Below, piece after piece: positions 1 to 64,000 of a stretch of 64,000 nucleotides of DNA (the first letter of the stretch is position 1; each line of letters opens with the position of its first letter). Below the pieces are notes generated by a model, which did not search any database, was not told the origin of the DNA, and saw only the letters and a list, made by a program, of their open reading frames with translations. The position numbers and the translations under genes were made by a program. The stretch is from Neoechinorhynchus agilis. Lineage: Eukaryota; Animalia; Acanthocephala. Location of the stretch: contig CM121341.1 of the NCBI GenBank assembly GCA_051530055.1, positions 4,070,784 through 4,134,783 of the forward strand, in the 5' to 3' direction.

Positions 1-308
1 GCGACAAAGTAATTTGTTTTGACAAAACGGTAGGAAAGCACCGCTTATGAATATAAATGAGCATTCAGTTCTCCCACCGACAAAAAACGCCTAAAATGTG
101 GAACAAACATGCAAATTAAGGGATAGAAATAAAAAAATTGAGAAAACGAATTAAAATAAACGAAAACCAACATTAAAAAACTATCTCTTACGATGCAAAA
201 TTGGAGTCCTTTAATGCAATGGCGGCACAGAAGCGAAAGAAGAATCACTAAAGAAGGTTTGGTTCCATTGATCATCAGGATCAAGAAAAGTCTTAAAGAT
301 TCTTCCAT
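1..308 (-). CDS. Hypothetical gene, partial, running off the window start; probable canonical intron 91-191
   Basis: ATG at 308, divergent from GOSR2. Minus-strand GTAAGAG donor (191) and TTTTAG acceptor (91) join in phase 0 into a frame that stays open to the window edge. No recognisable domain. Confidence 0.3.
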
Positions 309-369
309 AGCCGAGAAACGTCATCACTTCTGAACAATTTCGGATCTCAGCAACAAATCGGCGACAGTT

Positions 370-1251
370 ATGGATGTTGAGTTTCAAGCAGTCGTTTCCG
401 AGGTACGAAGCCATCTATCGCGATATTCCGGCCTTTTAGGCGAATTGGAAATTAGTGATAATCCGGATTTCGACTCTTTTTGGAAATCAATCACTTTTTT
501 GTATAGCGAGAAGCATCCCTTCCGTTTCGTGATGAAATCGGTAAACGTTAGACAATTTTGTAATTGGATAGTTTTAATTGACCAAAATATTTGCTGGATT
601 TTAAAGTCGGAAAAACATAAGAAATTCTCTAGTCGATCTTTAACGGAATAGTCCCTTTCAGTTTGAAAAAGTGATCACATTTCAATACTAGAAGCTGAAC
701 AGTTCATTGACAACGAAATTAAACAGCTCGAATTATTTTTAAGTTCTCAGCAACGCCGAATAATTCAATTAGAAAACGAAATTAAATCGCTTCGCTCGGC
801 ATTCGTACGGTTACAAGCGACGAAAATGCGCTTAATGGCATACCACGAGAACCGGAAAAAGCTTTTATTGACCGATTTGGACTGTGGAACTGATGTAACT
901 CGGATCAATATGTTTTCAACTGAGCAATCATTGGAGAAGAAATGGCAATTTTCGAGTGCGTTGGACAATTTGATTGACCAAGGCACTGAGATAGTCCGAA
1001 ATTTAAAACCAACTTAACGTGTCTTTTACAAGGGAAAAGATCGAAGACTCGTTAAATTTGGATTACAACAGCAACGATTCGGGATTAGTCGTTCAATATC
1101 CCGTCTTTCGCTCTCTGAATGGACACTAACACGTTCAAAAGATTTAATAGAAGAGATCGGACACCGTGCTCGCTCTGACTGGATTATTCTGTTTATTGGA
1201 TCTGCTTTAATCATCCTTCTTATTGTGATGATCTATCGATTCCTTCTCTAA
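370..1251 (+). CDS. GOSR2: Golgi Qb-SNARE membrin/GOSR2-like (~204 aa after removing two inserts)
   Basis: Segments 370-478, 686-1005 and 1066-1251 are all in one frame. Reads MDVEFQ...GELEISD / LEAEQFIDNEIKQLELFLSS...LDNLIDQGTEIVRNL / QQQRFGISRS...IGHRARSD followed by a C-terminal hydrophobic anchor (WIILFIGSALIILLIVMIYRFLL). This matches the Habc-SNARE-TM layout of membrin. Confidence 0.75.
479..687. other. Inverted-repeat-bounded insert in GOSR2 (207 nt; left boundary TT instead of TA)
   Basis: tggaaatcaatcacttttt (481-499) pairs with aaaaagtgatcacatttcaa (666-685). Contains in-frame stops at 649 and 664. Removal restores the frame. Confidence 0.55.
1004..1065. other. TA-bounded inverted-repeat insert in GOSR2 (60 nt)
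   Basis: TA-aaaccaacttaacg...cgttaaatttggat-TA. An in-frame TAA at 1015 lies upstream of the internal GT dinucleotides. Removal gives RNL-QQQRF. Confidence 0.75.
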
Positions 1252-4200
1252 TTGATTAAATTCACTTTTCTTACTTCCACACGGAGTAATAATGCATATG
1301 AACACAAAGATCAATTGAACTACGAATCGGTACTGCATGAAGAAGCTATAACCTCGGTGGAAATCAAGGAGGGAAAATGGTATCAAGCAGTAATTGGCCG
1401 CTGTGATCGCAGAAAACCACGTCAAAACGTCGTAAAATCTCTTGCGTGATGGTGATTTCAAAAACAATGGACGGAACGATCGTCTATCAAACACAATCCG
1501 TCTTATATCTTCAGAGTAAGAAAAGTTAACTAGTTTTTTAAAATATTACATCTTATGAGGTAAAATTTCTTCAAAAAGGGCCTAGAAGCCTCCTTCGTCT
1601 AAAAAAGATGAAAGGATCTTTTATACGGACATTAATAAGACAATCTCTAAATTTTAGCGTTATCTTTAGATCTCTATACCTTTTTGAACTTTTAAGAATA
1701 GAGATTAAAAATCCTAGGTGAAATTTCTTCAAAAAAGCCCTAGAAGCCTTCTTTGTTTAAAAAAGTTGAAAAGACAATCTCTAAATTTTAGCGTTATCCT
1801 TAGATCTCTATACTTATTTGAACTTTTAAGAATAGAGATCAAAAATCCTAGGTGAAATTTCTTCAAAAAAGCCCTAGAAGCCTTCTTTGTTTAAAAAAGT
1901 TGAAAAGGCAATCTCTAAATTTTAGCGTTATCTTTAGATCTCTATACTTTTTTGAACTTTTAAGAATAGAGATCAAAAATCCTAGGTGAAATTTCTTCAA
2001 AAAAGCCCTAGAAGCCTTCTTTGTTTAAAAAAGTTGAAAAGGCAATCTCTAAATTTTAGCGTTATCTTTAGATCTCTATACTTTTTTGAACTTTTAAGAA
2101 TAGAGATCAAAAATCCTAGGTAAAATTTCTTCAAAAAAGCCCTAGAAGCCTTCTTTGTTTAAAAAAGTTGAAAAGGCAATCTCTAAATTTTAGCGTTATC
2201 TTTAGATCTCTATACTTTTTTGAACTTTTAAGAATAGAGATCAAAAATCCTAGGTGAAATTTCTTCAAAAAAGCCCTAGAAGCCTTCTTTGTTTAAAAAA
2301 GTTGAAAAGGCAATCTCTAAATTTTAGCGTTATCTTTAGATCTCTATACTTTTTTGAACTTTTAAGAATAGAGATCAAAAATCCTAGGTGAAATTTCTTC
2401 AAAAAGCCCTAGAAGCCTTCTTGTTTAAAAAGTTGAAAAGACAATCTCTAAATTTTAGCGTTATCTTTAGATCTCTATACTTTTTTGAACTTTTAAGAAT
2501 AGAGATCAAAAATCCTAGGTAAAATTTCTTCAAAAAAGCCCTAGAAGCCTTCTTTGTTTAAAAAAGTTGAAAAGGCAATCTCTAAATTTTAGCGTTATCT
2601 TTAGATCTCTATACTTTTTTGAACTTTTAAGAATAGAGATCAAAAATCCTAGGTGAAATTTCTTCAAAAAAGCCCTAGAAGCCTTCTTTGTTTAAAAAAG
2701 TTGAAAAGGCAATCTCTAAATTTTAGCGTTATCTTTAGATCTCTATACTTTTTTGAACTTTTAAGAATAGAGATCAAAAATCCTAGGTAAAATTTCTTCA
2801 AAAAAGCCCTAGAAGCCTTCTTTGTTTAAAAAAGTTGAAAAGGCAATCTCTAAATTTTAGCGTTATCTTTAGATCTCTATACTTTTTTGAACTTTTAAGA
2901 ATAGAGATCAAAAATCCTAGGTGAAATTTCTTCAAAAAAGCCCTAGAAGCCTTCTTTGTTTAAAAAAGTTGAAAAGGCAATCTCTAAATTTTAGCGTTAT
3001 CTTTAGATCTCTATACTTTTTTGAACTTTTAAGAATAGAGATCAAAAATCCTAGGTAAAATTTCTTCAAAAAAGCCCTAGAAGCCTTCTTTGTTTAAAAA
3101 AGTTGAAAAGACAATCTAAATTTTAGCTTATCGAAGCCTTCTTTGTTTAAAAAAGTTGAAAAGGCATCTCTAAATTTTAGCGTTATCTTTAGATCTCTAT
3201 ACTTTTTTGAACTTTTAAGAATAGAGATCAAAAATCCTAGGTAAAATTTCTTCAAAAAAGCCCTAGAAGCCTTCTTTGTTTAAAAAAGTTGAAAAGGCAA
3301 TCTCTAAATTTTAGCGTTATCTTTAGATCTCTATACTTTTTTGAACTTTTAAGAATAGAGATCAAAAATCCTAGGTGAAATTTCTTCAAAAAAGCCTAGA
3401 AGCCTTCTTTGTTTAAAAAAGTTGAAAAGGCAATCTCTAAATTTTAGCGTTATCTTTAGATCTCTATACTTTTTTGAACTTTTAAGAATAGAGATCAAAA
3501 ATCCTAGGTGAAATTTCTTCAAAAAAGCCCTAGAAGCCTTCTTTGTTTAAAAAAGTTGAAAAGGGAAAAGACAATCTCTAAATTTTAGCGTTATCTTTAG
3601 ATCTCTATACTTTTTTGAACTTTTAAGAATAGAGATCAAAAATCCTAGGTGAAATTTCTTCAAAAAAGCCCTAGAAGCCTTCTTTGTTTAAAAAAGTTGA
3701 AAAGGCAATCTCTAAATTTTAGCGTTATCTTTAGATCTCTATACTTTTTTGAACTTTTAAGAATAGAGATCAAAAATCCTAGGTAAAATTTCTTCAAAAA
3801 AGCCTAGAAGCCTTCTTTGTTTAAAAAAGTGAAAAGCAATCTCTAATTTTAGCGTTATCTTAGATCTCTATACTTTTTGAACTTTAGAATAGATCAAAAT
3901 CCTAGGTAAATTTCTTCAAAAAAGCCTGAAGCTTCTTGAAAAGTTGAAAAGGCAATCTCTAAATTTTAGCGTTATCTTTAGATCTCTATACTTATTTGAA
4001 CTTTTAAGAATAGAGATCAAAAATCCTAGGTGAAATTTCTTCAAAAAAGCCTAGAAGCCTTCTTTGTTTAAAAAAGTTGAAAAGACAATCTCTAAATTTT
4101 AGCGTTATCTTTAGATCTCTATACTTATTTGAACTTTTAAGAATAGAGATCAAAAATCCTAGGTGAAATTTCTTCAAAAAAGCCCTAGAAGCCTTCTTTG

Positions 4201-7200
4201 TTTAAAAAAGTTGAAAAGGCAATCTCTAAATTTTAGCGTTATCTTTAGATCTCTGTACTTTTTTGAACTTTTAAGAATAGAGATCAAAAATCCTAGGTGA
4301 AATTTCTTCAAAAAAGCAAGCCTTCTTTGTTTTTCTTGACGAATTTCCCTTGAAGCGGCACAAAGACCAAAGTTCAATAAGGACGGATCCTGCTTTTCTA
4401 CAACCACGTCCGGCATAACTTCCAAGAGCTGCGGATATGAAGGCAAGATAATAGCCCGGGTAGAATCCGTGCCAAAAAGCACTTAAAATATGGGTCGCCA
4501 TTGTCCGACCTTGTCGCCCTTTGAGCCTATCGTAACATATTCGTCTTAGCCAAATAGTCGTTTGTATATTCCACGCATCCAAAATTTCTTTAAAACTCTT
4601 TCCAAACTCCACCCGAAGTGGATTAACATTGTTAATGACTGAATAAGTGTCAAACACTTGACCATGTTCGTCCATTTTGTAGACTACACCAAATCCTGAG
4701 GATAAATTGACCGCTTCCGATAATTTCCAGGCAAAATAATAACGTGAACGATAACCGAACATTGAAATTTGTATCACAACCATTTTCTTTGCCTATAAAG
4801 TCTTAGCGTCAAATGCAGAGTTTGCGATTTAAAATCGGTAAAAAATTAAATCGTTGTTAAAATCTGGTTAAAAAGTCTCCGAATTAATTATTTTCTATGT
4901 AAAGCCTCGGTGTTTAATGTTGAGTTTGCGATTTAAAATAGGTAAAAAATAAAACCACTGTTAAAATCTGGTTAAAAAGTCTCCAAATTAATTATTTTCC
5001 GCTCAAAGCCTCGGTGTTCAATGTTGAATTTGCGATTAAAAATCTCCAAATTAATTATTTTCCCCACAAAGTCTCGGTGTTTAACGTCGAGTTTGCGATT
5101 TAAAACCTTTCTAAAAAAATCTTCAAATTAATTATTTTCCGCACAAGGCCACGGTGTTTAATGTTGAGTTTGCGATTAAAAATCTCCAAATTAATTACTT
5201 TCCGCACAAATCCTCAGTGTTTAATGTTGAGTTTGCGATTTAAAAACTTTCTTAAAAAATCTCCAAATTAATTATTTTCCCCACAAATCCTCGGTGTTTA
5301 ACGTCGAGTTTGCGATTTAAAACCTTCCTAAAAAAATCTTCAAATTAATTACTTTCCGCACAAATCCTCAGTGTTTAATGTTGAGTTTGCGATTAAAATA
5401 AAATAAAACCTGTTAAAACTTTAAAAATCTCCAAATTAATTATTTTCCGCACAAAGCCTCGGTGTTTAATGTTGAGTTTGCGATTAAAAATCTCCAAATT
5501 AATTATTTTCCCCACAAAGTCTCGGTGTTTAACGTCGAGTTTGCGATTTAAAACCTTTCTAAAAAAATCTTCAAATTAATTATTTTCCGCACAAAGCCAC
5601 GGTGTTTAATGTTGAGTTTGCGATTAAAAATCTCCAAATTAATTACTTTCCGCACAAATCCTCAGTGTTTAATGTTGAGTTTGCGATTTAAAATCTTTCT
5701 TAAAAATCTCCAAATTAATTATTTTCCCCACAAATCCTCGGTGTTTAACGTCGAGTTTGCGATTTAAAACCTTCTAAAAAAATCTTCAAATTAATTATTT
5801 TCCGCACAAAGCCACGGTGTTTAATGTTGAGTTTGCGATTTAAAAACTTTCTAAAAAAATCTCCAAATTAATTATTTTCCGCACAAATCCTCAGTGTTTA
5901 ATGTCGAGTTTGCGATTTAAAATAGGTAAAAAATAAAACCACTGTTAAAATCTGGTTAAAAAGTCTCCAAATTAATTATTTTCCGCTCAAAGCCTCGGTG
6001 TTCAATGTTGAATTTGCGATTAAAAATCTCCAAATTAATTATTTTCCCCACAAATCCTCAGTGTTTAACGTCGAGTTTGCGATTTAAAATCTTTCTGAAA
6101 AAAATCTCCAAATTAATTATTTTCCGCACAAATCCTTCGGTGTTTAATGTTGAGTTTGCGATTTAAAATCTGGTTTAAAAATTTTCCGCACAAATCCATC
6201 GGTATTTAGCGTCAAGTTTGCGACTTAAAACCTTTCTAAAAAAAGTCCCAAATTTTCAAAAATTAATATCGTCCCAAATGGAATTAAAATTGATGATCGA
6301 TTAGATAAGCACAGAAATGGGTTGCATTTAAGCTCAAAATAAGTAAAGGAAGTTTCCGAATGACATTAGAAAGAGTTCTATCGTCCAGAAGGTTTTGTTC
6401 GATTGGAAATCGGCTGGTAATGATAAGGAAGGAGGCGACATAAACCACGCATTCGATAAGTTTAACGATTGTCACTTTAAAGTTATTATTTGCTTGGACA
6501 AGAGTGATAAAGTCGAGATAGTCTCGATAGAAGAAAAGAGGGCCGGATAATACACCATGGAAAGCGAATACGTATCCAAGAAGGCGTTTAAAGTTAGGTT
6601 TCTGGACTGCTTGTAGTTTTTGATCGGTTGTGAGTTTATCTTGTGGAGTTTGATTATCTTTGATGGCGAACGCGAGATGACTTAGCTTAGCAAGCGTCTA
6701 TTTTTCGTTAAGTCCTACGAGAAAAAAAATAGACGAGCCAAGATAATTTTTGAGTGGATATCATAATGGGACCGGAAATGCTGTAAACGTACCCGGATGA
6801 CAATTGCATTAGTCTAATATGGACATAGCTGAGATGGATCAATAAGGCAAATAAGACGAAAGATGGATGATTTGGGGCACTTCTTGTAACGAGTTCAAAG
6901 ATGAGTATTTGAATGAACAAATGAACAATGTGATCACCGAAACATAGATAAGTTAATCCAATTCCAATCAGAGCGGATATTAGGGCATTCAGGTCAGCGT
7001 TTTTGGGTTTTAACCATCGGAAATAAAATCGACTTAGAACAAGAGCCAAAAACTGACTTATAACGTAGGATTTTTGATCCCGGGACAACGAAAACTCCAT
7101 TTGTGGTTGGGGCAAAGGTGGAACTGAAGTGGAAACGACAATGAAATGTTCTTTCGTTCCGTAGTCTTGATTGAAATGACTAGCGTGAAAGTCAGGTTCA

Positions 7201-7205
7201 ATCAT
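1207..7205 (-). CDS. MBOAT-family lysophospholipid acyltransferase (MBOAT1/2, oysgedart-like), ~484 aa after removing three inserts
   Basis: Segments 7205-6744, 6682-6353, 4783-4399 and 1484-1207. Motifs GPIMISTQKL-SHLAFAIKD, GPLFFYRDY, RSRYYFAWKLSEAVN, AWNIQTTIWLR, SAFWHGFYPGYY (catalytic His) and RRSFRPLF...YDVLTW. Confidence 0.85.
1485..4400. other. TA-bounded inverted-repeat insert in MBOAT (2914 nt) containing a satellite
   Basis: TA-tcaaacacaatccgtcttat...ataaggacggatcctgcttttc-TA, with a TAGA direct repeat on the minus strand. Removal gives GRGC-RRSFRP. Confidence 0.7.
1560..4320. repeat. Tandem satellite, 134-bp unit, ~20 copies
   Basis: cctagg recurs at 1981, 2115, 2249 and onward. 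Copies are near-identical; a few around 3100 and 3840-3940 carry indels. Confidence 0.97.
4784..6355. other. Insert in MBOAT (1569 nt) bounded by a TTT direct repeat, with weak inverted repeats and an internal satellite
   Basis: cttagcgtcaaatgca (4802-4817) versus tgcatttaagctc (6323-6335). Removal gives NVIRK-MVVIQISMFGYRSRYYFAW. No GTA/GTG-AG consensus donor in the region. Confidence 0.5.
4810..6240. repeat. Tandem satellite of ~60-77-bp monomers with higher-order alternation
   Basis: Recurrent aaattaattattttccgcacaaagcctcggtgtttaatgttgagtttgcgatt, with alternating short and long variants. Confidence 0.95.
6683..6745. other. TA-bounded inverted-repeat insert in MBOAT (61 nt)
   Basis: TA-gcttagcaagcgtctattttt...aaaaatagacgagccaaga-TA. 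Removal fixes a frameshift and gives TQKL-SHLAFAIKD. Confidence 0.8.
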
Positions 7206-7312
7206 TTGTGGGATTGTCTCTTTTGAATAGACGTACTGAAGAGTTTTTTGAGAGAGACAGAAAGGTGGTTCTTAATTGAATTCCTATTATTGGACGATCA
7301 TGTCCATCTTTT

Positions 7313-8704
7313 TAACCGAAAAATTGAGATTTTTCGAAACAGGAAGTCTCGTTCTGGTCGTATAAAAAGGTTTTGTTCGCGGGGATTTTTCCTATTCCAG
7401 AGGTGGTTCCGAGACTTGTACCATCCCCGAAGGATTTTCCCTTGATGATTCTGATAAACCGCTGAAATTCGATTAATTCGACTTTGTTTTAAAATGAAGT
7501 TTCACATTTGATTGGATTGAGATTGTTTGAAACAGGAAGTCTCGTTCTGGTCGTATAAAAAGGTTTTGTTCGCGGGGATTTTTCCTATTCCAGAGGTGGT
7601 TCCGAGACTTGTACCATCCCCGAAGGATTTTCCCTTGATGATTCTGATAAACCGCTGAAATTCGATTAATTCGACTTTGTTTTAAAATGAAGTTTCACAT
7701 TTGATTGGATTGAGGTATTTCAAAATAGGAAGCCTAGTTCTGGTCCTATGAAAAGGTTTTGCTCGCGGGGATTTTTCCTATTCCAGAGGTGGTTCCGAGA
7801 CTTGTACCATCCCCGAAGGATTTTCCCTTGATGATTCTGATAAACCGCTGAAATTCGATTAATTCGACTTTGTTTTAAAATGAAGTTTCACATTTGATTG
7901 GATTGAGATTGTTTGAAACAGGAAGTCTCGTTCTGGTCGTATAAAAAGGTTTTGTTCGCGGGGATTTTTCCTATTCCAGAGGTGGTTCCAAGACTTGTAC
8001 CATCCCCCGAAGGATTTTCCCTTGATGATTCTGATAAACCGCTGAAATTCGATTAATTCGACTTTGTTTTAAAATGAAGTTTCACATTTGATTGGATTGA
8101 GATTGTTTGAAACAGGAAGCCTAGTTCTGGTCGTATGAAAAAGTTTTGTTCAGGGGGATTTTTCCTATTCCAGAGGTGGTTCCGAAACTTGTACCATCCC
8201 CGAAGGATTTTCCCTTGATAATTCTTATAAACCGCTGAAATTCGATTAATTCGACTTTGTTTTAAAATGAAGTTTCACATTTGATTGGATTGAGATTGTT
8301 TGAAACAGGAAGTCTCGTTCTGGTCGTATAAAAAGGTTTTGTTCGCGGGGATTTTTCCTATTCCAGAGGTGGTTCCGAGACTTGTACCATCCCCCGAAGG
8401 ATTTTCCCTTGATGATTCTGATAAACCGCTGAAATTCGATTAATTCGACTTTGTTTTAAAATGAAGTTTCACATTTGATTGGATTGAGATTGTTTGAAAG
8501 AGGAAGTCTCGTTCTGGTCGCGTAAAAAGGTTTTGTTCGCGGGGATTTTTCCTATTCCAGAGGTGGTTCCTAGACTTGTACCATCCCCGAAGGATTTTCC
8601 GTTGATGATTCTGATAAACCGCTGAGCAGAATCTCACTGTTACAAAAGGCTGAGCAAAATCAAAACTTACTATTTTTTCGTTAATTTATTGTTTTTTTTG
8701 GTTA
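7313..8704. other. Candidate intergenic TA-bounded insert (1390 nt) enclosing a satellite
   Basis: TA-accgaaaaa...ttttttggt-TA (8/9 inverted match) brackets the whole 193-bp array between the divergent MBOAT and HIRA genes. Confidence 0.45.
7325..8625. repeat. Tandem satellite, ~193-bp unit, ~6.7 copies
   Basis: aggaag motif at about 7340, 7533, 7726 and 7919 with high identity between units. Confidence 0.96.
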
Positions 8705-8776
8705 TAATTACGATCAATGTTCATGTACGGACTTTATATTGTTTCCTTCGCTTGTTTTCAGATAACTGTAATATTA

Positions 8777-11164
8777 ATGGAGATTATAAAGGATCTTTGG
8801 ATAAACCACGGTGGTCTATCGTTGTATTCGTTGGACATTGATGGGACGGATAGCTACGTGGCGACTGCTGGCCTTCTTGACGATAACGGATGTGTAACCG
8901 TATGGAACTTCCCTGGCATGAGAGGTGATCGGTCAAACACAAAACCTATGTTTCGCGGATGTTGCCACCTTGGCTGTGTGAACGCTGTCCGTTGGCAGCC
9001 GCCGTCCGGTTTTTGCTTTGCGACCGGAGGAGCTGACGGTCTTGTCAATATATGGACGCATTTAGGAACCGAAGCACAATGGGAACGATCGACTGTTTTG
9101 AAAGGTCATTCGGGTGACGTTCTCGGCGTTGAATGGTTTCCAGCGATCGATGAGTCTCGATCTGAGATCCTTGCGACATGTTCGGTTGACTGTCGGGTTT
9201 TTGTGTGGAATGTCGAACGACAGGAATTGATTGTGAAGTTAATTGGGCACACGGGTATAGTTAAAGGAGTTTCTTGGGATCCAGTTGGCCGCTATCTTGT
9301 TAGTCAATCCGATGATCGGTCGATGATTTTGTGGCGTACTCTTGATTGGTCAATAGAAGGTACGTTCAAAAAGAGCTTTGAATCCAATCCAACCGATAGT
9401 CATTTTCTTATCACTAATCGAGGTATTCCAATGGGGATCTAAAAACGGAAACAAAAACGAATACCATCGATCGAATAGACTGTGTTTTTCAACCAATGGA
9501 GACTCGATCGTTGCTGTGAACTGCATCAATAATCGCACTCCAGTCTGTCAAGTTTATCCTCGATCATGTTTTGGTTCAGAGAATGTGAACACTGAGATCA
9601 GCTTAGTAGGTCATTCTGATATTACTCAAGTTGTCCGGTTTTCACCACGAACATACAATCATGGACGAACTTTATTTGCTATTGCGGGCAGGGACTGTTC
9701 TTTATCCATTTGGATGTCAGACTTAAGTAAGCCGTTATTTGTAGCAACCAATCTGTTCCTTTCGGCAATTGTTGATATTTCGTGGACCACAGACGGGCAG
9801 TCCTTAATGGCTTGTTCTCTCGATGGAACGTCTTGTCGTATTGTGTTGGATGCAAAAGCGCTTTTTGAACAGGTTGATCCTTTGACTGATGTAGAGGTAG
9901 CCATATCCAAAGGATTTGGAGCAAGACATAATCTTAATAAGGCAGCGAGAGCGATCGGTAAATCGGGTCTCATAGATCCGAAACCAAAGCATCATAAACC
10001 CATGAAAGCCATTAATAACTCGAATTTGACAGATAAAGCTAAAAGGTTAGTTACGGATGCTGGTTCAATTGCAACGAATTCCGGTGTATTAAGAAAGGTC
10101 GTTCAAGTTGAATGCGGACAGAGTACATTAGTTTGATTTTCTTGAGGTGTATTGAGTAATTGTTTTTTGCAAGGGAAGATCCCCGAGGGAAATCCGTCGA
10201 TTGTTCTCCTTTTTTTATTCTCTATTTCACATGCCTAAGGTGTTTTTTCTTCAAAAAATGTGTCAATCACAATGAGAACTTCTAAGATATCGATCATCAT
10301 TGAGTCAAACTACGGTACCAGTTAGTAAAAAGGTCAAAAGAAGAGCCTCTTGACCTTGTTTTCATTTCAAAGGAGAGTGGAATCGAATGCAAGGTGACTA
10401 AGACTAGATACGGATTCGTCGTCTCATATGGAGATATATGGACTAGACTGATTCCATGCGTTACTCAATCGCCTATTGCGCTATGTTCAAACCGTCAATT
10501 GACCCACGTCCTTACATCGTCCGGGATTCTGTACTCTTTTGAATCGTGTTCAAATGGAAAGCAAGCGACAGTCCCATTCTTGGCGTCGAGTGGTTCACTT
10601 TGTTCGAAAAAACCAATACACATTCAATCGGTCGATCGAGTAGTGTTTGTAAGTACCGATCAAGAATGTTGGATCTACACCATAAATAAAGACCAATCAT
10701 TGGATCGAATCGCCAGTGGACCACTTACACTACCTTTAACTACTGGATTTCCACCACAATTCACAATGGAAAATGGTGTTGTTTGTTTGCAAACTAATGG
10801 CGTGAAATTTAGATTGTGCCAACGAACAATGACTTGGCGGTTGGTCCATGTGGACGCAGAATCAAGTGTATGTGATAGGTATTTCAGTCTGTTAAGATTG
10901 AATGAAGATGATACGACCAGTAATCTAACAGATGAACTGGAATCCGTGAGAACGATGGCTGCCGCCGATAGCACGTTTCCAATAGAATGCCTCAAATCCA
11001 CATGTATTGAGTGTTTCAGAAAATGTAAAGCTGTTCTGAACATCATCGATGAACCGACTTTCGATGAAGAATACCAAGACGTTACGAGTATTCGTGAAGC
11101 AGTGGAAAAGTATCGGACGTTACTTGATCAGAGTTGTATAGGACAGAATAGAAAGCGAAAATGA
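8777..11164 (+). CDS. HIRA: Histone chaperone HIRA (~712 aa after removing two inserts)
   Basis: MEIIKDLWINHGGLSLYSLDI start, WD40 repeats (CHLGCVNAVRW, GHSGDVLGVEW, GHTGIVKGVSWDPVGRYLVSQSDDRS..WRTLDW) and a C-terminal Hira-like region. Segments 8777-9409, 9477-10130 and 10313-11164. Confidence 0.85.
9409..9477. other. TA-bounded inverted-repeat insert in HIRA (67 nt)
   Basis: TA-tcactaatcgaggtattc...gaataccatcgatcgaa-TA. Removal fixes a frameshift and gives SHFL-RLCFSTNG. The apparent GT(9423)-AG(9478) pair is out of phase. Confidence 0.75.
10129..10312. other. TA-bounded inverted-repeat insert in HIRA (182 nt)
   Basis: Perfect TAGTTTGA...TCAAACTA termini. Removal joins the 9378-frame ORF to the 10394-frame ORF (QSTL-RYQLVKRSKEEPLDL). 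Confidence 0.65.
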
Positions 11165-11241
11165 CAAAAAAGTAGGGTATGTAAATGGGGTTTAGGGATT
11201 TACATTTTGTTGATCCATTCACAAATCTTTTTAATCGACTC

Positions 11242-11568
11242 TTAGAATTCATATAAAACGAACAAAGTTACAATTATCGATGTCATCTTTTTTGAACTTA
11301 CACGCTGCTTCCACCACCGATTATAATAACGATAGATAAATGGCCCGTTGCATTCAAACAGACCGCGTTCATTGTCCAGTTTTTCACAATACTCTTTCGG
11401 CAAAATGAAATATCCGTGGATACAATTAACTGGATAAAACTTTGACCTGAATTGAAATCTCAAAAATAACTTCTTTTCACAGCACTGACCACAGACAACC
11501 TTCACACAATCAAGTTCCGTAGAATTGATTAACTGGCACGGGTAACAATATCCAACTACTTGATCCAC
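11242..11568 (-). CDS. Hypothetical Cys-rich small protein
   Basis: 108-aa ORF with several CxxC-like pairs in a gene-dense region. No family recognised. Confidence 0.3.
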   Translation of the reverse strand: MDQVVGYCYPCQLINSTELDCVKVVCGQCCEKKLFLRFQFRSKFYPVNCIHGYFILPKEYCEKLDNERGLFECNGPFIYRYYNRWWKQRVSSKKMTSIIVTLFVLYEF

Positions 11569-12434
11569 ACTTTGTGTTACGCTTACTGAAATGTGGAATT
11601 ACTGTCATGAACCCTTTTATATGTAAAAACGGAAATTTTTTTGAGGATTATTCAAACCTTTTAAGCGGCACCCATCCAGATCCTAAAGGCTTATCAGTTA
11701 CTTTCTCGCTTTTGGTCGTACGTTTTCGGCACTCACTGATGCCTCGAGAGGAGATATCTGAGGATCCGGATAGGTATTTTAATTCAAACAAGCGTTTTGC
11801 TGACCAAATCAAAAATTTGCCAAACTTAGCCGTCTAAATTGTTTGAATAATCCCAAAAACGAAATGTACTATTTTTTCTGCTGAACTTGACAGTAATTTA
11901 TTTGTACATCAAAAAAGTAAGTAACGTAAAAATATACTTGTTCATTAGTACTTTTTTGGAAGTAGACATCTTACGAAAAGGTGGAGGTATCGGGCAACTG
12001 AAAGTTCTTAGTCTTTTCACGATCGGCGAAAATGATATAACTAGTTTATGAGAATTGAAGTCACTACTTTAAACGGATATTAGAAATCAACGAAAGCAAT
12101 AGAAATTCAGGATATCATTTTGAAAAAAAACCCTTTAAAATCACTGAATCAAATCACGATTAAATTCTAATCTTTAAGTATGGATTGCTAAAATGCAAAA
12201 ACACATCGCCTTCTAAGACCATAATTACCAACGCAAACCCAGTTTTACGCGTTTCCTCCATAACGATGCCTTGTGAGTTCATGTGACTAATACAGACCCT
12301 TAGAGCTCTACACTGAGTTTAGTCACCATTCAAAACTCCCTCGTTCAAAGAATATTAGAGAAAATGTGAGTAAGAGAACACTTTGCGTTCGTATACACCT
12401 TAGAGCTCTTTGAAAACCACTTGGCGTAAGTATC

Positions 12435-13540
12435 TATAATTTGGGGAAAATAAAAGTGGGAAATCGTACAAAATGCTTTATAGGTTTTGGAAATAACACA
12501 TAAAAGACGTGCTTTTTGGTTCCGATAAAATTATTTGCATAAAAAAATTTAAATTCTATTTCGCAGTTTTCTTTATAATTTGGGGAAAATAAAGGTGGGA
12601 AATCGTACAAAATGCTTTATAGATTTTGGAAATAACACATAAAAGACGTGCTTTTTGGTTTCGATAAAATTATTTGCATAAAAAGATTTAAATTCTATTT
12701 CGCAGTTGGTCTTTATAATTTGGGGAAAATAAAAGTGGGAAATCGTACAAAATGCTTTATAGATTTTGGAAATAACACATAAAAGACGTGCTATTTGGTT
12801 TCGATAAAATTATTTGCATAAAAAGATTTAAATTCTATTTCGTAGTTTATCTTTATAATTTTGGGAAAATAAAGGTGGGAAATCGTACAAAATGCTTTAT
12901 AGATTTTGGAAATAACACATAAAAGACGTGCTTTTTGGTTTCGATAAAATTATTTGCATAAAAAGATTTAAATTCTATTTCGCAGTTGGTCTTTATAATT
13001 TTGGGAAAATAAAGGTGAGAAATCGTACAAAATGCTTTATAGATTTTGGAAATAACACATAAAAGACGTGCTTTTTGGTTCCGATAAAATTATTTGCATA
13101 AAAAAATTTAAATTCTATTTCGCAGTTGGTCTTTATAATTTTGGGAAAATAAAGGTGGGAAATCGTACAAAATGCTTTAAAGATTTTGGAAATAACACAT
13201 AAAAGACGTGCTTTTTGGTTCCGATAAAATTATTTGCATAAAAAAATTTAAATTCTATTTCGCAGTTGGTCTTTATAATTTGGGGAAAATAAAGGTGAGA
13301 AATCGTACAAAATGCTTTATAGATTTTGGAAATAACACATAAAAGACGTGCTTTTTGGTTCCGATAAAATTATTTGCATAAAAAGATTTAAATTCTATTT
13401 CGCAGTTGGTCTTTATAATTTTAGGAAAATAAAGGTGAGAAATCGTACAAAATGCTTTATAGATTTTGGAAATAACACATAAAAGACGTGCTTTTTCGTC
13501 GATGTACCAAGAAATTTAAATTCTTTAATTTATATTTCGC
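12435..13540. repeat. Tandem satellite, ~140-bp unit, ~7.7 copies
   Basis: aaatcgtacaaaatgc recurs at 12461, 12600, 12740 and onward. Confidence 0.96.
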
Positions 13541-14004
13541 AGTTGACCTTGAAATTTCCATTCTAAAAATTATTATATTAATAAAAATTATAGAGTTTAA
13601 ACATTGTTGGTTTTGAAGAATTACATATTCGTTTCCATTCCGATAAAAAGTTAAGCTATCCACAAGACATGATGATGGTATTTTTCGACTTAGACGAACT
13701 TTTAGCTCACTTGTGACACATTTCACGGCTACATTAGTTTCTCTAGTAGAAAAGGCCTTGTATACGCTTTAAATCATACGATGTCCTCCGGGTTGTTGTC
13801 CAATCGTCGCCATAATTCAAACTGTTCAAATTCGGCATCTCCGCGAAATACTAATTGCCGAATACAAAACGGTCCTGTTTTCAGGCGCCTCAATGGTTCC
13901 CCGAAACGTGATAGGTACATTAAAAAAGGTTTTATGCTCGAATGAAATTAGAATTTGTTCTCAGATTTTTTTTGAATATTAATCGCGTCTTCACTTTCAG
14001 GGCA

Positions 14005-15198
14005 ATGGCATTAAAATCACCGATAAGAGTTGCTGTGACCGGTGCGGCTGGTCAGATCGGATATTCGCTGGTCTATATGATCGGAAGCGGATATGTCTTT
14101 GGCGAAGATCAGGTAAAACGGAATGTTTATATCTGAAATTTCACATTATGAACATAGCCAATTATTCTGCATTTGATCGAGTTGAAAGTAGCGATGGAAG
14201 CATTAAAGGGTGTAGTTATGGAGCTTCAGGACGCTGTATTACCCCTTCTTCATGGTGAGAAAAAGAAAAATTAAACTTATTTTTTTTATAATTAACCCAT
14301 TTAAACCACAGACATTATTGCTACTGATTCGCTTGATGTTGGATTTAAGGACGTTGACGCCGTTTTCTTGGTTGGATCAATGCCTCGTAAAGCTGGAATG
14401 GAACGAAAAGATCTGTTGAGTGCTAACGTGAAGATCTTTAAAACTCAAGGCGAAGCTCTTGAAAAATATGCTAAAAAGACAGTAAAAGTTCTCGTGGTAG
14501 GAAATCCAGCGAACACAAACGCTTTAATTTGTTCAAAATTCGCTCCTTCAATTCCTGTTCAAAATATTACTGCTATGACTCGTTTGGACCAGAATCGATG
14601 TCTCGGTCTTTTGGCGGAGAAATTGAAGCTCAATGTGAACGATGTTAGAAACGCGATTGTTTGGGGCAACCACTCCGTCACAATGTTCCCCGATACATTC
14701 CACGGTCATGTCCGACAAGACGGAAAATGGGTGCCTATTAATAATGCAGTCAATGATATCGATTGGATCAAAGGTGATTTTGTTACAGTGAGTATTTGGT
14801 CTCTTGGTTTTATTTAAATATCTTTCAAAGACCATTCAAAAAAGAGGAGCAGCTATAATTGCAGCTAGAAAACTGTCTTCGGCGTTATCAGCAGCTAAGG
14901 CGGCTTCTGATCACATGAGAGATTGGTGGAGAGGAACTGAGGTAAGAGGTTTGTCTATTGATTTCTTAATTTTTGTGCTAAGGAAGGGAAATGGGTGTCA
15001 ATGGCGGTTCCAACCGATGGATCATATGGCATTAAGGAAGGATTAGTATTTAGTTTGCCATGTACTGTTGACAAACATGGGAATTACAAGATTGTTCAGG
15101 GACTTGATTTAAATAGTTATGCAATGAAAATGCTTGCAAATACTACTAAGGAGCTAGAGGAGGAAAAAGCTGTCGCCTTGGAAGCTTGCGAAGAGTAA
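14005..15198 (+). CDS. MDH1: Cytosolic malate dehydrogenase with four canonical introns
   Basis: [69 protein letters not shown] introns at 14113-14157, 14255-14311, 14788-14830 and 14942-14982. Confidence 0.97.
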
Positions 15199-15260
15199 GA
15201 CAAAAGATGTCGTTTTAGCCTTTTATAAAGTTAGTTCTTTGACCTTGGTCATCAGTCTTA
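15196..15260. other. TA-bounded inverted-repeat insert overlapping the MDH1 stop codon (63 nt)
   Basis: TA-agacaaaagatg...catcagtct-TA. Removal regenerates a TAA stop. Confidence 0.55.
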
Positions 15261-15477
15261 ACTTCCAGCGTCATTGATTTGTTGTATTTATCGAGATCAA
15301 AGCACGAATAACTTTGATGACCTCTTGCACGAACATGAAGTCGAGAAAAAACTAGAATGAGATCAGCGATAATGATTTCGAAGTCCTTTGACCTTGGTAA
15401 CGCGATTTCATGAATTTAGTGCCCAAATCCACGCTTAAGCATCATTTAATTTATTGACTCTGTTCCATTTATGGATA

Positions 15478-16647
15478 TTATTTAGGCTCGGTTGTAGTAG
15501 ATGGCGGAATAGTAGTTATCGGGTTTCCGTCAAGGTTCACTTGTGTAGTGTTTGGTAAACCTAGGAATGTATTGTTGTATCGTTGCGAAATATTGTTGTT
15601 TTGTAGATCAAGAACCCTTAATTTAGTCAGCTTCGAGAATGAATTCTCTGATAACTCCTTGATTTTGTTGTGATTTAAATAAAGTTCAAGTAGATTTGTC
15701 CATCCTTCAAAATCAGATCCATTCACAGTACTGATATTGTTATTGGCAAGGTTAAGAATTAATATATTAGCATTAGTTTGTTGGTTACCAATCGGTACTC
15801 TTTCCAGCGTACCATCTTCAAGATATAAAGAATTCAGTTTAGATAGGTTTTTAAGGTTAGCAACATTAAATATCGTACTATTCGTTTCTCTTACAGTTAA
15901 TCCTATCAGATTCGGTAAGTCCAGACTTTTGATTAATTGATTAAGATCGCCGTTGTAATCAATACGGAGTGATTCGAGTTTTGGTACGGCTTGGGGATCG
16001 ATTGCGACCGATCGAATCGCGTTTCCGTACAGATCGAGTACGGTAAGGTTTTGGAAACAAGTTGCGTTGTCAATATCCAGTGAAGTTATCTTATTTTGAT
16101 GCAGGATTAATTGCCGAAGTGAGCACATCTTTTTGATTACTTCAAGAGATGAAAGTGGACTCATGCCAATAGAGAGAATTTCAAGTTTAGGAAGTTTGTT
16201 TTCAAATGATTGATCCAATTGTGCCATCTCTCCACCTGCAATTTGGAGATCTTTAAGCTTTGGATGTTCTTGAATGAATTTCATTTCACTTATTTTCATG
16301 TAGTTCAATTCAAGTTTCTCAATGTTTCTTAGCATTTCTGTGCACATCTGATATTCCCTGGAAGGCGGAGATTCAAATATTAGAGTGGTAACTTTTGTTA
16401 GAATGTCCGATAGATTTGTTGGAATTTCATCGAAACCAACACCTGCAATTGAAAGACTGGATACTGATTGATTTGCTATCGAATTTAAAGCACCAATAAG
16501 TGTAGTGGCATTGATATTGTTGGAACCACACTGAATCTTAGTATGATTTTGGCTTAGTTCTTCGATAATGCATTTTCCTGACGGTATCTCATCTTCGCAA
16601 ACCAGTAGACCAACTAGAAAACTTAAGAGAAAGAGTTGGATACTCAT
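15478..16647 (-). CDS. Secreted leucine-rich-repeat protein (389 aa, intronless)
   Basis: N-terminal signal peptide, repeated LxxLxLxxNxI units (LTVLDLYGNAI, LLELYLNHNKI, LRVLDLQNNNI) and a Thr-rich tail. Confidence 0.85.
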   Translation of the reverse strand: MSIQLFLLSFLVGLLVCEDEIPSGKCIIEELSQNHTKIQCGSNNINATTLIGALNSIANQSVSSLSIAGVGFDEIPTNLSDILTKVTTLIFESPPSREYQMCTEMLRNIEKLELNYMKISEMKFIQEHPKLKDLQIAGGEMAQLDQSFENKLPKLEILSIGMSPLSSLEVIKKMCSLRQLILHQNKITSLDIDNATCFQNLTVLDLYGNAIRSVAIDPQAVPKLESLRIDYNGDLNQLIKSLDLPNLIGLTVRETNSTIFNVANLKNLSKLNSLYLEDGTLERVPIGNQQTNANILILNLANNNISTVNGSDFEGWTNLLELYLNHNKIKELSENSFSKLTKLRVLDLQNNNISQRYNNTFLGLPNTTQVNLDGNPITTIPPSTTTEPK

Positions 16648-17163
16648 TGCACTATTTTGTTTGAAGGCTATGAATTTTGTCCCCGCTTTTATATCAAATT
16701 TCTTAAGAAATGTTTACTTGAAAACACGCAGAAATGTTTATTATCACGAAAACAAGGCTTTTGAGTGTTCGATGTGTAAATTTCGCAAGAAACTACCTCA
16801 CCTTGTAAAAGTTATCGCATTTCGCATTCGTTCTTAAGTTTTTGAGGAATAACAGGTGAAAAAGTCTTAAATTTACACTTTTAAGGTTCCAAAGAACCTG
16901 ATATAATTGTTCTAAAAGACGTTAAGGCTCTTCATGTTCAAGAGAACACTTAAAAAAATATTTTTATCGAAATGGGGGGAGGGGAAATTAAAGCACGTTC
17001 ATTTAGAATGCCATAAATTAAATTTTTGAACCGTAATAATTCATCTCCAATCCTTTGTTTAAGACGAATAAAGCTTTGGATTTTCTCTCTCTCTCCCAAT
17101 GATAACCGGGTTTTTCGATCGATTGGTTTTAATCAACACCCTGCTCGTACATTTGACATTCTG

Positions 17164-17375
17164 TAATTTTGGTGAAAATACTCGCGTTAATTGCATATTT
17201 GATTTATTGGAGATATTTCTAAGGAGGTAATCTCGCCTCATCAGTCATTGTTTGTAGACAAGAACTCCAATATTTAAAAACTTACAATCAATGGCTGTTG
17301 AGGCGAGGCTACCTTCTTAGAAATATCTCCAATAAATCAAATATGCTATTAACGGGAGAATTTTCACCAAAATCA
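17164..17375. mobile_element. MITE-like foldback element (~75-bp arms)
   Basis: 17168-17241 is nearly the reverse complement of 17299-17372, as seen in the mirrored MRR.YLLRNISNKSNM ORFs. Terminus TAATTTTGGT. Confidence 0.7.
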
Positions 17376-17650
17376 TCCTTTGACTTACCCGAAGTATTTT
17401 CTATCGATGATTTAACATTCTGTCTTTGTGTTATTCAAATCCTTAAAAATGGTGGCTCTGCGAAAATCATCGATGAACGATAGCGAGTGCACTAAAAACG
17501 ATAACTAATATTTAGAATGAAAAATTGTCTTATTTTCTCACCGTCCAAAATTCATAGAAATAGAATACAAAATTATTGTTTGAAAAGCATCCTTTATTTT
17601 GAGAACGCTACAAATATTTGATATATTCTCGCGAATTAGGCTAAAAAGTT

Positions 17651-18208
17651 TCATATATACTTGTTTTCTTTATTACTTTCGCCACTGCTTTGAGATATAC
17701 TATTAGTTTCTATATCGCGCTGTCGGTTGAGATTCGCCGGTTGAATTTGCGATCCATGACTCCAATTGGTCAAAATCGAAACTACATCTTCATTACGCCG
17801 ATCGAACTCAGTTTCTGGGGACGTTATTCGAACATTATCCATCATTTGTTCCTCAGTGAAAGTTATATTGGGAATCGTTTCATTGTTAATGCCGATTGAT
17901 TTTGTTTGAACTGCCGACCTAAAGAGTTCCTTTTTGTAGTTAATTTGTTCGCTATTCCGCTTTCCATGATACTTTTTGCATCGGTTCATTAAAACTTTTA
18001 CGACGAAGGCCAGAGAAATTGTGAGAAATGTAGATACAATTACGATAAGAAGAGTTGAAGAAAAAATGCTCTTGTTTTTCCTCTCCTTATTTAAAGTATT
18101 GTTTTTCGAAGAAGCGAGTGCAATTGTCGATAGAACGTTTAATATTGTTGCTTCTAAAAGATCAGGGGTTCTCATCGTTGCACTGGAATTATCTGAAATT
18201 AAAAACAT
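17651..18208 (-). CDS. C-terminal exon of a single-pass membrane protein (upstream exons unresolved)
   Basis: Hydrophobic segment LLIVIVSTFLTISLAFVVKVLM followed by a basic stop-transfer stretch. Acceptor-like ttttaatttcag near 18189. Confidence 0.5.
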   Translation of the reverse strand: MFLISDNSSATMRTPDLLEATILNVLSTIALASSKNNTLNKERKNKSIFSSTLLIVIVSTFLTISLAFVVKVLMNRCKKYHGKRNSEQINYKKELFRSAVQTKSIGINNETIPNITFTEEQMMDNVRITSPETEFDRRNEDVVSILTNWSHGSQIQPANLNRQRDIETNSISQSSGESNKENKYI

Positions 18209-20769
18209 GAGTTATTCCATTTTGATTAGGTGTTTAGAACCGTTAAGGATCCATGCCGTGAGAAGGTGAATTAAAATATAAGATTTTTTAAGACTCGTTT
18301 TTGTTTACTACCAACCTTGTTGCACTCAATAATCAAATTGTAGTTTTTATAATTTTTTCCCGACTCCAAGGAATCTACAAAATGTTAGAAACCGAGACAT
18401 CCATCTACACAATGGAGCTTGAATTAACAGTAGTGAAAAAGTGGATAAAGAACTTTTTATGGATCACCAAATTTACATTGGACCTTCGTTGAATTGAGAC
18501 ACATTACGTTCTAATGCGAACCCCGTCTTTATCCGTGGCATAAGACTGATATTTTATGAGATGCGACATTCGTTAAAAGGCAGGAAGTAGAATGCCGCTA
18601 CTGCTTGTCCCTTAAGGAAGCATTAAAGCATTCAAAAAGAAAAGTGTAGAGCATCGATTTATTATTTGTACCTGAAAATCTAGCCAGACAAAATCCTGTG
18701 GAATCAATAAGGTGACAAAAAAACCCAATAACAAATACTGATAAAATTAAGCAAAAGCGTAATAAAAATTAACAATTCCGTTTTGAATTATTTCTGTGTT
18801 TGAGTATATCGCTGAGTAATTAATGCACTTGGATTTATAATATCGATCTATCGCCCTTTAACAAAAAAATCAATATTTTAAAGCATCCTTATCGCACTCC
18901 TCCCAATTTTCATCGTATTTCATTTTTTGCAATCTAAAATAGAGAAAAAAAACATAGTTTAAAATCGCTCGATTTTGACTGACATTGTGGAAATTGTGTT
19001 GCTTGAAGAAAAGCACGTTAATCAGTTTGAATTTTTCTCAATCTAAACTCAGTTTGGCCAACAATTGATTAAAAATGTATTTTCCAATGTTACTGCCAAC
19101 GAGCTATAATATGATGCGTTTTTTTTCAATCGATAACCATTTTATTTACGAATTGCTACCTTTCTTCAACTATGAACAATCTAATCTTTTAATTTTTGCT
19201 GTATAAATTAAAAGTTCGAATTTCAAAGAATAAGCCTCGCAATCCAACGAGGAAATGCGGTCAGTGTCCGGGGGACGATTTAATCTAAAATTGTCCTTTA
19301 AAAAGAAACAATAAAAAGATTAGTTTAAAAAAAAGTTCGAATTTAAGAGCGGAAAAGTTAGAAAGGTATGCTTTAACGCTTTATCTCATTTTGCTAATTG
19401 AATTATTAATAAAGCGTCTAGAAATGAATTTAATCATTATTTCCTTTCCATTTTGACATTATTCATTATAAAAGCCGTAGTTTAACTTTTGGAAGAAACA
19501 TAATTATTCAGATTTGTAAAATATATTTCATGTTATCTTGGTGCTTTTTCAAACCCGCAATCGTTTTTATTGCTACAAAAAATTTCGACTGCTCACCGTT
19601 ATTTTATTATAAGATTGTTACTATCTAAAGGAAACGATTTGTTTGTTTAAATTTCAATGTTGCACTTTCTTAATGTTTGGATTCCTCCATTGGCTCTTTT
19701 TGAATCGCTGTTTCTTCGATAAAAATAGTTGGCTACTCGGGATCCTTTGTTGCTGTTGCGACCAACCATTTTCCAACATTAAAAATAAGCGGTGTTTGGT
19801 CCAACTGCTCGAATTGTCTCAATGGTGAGAGGATTTAGAAACGTTCGCCACTTCACCGTCCACTGGAACTATAATAAACAAGTTAAACTTAGCAATCGTA
19901 TTCGGGCAGTTGAAGTCCCAAGAAGACGGCACCTTTTTTTACGGAAATGTTTGCTTTTCTCGTCATCTTTGAGGAGAAATGGAATGCCATTGTTAAAAAC
20001 CCCACGTAAAGATGCATTTTATATACTTAATCTGAAAAACGCCTGCATGCACTTAAGATAGCAAATGAAAAAAGTAATTAACAGCAGCAATAATGTTTAA
20101 AATAATGACTATATTTGTCAATTATGAATTTTCGACCTCTAACAATTCTCACTGTGTTTTTAGTTAGAAATTTAACCCCTATATTTTTCATTTACCTTCT
20201 TTCTAAAGTGCTAACTGGACAAAAGGAGTTCGAGGAACATCCGCCGTGCGTTCCCTCGTTGCACAGCCAAACGTATCTTTTGTAGGAGGAATGCCACTGC
20301 CCTCGGATTATCAGTGATTCATCTCAGTCTCTTTGCCAATCGCTTGACCAAGTCCTACGCCAACTTCTAATTGAGACTACCCACTTGTTTAGAATTTTAT
20401 TAGCTTTAAAGCGAAACGAGATTATTCGCATGAAATAAAAATTAATTAGAATACTTATTTATCCACCAATCGTTTACTATACCAATGAACTAATCGCCAA
20501 TCTATGAAAATAAAAATGGTTAGTAGCAACAAATGGAATTTATAAAACAACAAAGCGATCACATTATATGATTTACTTTAATCGAAGCACCGATAATCGC
20601 ACGTAAACGTTTGAGTGCAGTTTATTTACGCAGAAATGCAAAATCTATTTAGTTCGTCAAAAGCTTTCGTTAATTCTTAACATTCACTCAAGCTCTTCAA
20701 TTGAATGATAACAATGAAAATAGTTTTTGATTTTTTAGACGTTGAGGGACACACACAATCTTTTATTGA

Positions 20770-20985
20770 ATCCGATATTTCGGCGCCTCACGCCTTCTTC
20801 AGGTTCCTTGATAATCTAAAACACACAAAGGGAGTTCACAAGAGGTCCATGCTCCCTGTCAATTCGTCTCGGCGGTTCAGGTTTTCCCGTTCGCAGCCGA
20901 GATCCCCACTTGCACCCGACCGCATTACCCAATTTACGGTTGATCAGCAGGGCTTCCGAGATAGAGAGTTCAATGGGATCTGATG
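20770..20985 (-). mobile_element. Penelope-like 3' fragment with hammerhead core
   Basis: Minus strand reads LSISEALLINR (GIY-YIG C-terminus), followed by CTGAAGA-a-ggcg/cgcc-GAAA at 20778-20802. Confidence 0.55.
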
Positions 20986-21166
20986 CCCGATAAACTGCCT
21001 TACAGACTCGTATTTTTTCTGCCTAAACCAAAAACTAAATAAAGTTGTACTGGATTTTATTTAAAACACAAATGTTTTAGTTCCACAAGCAATTGTCAAA
21101 CGCACTTGATTGTAAACAAGCGTTAAACATTGTTGACAAGAGCGTTCTCCATATTTAGAGAAGTCG

Positions 21167-21643
21167 ATGAGAAAGGTAACCAGTTTGCTCCGATTTAATT
21201 CGGGATACATTCAAGGGAGTTGCATTACTTTTGGTATATTGCCATCTACAGTCACCATGAACGTAATCTATCATTTTCTACTCGTATGGACATTCTTTGT
21301 CTTTGCCAATCGCTGTATGAGCTTCGACTCAAAAATATTTGGATGGATAAATATCGATGAAAGCTCTGAACAATTCCCTGAGTGGTTCGTTGGCAAACAT
21401 TTGGTCAAAACAGAAAAACAGCTTGAAGATGGGTCAAAAGAAGAGATGCAAGTTTCCATCAAACCGAAAAATGACACCGTCGCCGTTACAGAAACGAATA
21501 CTACCGAAATTATCGAAGGATCTCGCAAAAGAAATCTAACGAAGAACATGGATATCTCGACTGAAGGAACAACTACCGATAAAGGTAAGAAAAAGAAAAT
21601 TAACAGGGATAAAAATATGGATTTCGCCAAACAGCAAGATTAG
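21167..21643 (+). CDS. Uncharacterised secreted-type protein, copy 1 (likely start 21257, 128 aa)
   Basis: Signal-peptide-like MNVIYHFLLVWTFFVFANRCMS, Thr/Glu-rich middle and basic C-terminus. Intact in three copies. Confidence 0.5.
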   Translation: MRKVTSLLRFNSGYIQGSCITFGILPSTVTMNVIYHFLLVWTFFVFANRCMSFDSKIFGWINIDESSEQFPEWFVGKHLVKTEKQLEDGSKEEMQVSIKPKNDTVAVTETNTTEIIEGSRKRNLTKNMDISTEGTTTDKGKKKKINRDKNMDFAKQQD

Positions 21644-21873
21644 TGTCGAGCAACAGCATAGATTTATTCGTTCATCGTAGTTAGCATAGAGTTATATAAT
21701 CTTTTATTTGTTGACAAGGGGTTAAAGGTAAATTATTGATAGAGTTCATTTAGGCAAAATGTTAAGAATATAAAAAATCACACATTTTGGCCCAAATTAA
21801 CCGTAGTCGGCACCGATATTTCTATTATTTTTTGTTTGTTTTCTCATTGGCCGCTAAGTCAGTGAGGTAAACA

Positions 21874-21955
21874 GAGGAAGGAGCTGTCGCCTTGGATTTC
21901 CAGCGTCATTGACTTGTTGTACCTATCGAGATCAAAGCACGAATAACTTTGATGA
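21874..21955 (+). pseudogene. Captured MDH1 3'-end/UTR fragment (second copy at 37581-37662)
   Basis: gctgtcgccttgga matches about 15169-15182, and ttccagcgtcattga...gatcaaagcacgaataactttgatga matches 15263-15320. Confidence 0.8.
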
Positions 21956-21973
21956 ATTTGTGTTTAAAAAATT

Positions 21974-22453
21974 GGACCCAAAGGTACACGGGTCCTCCAA
22001 AATCTTTCTTTGTATCCATCGAGTTGTGTAATAAATTCCACCGCAAATGGGAACAAATAACACCTTCGAGCATATTTTAAATCATATTCTTTACGCTATC
22101 GACCATTGTACTCTGCAGTGCAACCTTTTGCGTTCCAAAAGGAATCCCAATAATAAACTCTTTGAGGTTTTTTGTATGTCCGTTCGAATGGGAATGTCGG
22201 GGTCAAATTGGACAGCATTTCTCGGAATGGAGTACCAGGACCGTTTTCCAGGAGGTAAGATTCAAAGAGTTTATTACTGGGATTCCTTTTGGAACGCAAA
22301 AGGTTGCACTGCAGAGTACAATGGTCGATAGCGTAAAGAATATGATTTAAAATATGCTCGAAGGTGTTATTTGTTCCCATTTGCGGTGGAATTTATTACA
22401 CAACTCGATGGATACAAAGAAAGATTTTGGAGGACCCGTGTACCTTTGGGTCC
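21974..22453. ncRNA. Long hairpin (192-bp arms, 96-nt loop) containing a frameshifted trehalase (GH37) fragment
   Basis: 21974-22165 is the reverse complement of 22262-22453 with about one mismatch. 22247-22410 reads PGG-RFKEF-YYWDSFW, S.M.DSVKNMI.NML and FVP..GGIYY..R across frameshifts. Confidence 0.7.
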
Positions 22454-22699
22454 TCATCCGTAAATGTGGGAATATGCAGTCGGGGGATGTCCGTTCGGGC
22501 GGTAATATCTGGTCGGAGGAATGTTTATTCGGGTAGGAACTATCCAATCGGGGACGGTTCGTTCGGGTGAAGATGTGTCCGTTCGATTGGGAATATCCGG
22601 TCGAGTTGGAAGGTCTGTTCTCGTGGGAATTGGCGGATATTATTTGCAGGAGCGCTTGTAAGGTTGGTCTTTCCTCTGATGTGGTGGTCTACTTTTTCA

Positions 22700-24330
22700 A
22701 AAAAGAAATCAATTGGAGATCAAAAGGTGTGAGCTGGTTAAAATCTGCTAATATAGAGTCTATTCTTAGTGCTATTTTCCAATTCCATTCTGTTGGTCTT
22801 GTAAAAGATGGACCCTCGTTAGTATTTCGCAGACTAATAACTGGTCGCTCAAACCTTAATGTTGATGACATTTTGAATGTTTGGCCGCTCCACCCTAAAA
22901 CCTCATCCTCTAATAGAACCTCTAGTACATAAATATTTAACCTACTCCCGCAAGATTGTTCGATTTATTGCCAATCTAATGCTGAGCAGTTCTCCATACG
23001 CTTGGAGAGATATTAACACATCCAGACGAATTTTCCTTGTTAAAAATAGGAAAAGATCAATAGCTCATCCAAATGATCTTCGACCTATCCCACTTCAAAA
23101 TCCATTAGTGACGATTTACGAACGTGCTTTAGCTCACTGACTGAACAATTTTATCATTGAGCGTCATTGAATTTCATCCAATTGTCATGGTTTTCAGAAG
23201 GGTAAATCAATTCACACAGCCCCTGCCGACATTTACTCCATCGAACCGCGGCACGCCATGGTTCTCGCCTTTTCTAAAAACCCTTCAAATGCAGGTCACC
23301 AAAGCTTTCCGGTCATTCAATCCCGCTTACCCCTCCCTCCACTGCACACTGACCAAACGCATCCGTATAGCCCGCAAATTATCCTTCTCATCTCGTCTCT
23401 CGTCCATTCCCAATCGAAACTGGTGACGTGAAATAAAAAATGTCACTGGTCTTGGTAGATCCACCCCTCCGCATCTCTCCCCAAATCTGATCTCCTCTCA
23501 ATCCATAACTCCATGAATAAAAACCTCTGTCCTCCCTAAACCTCCCATCCATTGTCCCAACCTCCCTTCCCACCTTTTGACCCGCCCATTCATACATGTC
23601 CTTCCTTAGTTTCCCCTCTCGAAATCCTAGAGATCCTTAAACGCCTGCCCCGCCATTCTTCCCCTAATTCGACTATCCCAAATTTGGCCATTCGTCTCAT
23701 CATCCCGGAACTTATCGATCCTCTAACGCACATAACGAACCTTAGCTTTCTACTGGGCTCCTTCCCATCGTGTCATTAGGAAGCCCGTGTCGTCCCGCTA
23801 CCCAAAAACGATAAGCCGATTTCCCCCACATCCTTTGGTCCTATCTCTATCCTCTCACCTTTCTCTCTCCGAATACTGGGCTTCGTTTTACAAGAAAAAT
23901 TTAAATGGGATGCCCACATTTCATTTTCACTCCCTAAAACAAACCCTCGTCTTTACCTCCTCAAACTCCGACGTCTCGGCGTATCCCCTGAACACCTTGT
24001 CCACTTTTATCTTTCTGCCATCCTCCCTTTTCTTACATACGCTTTCCCCACTTTCCTCGCCCTTTCCGCCAATGCTTTCCATTCCCTCGAAACCTTCCAC
24101 AAGAGAGCAGCGAAAATATGCGGGACTTCACTCCATCCCCTCGACGTCCACATCCACTCCATTTTCTCCAAAAACGCCCTCCGTCTCCCTAGTAAACACC
24201 CGTAACCCCAACCTTTTTCATCCCCCCTCGCTCGTACAACCCTCTACCAAAAATCTCTCTTCCCTCAAGCCCAATCTTTCCTTAATAACCGCAGAACAAG
24301 GAAAGACTCCCAATCTGTCATTCTCCTGTA
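22700..24330 (+). mobile_element. Scrambled non-LTR retrotransposon fragments (CR1/L2-like RT and C-terminus)
   Basis: DLRPIPLQN; PLTHITNLSFLLGSFP..ARVVPLPK; KWDAHI....RLYLLKLRRLGV...FYLSAILP. Confidence 0.75.
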
Positions 24331-24399
24331 TAACTCTAAAGACAAATCCCACCTCCCTGCCTCAACATCCGACATCCAGACAACTTCAGCGTCACTTTA

Positions 24400-25105
24400 T
24401 CGTAAGGAGAATCTAGCATGGGGATCACCACATTGGTCATCTCAAAAACCGATGAGGCATAGAATCTCGGCTGCCATGTCCTATTTCCGAAGAGCTTTTC
24501 TTGTTTCCTCTACTCGATTTGCATGGAGTAGGGAGAGGATAGTACAGGAGCTGAAAATGAGGGGATATCCCAAATGGATTATAGACGGGGAATCAGAGAT
24601 TGCATTTGGGTCAATTGCCAGTGTTTTCAGAAGGGTAAATCAGTTCACACAGCCCCTGCCGACATTCACTCCAGTTTTAATGATTCCAATTCGCCCATCC
24701 GTGCTATCTTAGCCGCGGACTGATCTCGTGCTTTCGACGATATTTCATTTTGTAATTGAAATTCTTGAATTTTTAGTGTTCCTCATAACATCATCTCTAG
24801 AATCAACAATATTTTATTCACGAAATCGTTCTTTTTTGATGACAACACCTCACAGACAGAACTGTGTCCAGAAAAAATGGATACAAGCTCTGCGAGTGTA
24901 CATCGCGTGATTGAAAATGATCATCAGATCAATTTTTGATGCCACTAAGATTCTAGCAAAATGTAACAACCGTAGAGACCGAACAACGATGGAGGCCATT
25001 TTAATACAACCAACGCGTACATTTACGTACAATAAAGCGGATTACATACTCCACCTACGCCTTCCACCTGATTTACGTCCTAAAGGACAAATGGTTGTAA
25101 AATGA
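24400..25105 (+). mobile_element. Penelope-like fragments
   Basis: RISAAMSYFRRAF...LKMRGYP and ATKILAKCNNRRDRTTMEAILIQ. The latter is related to the 43309-43521 region. Confidence 0.65.
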
Positions 25106-26552
25106 CGTGTTTTAGATATTAAGGGTGCGGAAAAGACTTTCTCTTTTGTCTTTTCTAACTAATATTCTACCTCATATGGGGCTTAACCTTAATCCACTCA
25201 AATCTCAATTGTTAATTCCAAGTCCTCCCTTGGGAAAAAGATTTTTCCAATCAGGAGGTTAGCACCATCCCAAGGAGACTCAATATTTTGGATTACACAT
25301 TCACTACTAAGTTTTCACCGAACCCGCAATGGATGCGGCCCGTTTGTTGTAAATCAAGAGATTTGGAGCGAGGTACTTGAGGTCCCTCAGTTTTCTGGTC
25401 GCTGTGTCACTTAAGTGGTTAAAGCCGGTGTATTTGAGGGAGATGCTTGCGGTATCCTTCTTCTTGCGATGGCCGCTATTTGTTGCTTTTTTGAGACCGA
25501 TTTTGGTGGCATATTCAGGGAAGACTCGTGATCTGAGAACTTTGGTGATCCTTTGTTTTTCTTCTTCCCAATCCCTGCTTTCTGAAGAAATCGTCCTGGC
25601 CCTCTTGAAGTAGGACGTTGCCGCTGTGATTTTATAGTGGAACGGTCGGTGGCTCGACCATTGAGGTGGACCCCATGGTGCCGTTTTTTGATGTTGCCTT
25701 TATTACCGTGTATGCTCTTTATGTTATCTCCATTTTAGATAGGGACTGAAAAGGCAAGGAAAAGCTTGCGAAATATTTCTCAAATAAATGAGTACCGATA
25801 ACACCGGGGACAGGATTTGCTAACGTATAATCAAATTCACCCCGAGGACAATGATATATGACAATAATTTTATATTGGGAACAATAAGTACATCCAATCC
25901 AGAGTTGTATCTTTTAGAAATGTCACCTTGGCAAAAGATCCTAAAGAACGATCAAAATTTAAAGAATCCAAAAAGATTAACCCTTTCCCCTCGACTGTCC
26001 CACACGGTGGGACATTTTTATTTTCTCATTCCGATCGTATGTCCCACCCGGTGGGGCATATCGTTATCGGAGCAGTCCGACGTCAAAAACGAATGCACCC
26101 ACTCAAATCCACTGGATGTTGCACGTTCAGCCGCCATCTTCTAATGCAGCTGGTTCACATACAAGAGGTTGTAAAGTGAAAAATGTAACTGCAAACATGA
26201 AGAGCAAATGTTTGGAGTTGTTTATGCTCCCGGCAGCCTTTTTTGCATCGTGGAGAATGTTTCAAGAAGTATCACACAATGGGCAAATATAAATAAGATT
26301 ACTATGGTGGTGTCTATTGAAAGGTACATTTGAATATATTTGTTTGTTGATTGAGAAAATTACACTTTCTTTCAATATTTGACGTAAAACTCGTTTTATG
26401 CTTTTCCCCGGTATAAATTTCAAAATATATTCCGATCTGGGGTCAACGACCTTAAAATTTTAATCGAGTGCAAAGGGTTAAAAAGTTTCCGTGGGATATT
26501 GAGATCATTACTCAAATGCATCCGTAAGGCTAAAATGGAGTAAAAGGAAAAC

Positions 26553-27250
26553 GATCGTGTCGATGGCAATGAAAAATGTTCAATGGAGTTCATTAATCAA
26601 GTTGAGATGCTTGAAATTCATGATGATAAAGAAAATAAGTCTCATATTTCACGATTATAAAAAAAAGAACAAGTGCCAGTCGAGAACGCTGACAAATATT
26701 CAAGGTTTTAAGCAGTGGAGTTGGATTTAAAGTGCTTAGCAGCATAACTCCCGTGATAAATTATCTTACAACTCGGAGAATCCGTTGATTTCACTAATTA
26801 TAGCCATAAGGCAGAACATTTTCAAAAAGAAATTAAATCGGAAAAACCGATGTCTCCAATAATTTCAAAATATTACTCACGTGCTTTGAGGCGCTCAGAC
26901 GCCGTTATGAACGTAAAGAATTTTCCCCCATCGCCAAAGTCGCTCGATTCAACGGAGAACAAAACAGAACGACGCGAGGAACGCGGATGCAGCGCAATAG
27001 AAAGCGGACGGCGATTTGGAAGATACGAAAAAACGACAGAATTCAGGTCCGTTTAATTATTCGGCGGTCGTTTCAATTTTTTAGTTGTCATTTTTTAATC
27101 GATAAATCAATTCGGGAAAATTAAGCATGAAAACTGTTTGCTCGAAGTCTTTTTAAATTCCCAGCGATTTTATTCGTTTTCGTTGGTGTTATGTAAAAAA
27201 AGTTCATTATTGAACCGACGAACGGTTTATCGGCAGCATATAAAAATCTT
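26553..27250. repeat. Dispersed non-coding repeat (other copies 34488-35100 and 46083-46520)
   Basis: Near-identical aatcggaaaaaccgatgtctccaataatttc...gaacgtaaagaattttccccc... blocks. Confidence 0.85.
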
Positions 27251-27845
27251 TTTGTTTCAATTAGAATTATTGATTTTATGCAGTAAATAGAAACGTTAAA
27301 ACTGCCGGTGTGGCGGTTGGACCATTTGACTGATGGACAATCCAAAGCAGTGATGCTGCCTGACGTGTTACAGCACGTGGCCCCGCCAATGGTGACGACG
27401 ACGTGGCGGGTGAATACTAAGGTTATGGGCCTTCTTAAAGGCCATCGCTAAAATTTGGCGTGCTTGTGTGTTTTTACTGAGTGGGTGCAGTTATTTAATT
27501 CTCTAAGTGTGTTGGCAGCCCACGCAGAACATCTTTCAGACATTTTGTGGCCAGCAGCTGGGGCCGATGAAAGTTTTATGGATGGGAAGATCAATTGCAC
27601 TATGCCATTACGCTCCGCAACGTTGAGCTGATAGGCGATGGAGCGTTAAGAGTTATCCGTTCTCTGGAGGAATTTCGCTGCCTCATGGCTGATGAATTTG
27701 TCAATTGCCACATTGAACCAAGCTTCAGTTGCCATACGTCCGTTAAAAGAAAAGAGGAAGCTATTAAACGCATTGTCGGGTTTATATTTTACGAACGATT
27801 CAATAATAGCGTATGATTTGTGGCATGTAGTGATCGGCGTGGTAG

Positions 27846-28126
27846 AGTCGTAAACTGGCTGAGTTTGACATTTCGTAGTTGTGTCGAGGTGAATCCCAGT
27901 TACGGGTCAACTGGTTCGAATCCGTTACCAAAGATGACGCACAACCAAAAAGGGGACGAAATACCTCGTTGAAGGGAGGAAACTCACCAATGAGAGCCCC
28001 GCCTCCTCGGGAGGTATCTGAGGATCCGGACGGAGATGTACAAACTCTTAACCGTGCATCAGAGACAATGTGGTTATATCACTTCTCTGATGTAATTGGT
28101 TTGGCTTTATGCCTAAAAAAATATTT
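27846..28126 (+). mobile_element. tRNA-headed SINE-like repeat, copy 1
   Basis: B-box GGTTCGAATCC at 27913 and A-rich tail. About 280 bp, highly similar to 28594-28875. Confidence 0.5.
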
Positions 28127-28130
28127 ATGA

Positions 28131-28583
28131 GTGTGCACACGGACCTCAGCCGATTCCTCTGGGGTGATTGAATTAGTTTGCTGTAGGTCACATGGCTTAA
28201 AGCGGCTTAGCAGACATCGTGCCGCATACAAAGGTTTGAATAAGCTATTTCCTGCCGCTTGCCCTGCTGATTGGGCGACTACGCGCTTAGACTTAGAAAC
28301 TACTATGTCCATATTTGCCAATTACTTCCAGTTATGCAGTTTAGAATGTGCTAACGCTACGGTATGCGGTCTTCTGCTGGCCTCCTTATCTAGTGGGACG
28401 GTCAGACAATTTCTGGATTACTTGCTATCAAAAGGATGTTGCTGTCTATCCACAAAAGACTTAGTGACTATACTGAAGGAAGCTGGTGATGCTTGTCGAC
28501 AAACGCATCGCGGGGTACATGAGTCAGCGACATTTCCATATTGGTATATGGCATCTTCACGCGGCATGAACATCCCTGACTAG
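28131..28583 (+). other. Probable toti-like virus RdRp N-terminal fragment (EVE)
   Basis: 150-codon open frame between two SINE copies, collinear with and upstream of the clear toti RdRp motifs. Assignment is by context. Confidence 0.4.
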
Positions 28584-28593
28584 CGCTCACCCT

Positions 28594-28875
28594 GAGTCGA
28601 TAAACTGGCTGAGTTTGACATTTCGTAGTTGTGTCGAGGTGGTCAAGTGGACTAATGCCCGTGATCCCGATCAAGGGTCAAGTGGTCCGAATCCGTACCA
28701 AAAAGGGGACGAAATACCTCGTTGAAAGGAGGAAGCTCACAAATGAGAGCCCCGCCTCTCCGGGAGGTATCTGAGGATCCGGACGGAGATGTACAAACTT
28801 TTAACCGTGCATTAGAGACTATGTGGTTATATCACTTCTCTGGTGTAATTAGTTTGGCTTTATGCCTAAAAAATA
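28594..28875 (+). mobile_element. tRNA-headed SINE-like repeat, copy 2
   Basis: A-box TGGTCAAGTGG (28640) and B-box GGTCCGAATCC (28684), with tail cctaaaaaata. Confidence 0.55.
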
Positions 28876-28914
28876 AGCCGGGCAAGAAAGGTATAGACTA
28901 AAATTTAATGATCT

Positions 28915-29370
28915 CTGACTGCCACAGGAGATTGTGAATCGGCAGACAGTGCCTGAGATCACTGACGTGGGTGACTTCCATTTTGTGAAGTTCATTGAGT
29001 TGTCTATTTAAAATGATATAAAACGCCTTTGTAAAAAGGTTCGAAAGTGCCCAATGGACTGGCCTATGTTTGTGGCTCAGAGAAACTGCATTGTTTCAGC
29101 TGGTAGTACCGGAGGTGTTTAAACGAGAATCGACGGAAAGGACGTGTCAGCTGGCAAGATCTATTTTGAGAATACTCCAACAGAGGAAATTCTTAGATGG
29201 ATTGATGTTGAACTGGTGATAGTGGCAAACAGTTCTGAGAAATATGAACTCGGTAAAGCCAGGTCAATTTATGGAACGCAGCCTATGGATTATCTGATTA
29301 TGACTTACGTTCTTATGCCTCTTGAAGTGTATCTTGATACAATAGCTGGTGTGCAGCACGTTAATTCTCT
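28915..29370 (+). other. Endogenous toti-like dsRNA virus RdRp fragment
   Basis: QRNCIVSAGSTGG (corresponding to the W..xGS motif) followed by SEKYELGKARSIYG (the KxExGKxRxIY motif of Ghabrivirales RdRp). Contains stops. Confidence 0.75.
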
Positions 29371-29399
29371 ACCTCGCGCAGTGAAACTTTTACCTTTTT

Positions 29400-29990
29400 G
29401 CACTTAAATCCAACAAATCTGCGTACTTCACTAATCCTTCGATTGGGCATTCGATTCAATCGATTGTTTTAAATTTTGTTAGAAATCGTAAACATTCGCG
29501 ACTTGTGTTCAATCACAGTATAAAGAAAATCAATGGTTCAGCTTTTGTAGACTTGAGTTCATTCACAGTATTCATGGCATGACTAAGAGAATTGCGTGCA
29601 CTTCGACGTGTCGTCAGTACCTTCCGCCTGATTGCCGAGACCATTTCGTCCCGACGGTTCCACGGTCGTTCCGCAACGGCAGCGAATCGGTACCCCAAGT
29701 CGCAGGGACACTGCAATCCTTACTGTCTCGTCGGAGGGTACCCACAGAAGCGATTCGGAGAGCGTTGAGCCAAGCACCGGATTCTCTTGTGGAGACGTCC
29801 GTCAATCGAGTTCGGTTCACCAGGTCACGAGAATCTGAAATTAGAGAGTTATGAATTCTCGCTGCCAGGGGTAAAGTCCTTAACTGATTGTTTGCAACCT
29901 CTGACGGGTACTTGCTCGCTGCCTGAATCTCCACACCAAAGATTAAGCGCCTCCACGAAATCGGACCATGAAGGTTGGTTTAAGACTCGT
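29400..29990 (-). mobile_element. CRE-like (RLE) non-LTR retrotransposon 3' fragment
   Basis: ESGAWLNAL...SDETVRIAVSLRLGVPIRCRCG...RH.LN zinc-knuckle region. A near-identical copy is at 47985-48530. Confidence 0.75.
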
Positions 29991-30039
29991 CGGAAAATAG
30001 GGCATTTCCTTATCCGGATAAAAATACTCGTTTGTTTCG

Positions 30040-30680
30040 AGCCTAATAATGGCAGTATGGTTTAGAGGAATTGCCTGATACTTTACTCAGCAATGAGATA
30101 ACTAAAATGAAAGGATATGACGATGATACTCTGACCGTTCTTTGTTATCATTTCAATGTGCATGCAATCGTGCATTCTAATCAAGATTTAAAAGAGTAGG
30201 GGCCTGAAACGGGTGTTGTCATTCATTTGAAGTTTTCTCAGGGAGGGGATGACGGACACTGGAGTCTCCCCTCGTTGGCAGCAGAAAATATAGTTCTTAC
30301 AGGTTGCAAGATGTTTCCGGGATAATGAGGGTTATTTGCTTCTTTTCTTCCAAGTGCCTAGTTACACTCCAACACTGAATAAGGCTAAGAATTTGAGTTC
30401 TAATATCAAGAATAATTCTGATGACGTGCTTCGTAATGTCTTCTCCCAGAATCCTGAGATGTCTAAAGAATGTTTTAATCGATTGGACGCTAAACTTCCC
30501 AACTCGCGCTTTACGATCAGAGTGGAAAGAGCGTTATAATAGCACTGAAGATAATTTCCGATTCCACACTTGGGAAATAGCTCTAATGAAAACTGCAGAA
30601 GTGCTTGTGATTGATGAAGTTTATAAGCTTCCAAATGGGTATGTGAAGGCACCTATCATTCTTTGAATCCAGATTCAGAT
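30040..30680 (+). other. Endogenous tymo-like virus replicase fragment: protease (OTU-like) plus helicase
   Basis: ...VIHLKFSQGGDDGHW (protease His region) and FRFHTWEIALMKTAEVLVIDEVYKLPNGY, matching the Tymoviridae helicase pattern W..S.WES.LLK.A..LVIDE.YK.P.GY. Confidence 0.8.
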
Positions 30681-30699
30681 AGGACCGGACCGCGTAATT

Positions 30700-32050
30700 A
30701 TATGCCAACGCTCCATCGTCGACAGGCAACTGGAAATTTCTACTGACGTTATGGGCTAAAAGCATTGGTTGAAATGGGCATTGGACGCACCGTGGTAAGG
30801 GAACAATTGGCTCAGCTGTCATCTGTTGAGCTCAATCCTCAATACAATCTAGAAGTCATCTTTTGTCAGTCGCCGCTCTACGATGAAAATATAGCGCTAC
30901 TGGTTTCTGGTTTGACCTCCACTCCCGGTTTATATGATACAGGTCATGGATCCGCAATGTTGCCGCCATTCAGCTTCTTCAATGAATGCTCTGCTATCCG
31001 AGGCTTTGTTCAGAGCTGACACCTCATCTTTCTACGCGAAGTGCTGGCTGATGGCGATGATGCTATCATGGAGTCCGGCTGTAAACTGGGACCTACATAT
31101 CTTCCCGGTGACAAACAATGTGGTTTCTGCTTTCCCTTATTCTCCTGCTGATGACGCCGCCGAAACTGAGATGCTGACTGCGCTGGCGAATGGAGTGCGT
31201 TCTGGAATTTTGGTGGTAGACAATGTAAAGTTTAGCCCTAACCAGTTAAGTGTGTTGGCTCTTGCTGCCAACGAGTTCCCAAGGTTTGCAGTGGCCGCGC
31301 CTGGCCAGCTCAAGCGGTGACTATCCCTGCGGTGCCTCTAATTATTTTGTACCGCGGCGGGCAAGCGGTCGTTCCTCAAGCGGTTCTCCCTCAATTCAAT
31401 GTGGTCAAAGAGACGATCGTACGTTTAATGTCTCTGCGTCGTGAGTTTTCCGCTGCGATAACCGGCTTTCATCGCGCGGCCTCGGTTTCTGCCCGTTGGG
31501 GTCCGACTAGGCATCGAAGTCGGATTGGAGGATTCACAGGGACACTTGAAGTCTCTGTCCTCGAGTGGCCAAAGCCACATTTGGGCTTGATTAGGGATAC
31601 AGCAGATGAGGACATCAAGCTGGAAGCCTCTTTTATGGCATCGGTAGATGCTTCAGATTGCTTTAGACTGAGTCTGTTTTCCTCTGCCATCGCAGTATTG
31701 GCTATATCAACCTCCTTCGATCAATATTGCGTGACAGCCCGAGGATTATGTTTTGACGACATATTGGAAACGGCGACAAACTTCAATAGTATGAGAACTA
31801 AGATACAACAGTTGTCTACGGTTTCTAGGGTGGCTCCTGCTTTACCAAATGGCTATGCGCTTGTCGACTGCAATGAAGATGCCGAGTCTTAGAGTGCATT
31901 TTTGGACGGGAACGGCGTGGGTAACAGAGTTCACGGCTATACCCTCAGAAGATAATGTCACTGACGCAATGTGGCACGGCGCCTACGTTCCCTATCCGGT
32001 ATCCCCCTCGCAATGTTATGGTGTGTGAAAATCTATCCAGCTCATTGGGA
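30700..32050 (+). other. Probable toti-like virus capsid fragment (EVE)
   Basis: GC-richer, frameshifted Ala/Pro-rich ORFs (30934-31320, 31317-31892) with a capsid-like LEWPKP segment, adjacent to the toti RdRp. Assignment is tentative. Confidence 0.45.
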
Positions 32051-32289
32051 CTTTCCTAGCCCCTGACTTCAATCATGATCACGAAGGAGATAGTGCGAGC
32101 GGGGTTTCCGCGGGATGTTTTCTTTATGCCATCTATGGGCGATGAGATCTTCAATTCTGGTGAGTTGAACTGATTTAACATGGCTAGAATTATCCATCCT
32201 CAATTTTTCTCGACAACCGATTGCAGAGGAAAACAGGCTCAGTCTAAAGCAATCTGAAGCATCTACCGATACCATAAAAGACGTTATAG

Positions 32290-33310
32290 CTCAGACCCCG
32301 CGTCACGTCTTTCCTCCCACAGTTGAATGGGTTGCGCGCGATCCGGATATGATTAGTCATGAACGGTCCATACCTGGAGATCGGCCACAGCTCTTGGAGA
32401 GAAGATTAGTCCAAGCGCTCCTGAATATCTTGAAATTCCTTTCGAGCCTGTATATCCTGGCTGCAGTTATGAGGAGATTATGTCAAATTTTCAGCAGGAT
32501 ATTGATTGCGATCCTAAAAAAAAGAAATTAGAAAGGTGAAATAAGCCGACTGTTTTGTAGAGTTAATGAGGAATACACTATTGGTTGCCGAGATCCTGGT
32601 TTGATAGCCGCTAAACATGATAAAAGGCATTATCCTACTTTGCCGCCATTGAGTGTACCTAAACGTTTTAGGGTTTCAGAGATGCCTTATCGCATTACTG
32701 TTCGTGATCGTCGTCGGGCAATTGCTTTTTCAATATTTACAAGTCTTACAATCGCTTGCCTGAAGAGATTGTTCCATCTAACCCAACATTATTTTGCTGA
32801 ATGCGTCAATTTGAACGATTTAAGCACATTGAGTTCAAAGACTCAATCTATAATTCAAGCCAATTGGGAACGTTTGGACCTATTGTCCCCTTTGAATGTA
32901 GTTAAAATTTTCGCTAAAACTCAGCATAAAGTCATTGAGAACAGTCTTTTTGGAAATTAGAAAGCCTGTCAAACTCTCGCCTTGATGCATGACGCCATCC
33001 TATTGATTTATGGACCTATCAAGAAGTATCAGCGCCTATTTGATGAGCGCAATCGTAAATCAAATTTCTACGTGTATGGTGGCAAGATTCCTCGAGAATT
33101 GAGTGAATATTGTCAGAAGCATTTAAATAAAGCTCATCATTTCTATGTAATGATTATACATCTTTTGATGTCAGTCAACATGACGAAGCGGTTGTTTTAG
33201 AGGAACTTAAAATGAGGCGCTAATGTATACCAGAAGAGTTAATCCGTCTTCATATCGCTATCAAAACAATCATCAACAGTCAATTTGGGCCACTCAAGGG
33301 GAACCCGGCG
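32290..33310 (+). other. Endogenous tymo-like virus RdRp fragment
   Basis: PVYPG, LIAAKH...PTL..S..KR, VKIFAKTQHKV..NSLFG.KACQTLALMHDAILL.YGPIKKYQRLFD, NDYTSFDVSQHDEAVVLEELKM and SQFGPL..GEPG. These closely match Tymoviridae RdRp motifs. Confidence 0.9.
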
Positions 33311-35389
33311 AGAATGTGGGAATTGCTGCTAAGTGAAGCCGTCATATATCAAGCGGCGCTTTTCGATTTCTTTTGCCGACGATGCTCAAAAGAACTGAAA
33401 GTGTCATTAAAAATAGGTCGCATGGCTGAGTGGCACAAAAATTAACAGGCAAATGTATTACGCCCTAAATCGTTCGCAACGTTTGGCTTAAGAAAGATCC
33501 TATTCATGCTGACTTGATGAATTCTTTGACATGACCTCATTATAAGGTCTTTGCAAAGAGTCCTTCGAATTGGTGTCTCAAGTACAGCTAAGTCGGATCG
33601 CAATCCTCAGTTTCCCTCGCCGAACATCGGAATCCTCCCACGTATACGAAACGTCGGATCCTGTGCGCAATGGGTTTAATTTCATTTTATGCGAAATTTT
33701 ATGGAGTCAATGATTGGGGTCTTTACACTAAAACTTCGCGTGTATCTGATCTGAGTGTTAAATAAATAAAAATAAACAATAGCTGCGCATTCCTCGAAAA
33801 TACATTCTTTGGAAAGGCATTAGGAGTTCACGACAAAAACCCCAGGTGATGGAACGTCGACATGGAATGATAGAGACCGTGGTAAGAGCGATAAATAGAA
33901 ATCTTAAAGACTGTATTGGCTATTAAGACCGCTAAAAAACCGATTCAAAAAAAAGGCGGAGCCACTATCCAAATTGCCGTTCAATGTCGAGGTGACCGAC
34001 GGTAAACGCAGTGTCGTTGGCTTCGCGCTCGGCAATGTGAACGGTACTAATCTTTTCACAAGAGTAGGCTGCGAACGAGGACGGCAACAGGAATTATGAG
34101 GAATCGGAACATTGGGATGGATAGCGCGCCCCGTTTTAAAATCAAAAGAGGTCACGTGCAAATAAATTAAATCGATCCTGGCACGCTTAAATTGGTTTCT
34201 GAAAAGAAAATAAATTAATGAAATTTGAGGTCGAACTTCTTCTAAAGTCGGAAAACCTTATCGACAGACAGTTTAATTGAACATTGCAAATGCGATAAGA
34301 AGCACGTAGTTGGAATTAGCGGTTCAATATTTATTAGATTGACGTTATTTCGACATCAAAATCTGTCAATAACAAAAAAAAACAATTACGTATTCGACCA
34401 GGGAGTTCTTAGTCGGCAAAAAGCTGAGGACGAAATTCATTTTTCGCGCTCGGCAATACAAAAAAACGGCACGAAGGAAAAAGATCGCGTCGATGGCAAT
34501 GAAAAATGTTCAATGGAGTTCATTAATCAAGTTGAGATGCTTGAAATTCATGATGATCAAGAAAATAAGTCTCATATTTCACGATTATAAAAAAAAGAAC
34601 AAGTGTCAGTCGAGAACGCTGACAAATATTCAAGGTTTTAAGCAGTGGAGTTGGATTTAAAGTGCTTAGCAGCATAACTCCCGTGATAAATTATCTTACA
34701 ACTCGGAGAATCCGTTGATTTCACTAATTATAGCCATAAGGCAGAACATTTTCAAAAAGAAATTAAATCGGAAAAACCGAGGTCTCCAATAATTTCAAAA
34801 TATTACTCACGTGCTTTGAGGCGCTGAGACGCCGTTATGAACGTAAAGAATTTTCCCCCATCGCCAAAGTCGCTCGATTCAACGGAGAACAAAACAGAAC
34901 GACGCGAGGGAACGCGGATGCAGCGCAATAGAAAGCGGACGGCGATTTGGAAGATACGAAAAAACGACAGAATTCAGGTCCGTTTAATTATTCGGCGGTT
35001 GTTTAAATTTTTTAGTTGTCATTTTTTAATCGAACAACAAATTCGGGAAAATTAGGCATGAAGACTGCTTGCTCGAAGTCTTTTTAAATTCCCAGCGATT
35101 TTCTTGGGTTTAAGAGGCGAAGTTACCTCGTCAAATGTTTCAAATAAATCGAGAATTTGATCGAGTTTTTCCTTCGATTGGTTCAGTTCATTTTCTCTAT
35201 ATACTGCGAGTTTTTCCCTCCTCGAGATTTACATCCAGATTTTCGAGGCCTCAACCTCCTTATCAAGCATCTAAAATCACATATAGAAGTTGAGTTCATT
35301 TGATCCCTGGACGCGGGACCATCAATTTCCAAGGTGACTCTTCACCCTGCTGCTCCACGGAGGTTATTTGTCGGAAGGACAAGAGCGAA

Positions 35390-36110
35390 GTTGCTCTTGT
35401 TCTCTTCCATTGTCCTCTCCGCGTTGATGAGAAGAGTTTCCTTGATCAGAGCCTTCTTTGGACCTCGTTTTCCACCATTTTCACCTTCGTTCCTCCGAAG
35501 TCGATTGTGTGGTCGTTTTGCATGGCGAAGTTGAAAATGACCGATGACACATCACTCCGTTTGAGTGCGTATTCATGCTTTCTTTTCCAAATACTCTGCT
35601 TCGTTTGTCCAATATAAAGACATTGCCACAGTTTTTGCAGGCTGCAGATTAGACCACGCAATCGTTGTCCTTGAGTTGCTCCGACTTGGAAACGCTGTTC
35701 AAAAGTTCAGCACGGCAGCCAGTTTCGCACGTGCTCTCATAAAATTTAACTCTTTGAAACTACAGTAAGATCATCGGCGTATGAGATTCACCGAGCTCGA
35801 TTTCTTCGCACAATAAAGAATCTAGCATTTCTTGCGAGATTTGAGATTTAGAATAAAAAGTGTCATGATCGTCATAAAAAGGATGAGCATGTCGCTAGTT
35901 ATGCTCAGGATACAACAGCGATCATAATCCCCCAACCACGAGATCGAAAAAGTAGCGATAGTGCCACCGTTGCGGTGAGAGAGAGGGAGGTGGGGTAAGA
36001 GACAAGCTTTTATCGCGTTCAGCTGTTCCTCCAGCTTTATTTTGATAGGATCCTCGTTTGTAATCACGAACACGTCGTCGACATACCTGAATCAAACCTT
36101 GATTTGTGGG
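35390..36110 (-). mobile_element. Penelope-like remnant
   Basis: RYVDDVFVI (RT) and YIGQTKQ...H.IDF (GIY-YIG). Confidence 0.75.
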
Positions 36111-36873
36111 AATTTCGTGATCGAATACGATTACAAATAAAACTTTTCTATCCATTTCAACGACAAATAGTGGTTAATTGCTTTGATTATTCTATAATAG
36201 GAGTCCAATTTTTAGGTCGAATAGTTGCGATAGATGAACAATGTTCCCAAGCGCTGCCTTTGAGAGACGTGGATAACAGTTCGCTTTGTTCCGAGCTCGA
36301 AAAACAGCCATAGATTACATATAAAACTTTCAATAGTCCTTATTTACTGGCTTTTGTAAAATGCCCTAATTCAATGAATCCGAAATAAACAAATCAAGTT
36401 CGTAAAATCAAGTAATGAAATACTGTTGCGGGCAAACGCATTCAAATCTTACGAATCGACAAGTTTTCCGAACTGGGAAAAGTGTATGATAGTGCTTTAG
36501 AAGCTTGAGTTATCTTTTGTGAGGAAGTGAACTATCTAATTAGACTTGAAGGAGTTACGGCTCTTTGTTCTTTTGAACGTGATTTGGATAACCTAAAAGA
36601 TAAGAAAGGTATCACTGGTATTGAAGGTCGGAGTTACGCTTGTGTTGAAATATTCACGTTCCTATAGCAGAAGACTTTTCTCCCAAAGGTTTCATTCCAA
36701 ACTGCCTTACAGACTCGTATTTTTCCTGCCAAAACCAAAAACTAAATAAAGTTGTACTGGATTTGATTTAAAACACAAATGTTTTAGTTCCACAAGCAAT
36801 TTTCAAACGCACTTGATTGTAAACAAGCGTTAAACATTGTTGACAAGAGCGTTCTCCATATTTAGAGAAGTCG

Positions 36874-37350
36874 ATGAGAAAGGTAACCAGTTTGCTCCGA
36901 TTTAATTCGGGATACATTCAAGGGAGTTGCATTACTTTTGGTATATTGCCATCTACAGTCACCATGAACGTAATCTATCATTTTCTACTCGTATGGACAT
37001 TCTTTGTCTTTGCCAATCGCTGTATGAGCTTCGACTCAAAAATATTTGGATGGATAAATATCGATGAAAGCTCTGAACAATTCCCTGAGTGGTTCGTTGG
37101 CAAACATTTGGTCAAAACAGAAAAACAGCTTGAAGATGGGTCAAAAGAAGAGATGCAAGTTTCCATCAAACCGAAAAATGACACCGTCGCCGTTACAGAA
37201 ACGAATACTACCGAAATTATCGAAGGATCTCGCAAAAGAAATCTAACGAAGAACATGGATATCTCGACTGAAGGAACAACTACCGTTAAAGGTAAGAAAA
37301 AGAAAATTAACAGGGATAAAAATATGGATTTCGCCAAACAGCAAGATTAG
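36874..37350 (+). CDS. Uncharacterised secreted-type protein, copy 2
   Basis: Differs from copy 1 at one residue. Lies in a duplicated block of about 36130-37720. Confidence 0.5.
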   Translation: MRKVTSLLRFNSGYIQGSCITFGILPSTVTMNVIYHFLLVWTFFVFANRCMSFDSKIFGWINIDESSEQFPEWFVGKHLVKTEKQLEDGSKEEMQVSIKPKNDTVAVTETNTTEIIEGSRKRNLTKNMDISTEGTTTVKGKKKKINRDKNMDFAKQQD

Positions 37351-38002
37351 TGTCGAGCAACAGCATAGATTTATTCGTTCATCGTAGTTAGCATAGAGTT
37401 ATATAATCTTTTATTTGTTGACAAGGGGTTAAAGGTAAATTATTGATAGAGTTCATTTAGGCAAAATGTTAAGAATATAAAAAATCACACATTTTGGCCC
37501 AAATTAACCGTAGTCGGCACCGATATTTCTACTATTTTTTGTTTGTTTTCTCATTGGCCGCTAAGTCAGTGAGGTAAACAGAGGAAGGAGCTGTCGCCTT
37601 GGATTTCCAGCGTCATTGACTTGTTGTACCTATCGAGATCAAAGCACGAATAACTTTGATGAATTTGTGTTTAAAAAATTGGACCCATGCACCTTTGGGT
37701 CCTCATAAGCACACAGATATTTGGTTTTTTGTATGTCCGTTCGAATGGGAATGTCCGGTCGGGGATGTCCGTTCGAGTGGGAATTTCCGGTCGAGGATGT
37801 CCGTTCGGGTGGGAATATCAGGTTTAGTTATGTCGATATGTAAGGTACCGGGGAATGGGATGTCCATTCTCGTGGGAATTGGCGGATATTGTTTGCAGAA
37901 GCGCTTTCAAGGTTGGTCTTTCCTCGTATTCATTTCAAGTTATGATATCCGAGAGAAGATTGGGCAGCATGGAAAAAGGAGCGTAAATATACGAGGATGA
38001 AA

Positions 38003-38980
38003 TTAATTAGGATTACGAGTGTTGTGCTCGTGTGAAAAGGGAAGAAATTGTTCAGCTGGGGTTGAGAGGCGTTTTGTTTGTTTTATGAAAATAGCATCAA
38101 GGCATTCGGCGAGAAGGAGAAAGTCAGTTGCGTGAATTTTATATGCTTTTTTATGAAACATTTCAAGACGGCCGATTTGAGATTTCGATAGGTTGCAAAA
38201 TACGGGATAACCGCAGGCGAGGGAAGGTAAAATAAAAATGAAGTAAAATTTGGAGAGATCGGGTGAATGGATTCCTAAATGTCGGAGGCGTTTGAGGAGA
38301 TAAATATTAAAGGTGTTGTGCTTGAGGGAAGGTGTGATGTGCGAGTGCCATTTCAAGTTTGATTGAAATTGGAGACCCAGAATTCTGAGTGGGTGGTTAC
38401 TCGTAGGATGTTATTTAGAAGCTCAGAGATGATGTGGAGTTGCAGGAGAATTAGGAGATCATTTCGATGCATTTAAAGAAATTCAGGTGGAGTTTGTGAT
38501 TGATGCCGAAATCTTTTATATGTGTGATTTCTTTAGAGGTTAAAGAAAGGGCGAGGTGGGATGGTGAATGGGCGATGAGGGTAATATCGTCGGCGTATAA
38601 GAAGAGTTTAGAGTGAGAGGAGAGAGGTTTGAGGTTGTTGAGGAAAATGTTAAAGAGAAGTGGTGACAACAGACCACCTTGGTGTACGCCTTTGGTGAGA
38701 GATATTCTGATAGAGGAGGTAGAACGGCAGTGAATGTATTGTTTGCGATTGTGAAGATAAGATTCGAGCCAGCGGATCTACCACAAGTTGAGACCCGGGG
38801 TCGAATGCTTTCGATAAATCAAGTTGAATGAGATGGGTGACGCGAGAGGGATTATTGTCGAGATTTCTTAGGAGTGTGTAATAAATGCAAAGTAAGACAT
38901 CGGTTGCAGAAAATTTGGGCCGGAAGCCGAATTGCAGGGGCGATAATTTGTTCTTGAGAAGTGGAAGAAGGCGGGGCAAT
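38003..38980 (-). mobile_element. CR1/L2-like RT remnant
   Basis: QFGFRP, LDLSKAFD, GVPQGG..SPLLFNIF, YADDI and C-terminal KWHSHI...LLKRLR. Confidence 0.85.
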
Positions 38981-38982
38981 AT

Positions 38983-40330
38983 TTAAACAGTTTGGAGAGA
39001 AAAACAGGAAAGGTAAAACTGGAATAAAATCAGCAATAATGATGCCGTAATTCTTGACTTTGGTAACGCTATTTCGCGATTTGGGCTCGTCACGGGAAGC
39101 GCGGACCAGGAATTGGGAGGCCAATCAGAAAAGGATGGGTGAGAGAGGTGACCCTCATGGTTCTTCTCTCGTTTGGTGATAGATTTGTTGGGAAGTGTCG
39201 TCTTGGAAAAAAACTTTTTAGATTTCATGGTATTGTGTACCCTCGCGATGAGATTATAAGGGAATTGGAAGTAGCGGATAATCCTTATAATAAAATCGAT
39301 ATCAATGGTATCGAAAGCTTTCGAAATGTCAAAAGATATTAAAATATTCATTGTTTTCTGATTTAAAGTTAGCTATAATTTCAGTCATTGCCGTATGTAC
39401 AGATTATGAGGTAGAAATCCATGGCATCTCCGATCGATGCAGTCATTGGCAAGGCAAACTGTAAAAGAGACTTGACTAGGGCCCTTTCATAAATGAAAAA
39501 CAATGAGTTTTCTATAGATATCGGGCGAACATCTCCTCCGGCTGTAACCTTTTTCCCCTCTTTTTAATAAGGAAAGTTCGTTTCAATAGGTTTATGTGCG
39601 CCCATTCCGATAATATTAGCCTTATTCAAAACATTAGTGGCTTTCAAGCAAATTGAAGAGCCGTTGTCCGAGGTCTTGTTTCTCGACCCCTACCATTGAA
39701 CAATGTCGGAGGCTTGGAGATCGGACCTTGTTGGTTTCAAAGGTAAAAAGTCATTCTGGGCGTTCGGTGAACAACCAACGGAGTGGCAATCACAGAGCGT
39801 TTTCATCACGACTTCAAGACCAGACTTTTTATCAACATTGCGGCCGCGTGCTGCCAGGGGGCGAACCTTTTCTTAGAAACAACACGCCACCACTGAGAAG
39901 AGTTTGGTACGAGTGTTTTAATCCAACATCTATCCCTGTTCATTTGGTGACATGACCAATACAAGGACGACCAGAATTTGACCGCTGAAGGGTTACCTTA
40001 CTTCTTTGCGCACATCAAGTTTTTTCCATAAAGGGATAGAATCCGCGGGGTTTCACAGAAGCGATTAATGCGCTTGACCGTGGTAAGAAAGTCCCCGCTG
40101 GCAGAAATTTAGGGCGTTAAGTTTGAATTTCCTACAAAGTAAGATATTCTTGTCAAAACTCCAAATGATGCAGTCGTGTCCTATTCTCCGAAAGAGGGAG
40201 CTTTGAGAAATAGCCAAAGGTTTTAAGGAACATCGCCGCCAAAGGCATAGATCCAGGTATGAAGATGAGAATGAAGCTTGAAATGTGGGAAAAGTGGGGG
40301 AAACAATGTCGTGAGAATCGGTTGCTCTAA
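38983..40330 (-). mobile_element. L1/Tx1-like non-LTR remnant
   Basis: VRPISIEN, FDISKAFDTID and QG.PLSPIL, with degenerate upstream sequence. Confidence 0.6.
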
Positions 40331-40489
40331 TTACGGCTTTTAGCCATTTCTGCGATGGATCATTAAAATCTCCAAAGATAAAATCTATCTCTGAGTTTAA
40401 AATGTTTTTTTGCTGGGTCTAATGTAAATTTTTGTAAAGATATAATCCATTGTTTGTAAAAAGAAGGGAAGTGGTACAAATAATATTTT

Positions 40490-41560
40490 ATTGAAATATT
40501 TCGACCCTCACGTGGGTCTTCTTTAGTCAATCTGAAAAGGTCAGGGTTTTTTGCGATCGCTTTTCCACTCCCCCTTATCTGGCGGTATTCTGAGTTTCAG
40601 TTTGTAGCCCGCTTTGTTACCTTCGAAAGTTGGAAGGTATTTGATGCAACTGCCTTCCATCACCAATCGTCCGAATCGATCCTGATTACGTGACAACACC
40701 TTTTTTTTGTTGAAATCGATTCGATGACCAGTTTTCATGACATGCGTGACTACTGCTGAGCTAAGATCCTTCTTTTTGCTAACTGCACATTTGTGTTCTC
40801 GGATTCGTCTGTCGATATTAACAGTTTATCCGACATACACTTCGTCACAGTCCATGCAAGGGATCTTATAGACCGACTCAGGTCGTGGCTCCGTTTTTAT
40901 ATTTGAGATGATCGTATTCAAAGTTCTACCTCTCCTGCAAAAAACTTCGATCGCCAACTCGTCATTCGCATACTTGATTGTCCTTTTCATGTTCCTAAAT
41001 GAAACTTCATCAAGGAAAGGTACTTCGAGAAAAATCTTCTCCTTTTTAATAGTTGGCGATTTTCCGAAACTGTATTTGACATCTTTGAGGCACTTCTCCA
41101 CTAGGTGTAGGGGATATCCCAGCGACCCCGACTTTTCGATGATATATTTGATCTCCTCATTTCGTATGTGTTCATTACTACAATGTGTGAAGGCTCTATA
41201 AAACAAGGGTCTTACGCTAGACACCTTGTACATTTGAGATTGCATGGTATTCCACGGTACGAAACCGTTTGGGACTCCTCGTTTTCTGTATACACTTGTC
41301 GTGTAAAGTAATCCACTCCGTTGGATAGAAACGTCAAGAAATGAAAAATGACCATGGTCCTCAACCTCCATCGTCAACTGGATGTTCATGTCTTTTGTGT
41401 TGAGTTGTTTATGGAAATCTGCAGGCGTCACGAGAGATGGATCAATCAAAATGAACGTGTCGTCGACGTATCTGGTCCAGAATACGATACCAGGAATGGA
41501 ATTTAAGAAATCCGATTCCCATTGTCTCATGTATACCTCCGCTAAGACATGAGAAAGAGG
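40490..41560 (-). mobile_element. Penelope-like element, 5'-truncated (RT + GIY-YIG + hammerhead-like core)
   Basis: GSPLS..LAEVYM, RYVDDTF, FSFLDV and VYKIPCMDCDEVYVG. CTAAAGA-gaccc/gggtc-GAAA at 40499-40526. Confidence 0.9.
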
Positions 41561-43560
41561 ACTTCCCCTATTCTATGAGCAAAAAATCGAGACACATAGC
41601 TAAGCAGTTTGACAGATGTCTTGAAGTAATGAGAGAACGTGTGGGCTTAGAGTATTGTCAAATCTTGGAATTCGTTTTGACAGAAAGCAAGAGTATTAAA
41701 GAAAAGAATATCTACATTCGACACAATCGAAAACTTACTGCCTTGACTAACAATCGTATATATATCGCTTCAGATCACAAGGATGATGTTTATAACATTT
41801 CCTATAACGAAGAGGATTCTCGAAGGAGCAATCACCCTAAAAAAGTACAATACCTTACGAATAATGAAAGTTGACAAAGGTTATGGTTTTTGCATTGTCA
41901 ATCAACATCAGTTTTCTTATCTGGGAGAAGAAATACTCAAAGGGCATGAATTCAAACGACTCGACAACTGTCCAACAGTTAAGCGTGAAAAGGAACTTAA
42001 CGAGCTCATGCTCAGATTGATGAAACAGAAGCTCATGCCTGAGACAAACTATATAAATTTGAGATCAGTGAATGCGAGGACACCCAGGATGTATTTCTTG
42101 GCAAAAGTACATAAGTCACCATTGAAAGTGAGACCTATCGTAGCTGCACATTCATCCTATAATTACAAATTAGCGCAACTGATCGCAGGGTTTCCTAAAA
42201 CATGGCTACCGGAGTCAAACAACGTGGTCATATCTGGAGTAGATTTTATCAATCGGCTAAACAGGAAGTCAATTTATGATTCGTGCATTATGATCTCAGC
42301 GGATGTAGTATCCCTCTTCACAAGAATACCAGTGGAAGATGCCATTGAACTTGCTATCCCACTACTAATGGAGAGTAGCAGTCAGTGGAATCTGTCAGCG
42401 GCCAACTGGCGAAAGTTCTCTTTTGTACGAAATTCTCTTATTTCGAATTTGAAGGACAGAACTTCGATCAGGTTGATGGCCTAGCAATGGGAAGTCCACT
42501 TTCTCCGGCCCTAGCTGAGCTGTATATGAGACACTGGGAAGACTCAAATCTATCTAAACTGACAGGGATACAATTTTGGTGTCGTTATGTGGATGACACC
42601 TTTATCATATTAGACCAAAACGAATGCACCGTTACTCGACTACAACAGGAGCTAAATGAAAGAGATCCCAACATACAATGGACATGTGAAAGGGAGGATT
42701 GTGGAGTTTTACCATTTTTGGATATGAAAGTTAGTAGGAACCAGGATTGTACATTCTCAACTGCGGTCTGCATCAAACATGGTGTGTCATCTCAAATAGT
42801 ACCTTGGGTTTCAGCCGCGTTAATATAAGATATCGAGAGTTCGATCACTGGTTAACCGAGCATACAGATATTGCTCGAATGCGTATTACCTAAATGATGA
42901 ACTAGATCGATTATGGAATGTGTTCAAAAAAGCAGGCTATCCAAGAAAACTATTATTATGGACATGGAAAAATGTCCAGCAAACTATCCGACGGCCACCC
43001 CCCACAAAAGATCGGGATATCGTTCCTTCAACGAATGCAGACACCCGATATATTGAAGTTCCATATATTAACGAGAATTGGAACTGTAATATTGAAACCT
43101 TGGTCAAACGACTCGATGGGAAGAAGGAGTGTGTTCTATATTGCAAGAAGGGACAGACAATGTACAGCATGTTGCAACCTAAAAGAACAGTTGATGGTGC
43201 AACAGAGTGTGTTTATAAAATCCCCTGCAGGGATTGTGATCAATCGTATGTAGGACGAACAATCTCAAGAGGCGTCTTGTTGAACACCGGAGAGCTGTCT
43301 CCAAACAAATGGATACGAAGTCCGCGATTGTACATCATACGATTGAGAGTGGACACCAAATCGATTTTGGAGCAACTGAGGTTCTCGCAGAGTGTAGAAA
43401 CCGACGGGATAGAACGACGGTGGATGCGATGTTTATCCAAAGGGCGATTACACACTCCGCCTACGCGTTCCGCCAGATATCGTTCCAAAAGGACATAGGA
43501 TTTGTGACTGATACATTTTAGATAGTCTGAAGACGGCCTACGCTAAGGCCGAAAATTCAC
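41560..43560 (+). mobile_element. Penelope-like element, nearly full-length and frameshifted, with hammerhead core
   Basis: KVDKG, KVHK...RPIV, SADVVSLFT, AMGSPLSP, RYVDDTF and VYKIPCRDCDQSYVGRT. CTGAAGA-c-ggcct/aggcc-GAAA at 43527-43554. Confidence 0.92.
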
Positions 43561-43959
43561 AATAAAATCGAATTTCTTAGTTCTTATTTTCTTCACCACA
43601 TTTTATGTATCAGAAGTATGTCGCATTCTCTTAGTTCGGGCTTCAGTTGTGATAGGGCTGTCGACCCCCCCCCTGCGTTCCACTGCACTGGGTCAAGTAT
43701 CGATCGGCGCGGAATTAAAATCTACACATTATAACGTTGCAAACATATCGATCGGCGTTATGAGTATATAAATGAAAACGGCATGTGTGGGTTAATGAAT
43801 AACAGTACCAATATTGGAATTGAACAGTTGGGTATTAGGAATATGACACCTAATGGATATTTACCGAATCAAAATTTGAACTTAGCGAATAATTCGTTTT
43901 AAAATCTCCAGCGTCAAAGGAGATTTACGACGGGCGACAAGGTGTTGCAAACCATTATA

Positions 43960-45760
43960 GGGGCCCAGTGGCCGTGCACCGGTGCTGGAAGGGATGGGGG
44001 TCAGGTTTTGAGGTTGCCCATCGGCACCAAAGTGGGTTGGCCCTGTTCCTTCGAGTGCGGCTGAGCGCCTCCGTTGTGTGCAAGTCAGCCGAAAGGCTCC
44101 AAAGGAATATAGCCATGAGGCCAATAAAGAAGATGTCACAAGACCAACTAGTGTATGAGGCCATTGATAATAAATAAAAATAACCATTATAAATCAGCAA
44201 CAACAACTATTGGAGCAGTTGTTGACGAAGGACGATCCTAAGGGAGTGGCGAAAGAAGGATAATGCTAGAGCAGCGATTTTCCGCTCCTTTCAGGAGCAA
44301 AAAAAGAGTTGGCGAAACTACAAGCAGCAGTTGGGCTTTCATTTTGCGGCACAAAGTGTCTGTAGTCATGTAATGACGAGCGGCGATATGTCTCTCTTTT
44401 GGGTTGGTCCGACAACGTATCAATTGATGAGTACACTTATAAAATAATAGGGCTATTTTGCTGCATGTTTTGTAAAAACGGTCAGTCGTATGCTTCCTGG
44501 ATCGCGAATTTATGGGGAAAAGCTCGATCGTGCGAATTTTTCAATAAATCGATCAGTTCGGAAAAAGAAGCACAAATGGTTATGAGAACGCCGCACGATG
44601 AAGTCAGAAACAAGATTCTCCAATTGACAGCACCTTCCTTGAGCGACGTGATCAAAATATGTGATACTTTCGAAATGTTGAAGTCATGGAAGGAAAGGTG
44701 CGTAAGTCGAGAACCCCTGACCGATTCAGCCGAAGGGCAGCAATATACAACCAAGACAGGGCACCTCGAACTGGACGAGATTCCACAGCGAGGAAATAAA
44801 CTCTATCAGAAAGTAAATTATTCGAAGGGACGTTGTGGAAGATGCGGACTCCAACACTATCAACAGAACTGTCCAGCTAGAAACAAAAAGTGTTTCAAGT
44901 GCCAGCGTCTGAGCCATTTCCGATCATGTTGTCGATCGTGGAATCCTATAGATCAACTGGGAGAGCTGAACGCGATATCGGATGTACACAATACAGCAAA
45001 AGGACAGGATCATATTCCCAAACTAGATGTCAAAATAAATCGAAAAACAATCACAATGGAATATGATACATGGGCGCCAGTGTGTCCGTATTGACCATGA
45101 TGGATTGGCGTACGATAGGACAGCCGACCTTGACTCCTGTAGACGTATAATGGCAAACGTTTGGATACACTGGGGAAATGCAACATCGATGCGATTTTGA
45201 GAGCAAGAAAAAAGCGATTGGAACTCATGGTAGTGCGAAACGGCAAGTACAGCTTATTCGGGCGCCCTTGGATTAATGCTTTCGAAATTCCATGGCCGAG
45301 TAGGTTGGAACATGCGGAGATTCCGTCATTCCCTCAATCGTACAGCTATTAATGAAACAACCCGTTTTTTGGCTGTTCGGCCGCTCCGGTTAACAATACA
45401 GAAACATCATTAGCGATCGAGTCAAATGCAACACCAAGAAGATGGACTAGTAGGCGAATTCCGCCGGCGAAGTTAATAAAAAGCGTTCTGTATAGACTTA
45501 ATGAAGGCAATCCAGGTCGAGACACCATCTTTTGCGGCCAGTCTCGATCCGTTTATCGCTCGAATCGTATAATCATACTGACTCAATATAGTAGTCCATC
45601 GTACCAGCCTCCGGCTCATTATCTTAGATAATTCTCGTTTGTTGCCAAAAATATATTCCAGAGGCTTGTGATCAGTTTCCAATCGGAATCGTGTGCCAAA
45701 TAAATACATGTGAAACCTTTTCAGTGCTAAAATAACGGCAAGTGCCTCAGCGTAGACCGT
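43960..45760 (+). mobile_element. Gypsy-like LTR retrotransposon remnant (gag, protease, inverted RNase H piece)
   Basis: Double zinc knuckle CGRCG..H...C / CFKC....HFRSC and protease-like MEYDT. Minus-strand FRLETDHKPL...RW...LSQYDYTI at 45540-45710. Confidence 0.8.
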
Positions 45761-47269
45761 ATCAGAGGTATGATTCCAAAAAAGAAAGGAAAAGAGAAAA
45801 TGTGATGCGGGTCAAGTATCGATCGGTTGAACATATATCGATCGGCGTCATATAAAACTCAGCATTAATCATTCTGTCTGGATAAACTTACTACAAGGCT
45901 TATCGAAGACGTTTCAAAAAAATAACTGACGATGATTATTATTTAATTTTTAATTGTGTGTTTCAGGCTCGATTTATCGGGTACAAACTGAACGGTATTG
46001 CTATTAAAGGATACAATAGTATCGAATTTAAACTGATGAGAAACTAATTGCGGTCATAATGTAGTACATTTTAACTAGAAAATTAATCGGAAAAACCGAT
46101 GTCTCCAATAATTTCAGAATATTACTCACGTGCTTTGAGGCGCTAAGACGCCGTTATGAACGTAAAGAATTTTCCACCATCGCCAAAGTCGCTCGATTCA
46201 TCGGAGAACAAAACAGAACGACGCGAGGAACGCGGATGCAGCGCAATAGAAAGCGGACGGCGATTTGGAAGATACGAAAAAACGACAGAATTCAGGTCCG
46301 TTTAATTATTCGGCAGTCGTTTAAATTTTTTAGTTGTCATTTTTTAATCGAACAACAAATTCGGGAAAATTAAGCATGAAAACTGTTTGCTCGAAGTCTT
46401 CTCAAATTCCCAGCGATTTTATTCGTTTTCGTTGGTGTTATGTAAAAAAAGATCATTATTGAACGGACGGACAGTTCATCGGAATGAAAATCTACAATCG
46501 ATTTTTAAGCTTATCAACATATAAAAATCTTTTTTTAATTAGAAGGATTGATTGGTGCCGTAAATAGAAACGTTAAAACTGATTGCGTTAAAAAATGTAA
46601 CAAAATCGAATCGCTGAGAGTGGCAAACAAATTCAGATCAGACGTCTTTGTCCTCTTTCATCCAACTCATTATAATCTCGAATGATGGCGGCAATACAAC
46701 TATAAAATCATTTCATTCGGTCCATGCGAGTCCTGCTCCTGCCAAAGTCATAAGCAACTCCGATCCATTGTCATAAAAGACACTCACGGCGCAAAGATGC
46801 CGGGATTGTGTGGTATCGAATAAAAACGTTCATCAACTCATTAATTTACTTCGGTATCATTAATAATATTCTTCTTTGAGTTAATGTTCATCGATCAGAA
46901 ATTTATGTCATAGCAATCGAAACGCAATTAAATTCTTTACTTTCATTTAGTAGTTTTGCCACCTCTTGGATTTAAATTCACTAATTTATTTCCTCGATAT
47001 TTCGTCGGATAATTCAGACATTTTCTTAAGGTTTGTAAGTTACGAGCTTTTCGAAATTCAGAACACCGAAATATGTACTAAACAAATTTTTTATCCGTTT
47101 TAAGAGACAGGCTTTATGGTTCCTTTCTAAAAAAAGTTTAATCGCTTTGAGGGATTACACCGACGATTAACAATAAGAACGCAAAAGGGGAAACAATCGT
47201 AAGTGGAGCAACTAAAGGAGGTCCAGACAATAAAAGAAGATTTAATAATTTGGGAATTAAATCTCCCAG

Positions 47270-47620
47270 TAACGCTAACTCTAAAAGGGTATTTTCGATA
47301 AAATTTAAATTATCGAACTTCGTGTTAAGTAGGAATGAAAAGATCCCTTTTTGACTTTACTCGTAAATTCCCAAAAAAAATTGAGTTGTTTTCAATTGTA
47401 TGACTCAATGCTCCTGTGAAATACGGTGATATCTTTTAGAGGTATGCTTTTTAGAATAAAACGGAATTCTCCTGTCGAATTAACTTTCAAACGGACGACT
47501 TTTGATGTCCACGTCGATTTCGCCAAACATTGAAAGATACCCGCAACTCCAAAGTCTCACAGAAAACGAATGTAACGATCGAAAACGGATAGCGACTTGG
47601 AAGGTGCTGTTTCGGTTTCT
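47270..47620 (+). other. Possible highly degenerate LSU rRNA domain IV-V-like sequence
   Basis: Collinear loose matches: gtaac..aac...agggta, gaaaagatccc....gactttact, gtgaaatac, ttttg...cacgtcgat, gtttcggt. Confidence 0.25.
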
Positions 47621-47984
47621 TCACTTAACTCAGTTCGTAACTCCCAACTGAATCGCAAATAAACAAAAAACGATTTTTCAATCAGATGGATCGATTGAGG
47701 CCGTCAGTAGAAACGTTAAAAATAATTGCGTATAGAATCCAATAACGCAATCACTCGGGTTTCTCATGCCTCCGATCGATCGGCTTCACATTTTTCGTCT
47801 CAAACAGATTAATTAATTTCGGTCATTGTCACATGTAAGAATGATCCGCTCTTTTACCTGAGACGCTCCTTTGCGATGAGCCATTAACCTACACTGCGAT
47901 TATTTTATGCAGTGAAAACGGGTTAAAGTTATAGTGGAGGTTCCGCTTAAGCCACATTCGAACGTGTGAAACTTTTACTTTTTT

Positions 47985-49300
47985 GCACCTAAATTCAGCA
48001 AATCTGCGTACTTCACTAATCCTTCGATTGGGCATTCGATTCAATCGATCTTTTTAAATTTTGTTAGAAACAGTGAACAATCGCAGTTTTGAGCAAAGAA
48101 AATCAATGGTTCAGCTTTTGTAGACTTGAGTTCATTCACAGTATTCATGGCATGACTAAGAGAATTGCGTGCACTTCGACGTGTCGTCAGTACCTTCCGC
48201 CTGATTGCCGAGACCATGGCGTCCCGACGGTTCCACGGTCGTTCCGCAACGGCAGCGAATCGGTACCCCAAGTCGCAGGGACACTGCAATCCTTACTGTC
48301 TCGTCGGAGGGTACCCACAGAAGCGATTCGGAGAGCGTTGAGCCAAGCACCGGATTCTCTTGTGGAGACGTCCGTCAATCGAGTTCGGTTCACCAGGTCA
48401 CGAGAATCTGAAATTAAAGAGTTATGAATTCTCGCTGCCAGGGGTAAAGTCCTTAACTGATTGTTTGCAACCTCTGACGGGTACTTGCTCGCTGCCTGAA
48501 TCTCCACACCAAAGATTAAGCGCCTCCACATAATCTTCATCCATAGTGTAATTCTCGCCAAGAACGGATTTAACTATTTTTTGAGGCTTGCTTTATACGA
48601 TCGCAAATAAGTTGGCAGAGAAATATCGGCTGCATTTCGGCTAACTAAACAGCCGGATGACACAGGCAAGGACGCTTGCAGCCAGGCTTTAACCGTCTCG
48701 TCTAATTTTGCCAGCTTATCCTTATGTCTAGAAACGGTGCTGTGTACAGCTTAACCCCACCAAAACCACCACCAAAAAAACAAAAAACACCCACCACCCC
48801 CACCCCCCCAAACACACCCCCCCCCACAAACACACCCCAACACCACACCAAATACAGCAGTTTTGGGAATGAAGAGGGTGTTCTTGATCAGGAACAGAGC
48901 TTCGTGTGAAGATAATTCATCAATCCGTTCGCACAGCACCGAAAGTTGCGGTTGAAGATCGGCAATCTCTGCTTCGACATTAGAAATAAAAATGCAACTT
49001 TTTAGAAGACTCAACCGGCCTAGAGTGGTCAATTCTATCCCGGGGGCGAGGTTTTGTAAATCTTTCACGATAGTTTGCCTAGGCACCTCGCCAATTTTCG
49101 CCGTCTCCTTCACGAGTGTCTCCCAATCGCGCAGTACAACAGAGGGGTTACCTCCGGACGTAGCATCGTCCAAGTACCAGCCGTTAAAGCTGGATTGGAG
49201 AGAGTGCGCGACGGGATTGACTGCGAGTGAGAAGGCTTTCTGACCACAAAATGTGGTTGTTGAACGACACGGGAGTTGAAGTCCCGTGGACATTAGCGAA
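47985..49300 (-). mobile_element. CRE-like non-LTR retrotransposon fragment (RT + C-terminus)
   Basis: F.LAVNP....LQS.FNGWYLDDAT.GG (RT) plus the same C-terminal block as 29400-29990. Confidence 0.8.
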
Positions 49301-50709
49301 ATGCTTTTGGTGCGTGATCTTTAACTACTTCTAGCAAATCTGATCGGTGAACTGTGTTCAATACGTTTTCAGAAGAAATTGTTTGTAACGTTTTCACAGC
49401 CATGCTTTCAATGATATCATTTCATAGATGCATTTAGTATAAACGGAATCGTCTGGAATATTTACGGATCTCATCGCCCTGTGTTGCAGTCGTTTTTCGT
49501 CATTTGCTGGTTCAATTCGTCTACCATATTCTCTATGTGAAATTCACCGAGAAATCCTCGAAGGTTGGATCCATGTCGGAACCACATTTCAGTTCACGAA
49601 TTAAGGTTGTAATAAGATTGTATAGAAGTTTCGTTACTGCCTTCTTCGATCTCTATTTAACAAAATTGTTGTTCAGGTGCTAATAAAAGCGATTGACGTA
49701 TAGAACGAGAAATCTGATTTCTGATAAGGAGTCCTTCACTTCCCTAAAAAGCTTCTTCTAAATCCAGCGTCTTTCGAAAACCACCATTTAATATATCAAA
49801 GTAGAACGGCATAAGGCTATCAATATTACCCATTTTCGGGATAGTTTGGAAACTGATTATTTTTATTTTGACGCTTCTAATTTGAGTTGCTACGTATAAA
49901 ACGAACAGAATTTGTCGAAAGTTAGACGCATCATTGACAATATCGAAATTTACCGATAGTGATCATTTACAAATAAAGCTTTTCTATCCATTTCAACGAC
50001 AAATAGTGGTTAATTGCTTTGATTATTCTATAATAGGAGTCCAATTTTTAGGTCGAATAGTTGCGATAGATGAACAATGTTCCCAAGCGCTGCCTTTGAG
50101 AGACGTGGATAACAGTTCGCTTTGTTCCGAGCTCGAAAAACAGCCATAGATTACATATAAAACTTTCAATAGTCCTTATTTACTGGCTTTTGTAAAATGC
50201 CCTAATTCAATGAATCCGAAATAAACAAATCAAGTTCGTAAAATCAAGTAATGAAATACTGTTGCGGGCAAACGCATTCAAATCTTACGAATCGACAAGT
50301 TTTCCGAACTGGGAAAAGTGTATGATAGTGCTTTAGAAGCTTGAGTTATCTTTTGTGAGGAAGTGAACTATCTAATTAGACTTGAAGGAGTTACGGCTCT
50401 TTGTTCTTTTGAACGTGATTTGGATAACCTAAAAGATAAGAAAGGTATCACTGGTAATGAAGGTCGGAGTTACGCTTGTGTTGAAATATTCACGTTCCTA
50501 TAGCAGAAGACTTTCCTCCCAAAGGTTTCATTCCAAACTGCCTTACAAACTCGTATTTTTTCTGCCAAAACCAAAAACTAAATAAAGTTGTACTGGATTT
50601 GATTTAAAACACAAATGTTTTAGTTCCACAAGCAATTTTCAAACGCACTTGATTGTAAACAAGCGTTAAACATTGTTGACAAGAGCGTTCTCCATATTTA
50701 GAGAAGTCG

Positions 50710-51186
50710 ATGAGAAAGGTAACCAGTTTGCTCCGATTTAATTCGGGATACATTCAAGGGAGTTGCATTACTTTTGGTATATTGCCATCTACAGTCACCA
50801 TGAACGTAATCTATCATTTTCTACTCGTATGGACATTCTTTGTCTTTGCCAATCGCTGTATGAGCTTCGACTCAAAAATATTTGGATGGATAAATATCGA
50901 TGAAAGCTCTGAACAATTCCCTGAGTGGTTCGTTGGCAAACATTTGGTCAAAACAGAAAAACAGCTTGAAGATGGGTCAAAAGAAGAGATGCAAGTTTCC
51001 ATCAAACCGAAAAATGACACCGTCGCCGTTACAGAAACGAATACTACCGAAATTATCGAAGGATCTCGCAAAAGAAATCTAACGAAGAACATGGATATCT
51101 CGACTGAAGGAACAACTACCGTTAAAGGTAAGAAAAAGAAAATTAACAGGGATAAAAATATGGATTTCGCCAAACAGCAAGATTAG
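50710..51186 (+). CDS. Uncharacterised secreted-type protein, copy 3
   Basis: Protein identical to copy 2. Block 49965-51312 duplicates about 36130-37480. Confidence 0.5.
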   Translation: MRKVTSLLRFNSGYIQGSCITFGILPSTVTMNVIYHFLLVWTFFVFANRCMSFDSKIFGWINIDESSEQFPEWFVGKHLVKTEKQLEDGSKEEMQVSIKPKNDTVAVTETNTTEIIEGSRKRNLTKNMDISTEGTTTVKGKKKKINRDKNMDFAKQQD

Positions 51187-51714
51187 TGTCGAGCAACAGC
51201 ATAGATTTATTCGTTCATCGTAGTTAGCATAGAGTTATATAATCTTTTATTTGTTGACAAGGGGTTAAAGGTAAATTATTGATAGAGTTCATTTAGGCAA
51301 AATGTTAAGAATCCAAATGAACGATCGTCATTTTTCAGTTAATTTCCTTATTTAAAAATGAGAAACATGAACATTTCGCATTTACATCAAATAAAAGACC
51401 AAGAATAGAAAAAGAGGATTTGCATTGAAAGCAGCGAGTATTCAAAAAAAATTAAAGTAAAATAACTAAAGATTATCGATTGATCCCTCCTTTTTGTGGA
51501 AATAAATGTAGAAAACATGTCTTGAAATCCAATTTGTAAAGTTGAACCAAATGATATTTAAAAATTCGAACACTAATCAATTTTAAAAACGAAGAAAACT
51601 GTTGGGATTTTCTGGAGCAATAAAAATCAAATGAACAGCTTTCGGGATATTCGATACTTTCTGATCCATGAACTTAAAAAAGAATTTCTTTGAGAATTAC
51701 ATTCGGGGGAATCT

Positions 51715-51857
51715 AATTTTGGTCTTCGATGAGCTGTCACCACCCCGAGAATTAAACATTAATTATTGAATAGAGGGAATTCAGGTTCCGAAATATTTAA
51801 TTCAATAATTAATGTTTAATTCTCGGGGTGGTGACAGCTCACCGAAGACCAAAATTA
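51715..51857. mobile_element. TA-flanked MITE-like foldback element
   Basis: TA-attttggtcttc.atgagctgtcaccaccccgagaattaaacattaattattgaat pairs with its near-perfect reverse complement, which ends gaagaccaaaat-TA. Confidence 0.8.
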
Positions 51858-51928
51858 AAAAAAAAATTAAGAAAATTCGAACAGATTGTAAATTGTTGAA
51901 AAGATAATTCATTGTTATTTGTTGATAG

Positions 51929-52067
51929 GAGAGATAAATGAAATTAAGATTTTATTGGATATTTCGATCCACTATTTCGGATCTTCTTCAGCGATTGTTT
52001 GCAAGTAAGAAGATGTGAGATAGTGGATCGAAATATCCAATAAAAATCTTAATTTCATTTATCTCTC
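51929..52067. repeat. Inverted repeat with ~47-bp arms
   Basis: 51929-51975 is the reverse complement of 52020-52067 with one indel. Flanked by a cagattgtaaattg direct repeat. Confidence 0.85.
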
Positions 52068-52311
52068 AGATTGTAAATTGTGATCATAACCCGGGATTAA
52101 AGCTTAGAAAACTCACAAGCAATGACTAATGAAGCTTTTCGAAATATTCCAATAGATTATTTCCTATCCGATTGTAGCTCCAATGAATGGAAACTGTCTT
52201 CTCTCGTTTCGTCAGTCATTGTAACTTACGGACATTTTTAATAATTTCTTCCGTTTTTTGTTTCCGCCTTGGCCACCCAATCAGTAGTTTATTTAAATAA
52301 AAAAATTCAAA

Positions 52312-52557
52312 ATGTCCAAAGCAAGTCCCCCGGACCTTAAAAAGTTGATGGATAAGACGTGTCTTCTTAAACTTAACGCCAATCGAGTGGTTCAAGGAGT
52401 TCTACGCGGATTCGATCCGTTCATGAACGTTGTTGTTGACGGTTGTCTTGAAGTTATTGACTATGGTGGACCGGATCCAAAATTCGCTAAGATAGGAAAT
52501 GTTTGTATTCGGGGAAACAGTATCGTTATGATCGAAGCACTCGAGCGAGTTAGTTAA
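52312..52557 (+). CDS. SNRPG: Small nuclear ribonucleoprotein G (SmG), intronless
   Basis: MSKA.PP.LKK.MDK...[19 protein letters not shown]...IG...IRGNSI.M.EALERV. Confidence 0.97.
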
Positions 52558-53605
52558 AACATTAAAAAATATTTTCGGTGAAACTTTAAAATGGTCATAA
52601 CCTTTATGCTCCTTTTTTGTTCATCAAACTAATATCATATTGTTTTTTTATTACACGAAAAATCTTGCTTTTGGGCTATAAACTTGTCAGAAAAAAATCC
52701 TCTCATTTAAAAAAAAGATTCAGGAGAAAACGGATGAAAATATTTGAACAATCGGCCTACTTTTGATCAATTTTAATTGAAACTTTTCTTGTTTCTCATT
52801 TTTTTATTCTTTTCCTCATTAATTTTTCATAAATGATTTCACTTTTATGAAGTCAATCGATAAGAAATCAGATATTTTTGAAGATTATTTTTTGAATTAT
52901 CAGTACTTTGAACTTAATTCCAAATTTACTAAAGGATTCGAATTAAGCAACAATTTTGAAACCTTAATTAAGTCGTGACTGAAGCACTCGCATTTTAAAA
53001 CAGTTTGCTATGATTTCTTATTTGTGAATGTATTTATGATTGGTTTTTGTAAAACAAGATTTATACATTATTGAACTCATCATTTCCTCCTCCGATGGGT
53101 TATATCGTCCAATCGGTTCCTCGCAGTACAACGAAGGAAGAGAAAAACCGCGGCTCCACTGAACATTATTTTTCAAAATTTGGAAACTTTTATAATCGCT
53201 TATAATTCCCGTTTCGTAGATTTAATATTTCAAATTTATTCTTTGTTTTGTCAAATAAATTTCAACGATCGATTTTAGCTGCATCAATATACGACGAAAA
53301 GCATTTTGCGACTTAATTTTCACAACATGATCAAAATTCGAAATTTACCAAAAACGTTCAATTTTGCCATCAGACCGCAGTCAGTTTAATTATCTTTAAG
53401 CTGATTTTCCCAAATACTAATTAAAATAAAAAATGAATCTATACGTTTGTATTGACACAACAAAATGCTTTCGCCGCAGGGTGTAAAAAGTAATTAGCAC
53501 GCTATTGGCTGCAGCAATTGAAGGCTGTAAAAACGGTAAGAACTGAATGCACGAATACTAGTACTATTGAATAACAGTGCGAAGTAATCATTGCAGTAAC
53601 CTTCA

Positions 53606-54595
53606 ATGCCTTACGTTCACTTATCTTCACCAACTGCAAAACCTACACAAGGAAAACTGCAACTTTTTGTTTCCAACCAAATTCAGTCGTTAAAAATGGA
53701 TTTCATAACTGTAAATGGTAAAAGGTACATTGTCAAGAAAAAACTCGGTTGTAAGTCAAGGAATCAAGTATACCTTTGCGAAAGGGAAACCGATGGGCTC
53801 AATTTTGCTATAAAGAATATTTCAATCGATGATCGCGACTTTGATGATCTCGAGTCGCAGCAAAACGAATACACTTCTGAAATTTTATGTCTTAGTATTC
53901 TCAAAAACAATGACAGAGTCATAAAATTATACGATCACGGTATAAACAAGGATTTAAAGTTGGCACACTTGGTTATGGAGCTAGGAAAGGATCAAAGTAT
54001 GTCGAAATTCATGAAGGAGACCATGTCACTCAGGGCAAAAATCCTACTATGGCACCAAATGGTCTTAGCTGTCCATGATATCCACTCTCAAGGAATCATG
54101 CATCTAGATATCAAACCGGACAATTTTATCTTTGGCTTAGATGGCACGGTGAAGCTGATTGATTTCGGACTTTCCCTTCCCACAGAACAATTGCCAATGC
54201 CCTCAACTGTGAGAGGTACTATGCGTTACGTTAGTCCCGAAGTTGTCATTCTCTCGACAATTCCAAAATTTTCAATGAAATGCGACATTTTTGCATTGGG
54301 TTGCATTCTATACGAACTCATCTACAGAAAATCCTACATGCCTCCGCGCGATTTAAAGAAAGCGGAGGATAGGCGATCATTTGCTATGGATGCAATGATG
54401 ACCATAGAATTTCCAATTCTAAAGGACAAAGATCTACGCGACCTCATCCGATCATGCATGACTTTGCTTCCAAAATATCGGCCAACAACTGTTGAAATTT
54501 TGAATCATCCAGTCATTTTAAAGATTGAAAAGGAATCCGGCAGCCGTAAAAAGACTGCCGAGGGCAAATGTTCAATTCTACACAAAAAAATGTAA
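53606..54595 (+). CDS. Divergent Mps1/TTK-like protein kinase
   Basis: FAIK, EI.CL..L....RVIKLYD, LVMELG, WHQMVLAVHDIH..GIMHLDIKPDNF, KLIDFG, GTMRYVSPE, CDIFALGCILY. Confidence 0.8.
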   Translation: MPYVHLSSPTAKPTQGKLQLFVSNQIQSLKMDFITVNGKRYIVKKKLGCKSRNQVYLCERETDGLNFAIKNISIDDRDFDDLESQQNEYTSEILCLSILKNNDRVIKLYDHGINKDLKLAHLVMELGKDQSMSKFMKETMSLRAKILLWHQMVLAVHDIHSQGIMHLDIKPDNFIFGLDGTVKLIDFGLSLPTEQLPMPSTVRGTMRYVSPEVVILSTIPKFSMKCDIFALGCILYELIYRKSYMPPRDLKKAEDRRSFAMDAMMTIEFPILKDKDLRDLIRSCMTLLPKYRPTTVEILNHPVILKIEKESGSRKKTAEGKCSILHKKM

Positions 54596-55732
54596 AGTTT
54601 AACTACGCTTCGCTGTGCTCTTAAAGTTTTATGTAAAAATAAAAAAAACGCTTTAATTAGTAAAAAAAATTAATTACACAACATTGAAATATATTAAACC
54701 AGCACTTAAATTCATGCAATTTTACAAACACAGATCTGCATTTTTTCTATAGCCGAAATATTGTTTCACTAAATTTTTTAAATTTTTTTATCTTACACTA
54801 TTAAACAAGGCACTGTGCACGAATTATTGGTAAAGCCAAAATTGCATTTATTCACTATCTATCGCACCGAAATATGTTGATTTGTTAAAAAAATTAAAAA
54901 AAAGATAATATTTAAACACGAATTACATGGGTCAAAAGACAATTCGAAATTTACATTGGCACGTTTACATCATGAAATCCTTAAATTATACGAAAAAAAC
55001 GCACTTCGAAAAAAATTGCGAAAATAAGTTACCACTTGACGTAAGATGTTAAAAATGGCAAAAAATTAGATTGGCCATGTATTCAGAGGAATAATTTTTA
55101 TTGGTTTCGCGAATATTTATATATTGCCACAATTTCATTCATAATTTTGTAGCATTTTGCAAAATCAAATGGATTAGAGTACTTCAACAATGGCATTTTA
55201 TATGCCAACCAGAATAGAGTTCAATTGAATTTATAGCAAATAAAATCATTCTACTTTTACGCAACATTGTCCAAACAATAAAAACAAAGATTAATTAGGT
55301 TTCCTTTTAAAAATTTCGGTGAAAATTCGCTATGGGTTTCGATTTTAACGACTGAATTAATAAAAACAATTAGAAAAAACCGCAAATATTTTATTGTCAT
55401 TGGCAGTGATCAAAGAACAAACGTTATTCGCCGATTCGATTGATAGATAATTAGTGCACCCTTATAAAAAATAAATGACTTGACGGTTAATCTGCAATAA
55501 AAACATGCCGGCTTCTTTGAAGTGAACATTATTACCCTAGGGAATAAATACCATAAGTGTTTTGGCAAATATTATCCAATAAAAATCCGTTTACCATCCC
55601 CCATATGAATCAGCTTATTGTTGGAAAAGGCAACCGAATACTAACGTGTTGCAGTTGAAGCATTATCTTTGGTTGCACCTAACATCGTTTTTTTACAGGC
55701 TGCAATATCAAACCAGAAACAAACAAGGCTAA

Positions 55733-56980
55733 ATGGGGACTCTAAAAGATTTTTTTGCACGTTTGGACCGTCGCAAACTAGAATCTGCGAAAGATGACGA
55801 GTTCAAAATGCTGCTGTCGCCACAAAGTGGTGGAACATTTCAGGAATTATGGAACGAGCCGACGGAGCACAAAACGTTTCAAATTGCACAAGATGATAAT
55901 TCGAATATGTTCACCCTTGGCGATTCCGAAACTCATACTCTTAAAGATGCTTCTGGAGATGCATTTAAAAAGGACTCTGATGACTATTTAATTTCATCAA
56001 AAGATTATTCATTCAAGAAACAGCAAGAAGACGATTCGGATGAACATGCAGACCACGACGAGTATATTGAGAGTCCACCTTCGGATTCCATATCCGATGC
56101 TCCTCAATCCGAAGAAGAAGAAGAAAAAACTATCGTTATTGGAGGTACTACCTTTTACCTCAAAGAAATGCTGGGAAAAACTTTAATGAACAAAGTTCAC
56201 CGCGCTGTGATATCCGGAACAGAAGTATCAGTAGCGCTTAAACAATGTATAATAGCTTGCAAATCCAGAAAAGAACGTAAAGCACGACACCGAGGATACG
56301 TTACAGAGGTTTTATGCCACCAGCTATTACAAGCCAGTGAGCGAGTCATCAACCTTCACGGATTCCACTTTGGTGGCCAACAATGCTTGGCTCGTATGGT
56401 ATTTGAGCTCGGTATTGGTAGCGTGCCTGAATTCATCGAAACCCACAAAAGTCGCAAAATCAGAATCCAATTATGGTATTCGATGGTGATTGCCGTCAAT
56501 GATGTTCATTTAAGAGGAATCTGGCATTTAGATATTAAGCCAGATAATTTTATTTTTGGCGCAGATGGAGTTGTAAAGCTCATCGATTTTGGGTTTTCCC
56601 TTCCTGCAAATGAATCTTACAGATATGATTATTTCCGCGGTACGATTCGTTATATGAGTCCCGAGGTACTATGTCGTGCGCCCTTTGGAAAGTACTCATC
56701 AAAATGCGACATTTGGGCGTTAGGATGCATTCTTTATGAAATGGTATATGGACGACCGTTTCTAACAAAAAAAATACTAATAAAATCAAGACACTCATAC
56801 GATAAAATATTTCATTTGATGAGAAATTTAACATTTGAACCGTTGGAAAATCAGGACTTGTTAGATATATTGCGCAAATGTATGGATTTGGTTCCGAGCC
56901 GTCGACCAACCACTGATGAAATTCTCAAGCATCCACTCTTTACGAAGATCGCCGAAAAAACTAAAAAAACAAGTAATTAG
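55733..56980 (+). CDS. Divergent Mps1/TTK-like protein kinase, paralog with acidic N-terminal extension
   Basis: VALK, RVINL, WYSMV.AVNDVH..GIWHLDIKPDNF, KLIDFG, GTIRYMSPE, CDIWALGCILYEMVYGR.PF. Confidence 0.8.
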   Translation: MGTLKDFFARLDRRKLESAKDDEFKMLLSPQSGGTFQELWNEPTEHKTFQIAQDDNSNMFTLGDSETHTLKDASGDAFKKDSDDYLISSKDYSFKKQQEDDSDEHADHDEYIESPPSDSISDAPQSEEEEEKTIVIGGTTFYLKEMLGKTLMNKVHRAVISGTEVSVALKQCIIACKSRKERKARHRGYVTEVLCHQLLQASERVINLHGFHFGGQQCLARMVFELGIGSVPEFIETHKSRKIRIQLWYSMVIAVNDVHLRGIWHLDIKPDNFIFGADGVVKLIDFGFSLPANESYRYDYFRGTIRYMSPEVLCRAPFGKYSSKCDIWALGCILYEMVYGRPFLTKKILIKSRHSYDKIFHLMRNLTFEPLENQDLLDILRKCMDLVPSRRPTTDEILKHPLFTKIAEKTKKTSN

Positions 56981-58122
56981 TGCACTGTATAGTAGAAAAA
57001 TAAATTAGATTTTTAGCAAAATTGTGTGATAGATTTTAAAAACACTTTTATTTGCTACAACAAAAGAAATGTGTGATGAGAGGTCGCCATCTCAATGAAC
57101 TAAAAATTTAAAGCGATTTTAATATCCGATAAATGATGTTTAACAAAATACAGCAAAAAAAGTCATCGCTGCTTTTACTATTCAGCAGCAATTACAAAAT
57201 TAACATTGAAAACTATTGGTTGAGATTTTATTAATCTTCATAACTACTTTATAGCAAACGAAAACTCAAAAATATAATCATACTAACAAACTGATAATGA
57301 GAATGATGAGGTTCAAAAAATATTTAATAAAAAAGTTATTTACCGTGTGAAGGCCCAAATAACACTTTTCATACTCACTATCCATATAACACGCAATTTG
57401 AAACTAGGCCAATAAATTTTTTAATTTATCACATTATCGCCGCGTACCTTCAGCCAATAAGAATAAAGAAAACCTAAATGGAAAAATCAATTAACTAAAT
57501 TTTCAGTTTGAACACCCAATCATATTAAAACTCTGCATGGTTCTTATTTTTTTATTAGGTGAGCTAAACCCTGATAAAAAATACAGTAAATAGTTTCTCA
57601 TACCAAGAAATCAGTGTGATTACGACAAATGCGGGAAGAATCGCTTAGTTCTTGACGCTCTTTTGATGTTTTCAAGTATCTTTATTTCAAGAAATTTAAA
57701 AAATGTTGTTGTATTTTGTTGGGAGTTTTCTCGCCTTTTATACATGTTTTCATGGAAATTTTGGAATTATTGTTTTGGAAACATTTCCGATTGTTTATGA
57801 AATGCTCAGTAACACTTTTCCTTCTGTGCTATTCACAATCTTTACCCGCTGATCGAGACTGTATTGTGGACACCTGAAAAGAAGTTTTGGTGAGCACTCC
57901 AGACGAGCTCTTTATTTGGCTAGACTGAAAATGAGACTAAATGGTTCATTTGTACATCACCTTGGAACATTTTGTGCTCTTCTTTTTTCCGTAGTGAGAA
58001 TTTGTGACTTCTTCAGCTCAGCCAGGTAGAAATTCCTTTAATTTTAAAAATCAGTGAATTCGTTCATTTGCTTCTTAGAAATTGTAATGAACGATTTTTT
58101 TTTAAAAATTCCCCCAACTTTT

Positions 58123-58876
58123 CCTATTTACCAACACAAAAAACCTTATCGTTGATTTTAAATTTTTTGAACATTTTAACTTATTTCATCATTATGCTCT
58201 ATTGCCAATATTGAAGGTAGCCAAAATATCTATAAATCGCAATAATCTGTCTAATAGAACAGAAATCGAAAAAGCTTTTGCCGTGTTATAAATTTAGGTT
58301 TGTTCATTGGGTGTTGTTCGTACTTTATGGGTTTTTCCACTTTTCCGACTGTCCAGACGAATCGCTAATATTGGGACGTTTAAAAAAAGAGCTAATTTTA
58401 ATATCACATCCCGCTTTTTAATCGAGCAACCGTTTTTACGAATCTTTTATCTAAAATTATTCCAGAATGATGACCACAACCTTTCGAATTCCATCGACCT
58501 ATTTACCAACACAAAAACCTTAATTTATCGTTGATTTTGAATTTTTTTGAACATTTTAACTTATTTCATCATTATGCTCTATTGCCAATATTGAAGGTAG
58601 CCAAAACATCTATAAATCGCAATAATCTGTCTAATAGAACAGAAATCGGAGATGCTTTTGCAGTGTTATAAATTTAGGTTTGTTCATTGGGTGTTGTTCG
58701 TACTTTATGGGTTTTTCCACTTTTCCGACTGTCCGGACGAATCGCTAATATTGGGACGTTTAAAAAAAGAGCTAATTTTAATATCACATCCCGCTTTTTA
58801 ATCGAGCAACCGTTTTTACGAATCTTTTATCTAAAATTATTCCAGAATGATGACCACAACCTTTCGAATTCCATCG
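58123..58876. repeat. Tandem duplication (~375-380 bp x2) of the EPRS promoter and first codons
   Basis: 58123-58497 is nearly identical to 58498-58876. Both copies contain ATGATGACCACAACCTTTCGAATTCCATCG. Confidence 0.9.
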
Positions 58877-61800
58877 GCGATTATACTTGTTAACCCGGTT
58901 CTCGATGATCGAGTTTCCACCTGTCTAAAACAACTAAATCTCTCAACAACAATCGAATTGTGTACGGATGAAACTATTATGAATTGTCAAGCAAGACTCG
59001 TCTACAGCTCCGACGAGCCTCCAACTGTATTAAAAAGCCCAAGTGCAATCTGCCGATTACTATGTTCTACGTGCAATAGTTCGTTGTATAGATCCTTCGA
59101 AGATTGCCAATCAGTGGACAGTTGGCTGGCACTTTGCGAATGGACTTGCGCCGAAGATAGAGCTCGGCGTCTTCGTGCATTTATAAAACTACTGAAAGGA
59201 ATAATCGAAGAAAACGAGTACGTTTGTGGATCAAATCCCACTCTAGCTGACATATTCGTTCATTCAATGTTGTCCAAACAACCAACTGAATTATTGAGCG
59301 ACAAAGTGACACAATACATGGACGATTTGAATGGTATGTTCAAAGAAAAGAAGACTCCTAATCCTTCGATTTCAATAAAACCGGACCATGGTCGGTTCTT
59401 AGAGTTACCTAATGCTGAGATGGGTAAAGTGGTAGTCCGTTTCCCACCTGAAGCAAGTGGATATCTTCACGTAGGTCACGTAAAAGCAGCGCTTTTGAAT
59501 CAATTCTACAAAGAGAAATACGACGGTCGGTTGATTTTGCGGTTTGATGACACTAACCCAGAAAAAGAAACAAGTGAATTCGAAAACGCTATTCTCGATG
59601 ATTGTAAAAATCTTCTTCAACTTCGTGTAAGTCAATGGATCTAAAACGGCGCTGGGCTTTAATATAAGATCCATTGATGTAGACCAATCCACTCGAACGT
59701 CGGATCATTTCGAGCGATTGATATCAGCATGTACCAATCTGATAACCGCCGGAAAAGCCTACTGCGATGACACTGAATCTGGAGAGATGAAACGTCAACG
59801 AGAGCAGAAAACAAAATCACGGTGCAGGGACACGAGTGTAGAAACGAATCTCGCTATTTGGTCACGAATGCAGCAAGGCAAAGCTCCGACTTATTGTGTC
59901 CGGGCTAAAATCGACTATGAATCGCCGAATGGATGTATGCGAGATCCAACTATTTTTAGATGTAAAAACGAACCTCATGTTATATGGAAAGAAAGATTTA
60001 AAGTGTATCCTACGTACGATTTTGCATGTCCTCTTGTAGATAGTTGGGAAGGAGTGACTCATGCTTTAAGGACAACCGAATATCACGACCGAGATGAGCA
60101 ATACGATTGGGTTTTAGAATCTCTTAAGCAACGTAAAGTTCATATATGTGAGTTTAGTCGCCTGAATCTACAATCTACGGTACTTTCAAAGCGAAAGCTC
60201 GCATGGTTTGTGAGTTCAAACAAAGTCACAGGTTGGAATGATCCACGAATGCCTACTTTACGTGGAGTGTTTCGCCGTGGAATGACTCTGGATGGCCTGC
60301 GAGCTTTTATAGAAAGTCAAGGGTCTTCTAAATCAAACGTAAATATGGAATGGGACAAGGTATGGGCGATGAATACACGAGTGATTGATCCTCACGCTAA
60401 AAGGTACACTGCACTTCTCGCAAGACACGTAGTCAAAGCTTGTGTTCGAAATGTTAGCTCGGTCGCGAAACGAACAGTTCAACTCCATCCCAAGGACGCG
60501 AGCGTTGGTACAAAGCAGATTTACACTGGACCAAATATCCTTCTAGACGGGGACGACGTGATGGAGCTGAGTTGTGGAGATCGTGTGACCTTGATCGGAT
60601 GGGGGAATATGCGAGTGAACTCTATTGTGAGACACGATGACCGAGTTGATTGTCTTATTCTGGATGCTGAGTTAGAGAATACGGATTTTAAGAAAACTAA
60701 AAAAATCAACTGGCTCTGTATGGCTTCTATGCTGCGATCAACTGCAATCCCCGTTGTTTGTGTTTATTTTGATCATCTAATATCAAAACCGAAACTAGCA
60801 CCCGATGATGATTTTAAAGAGTATGCTAAACATAAAACAAGGTTTGAGTTTTCAATGACCGGAGAACTTGCGATGAAGAATATCGAGAAAGGAGAAATCA
60901 TACAGTTGCAAAGGCGAGGATATTTCATCTGTGAACAACCGTACATGCAAGCGACGGCTGCAAGTGGACTCAAATCTCCTTGTGTACTTTACAATATCCC
61001 GGACGGCACCACAAAGGAGTCTCCCACAAGTCTAATGACCGTGAGAAAGAAGTTCTCTCGTCAGTCAAGTCATAATCCACTCTCGTCGACGTGTATTCAT
61101 ATGGCACTTAAAGAAGACGATAGTGTTCTGGGTTTATTGCGTGAAGACCCAAAACAGGCTAAAAAGAGTGTGTTCCATATTGATGATCTTGATAGATTGA
61201 TCAAGGAACAAGGGGATGCTGTGAGACGATTGAAATCAGAGAAGAAATCAAAGGAAGAGATTGATGTGGAAGTAAAGAAACTTTTGGACTTAAAAGCCCA
61301 ATATAAAGAAGCTTTTAAAAAGGATTGGCAACCCGCTCAAAATTCTAAGAAAAAGTCCGGAGAAAAGTCGGCGGTGACCAGGCAATCAGTAACAAGCTCG
61401 TGTCAATCCGCGGATGATCTTGACAAGTCTATAAAGGAGCAGGGTGATCTAGTGAGACACCTGAAATCAGAAAAGAAATCAAAGGAGGAGGTCGATGTGG
61501 AGGTAAGAAAACTTTTGGAATTAAAAGCTCAATACAAAGGGGTTTGCGGCAAAGACTGGCAACCTTCTCAAAGTCCGAAAAAAATAAAATCAGATGATAA
61601 GGCGGCTTCAGCAAAAAGCGACGTGCAATTAACTGATGATCTTGATAAATCCATTAAGGAACAAGGCGATACTGTTAGAAAACTGAAATCGGAGAAGAAA
61701 CCCAAGATTGAGATCGATCCGCAAGTTAAAAAATTGCTCGAGCTGAAAGCAAATTACAAAGAAATGACTGGAAAAGATTGGCAACCGTCGCATAATATCC

Positions 61801-63839
61801 AAAAAGACAACAAACCGGGGAGTCCACAAAGTTCGTTATTAGAGAAGGACAGCAGGAATACGGTTCTCGATATGGCTGTTTTGGATAAATCCATTAAAAC
61901 TCAGGGGGATGCTGTGAGAAAACTCAAGGTAGAAAAGAAACCTAAAGATGAAATCAAGATCGAAGTACAGAAACTACTTGATCTAAAAGCTCAATATAGA
62001 GCAGTGACCGGAAAGGATTGGGAGCCAAACGAAGGTGATTTACAGACCAAATCCGACGCTGATTCGTCAAATAAAAAAACAGATACTGTTTCTAATGGAA
62101 ATGCGGATGAACTAAATAAGTGCATAAAGGAGCAAGGGGATATTGTCAGGATGCTCAAAGCAGAGAAAAAACAAAAAGGACTGATTGATCAAGAGGTTCA
62201 AAAACTCCTTGAGTTAAAAGCAAAATTTAAAAATGTCTCAGGTAAGGATTGTCAATGCGTAGTGAATCCAAAGAGCACTAAAATTGAACAGAATCGTTTG
62301 AAAAGCGCACCGAAACCGGACTCGAAGAAGCAGACGAGATTGTGTATTGAAGCCAAAAAGGAAGAAGATCTAAGTTCGTGGTATTCTGAAGTATTGACCA
62401 AAGCAGAAATGATTGAGTATTATGACGTTAGTGGATGTTACATTATGCGACCTTGGTCCTTCAGTATATGGGAGAAGATCCGCAACTATTTGGATGATCG
62501 ATTTAGAACTCTTGATGTTCAAAATGCTTATTTTCCTTTATTTGTATCCAAATCTGCTCTCCATAAAGAAGAAACTCATATTGAAGATTTCGCTCCAGAA
62601 GTCGCTTGGGTTACTCGCTCGGGTAGTTCTGATTTAGCAGAGGCGATTGCCGTTCGGCCTACAAGTGAAACGATAATGTATCCGGCATACGCTAACTGGA
62701 TAAAATCATACCGAGATCTTCCGTTAAAAATCAACCAATGGAATAACGTCGTTAGATGGGAATTCAAGCATCCAACTCCTTTTTTGAGAAGTAGAGAATT
62801 TCTGTGGCAAGAAGGGCATACTGCTTACTTGAACAAAGAAGATGCATGTGAGGAGACTAGACAAATTCTTGATTTTTATGCAGAAGTATATGAAAGTTTG
62901 TTAGCCGTTCCGGTGGTAAAAGGTCGTAAATCCAACAAGGAAAAGTTTGCAGGGGCGGAATATAGTTTGACAATTGAAGGATTTATACCAAGTAGTGGGC
63001 GAGGGATTCAAGCTGCCACTAGTCACCATCTTGGCCGGAACTTCTCTAAAATGTTTGATATAAAATGTGAGAATCCTGTCTCAGGTGAAATGGAGTTTGT
63101 CTATCAGAACTCATGGGGAATTACAACACGAACAATTGGGGTAATGGTTATGCTTCATGCCGACAATAAAGGATTAATTCTACCTCCAAGAATAGCATAT
63201 TATCAGGTTGTTGTGGTACCGTGTGGATTAAAAGCGTCCACTTCACAAGAAGATGAGAACCGTCTTTTGAGTTATTGCCGAGAGATCACTGAGACTTTAA
63301 GGAGTTCGAATGTCCGGGTTCATTTGGATAACCGAAGTCATGTGAGTCCTGGATGGAAGTTCAATCATTGGGAATTGATGGGCGTTCCACTCAGACTGGA
63401 AATCGGTTTTAGCGAGCTCCAAACAAACAAGGTGTGTGCCGTTCGAAGAGATTCTGGTGAGAAGTTCGATGTTCAAAGGAATGACGAATTCGCGAACTTA
63501 GTCAAGAATACTTTGGATCGTATTCATGACCAAATGCTGGCCAAGTGTCGGAATGAAAGAGAATCAAAGACTTTGACGGTTAACGTTTGGTCTGAATTTG
63601 TGGATGGACTTAAACGAAGGTGCGTTTTGTTAGCTCCGTTTTGTGGAAAGGACGAATGCGAGGTTAAAATTAAGGAAAGAAGTGCAGTTGATGCTGCTGA
63701 CGAAAGTGAACAAGGGCCTCAAATGGGGGCTAAGAGTCTATGTTTTCCCTTCGATGCTCCTGACATGAGTACACTGCCATGTATTAATTGTGGTACCAAG
63801 GACAATATCAAATGTTGTCTGTTTGGAAGAAGTTATTAA
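58847..63839 (+). CDS. EPRS1: Bifunctional glutamyl-prolyl-tRNA synthetase with five WHEP repeats (~1646 aa)
   Basis: GST-like N-terminus, [14 protein letters not shown] (HIGH), LSKRKL (KMSKS-like), five QGD.VR.LK..K......V..LL.LK..YK...G.DW.P repeats, and ProRS motifs [26 protein letters not shown]. Confidence 0.98.
59628..59681. other. TA-bounded inverted-repeat insert in EPRS (52 nt)
   Basis: GTA direct repeat with a perfect 11-bp stem tcaatggatct/agatccattga. Removal fixes the frameshift and gives [13 protein letters not shown]. Confidence 0.7.
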
Positions 63840-64000
63840 GGACAATAATGGTTTTAAAACACATAAATTGTGGTAGTTTTTGCTTATAGAAGACTGTATG
63901 ATCGTTTAAAATCCGCTTGACTCTTTTTGAGATTTCGCTGACAAACGAATGGAAAATAGTGATAAGCGAGCAATTAACAAGATTTACGCCCACCAAAAAT

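Follow-up and report, generated by a model that had tools for sequence, protein, structure and literature searches.

We have analyzed a 64-kb stretch, referred to below as the window, of chromosome CM121341.1 from Neoechinorhynchus agilis (Acanthocephala; genome 46 Mb), and observed that the coding sequences of four of its approximately nine genes are interrupted by seven inserts. Our preferred explanation, which on the evidence of this one 64-kb window we hold with slightly more confidence than doubt, is that all seven arose by insertion of MITE-like foldback elements into TA targets and now behave as non-canonical introns, being removed at the RNA level. An earlier note on this DNA had placed the interruptions in an animal, and the host is indeed an acanthocephalan. 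In the literature searched, such inserts were not described for acanthocephalans.

Interrupted genes and their annotation

The features of the window are collected in Table 1. Eight inserts had been claimed previously; seven, of 52, 60, 61, 67, 182, 207 and 2914 nt, are present as clean insertions, the surrounding coding sequence being intact, and the eighth, a 1569-nt segment of the MBOAT gene, is better read as a 1572-nt GT-AG intron. We found no further stops or frameshifts in the approximately 9 kb of coding sequence checked in the four interrupted genes, which speaks for insertions that are tolerated and against decaying genes. Intact as they otherwise are, the genes are no ordinary pseudogenes, in line with the earlier note.

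The public annotation was made with BRAKER2 on a hybrid MaSuRCA draft assembly from which haplotigs were purged (PMC12690905). This annotation, which admits GT-AG introns only, breaks down exactly at the insert-bearing genes: GOSR2 and MBOAT are missing and HIRA is mangled, its public model (P0241) being fused to MDH1 and passing over conserved WD40 sequence with the loss of 34 conserved residues. According to published claims, 428 of 954 metazoan core genes (about 45%) are missing from acanthocephalans (PMC12256650). With two genes left out and one corrupted by GT-AG-only annotation in this window, such figures may be partly inflated by unrecognized interruptions, and drug-target and expression analyses that use GT-AG-only N. 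agilis gene models would inherit the errors. N. agilis RNA-seq has been deposited under PRJNA1223661 (PMC12690905); there were no transcript-derived N. agilis sequences among our protein-search matches.

Conceivably, the inserts are merely disruptive, that is, polymorphic or haplotype-specific transposons, decaying copies or assembly artefacts, with functional alleles or copies elsewhere. Palindromic elements are frequent in the intergenic DNA of the window, and the assembly is a haplotig-purged hybrid draft (PMC12690905), as this explanation would have it. However, the four genes are free of point stops and frameshifts, seven independent insertions all stand in the consensus of a pooled sample, assembler artefacts would not resemble TA duplications with unique sequences, and the protein search gave no second HIRA-like protein from the N. 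agilis genome. We therefore regard mere disruption as highly improbable. The sequenced DNA came from pooled whole worms (PMC12690905), so inserts that appear in its consensus would be high-frequency, non-deleterious alleles.

Table 1. Genes, inserts and introns of the window (positions counted from the first nucleotide of the window; energies in kcal/mol)
Feature	Position	Strand	Length (nt)	Borders and remarks	Predicted pairing
GOSR2 (membrin, Qb-SNARE) coding region	370-1251	+		No called gene in public record	
GOSR2 insert 1	479-685	+	207	TT/TA border; terminal inverted repeat 480-499 / 666-685; in-frame stops inside	Terminal duplex -14.3, P 0.035; ends closed in MFE and centroid folds
GOSR2 insert 2	1006-1065	+	60	TA 1004-1005 / TA 1064-1065; in-frame TAA 1015-1017	Hairpin -13.5, z -2.35; duplex P 0.017
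MBOAT7-like lysophospholipid acyltransferase gene	1207-7205	-		Pfam MBOAT; no called gene in public record	
MBOAT insert 1	6683-6743	-	61	TA 6745-6744 / TA 6684-6683; stem CGTCTATTTTT / AAAAATAGACG	Hairpin -18.9, z -4.19
MBOAT intron 2 (earlier "1569-nt insert")	4793-6364	-	1572	GT-AG, GTCATT...TTTATAG, in frame	
MBOAT insert 3	1485-4398	-	2914	TAGA direct repeat 4400-4397 / 1486-1483	Terminal duplex -20.0, P 0.002
HIRA coding region	8777-11164	+		Public model P0241 faulty	
HIRA insert 1	9411-9477	+	67	TA 9409-9410 / TA 9476-9477; in-frame TAA inside	Hairpin -15.4, z -3.54
HIRA insert 2	10131-10312	+	182	TA 10129-10130 / TA 10311-10312; terminal repeat TAGTTTGA...TCAAACTA	Terminal duplex -16.4, P 0.0175; fold closes ends
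MDH1	14005-15198	+		Four canonical GT-AG introns; normal-splicing control	
MDH1 introns	14113-14157, 14255-14311, 14788-14830, 14941-14981	+	45, 57, 43, 41	All GT-AG	
EPRS (glutamyl-prolyl-tRNA synthetase, 5 WHEP domains)	58847-63839	+		Insert aside, one uninterrupted reading frame	
EPRS insert	59630-59681	+	52	GTA direct repeat 59627-9 / 59679-81; 11-bp perfect stem	Hairpin -17.5, z -3.73

Anatomy of the inserts

An exact TA direct repeat borders six of the seven inserts, an outcome with a chance probability of about 4e-10 when five boundary registers are allowed, and GOSR2 insert 1 has TT/TA. Of the borders claimed previously (six TA/TA and two TT/TA or TTT/TTT), these stand, but no TA or TT repeat was found at the borders of the 1569-nt MBOAT segment. 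The TA duplication is not consistently extended to 3 bp, and no terminal dinucleotide or motif other than TA was common to the inserts, the bases that follow TA in the six TA/TA cases being AAAC, TCTT, GAAA, TCAC, GTTT and AGTC. We detected neither sequence similarity between inserts nor second copies of them within the 64-kb window, which bears out the claim that their inverted repeats share no common sequence.

When the first 28 nt of each insert were paired with the last 28, the seven inserts gave energies of -14.3 to -20.1 kcal/mol, as compared with -7.4 +/- 3.4 kcal/mol for the null; P for individual inserts ranged from 0.0015 to 0.035, and Fisher's combined p for the seven was 5e-9. Terminal inverted repeats, once attributed to all eight, are thus present in seven, but the ends of the 1569-nt MBOAT segment are not complementary (P 0.46 at -7.4 kcal/mol). 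For each of the four short inserts the predicted fold is a hairpin that closes the ends, at z scores between -2.35 and -4.19. MDH1 introns, used as a control, gave z of +0.25 to -1.7 and no hairpins; they are the four ordinary GT-AG introns of 41-57 nt that the earlier note described. These neighbouring canonical introns without hairpins suggest that the inserts are a second class rather than the product of a shifted consensus.

Folding favored the sense strand, where the hairpins gained an average of 2.9 kcal/mol in stability over the antisense strand and had 13 G-U pairs, as compared with 6, a bias that hints at structure at the RNA level and is not significant (p 0.085). The distance from TA to stem varied from 0 to 10 nt among inserts. 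When 8-nt exon flanks were added, the predicted duplex often ran on into the exons, and for MBOAT insert 3 and HIRA insert 2 both junctions lay in one internal loop of the extended duplex. Palindromic elements were also common between genes, at 17166-17373, 51714-51857, 51929-52067, 11639-11859 and 21974-22453.

Canonical splice sites and removal at TA

Could the ordinary spliceosome remove the inserts through cryptic GT/GC-AG sites, yielding mRNAs with small in-frame indels, as in introner-like exaptation or the Tc1-style removal of C. elegans? In-frame GT/GC-AG alternatives exist for seven of seven inserts, and we judged them by profile bits (MBOAT, HIRA insert 1 and EPRS) or by residues gained or lost relative to the homologue P0362 (GOSR2).

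The stitched GOSR2 product of 204 aa aligned over its full length with P0362. Removal of insert 1 gives PDFDS/LLEAEQF (a slash marks the junction), which matches PDFDR/LMEAESF of P0362 ungapped, and the GT-AG alternative at 501-671 (171 nt, in frame) would leave 12 aa extra relative to this nearest homologue. Removal of insert 2 gives IVRNLQQQRF, including the SNARE zero-layer Q and again ungapped against P0362, whereas the GT-AG alternative at 994-1071 loses 6 aa inside the SNARE heptads.

For the MBOAT gene, the best solved relative is human MBOAT7 and the closest named relatives are from rotifers and Pomphorhynchus. In P. laevis the orthologue consists of one exon without introns, which makes the N. 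agilis inserts lineage-specific gains; in the Seison homologue there are 11 introns, all GT-AG. At insert 1, the TA model scored 407.6 bits, as compared with 401.5 for a GC-AG solution (58 nt, +1 aa) and 366.3 for a GT-AG solution (88 nt), i.e. losses of 6 and 41 bits in an MBOAT helix. Its removal at TA gives MISTQKLS/HLAF, ungapped against P. laevis MISTQKLS/ALAF, and the predicted mRNA junction is TCCACTCAAAAATTA / AGTCATCTCGCGTTC. Insert 3, whose interior (1637-4332) is a 134-bp satellite repeated about 20 times, likewise leaves an ungapped match to the intronless P. laevis orthologue when removed at TA, and this model beats three GT-AG alternatives by 10-16 bits. Intron 2 is filled with a 63/77/140-bp satellite. 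Removal of 1569 nt here is ungapped against P. laevis and scores 5 bits above removal of 1572 nt; with its GT-AG borders, an ordinary intron of 1572 nt is the best reading of the segment, the exact borders being provisional.

For HIRA insert 1, the TA model scored 296.7 bits; among 55 in-frame GT/GC-AG options that were enumerated, the highest score was 276.2 (20 bits lower, in a WD40 blade), and the public model scored 260.6. Removal at TA gives SHFL/RLCFSTNG, ungapped against the family motif hvlRLsWsPdG, with a predicted mRNA junction of ATAGTCATTTTCTTA / GACTGTGTTTTTCAA. HIRA insert 2, in a linker that is not conserved, could be removed in frame as a GT-AG intron at 10123-10304 (182 nt) or at 10123-10325 (203 nt), the latter being the weak pair that the earlier note had thought possible. 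The pair it had suspected in EPRS, GT 59631 to AG 59682, is also present; it is 52 nt long, in frame, and identical with public model KAL7674564.1. Profile scores for EPRS were 206.1 (TA), 203.7 (the 52-nt GT-AG), 201.7 (a 55-nt GT..TA) and 197.7 (a 58-nt GT-AG); the GT-AG solution is equally good, and non-canonical excision is not required.

The previous claim that deletion at TA restores ungapped family alignments is thus upheld, against profiles, orthologues or nearest relatives, for five inserts (both in GOSR2, MBOAT inserts 1 and 3, and HIRA insert 1), but EPRS is solved as well by a GT-AG pair of the same length and HIRA insert 2 lies in its unconserved linker. For the same five, every in-frame GT/GC-AG alternative that was built or enumerated scores worse or gains or loses residues. 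The set as claimed is heterogeneous, including one ordinary intron and, in EPRS, one hairpin insert whose GT-AG pair could be used. Cryptic splicing draws on this EPRS pair, on the in-frame GT-AG solutions at HIRA insert 2, GOSR2 insert 1 and MBOAT intron 2, and on the availability of in-frame options throughout, and canonical borders are possible for HIRA insert 2 and GOSR2 insert 1. At no fewer than four inserts (GOSR2 insert 2, MBOAT inserts 1 and 3, HIRA insert 1), however, no GT/GC-AG solution would keep the conserved protein sequence; the cryptic sites are weak (GTATTC, GCTCGT, GTCCGA), and the codons that would be skipped remain intact. We consider cryptic splicing distinctly improbable. 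Because conserved sequence would be lost at these four inserts, precise non-canonical removal, which we infer rather than observe, is the most economical reading.

Two further candidates were rejected. U12-type introns have a 5' (A/G)TATCCTT and the branch site TCCTTAAC, and, whichever register is chosen, no insert starts with ATATCC or GTATCC. Programmed translational bypassing, exemplified by T4 gene 60 and the byps of Magnusiomyces, uses matching take-off and landing codons over a short gap. Matching in-frame codons occur in EPRS alone (GTA/GTA), the TA of HIRA insert 1 straddles codons, and inserts of 182-2914 nt far exceed any bypass known to us.

A model for insert removal

In the model we prefer, each small foldback MITE-like element would have entered a TA within a continuous N. 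agilis coding exon and duplicated it, and the pre-mRNA would lose the insert with one TA copy as a non-canonical intron, allowing the elements to persist in essential genes. In RNA, the terminal inverted repeat would fold into a hairpin, so that the two TA junctions come to lie next to each other and the absent GT/AG signals are replaced; the machinery thus served would most likely be a spliceosome that is less strict in its choice of splice sites. Directly visible in the DNA are the TA duplication, the complementary ends and unique sequences of the inserts, the ancestral coding sequence exactly restored, lineage-specific sites, intact frames and GT-AG neighbours; the removal itself, its occurrence in RNA, its precision at TA and the spliceosome as its agent are what we infer. 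It counts against the spliceosomal part that TA by itself should be unrecognizable to a conventional U1/U2AF-dependent spliceosome and that the canonical introns look ordinary. As for the MITE part, unrelated termini and the lack of further copies in the window are odd for transposase-mobilized elements.

A broader proposal, which we consider rather unlikely, is sequence-independent, structure-guided, genome-wide excision of helix-closed TA...TA segments, either by an RNA endonuclease and ligase or by an IES-like DNA cut; if true, it would be unprecedented in animals by either route.

For the RNA route, a structure-specific endonuclease acting on the hairpin or internal loop, with an RtcB-type RNA ligase, would remove the inserts exactly at TA, as in tRNA or XBP1/HAC1-type splicing or in the mechanism put forward for the nonconventional introns of euglenids. 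The borders share TA and a closing helix but nothing else, both junctions of MBOAT insert 3 and HIRA insert 2 share an internal loop in the exon-extended duplex, and G-U pairs are present on the sense strand. Yet neither bulge-helix-bulge geometry nor an IRE1-type loop consensus is evident in the inserts, the TA-to-stem distance is variable, the exon-exon pairing could be due to chance, and Fritillaria, the sole animal precedent, uses the U2 spliceosome (PMC13326754). This route appears to us distinctly improbable.

For the DNA route, the inserts would be germline sequences that a domesticated transposase cuts precisely at TA out of the somatic genome, and the assembly would represent germline or embryonic DNA. 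TA borders, terminal inverted repeats and short unique pieces in coding exons do fit the anatomy of Paramecium IESs, but their end consensus, TAYAGYNR, is missing from the inserts. Animal germ cells transcribe and require their own housekeeping genes, so that interrupted GOSR2, HIRA and MBOAT would still need removal at the RNA level, and the DNA elimination known to us in animals involves large blocks, not intragenic pieces of 50-200 nt. The source DNA was from pooled whole worms, of which the females carry many eggs, in keeping with this route; such tissue is nevertheless largely somatic, and its consensus assembly contains the inserts (PMC12690905). IES-like somatic elimination, offered by the earlier note as one of its readings, is on these grounds of germ-cell need and whole-worm origin the most doubtful of those considered here.

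Comparison with known systems

Paramecium IESs, which are thought to be Tc1/mariner-derived, are cut from the DNA of a distinct somatic nucleus, with the germline nucleus kept silent. The N. agilis inserts resemble them in having TA at both ends with one TA kept, in being short, single-copy, non-coding segments of exons, and in their terminal inverted repeats; in contrast, N. agilis has no separate nucleus, and TAYAGYNR is absent. Stowaway-like MITEs mobilized by Tc1/mariner are also small, can form hairpins, and have terminal inverted repeats and a TA duplication, whereas the inserts lack shared termini, are in some cases only 50-65 nt long and have no second copy in 64 kb; neither a multi-copy MITE family with shared termini nor a transposase partner was identified within the window.

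Introners (in Micromonas, Aureococcus, dinoflagellates and Amoebophrya) are DNA transposons that become introns upon insertion in exons; they likewise have inverted repeats and target-site duplications, and some of those in Amoebophrya have non-canonical borders (PMC7789003, PMC11282704). They differ in forming multi-copy families with shared sequence that mostly carry or co-opt GT/AG, whereas the N. agilis inserts show no family resemblance and have a good GT-AG pair at the EPRS insert only. Nonconventional introns of euglenids are similar in their variable non-GT-AG borders, junction direct repeats and end-joining secondary structure; conventional introns occur beside them, and a MITE origin is suspected (PMC11282704, PMC12501133). 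However, their hosts are protists, TA is not their defining repeat, and the euglenid CAG/CTG pairing at +4-6 / -8-6 was absent from the insert borders.

The closest likeness is to the Fritillariidae, larvacean tunicates. As summarized in PMC11282704 from Henriet et al. 2019, Fritillaria borealis has non-canonical introns with inverted repeats and target-site duplications at species-specific positions, and these introns are removed by the U2 spliceosome (PMC13326754; Soo et al. 2026). On these accounts (PMC11282704, PMC13326754), the two systems have in common an animal host, lineage-specific sites in exons, terminal inverted repeats and a border-defining target-site duplication; in both, excision of the element with one duplicate restores the reading frame, and GT-AG introns, as a minority or a majority, coexist. 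Fritillaria prefers AG/AC and AG/AT termini with YAY (TAC/TAT) at both borders, whereas N. agilis has TA only, followed by varying first intronic bases (AA, TC, GA, TC, GT, AG); among the seven inserts, an AG/AT reading is available for MBOAT insert 3 alone and YAY triplets for none. The N. agilis inserts, moreover, all have a strong end-closing hairpin, their host is a protostome parasite, and they are known from genomic sequence, whereas spliceosome dependence has been demonstrated in Fritillaria. The statement that no TA-plus-hairpin system is known in an animal therefore overstates the distance from Fritillaria (PMC11282704, PMC13326754).

In summary, the inserts are probably removed by N. 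agilis as transposon-derived non-canonical introns of a kind not described before. If removal at TA boundaries is true, Acanthocephala would be a second, independent animal lineage, and the first among protostomes, with introns of this origin, their borders having no fixed dinucleotides except for the TA duplication and closing hairpin; as such, the system would bear on the birth of introns from DNA transposons and on the replacement of splice-site recognition by RNA structure.

Borders and end pairing of the inserts

The inserts were located from the DNA and its three reading frames, and their borders were then listed side by side (see table). As claimed in the earlier note for six inserts, an exact TA both precedes the insert and forms its final two bases in 6 of the 7, the result expected by chance with a probability of ~4e-10 when five alternative registers per insert are allowed; TA makes up 6.3% of the dinucleotides in the window. 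The two terminal 28-nt segments of the seven inserts form duplexes of -14.3 to -20.1 kcal/mol, compared with -7.4 +/- 3.4 kcal/mol for random segments of the same length from the window (empirical P 0.0015-0.035 each; combined p 5e-9). Terminal inverted repeats had been attributed to eight inserts, and this held for all except the "1569-nt" insert of MBOAT (P 0.46), which is treated separately below.

Four short inserts fold as end-closing hairpins (z -2.35 to -4.19), and the four MDH1 introns gave z values of +0.25 to -1.7 in the same test. Folding the 182-nt and 207-nt inserts whole gave no gain in stability over shuffled sequences (z -0.62 and +0.39, respectively), and here the terminal helices alone stand out. 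The sense-strand versions of the terminal helices exceed the antisense versions in stability by a mean of 2.9 kcal/mol and contain 13 G-U pairs vs 6, which hints at structure at the RNA level without being significant (p 0.085). We found no similarity between inserts and no further copy in the window, in agreement with the earlier view that their inverted repeats share no sequence, and the repeat copies in the window revealed no presence/absence polymorphism of a hairpin insert. A window-wide scan for TA...TA plus a terminal duplex returned 101 clusters, some of them within continuous ORFs, and was rejected as a non-specific measure of element density. For the seven inserts, the pattern is thus genuine and has strong statistical backing.

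Host genes, inserts and repeats of the window, with predicted junction 30-mers (TA model: insert and one TA copy deleted)
Feature	Position	Strand	Size or period	Remarks	TA-model 30-mer	Canonical-rival 30-mer
GOSR2	370-1251	+		host gene		
MBOAT7-like acyltransferase	7205-1207	-		host gene		
HIRA	8777-11164	+		host gene		
MDH1	14005-15198	+		host gene		
EPRS	58847-63839	+		host gene		
LRR protein; SmG-like ORF; two single-exon kinases				further host genes		
GOSR2#1	479-685		207 nt	TT/TA	CGGATTTCGACTCTTTACTAGAAGCTGAAC	
GOSR2#2	TA 1004-5 / 1064-5		60 nt		ATAGTCCGAAATTTACAACAGCAACGATTC	
MBOAT#1	TA 6745-4 / 6684-3		61 nt		TCCACTCAAAAATTAAGTCATCTCGCGTTC	
MBOAT#3	TA 4400-399 / 1486-5		2914 nt	extended to TAGA	CCGGACGTGGTTGTAGACGATCGTTCCGTC	
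HIRA#1	TA 9409-10 / 9476-7		67 nt		ATAGTCATTTTCTTAGACTGTGTTTTTCAA	
HIRA#2	TA 10129-30 / 10311-12		182 nt		GGACAGAGTACATTACGGTACCAGTTAGTA	TTGAATGCGGACAGATAAAAAGGTCAAAAG
EPRS insert	59627-9 / 59679-81		52 nt	TA inside GTA repeat	CTTCAACTTCGTGTAGACCAATCCACTCGA	TTCAACTTCGTGTAAACCAATCCACTCGAA
Tandem array	1637-4332		134 bp	fills large MBOAT intervening sequence		
Tandem array	4818-6254		63/77/140 bp	fills large MBOAT intervening sequence		
Tandem array	7323-8625		193 (387) bp	between MBOAT and HIRA		
Tandem array	12435-13496		140 bp			
Tandem array	58123-58876		380 bp	overlaps EPRS start codon		
Palindromes	17166-17373; 51714-51857; 51929-52067 (nested 51950-52045); 11639-11859; 21974-22453					

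Restoration of the coding sequences

Profiles and related proteins took the place of the family motifs used in the earlier note. For the MBOAT protein, the nearest named relatives come from bdelloid and monogonont rotifers and from the acanthocephalan Pomphorhynchus laevis (34-38% identity). A larvacean origin of the window was rejected, given that its nearest relatives are rotiferan and acanthocephalan and that the record names N. agilis. With the 61-nt and 2914-nt TA excisions, the protein scored 407.6 bits against a profile built from 50 homologues, both junctions being ungapped; alternatives scored 366.3 bits (GT-AG) and 401.5 bits (GC-AG, with one extra residue) at MBOAT#1, and 391-397 bits at MBOAT#3. 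The P. laevis orthologue is one uninterrupted 1467-nt exon (WNNJ02002384.1, 3001-4467), and aligns ungapped at both TA-model junctions (MISTQKLS|HLAF vs MISTQKLS|ALAF). At HIRA#1, the WD40 motif SHFL|RLCFSTNG is recovered under the TA model, which scored 296.7 bits vs 260.6 for the public model; among 55 in-frame GT/GC-AG options that were enumerated, the highest score was 276.2 bits. For GOSR2, a single close homologue could be detected (P0362, 209 aa); its alignment has no gap at either TA-model junction and takes in the SNARE zero-layer glutamine, and with the GT-AG alternatives 12 residues are inserted in one case and 6 deleted in the other. Reading the GOSR2 TAA as a reassigned stop codon was rejected; the 60-nt deletion accounts for both the stop and 20 extra residues.

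The claim that excision yields an ungapped peptide was thus borne out for both GOSR2 inserts, MBOAT#1, MBOAT#3 and HIRA#1, which makes all five clean, lineage-specific insertions with TA duplication; HIRA#2 sits in an unconserved linker, and for EPRS the profile did not decide between the readings. Cryptic canonical splicing, by which all inserts would be removed at GT-AG sites, draws on such options for EPRS, for HIRA#2 (203 nt and 182 nt) and for GOSR2#1, where the canonical solution would add 12 residues. The earlier note had itself raised weak GT-AG sites for HIRA 10123-10325 and EPRS 59631-59682, and options exist for both. At HIRA#1, GOSR2#2, MBOAT#1 and MBOAT#3, by these alignments, every canonical solution considered would cost conserved sequence, and we consider cryptic splicing an unlikely explanation of the set. 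The case for a non-canonical system is compelling for four or five of the seven inserts.

The MBOAT homologue of Seison nebaliae has 11 introns, and the N. agilis gene has one GT-AG intron and two TA-hairpin inserts; intron content of this gene has been completely turned over within Seison and acanthocephalans. Introns usually start with GTA or GTG. All 11 annotated Seison introns (JALJEE010002849.1, 1501-3451) are 42-54 nt long and start with GTT (GTTAAA, GTTATT and GTTTGT among them), an unusual 5' splice-site consensus in this one gene.

EPRS and the second MBOAT interruption

The EPRS insert proved to be a genuine TA/GTA-flanked hairpin. Non-canonical excision is not needed here, however: a GT(59631)...AG(59682) pair removes the same 52 nt, changing one residue (D to N), and the profile scores (206.1 bits for TA vs 203.7 for GT-AG) are too close to separate the two. 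The public EPRS protein, KAL7674564.1, is identical to the GT-AG product. At a distance of 4 nt upstream, the weak GTCAAT donor of that model is preceded by a perfect GTAAGT (59627-59682), which with the same TAG acceptor gives a 56-nt intron and a shifted frame. If the spliceosome acts at EPRS, it would have to bypass the best-looking donor or take a non-AG acceptor.

The "1569-nt" MBOAT segment did not survive as a hairpin insert, as we found neither a direct repeat nor terminal complementarity, and the exact 1569-nt borders of the earlier note could not be reconstructed. An in-frame GT(6364)...AG(4793) solution removes 1572 nt; removal of 1569 nt scored 5 bits better and is ungapped vs P. 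laevis. We read this segment as a probable ordinary intron filled with satellite, with putative GT-AG borders.

Public gene models and repeats

CM121341.1 (GCA_051530055.1) is a 19.4-Mb chromosome of the acanthocephalan (thorny-headed worm) N. agilis. Pooled whole worms and single females provided the DNA for the 46.2-Mb genome of this species, a MaSuRCA and Hi-C assembly annotated by BRAKER2 with canonical splice sites only; public poly-A RNA-seq covers 74 worms (PRJNA1223661) (PMC12690905). This annotation has no gene at the GOSR2 or MBOAT locus, fuses HIRA and MDH1 into a 962-aa protein (P0241), and drops 34 conserved WD40 residues at HIRA#1 and more sequence at HIRA#2. Such failures are expected from a GT-AG-only predictor facing non-canonical interruptions, and the resulting models say nothing on real mRNAs. 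Within positions 1-15198, the annotation also cuts a 57-nt in-frame stretch (~19 residues: VHVDAESSVCDRYFSLLR and one L next to it) out of an otherwise open frame. Protein collections searched with stitched EPRS, MBOAT and HIRA (coding sequence joined across the inserts) yielded no transcript-derived N. agilis proteins, and exact look-up of ten stitched models found none, the public models being GT-AG predictions. Normal splicing nearby was upheld by MDH1 as control, its four introns (45, 57, 43 and 41 nt) all being GT-AG.

GOSR2 and MBOAT lie on opposite strands and converge, with 45 nt common to the 3' ends of both coding regions (1207-1251), which shows the compactness of the genome. Rfam and tRNA scans of the window were both empty. 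Intergenic DNA of the window holds large, near-perfect palindromic (foldback) elements, bigger than the inserts; those at 17166 and 51714 have common TAATTTTGG termini and TA flanks and may be one MITE family, and that at 21974 has 192-nt arms, 99% complementary. The region from ~20 to 52 kb is retroelement-rich, with reverse-transcriptase fragments at 38650-38979 and 42385-42828. Within it lie three copies (>99% identical) of a segment (20992-21980, 36131-37687 and 49967-51312) with a 158-aa ORF that has no Pfam match and is annotated as a gene in the public record in at least 2 of the 3 copies (21167, 50710).

Probable origin and removal of the inserts

The anatomy of the inserts is that of a Tc1/mariner- or MITE-type DNA-transposon insertion, since it combines TA duplication, terminal inverted repeats and a previously continuous exon. 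Helitron insertion (A|T target, TC...CTRR ends), U12 introns and translational bypassing were rejected on sequence grounds, as was a PIF/Harbinger 3-bp TTA duplication, which fits 2 of the 7.

The host genes carry no other lesions across ~9 kb of coding sequence, in line with the earlier argument that essential genes are unlikely all to be pseudogenes. Four of the roughly nine host genes are interrupted, and all seven inserts are present in the consensus of a pooled sample. These two facts indicate that the inserts are tolerated and, in essential genes, removed; that they are disruptive alleles or artefacts is accordingly very unlikely. A precise-excision system is a plausible interpretation. 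Somatic DNA excision appears the least probable form of it, as the inserts are present in a whole-worm assembly and animal germ cells themselves need housekeeping genes, whereas the ciliate micronucleus is silent. The same two points and the Fritillaria precedent favour removal at the RNA level. On balance, we think that the inserts are probably spliceosomal non-canonical introns, in which a hairpin would draw both TA junctions close to each other. Non-spliceosomal excision from RNA, to which the same structures could lend themselves, we consider unlikely, marginally more so than cryptic splicing.

Comparison with known systems

The literature searched yielded no account of acanthocephalan introns or splicing; in the acanthocephalan and rotiferan genome papers covered, the terms "intron" and "splice" were absent in this sense. 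Only if excision were non-spliceosomal, or on DNA, would the system be of a new kind. The TA rule is common to Paramecium IESs and the N. agilis inserts, but the IES end consensus is missing from the latter. The inserts resemble euglenid nonconventional introns, although the CAG/CTG pairing at set positions of those introns is absent. In Fritillaria, introns that bear inverted repeats and target-site duplications are found at positions specific to the species, and it is the U2 spliceosome that removes them (PMC11282704, PMC13326754). Their AG/AC or AG/AT termini and YAY triplets do not occur in the N. agilis inserts, save that MBOAT#3 can be read as AG/AT, yet it is the Fritillaria non-canonical introns that the inserts would work most like.
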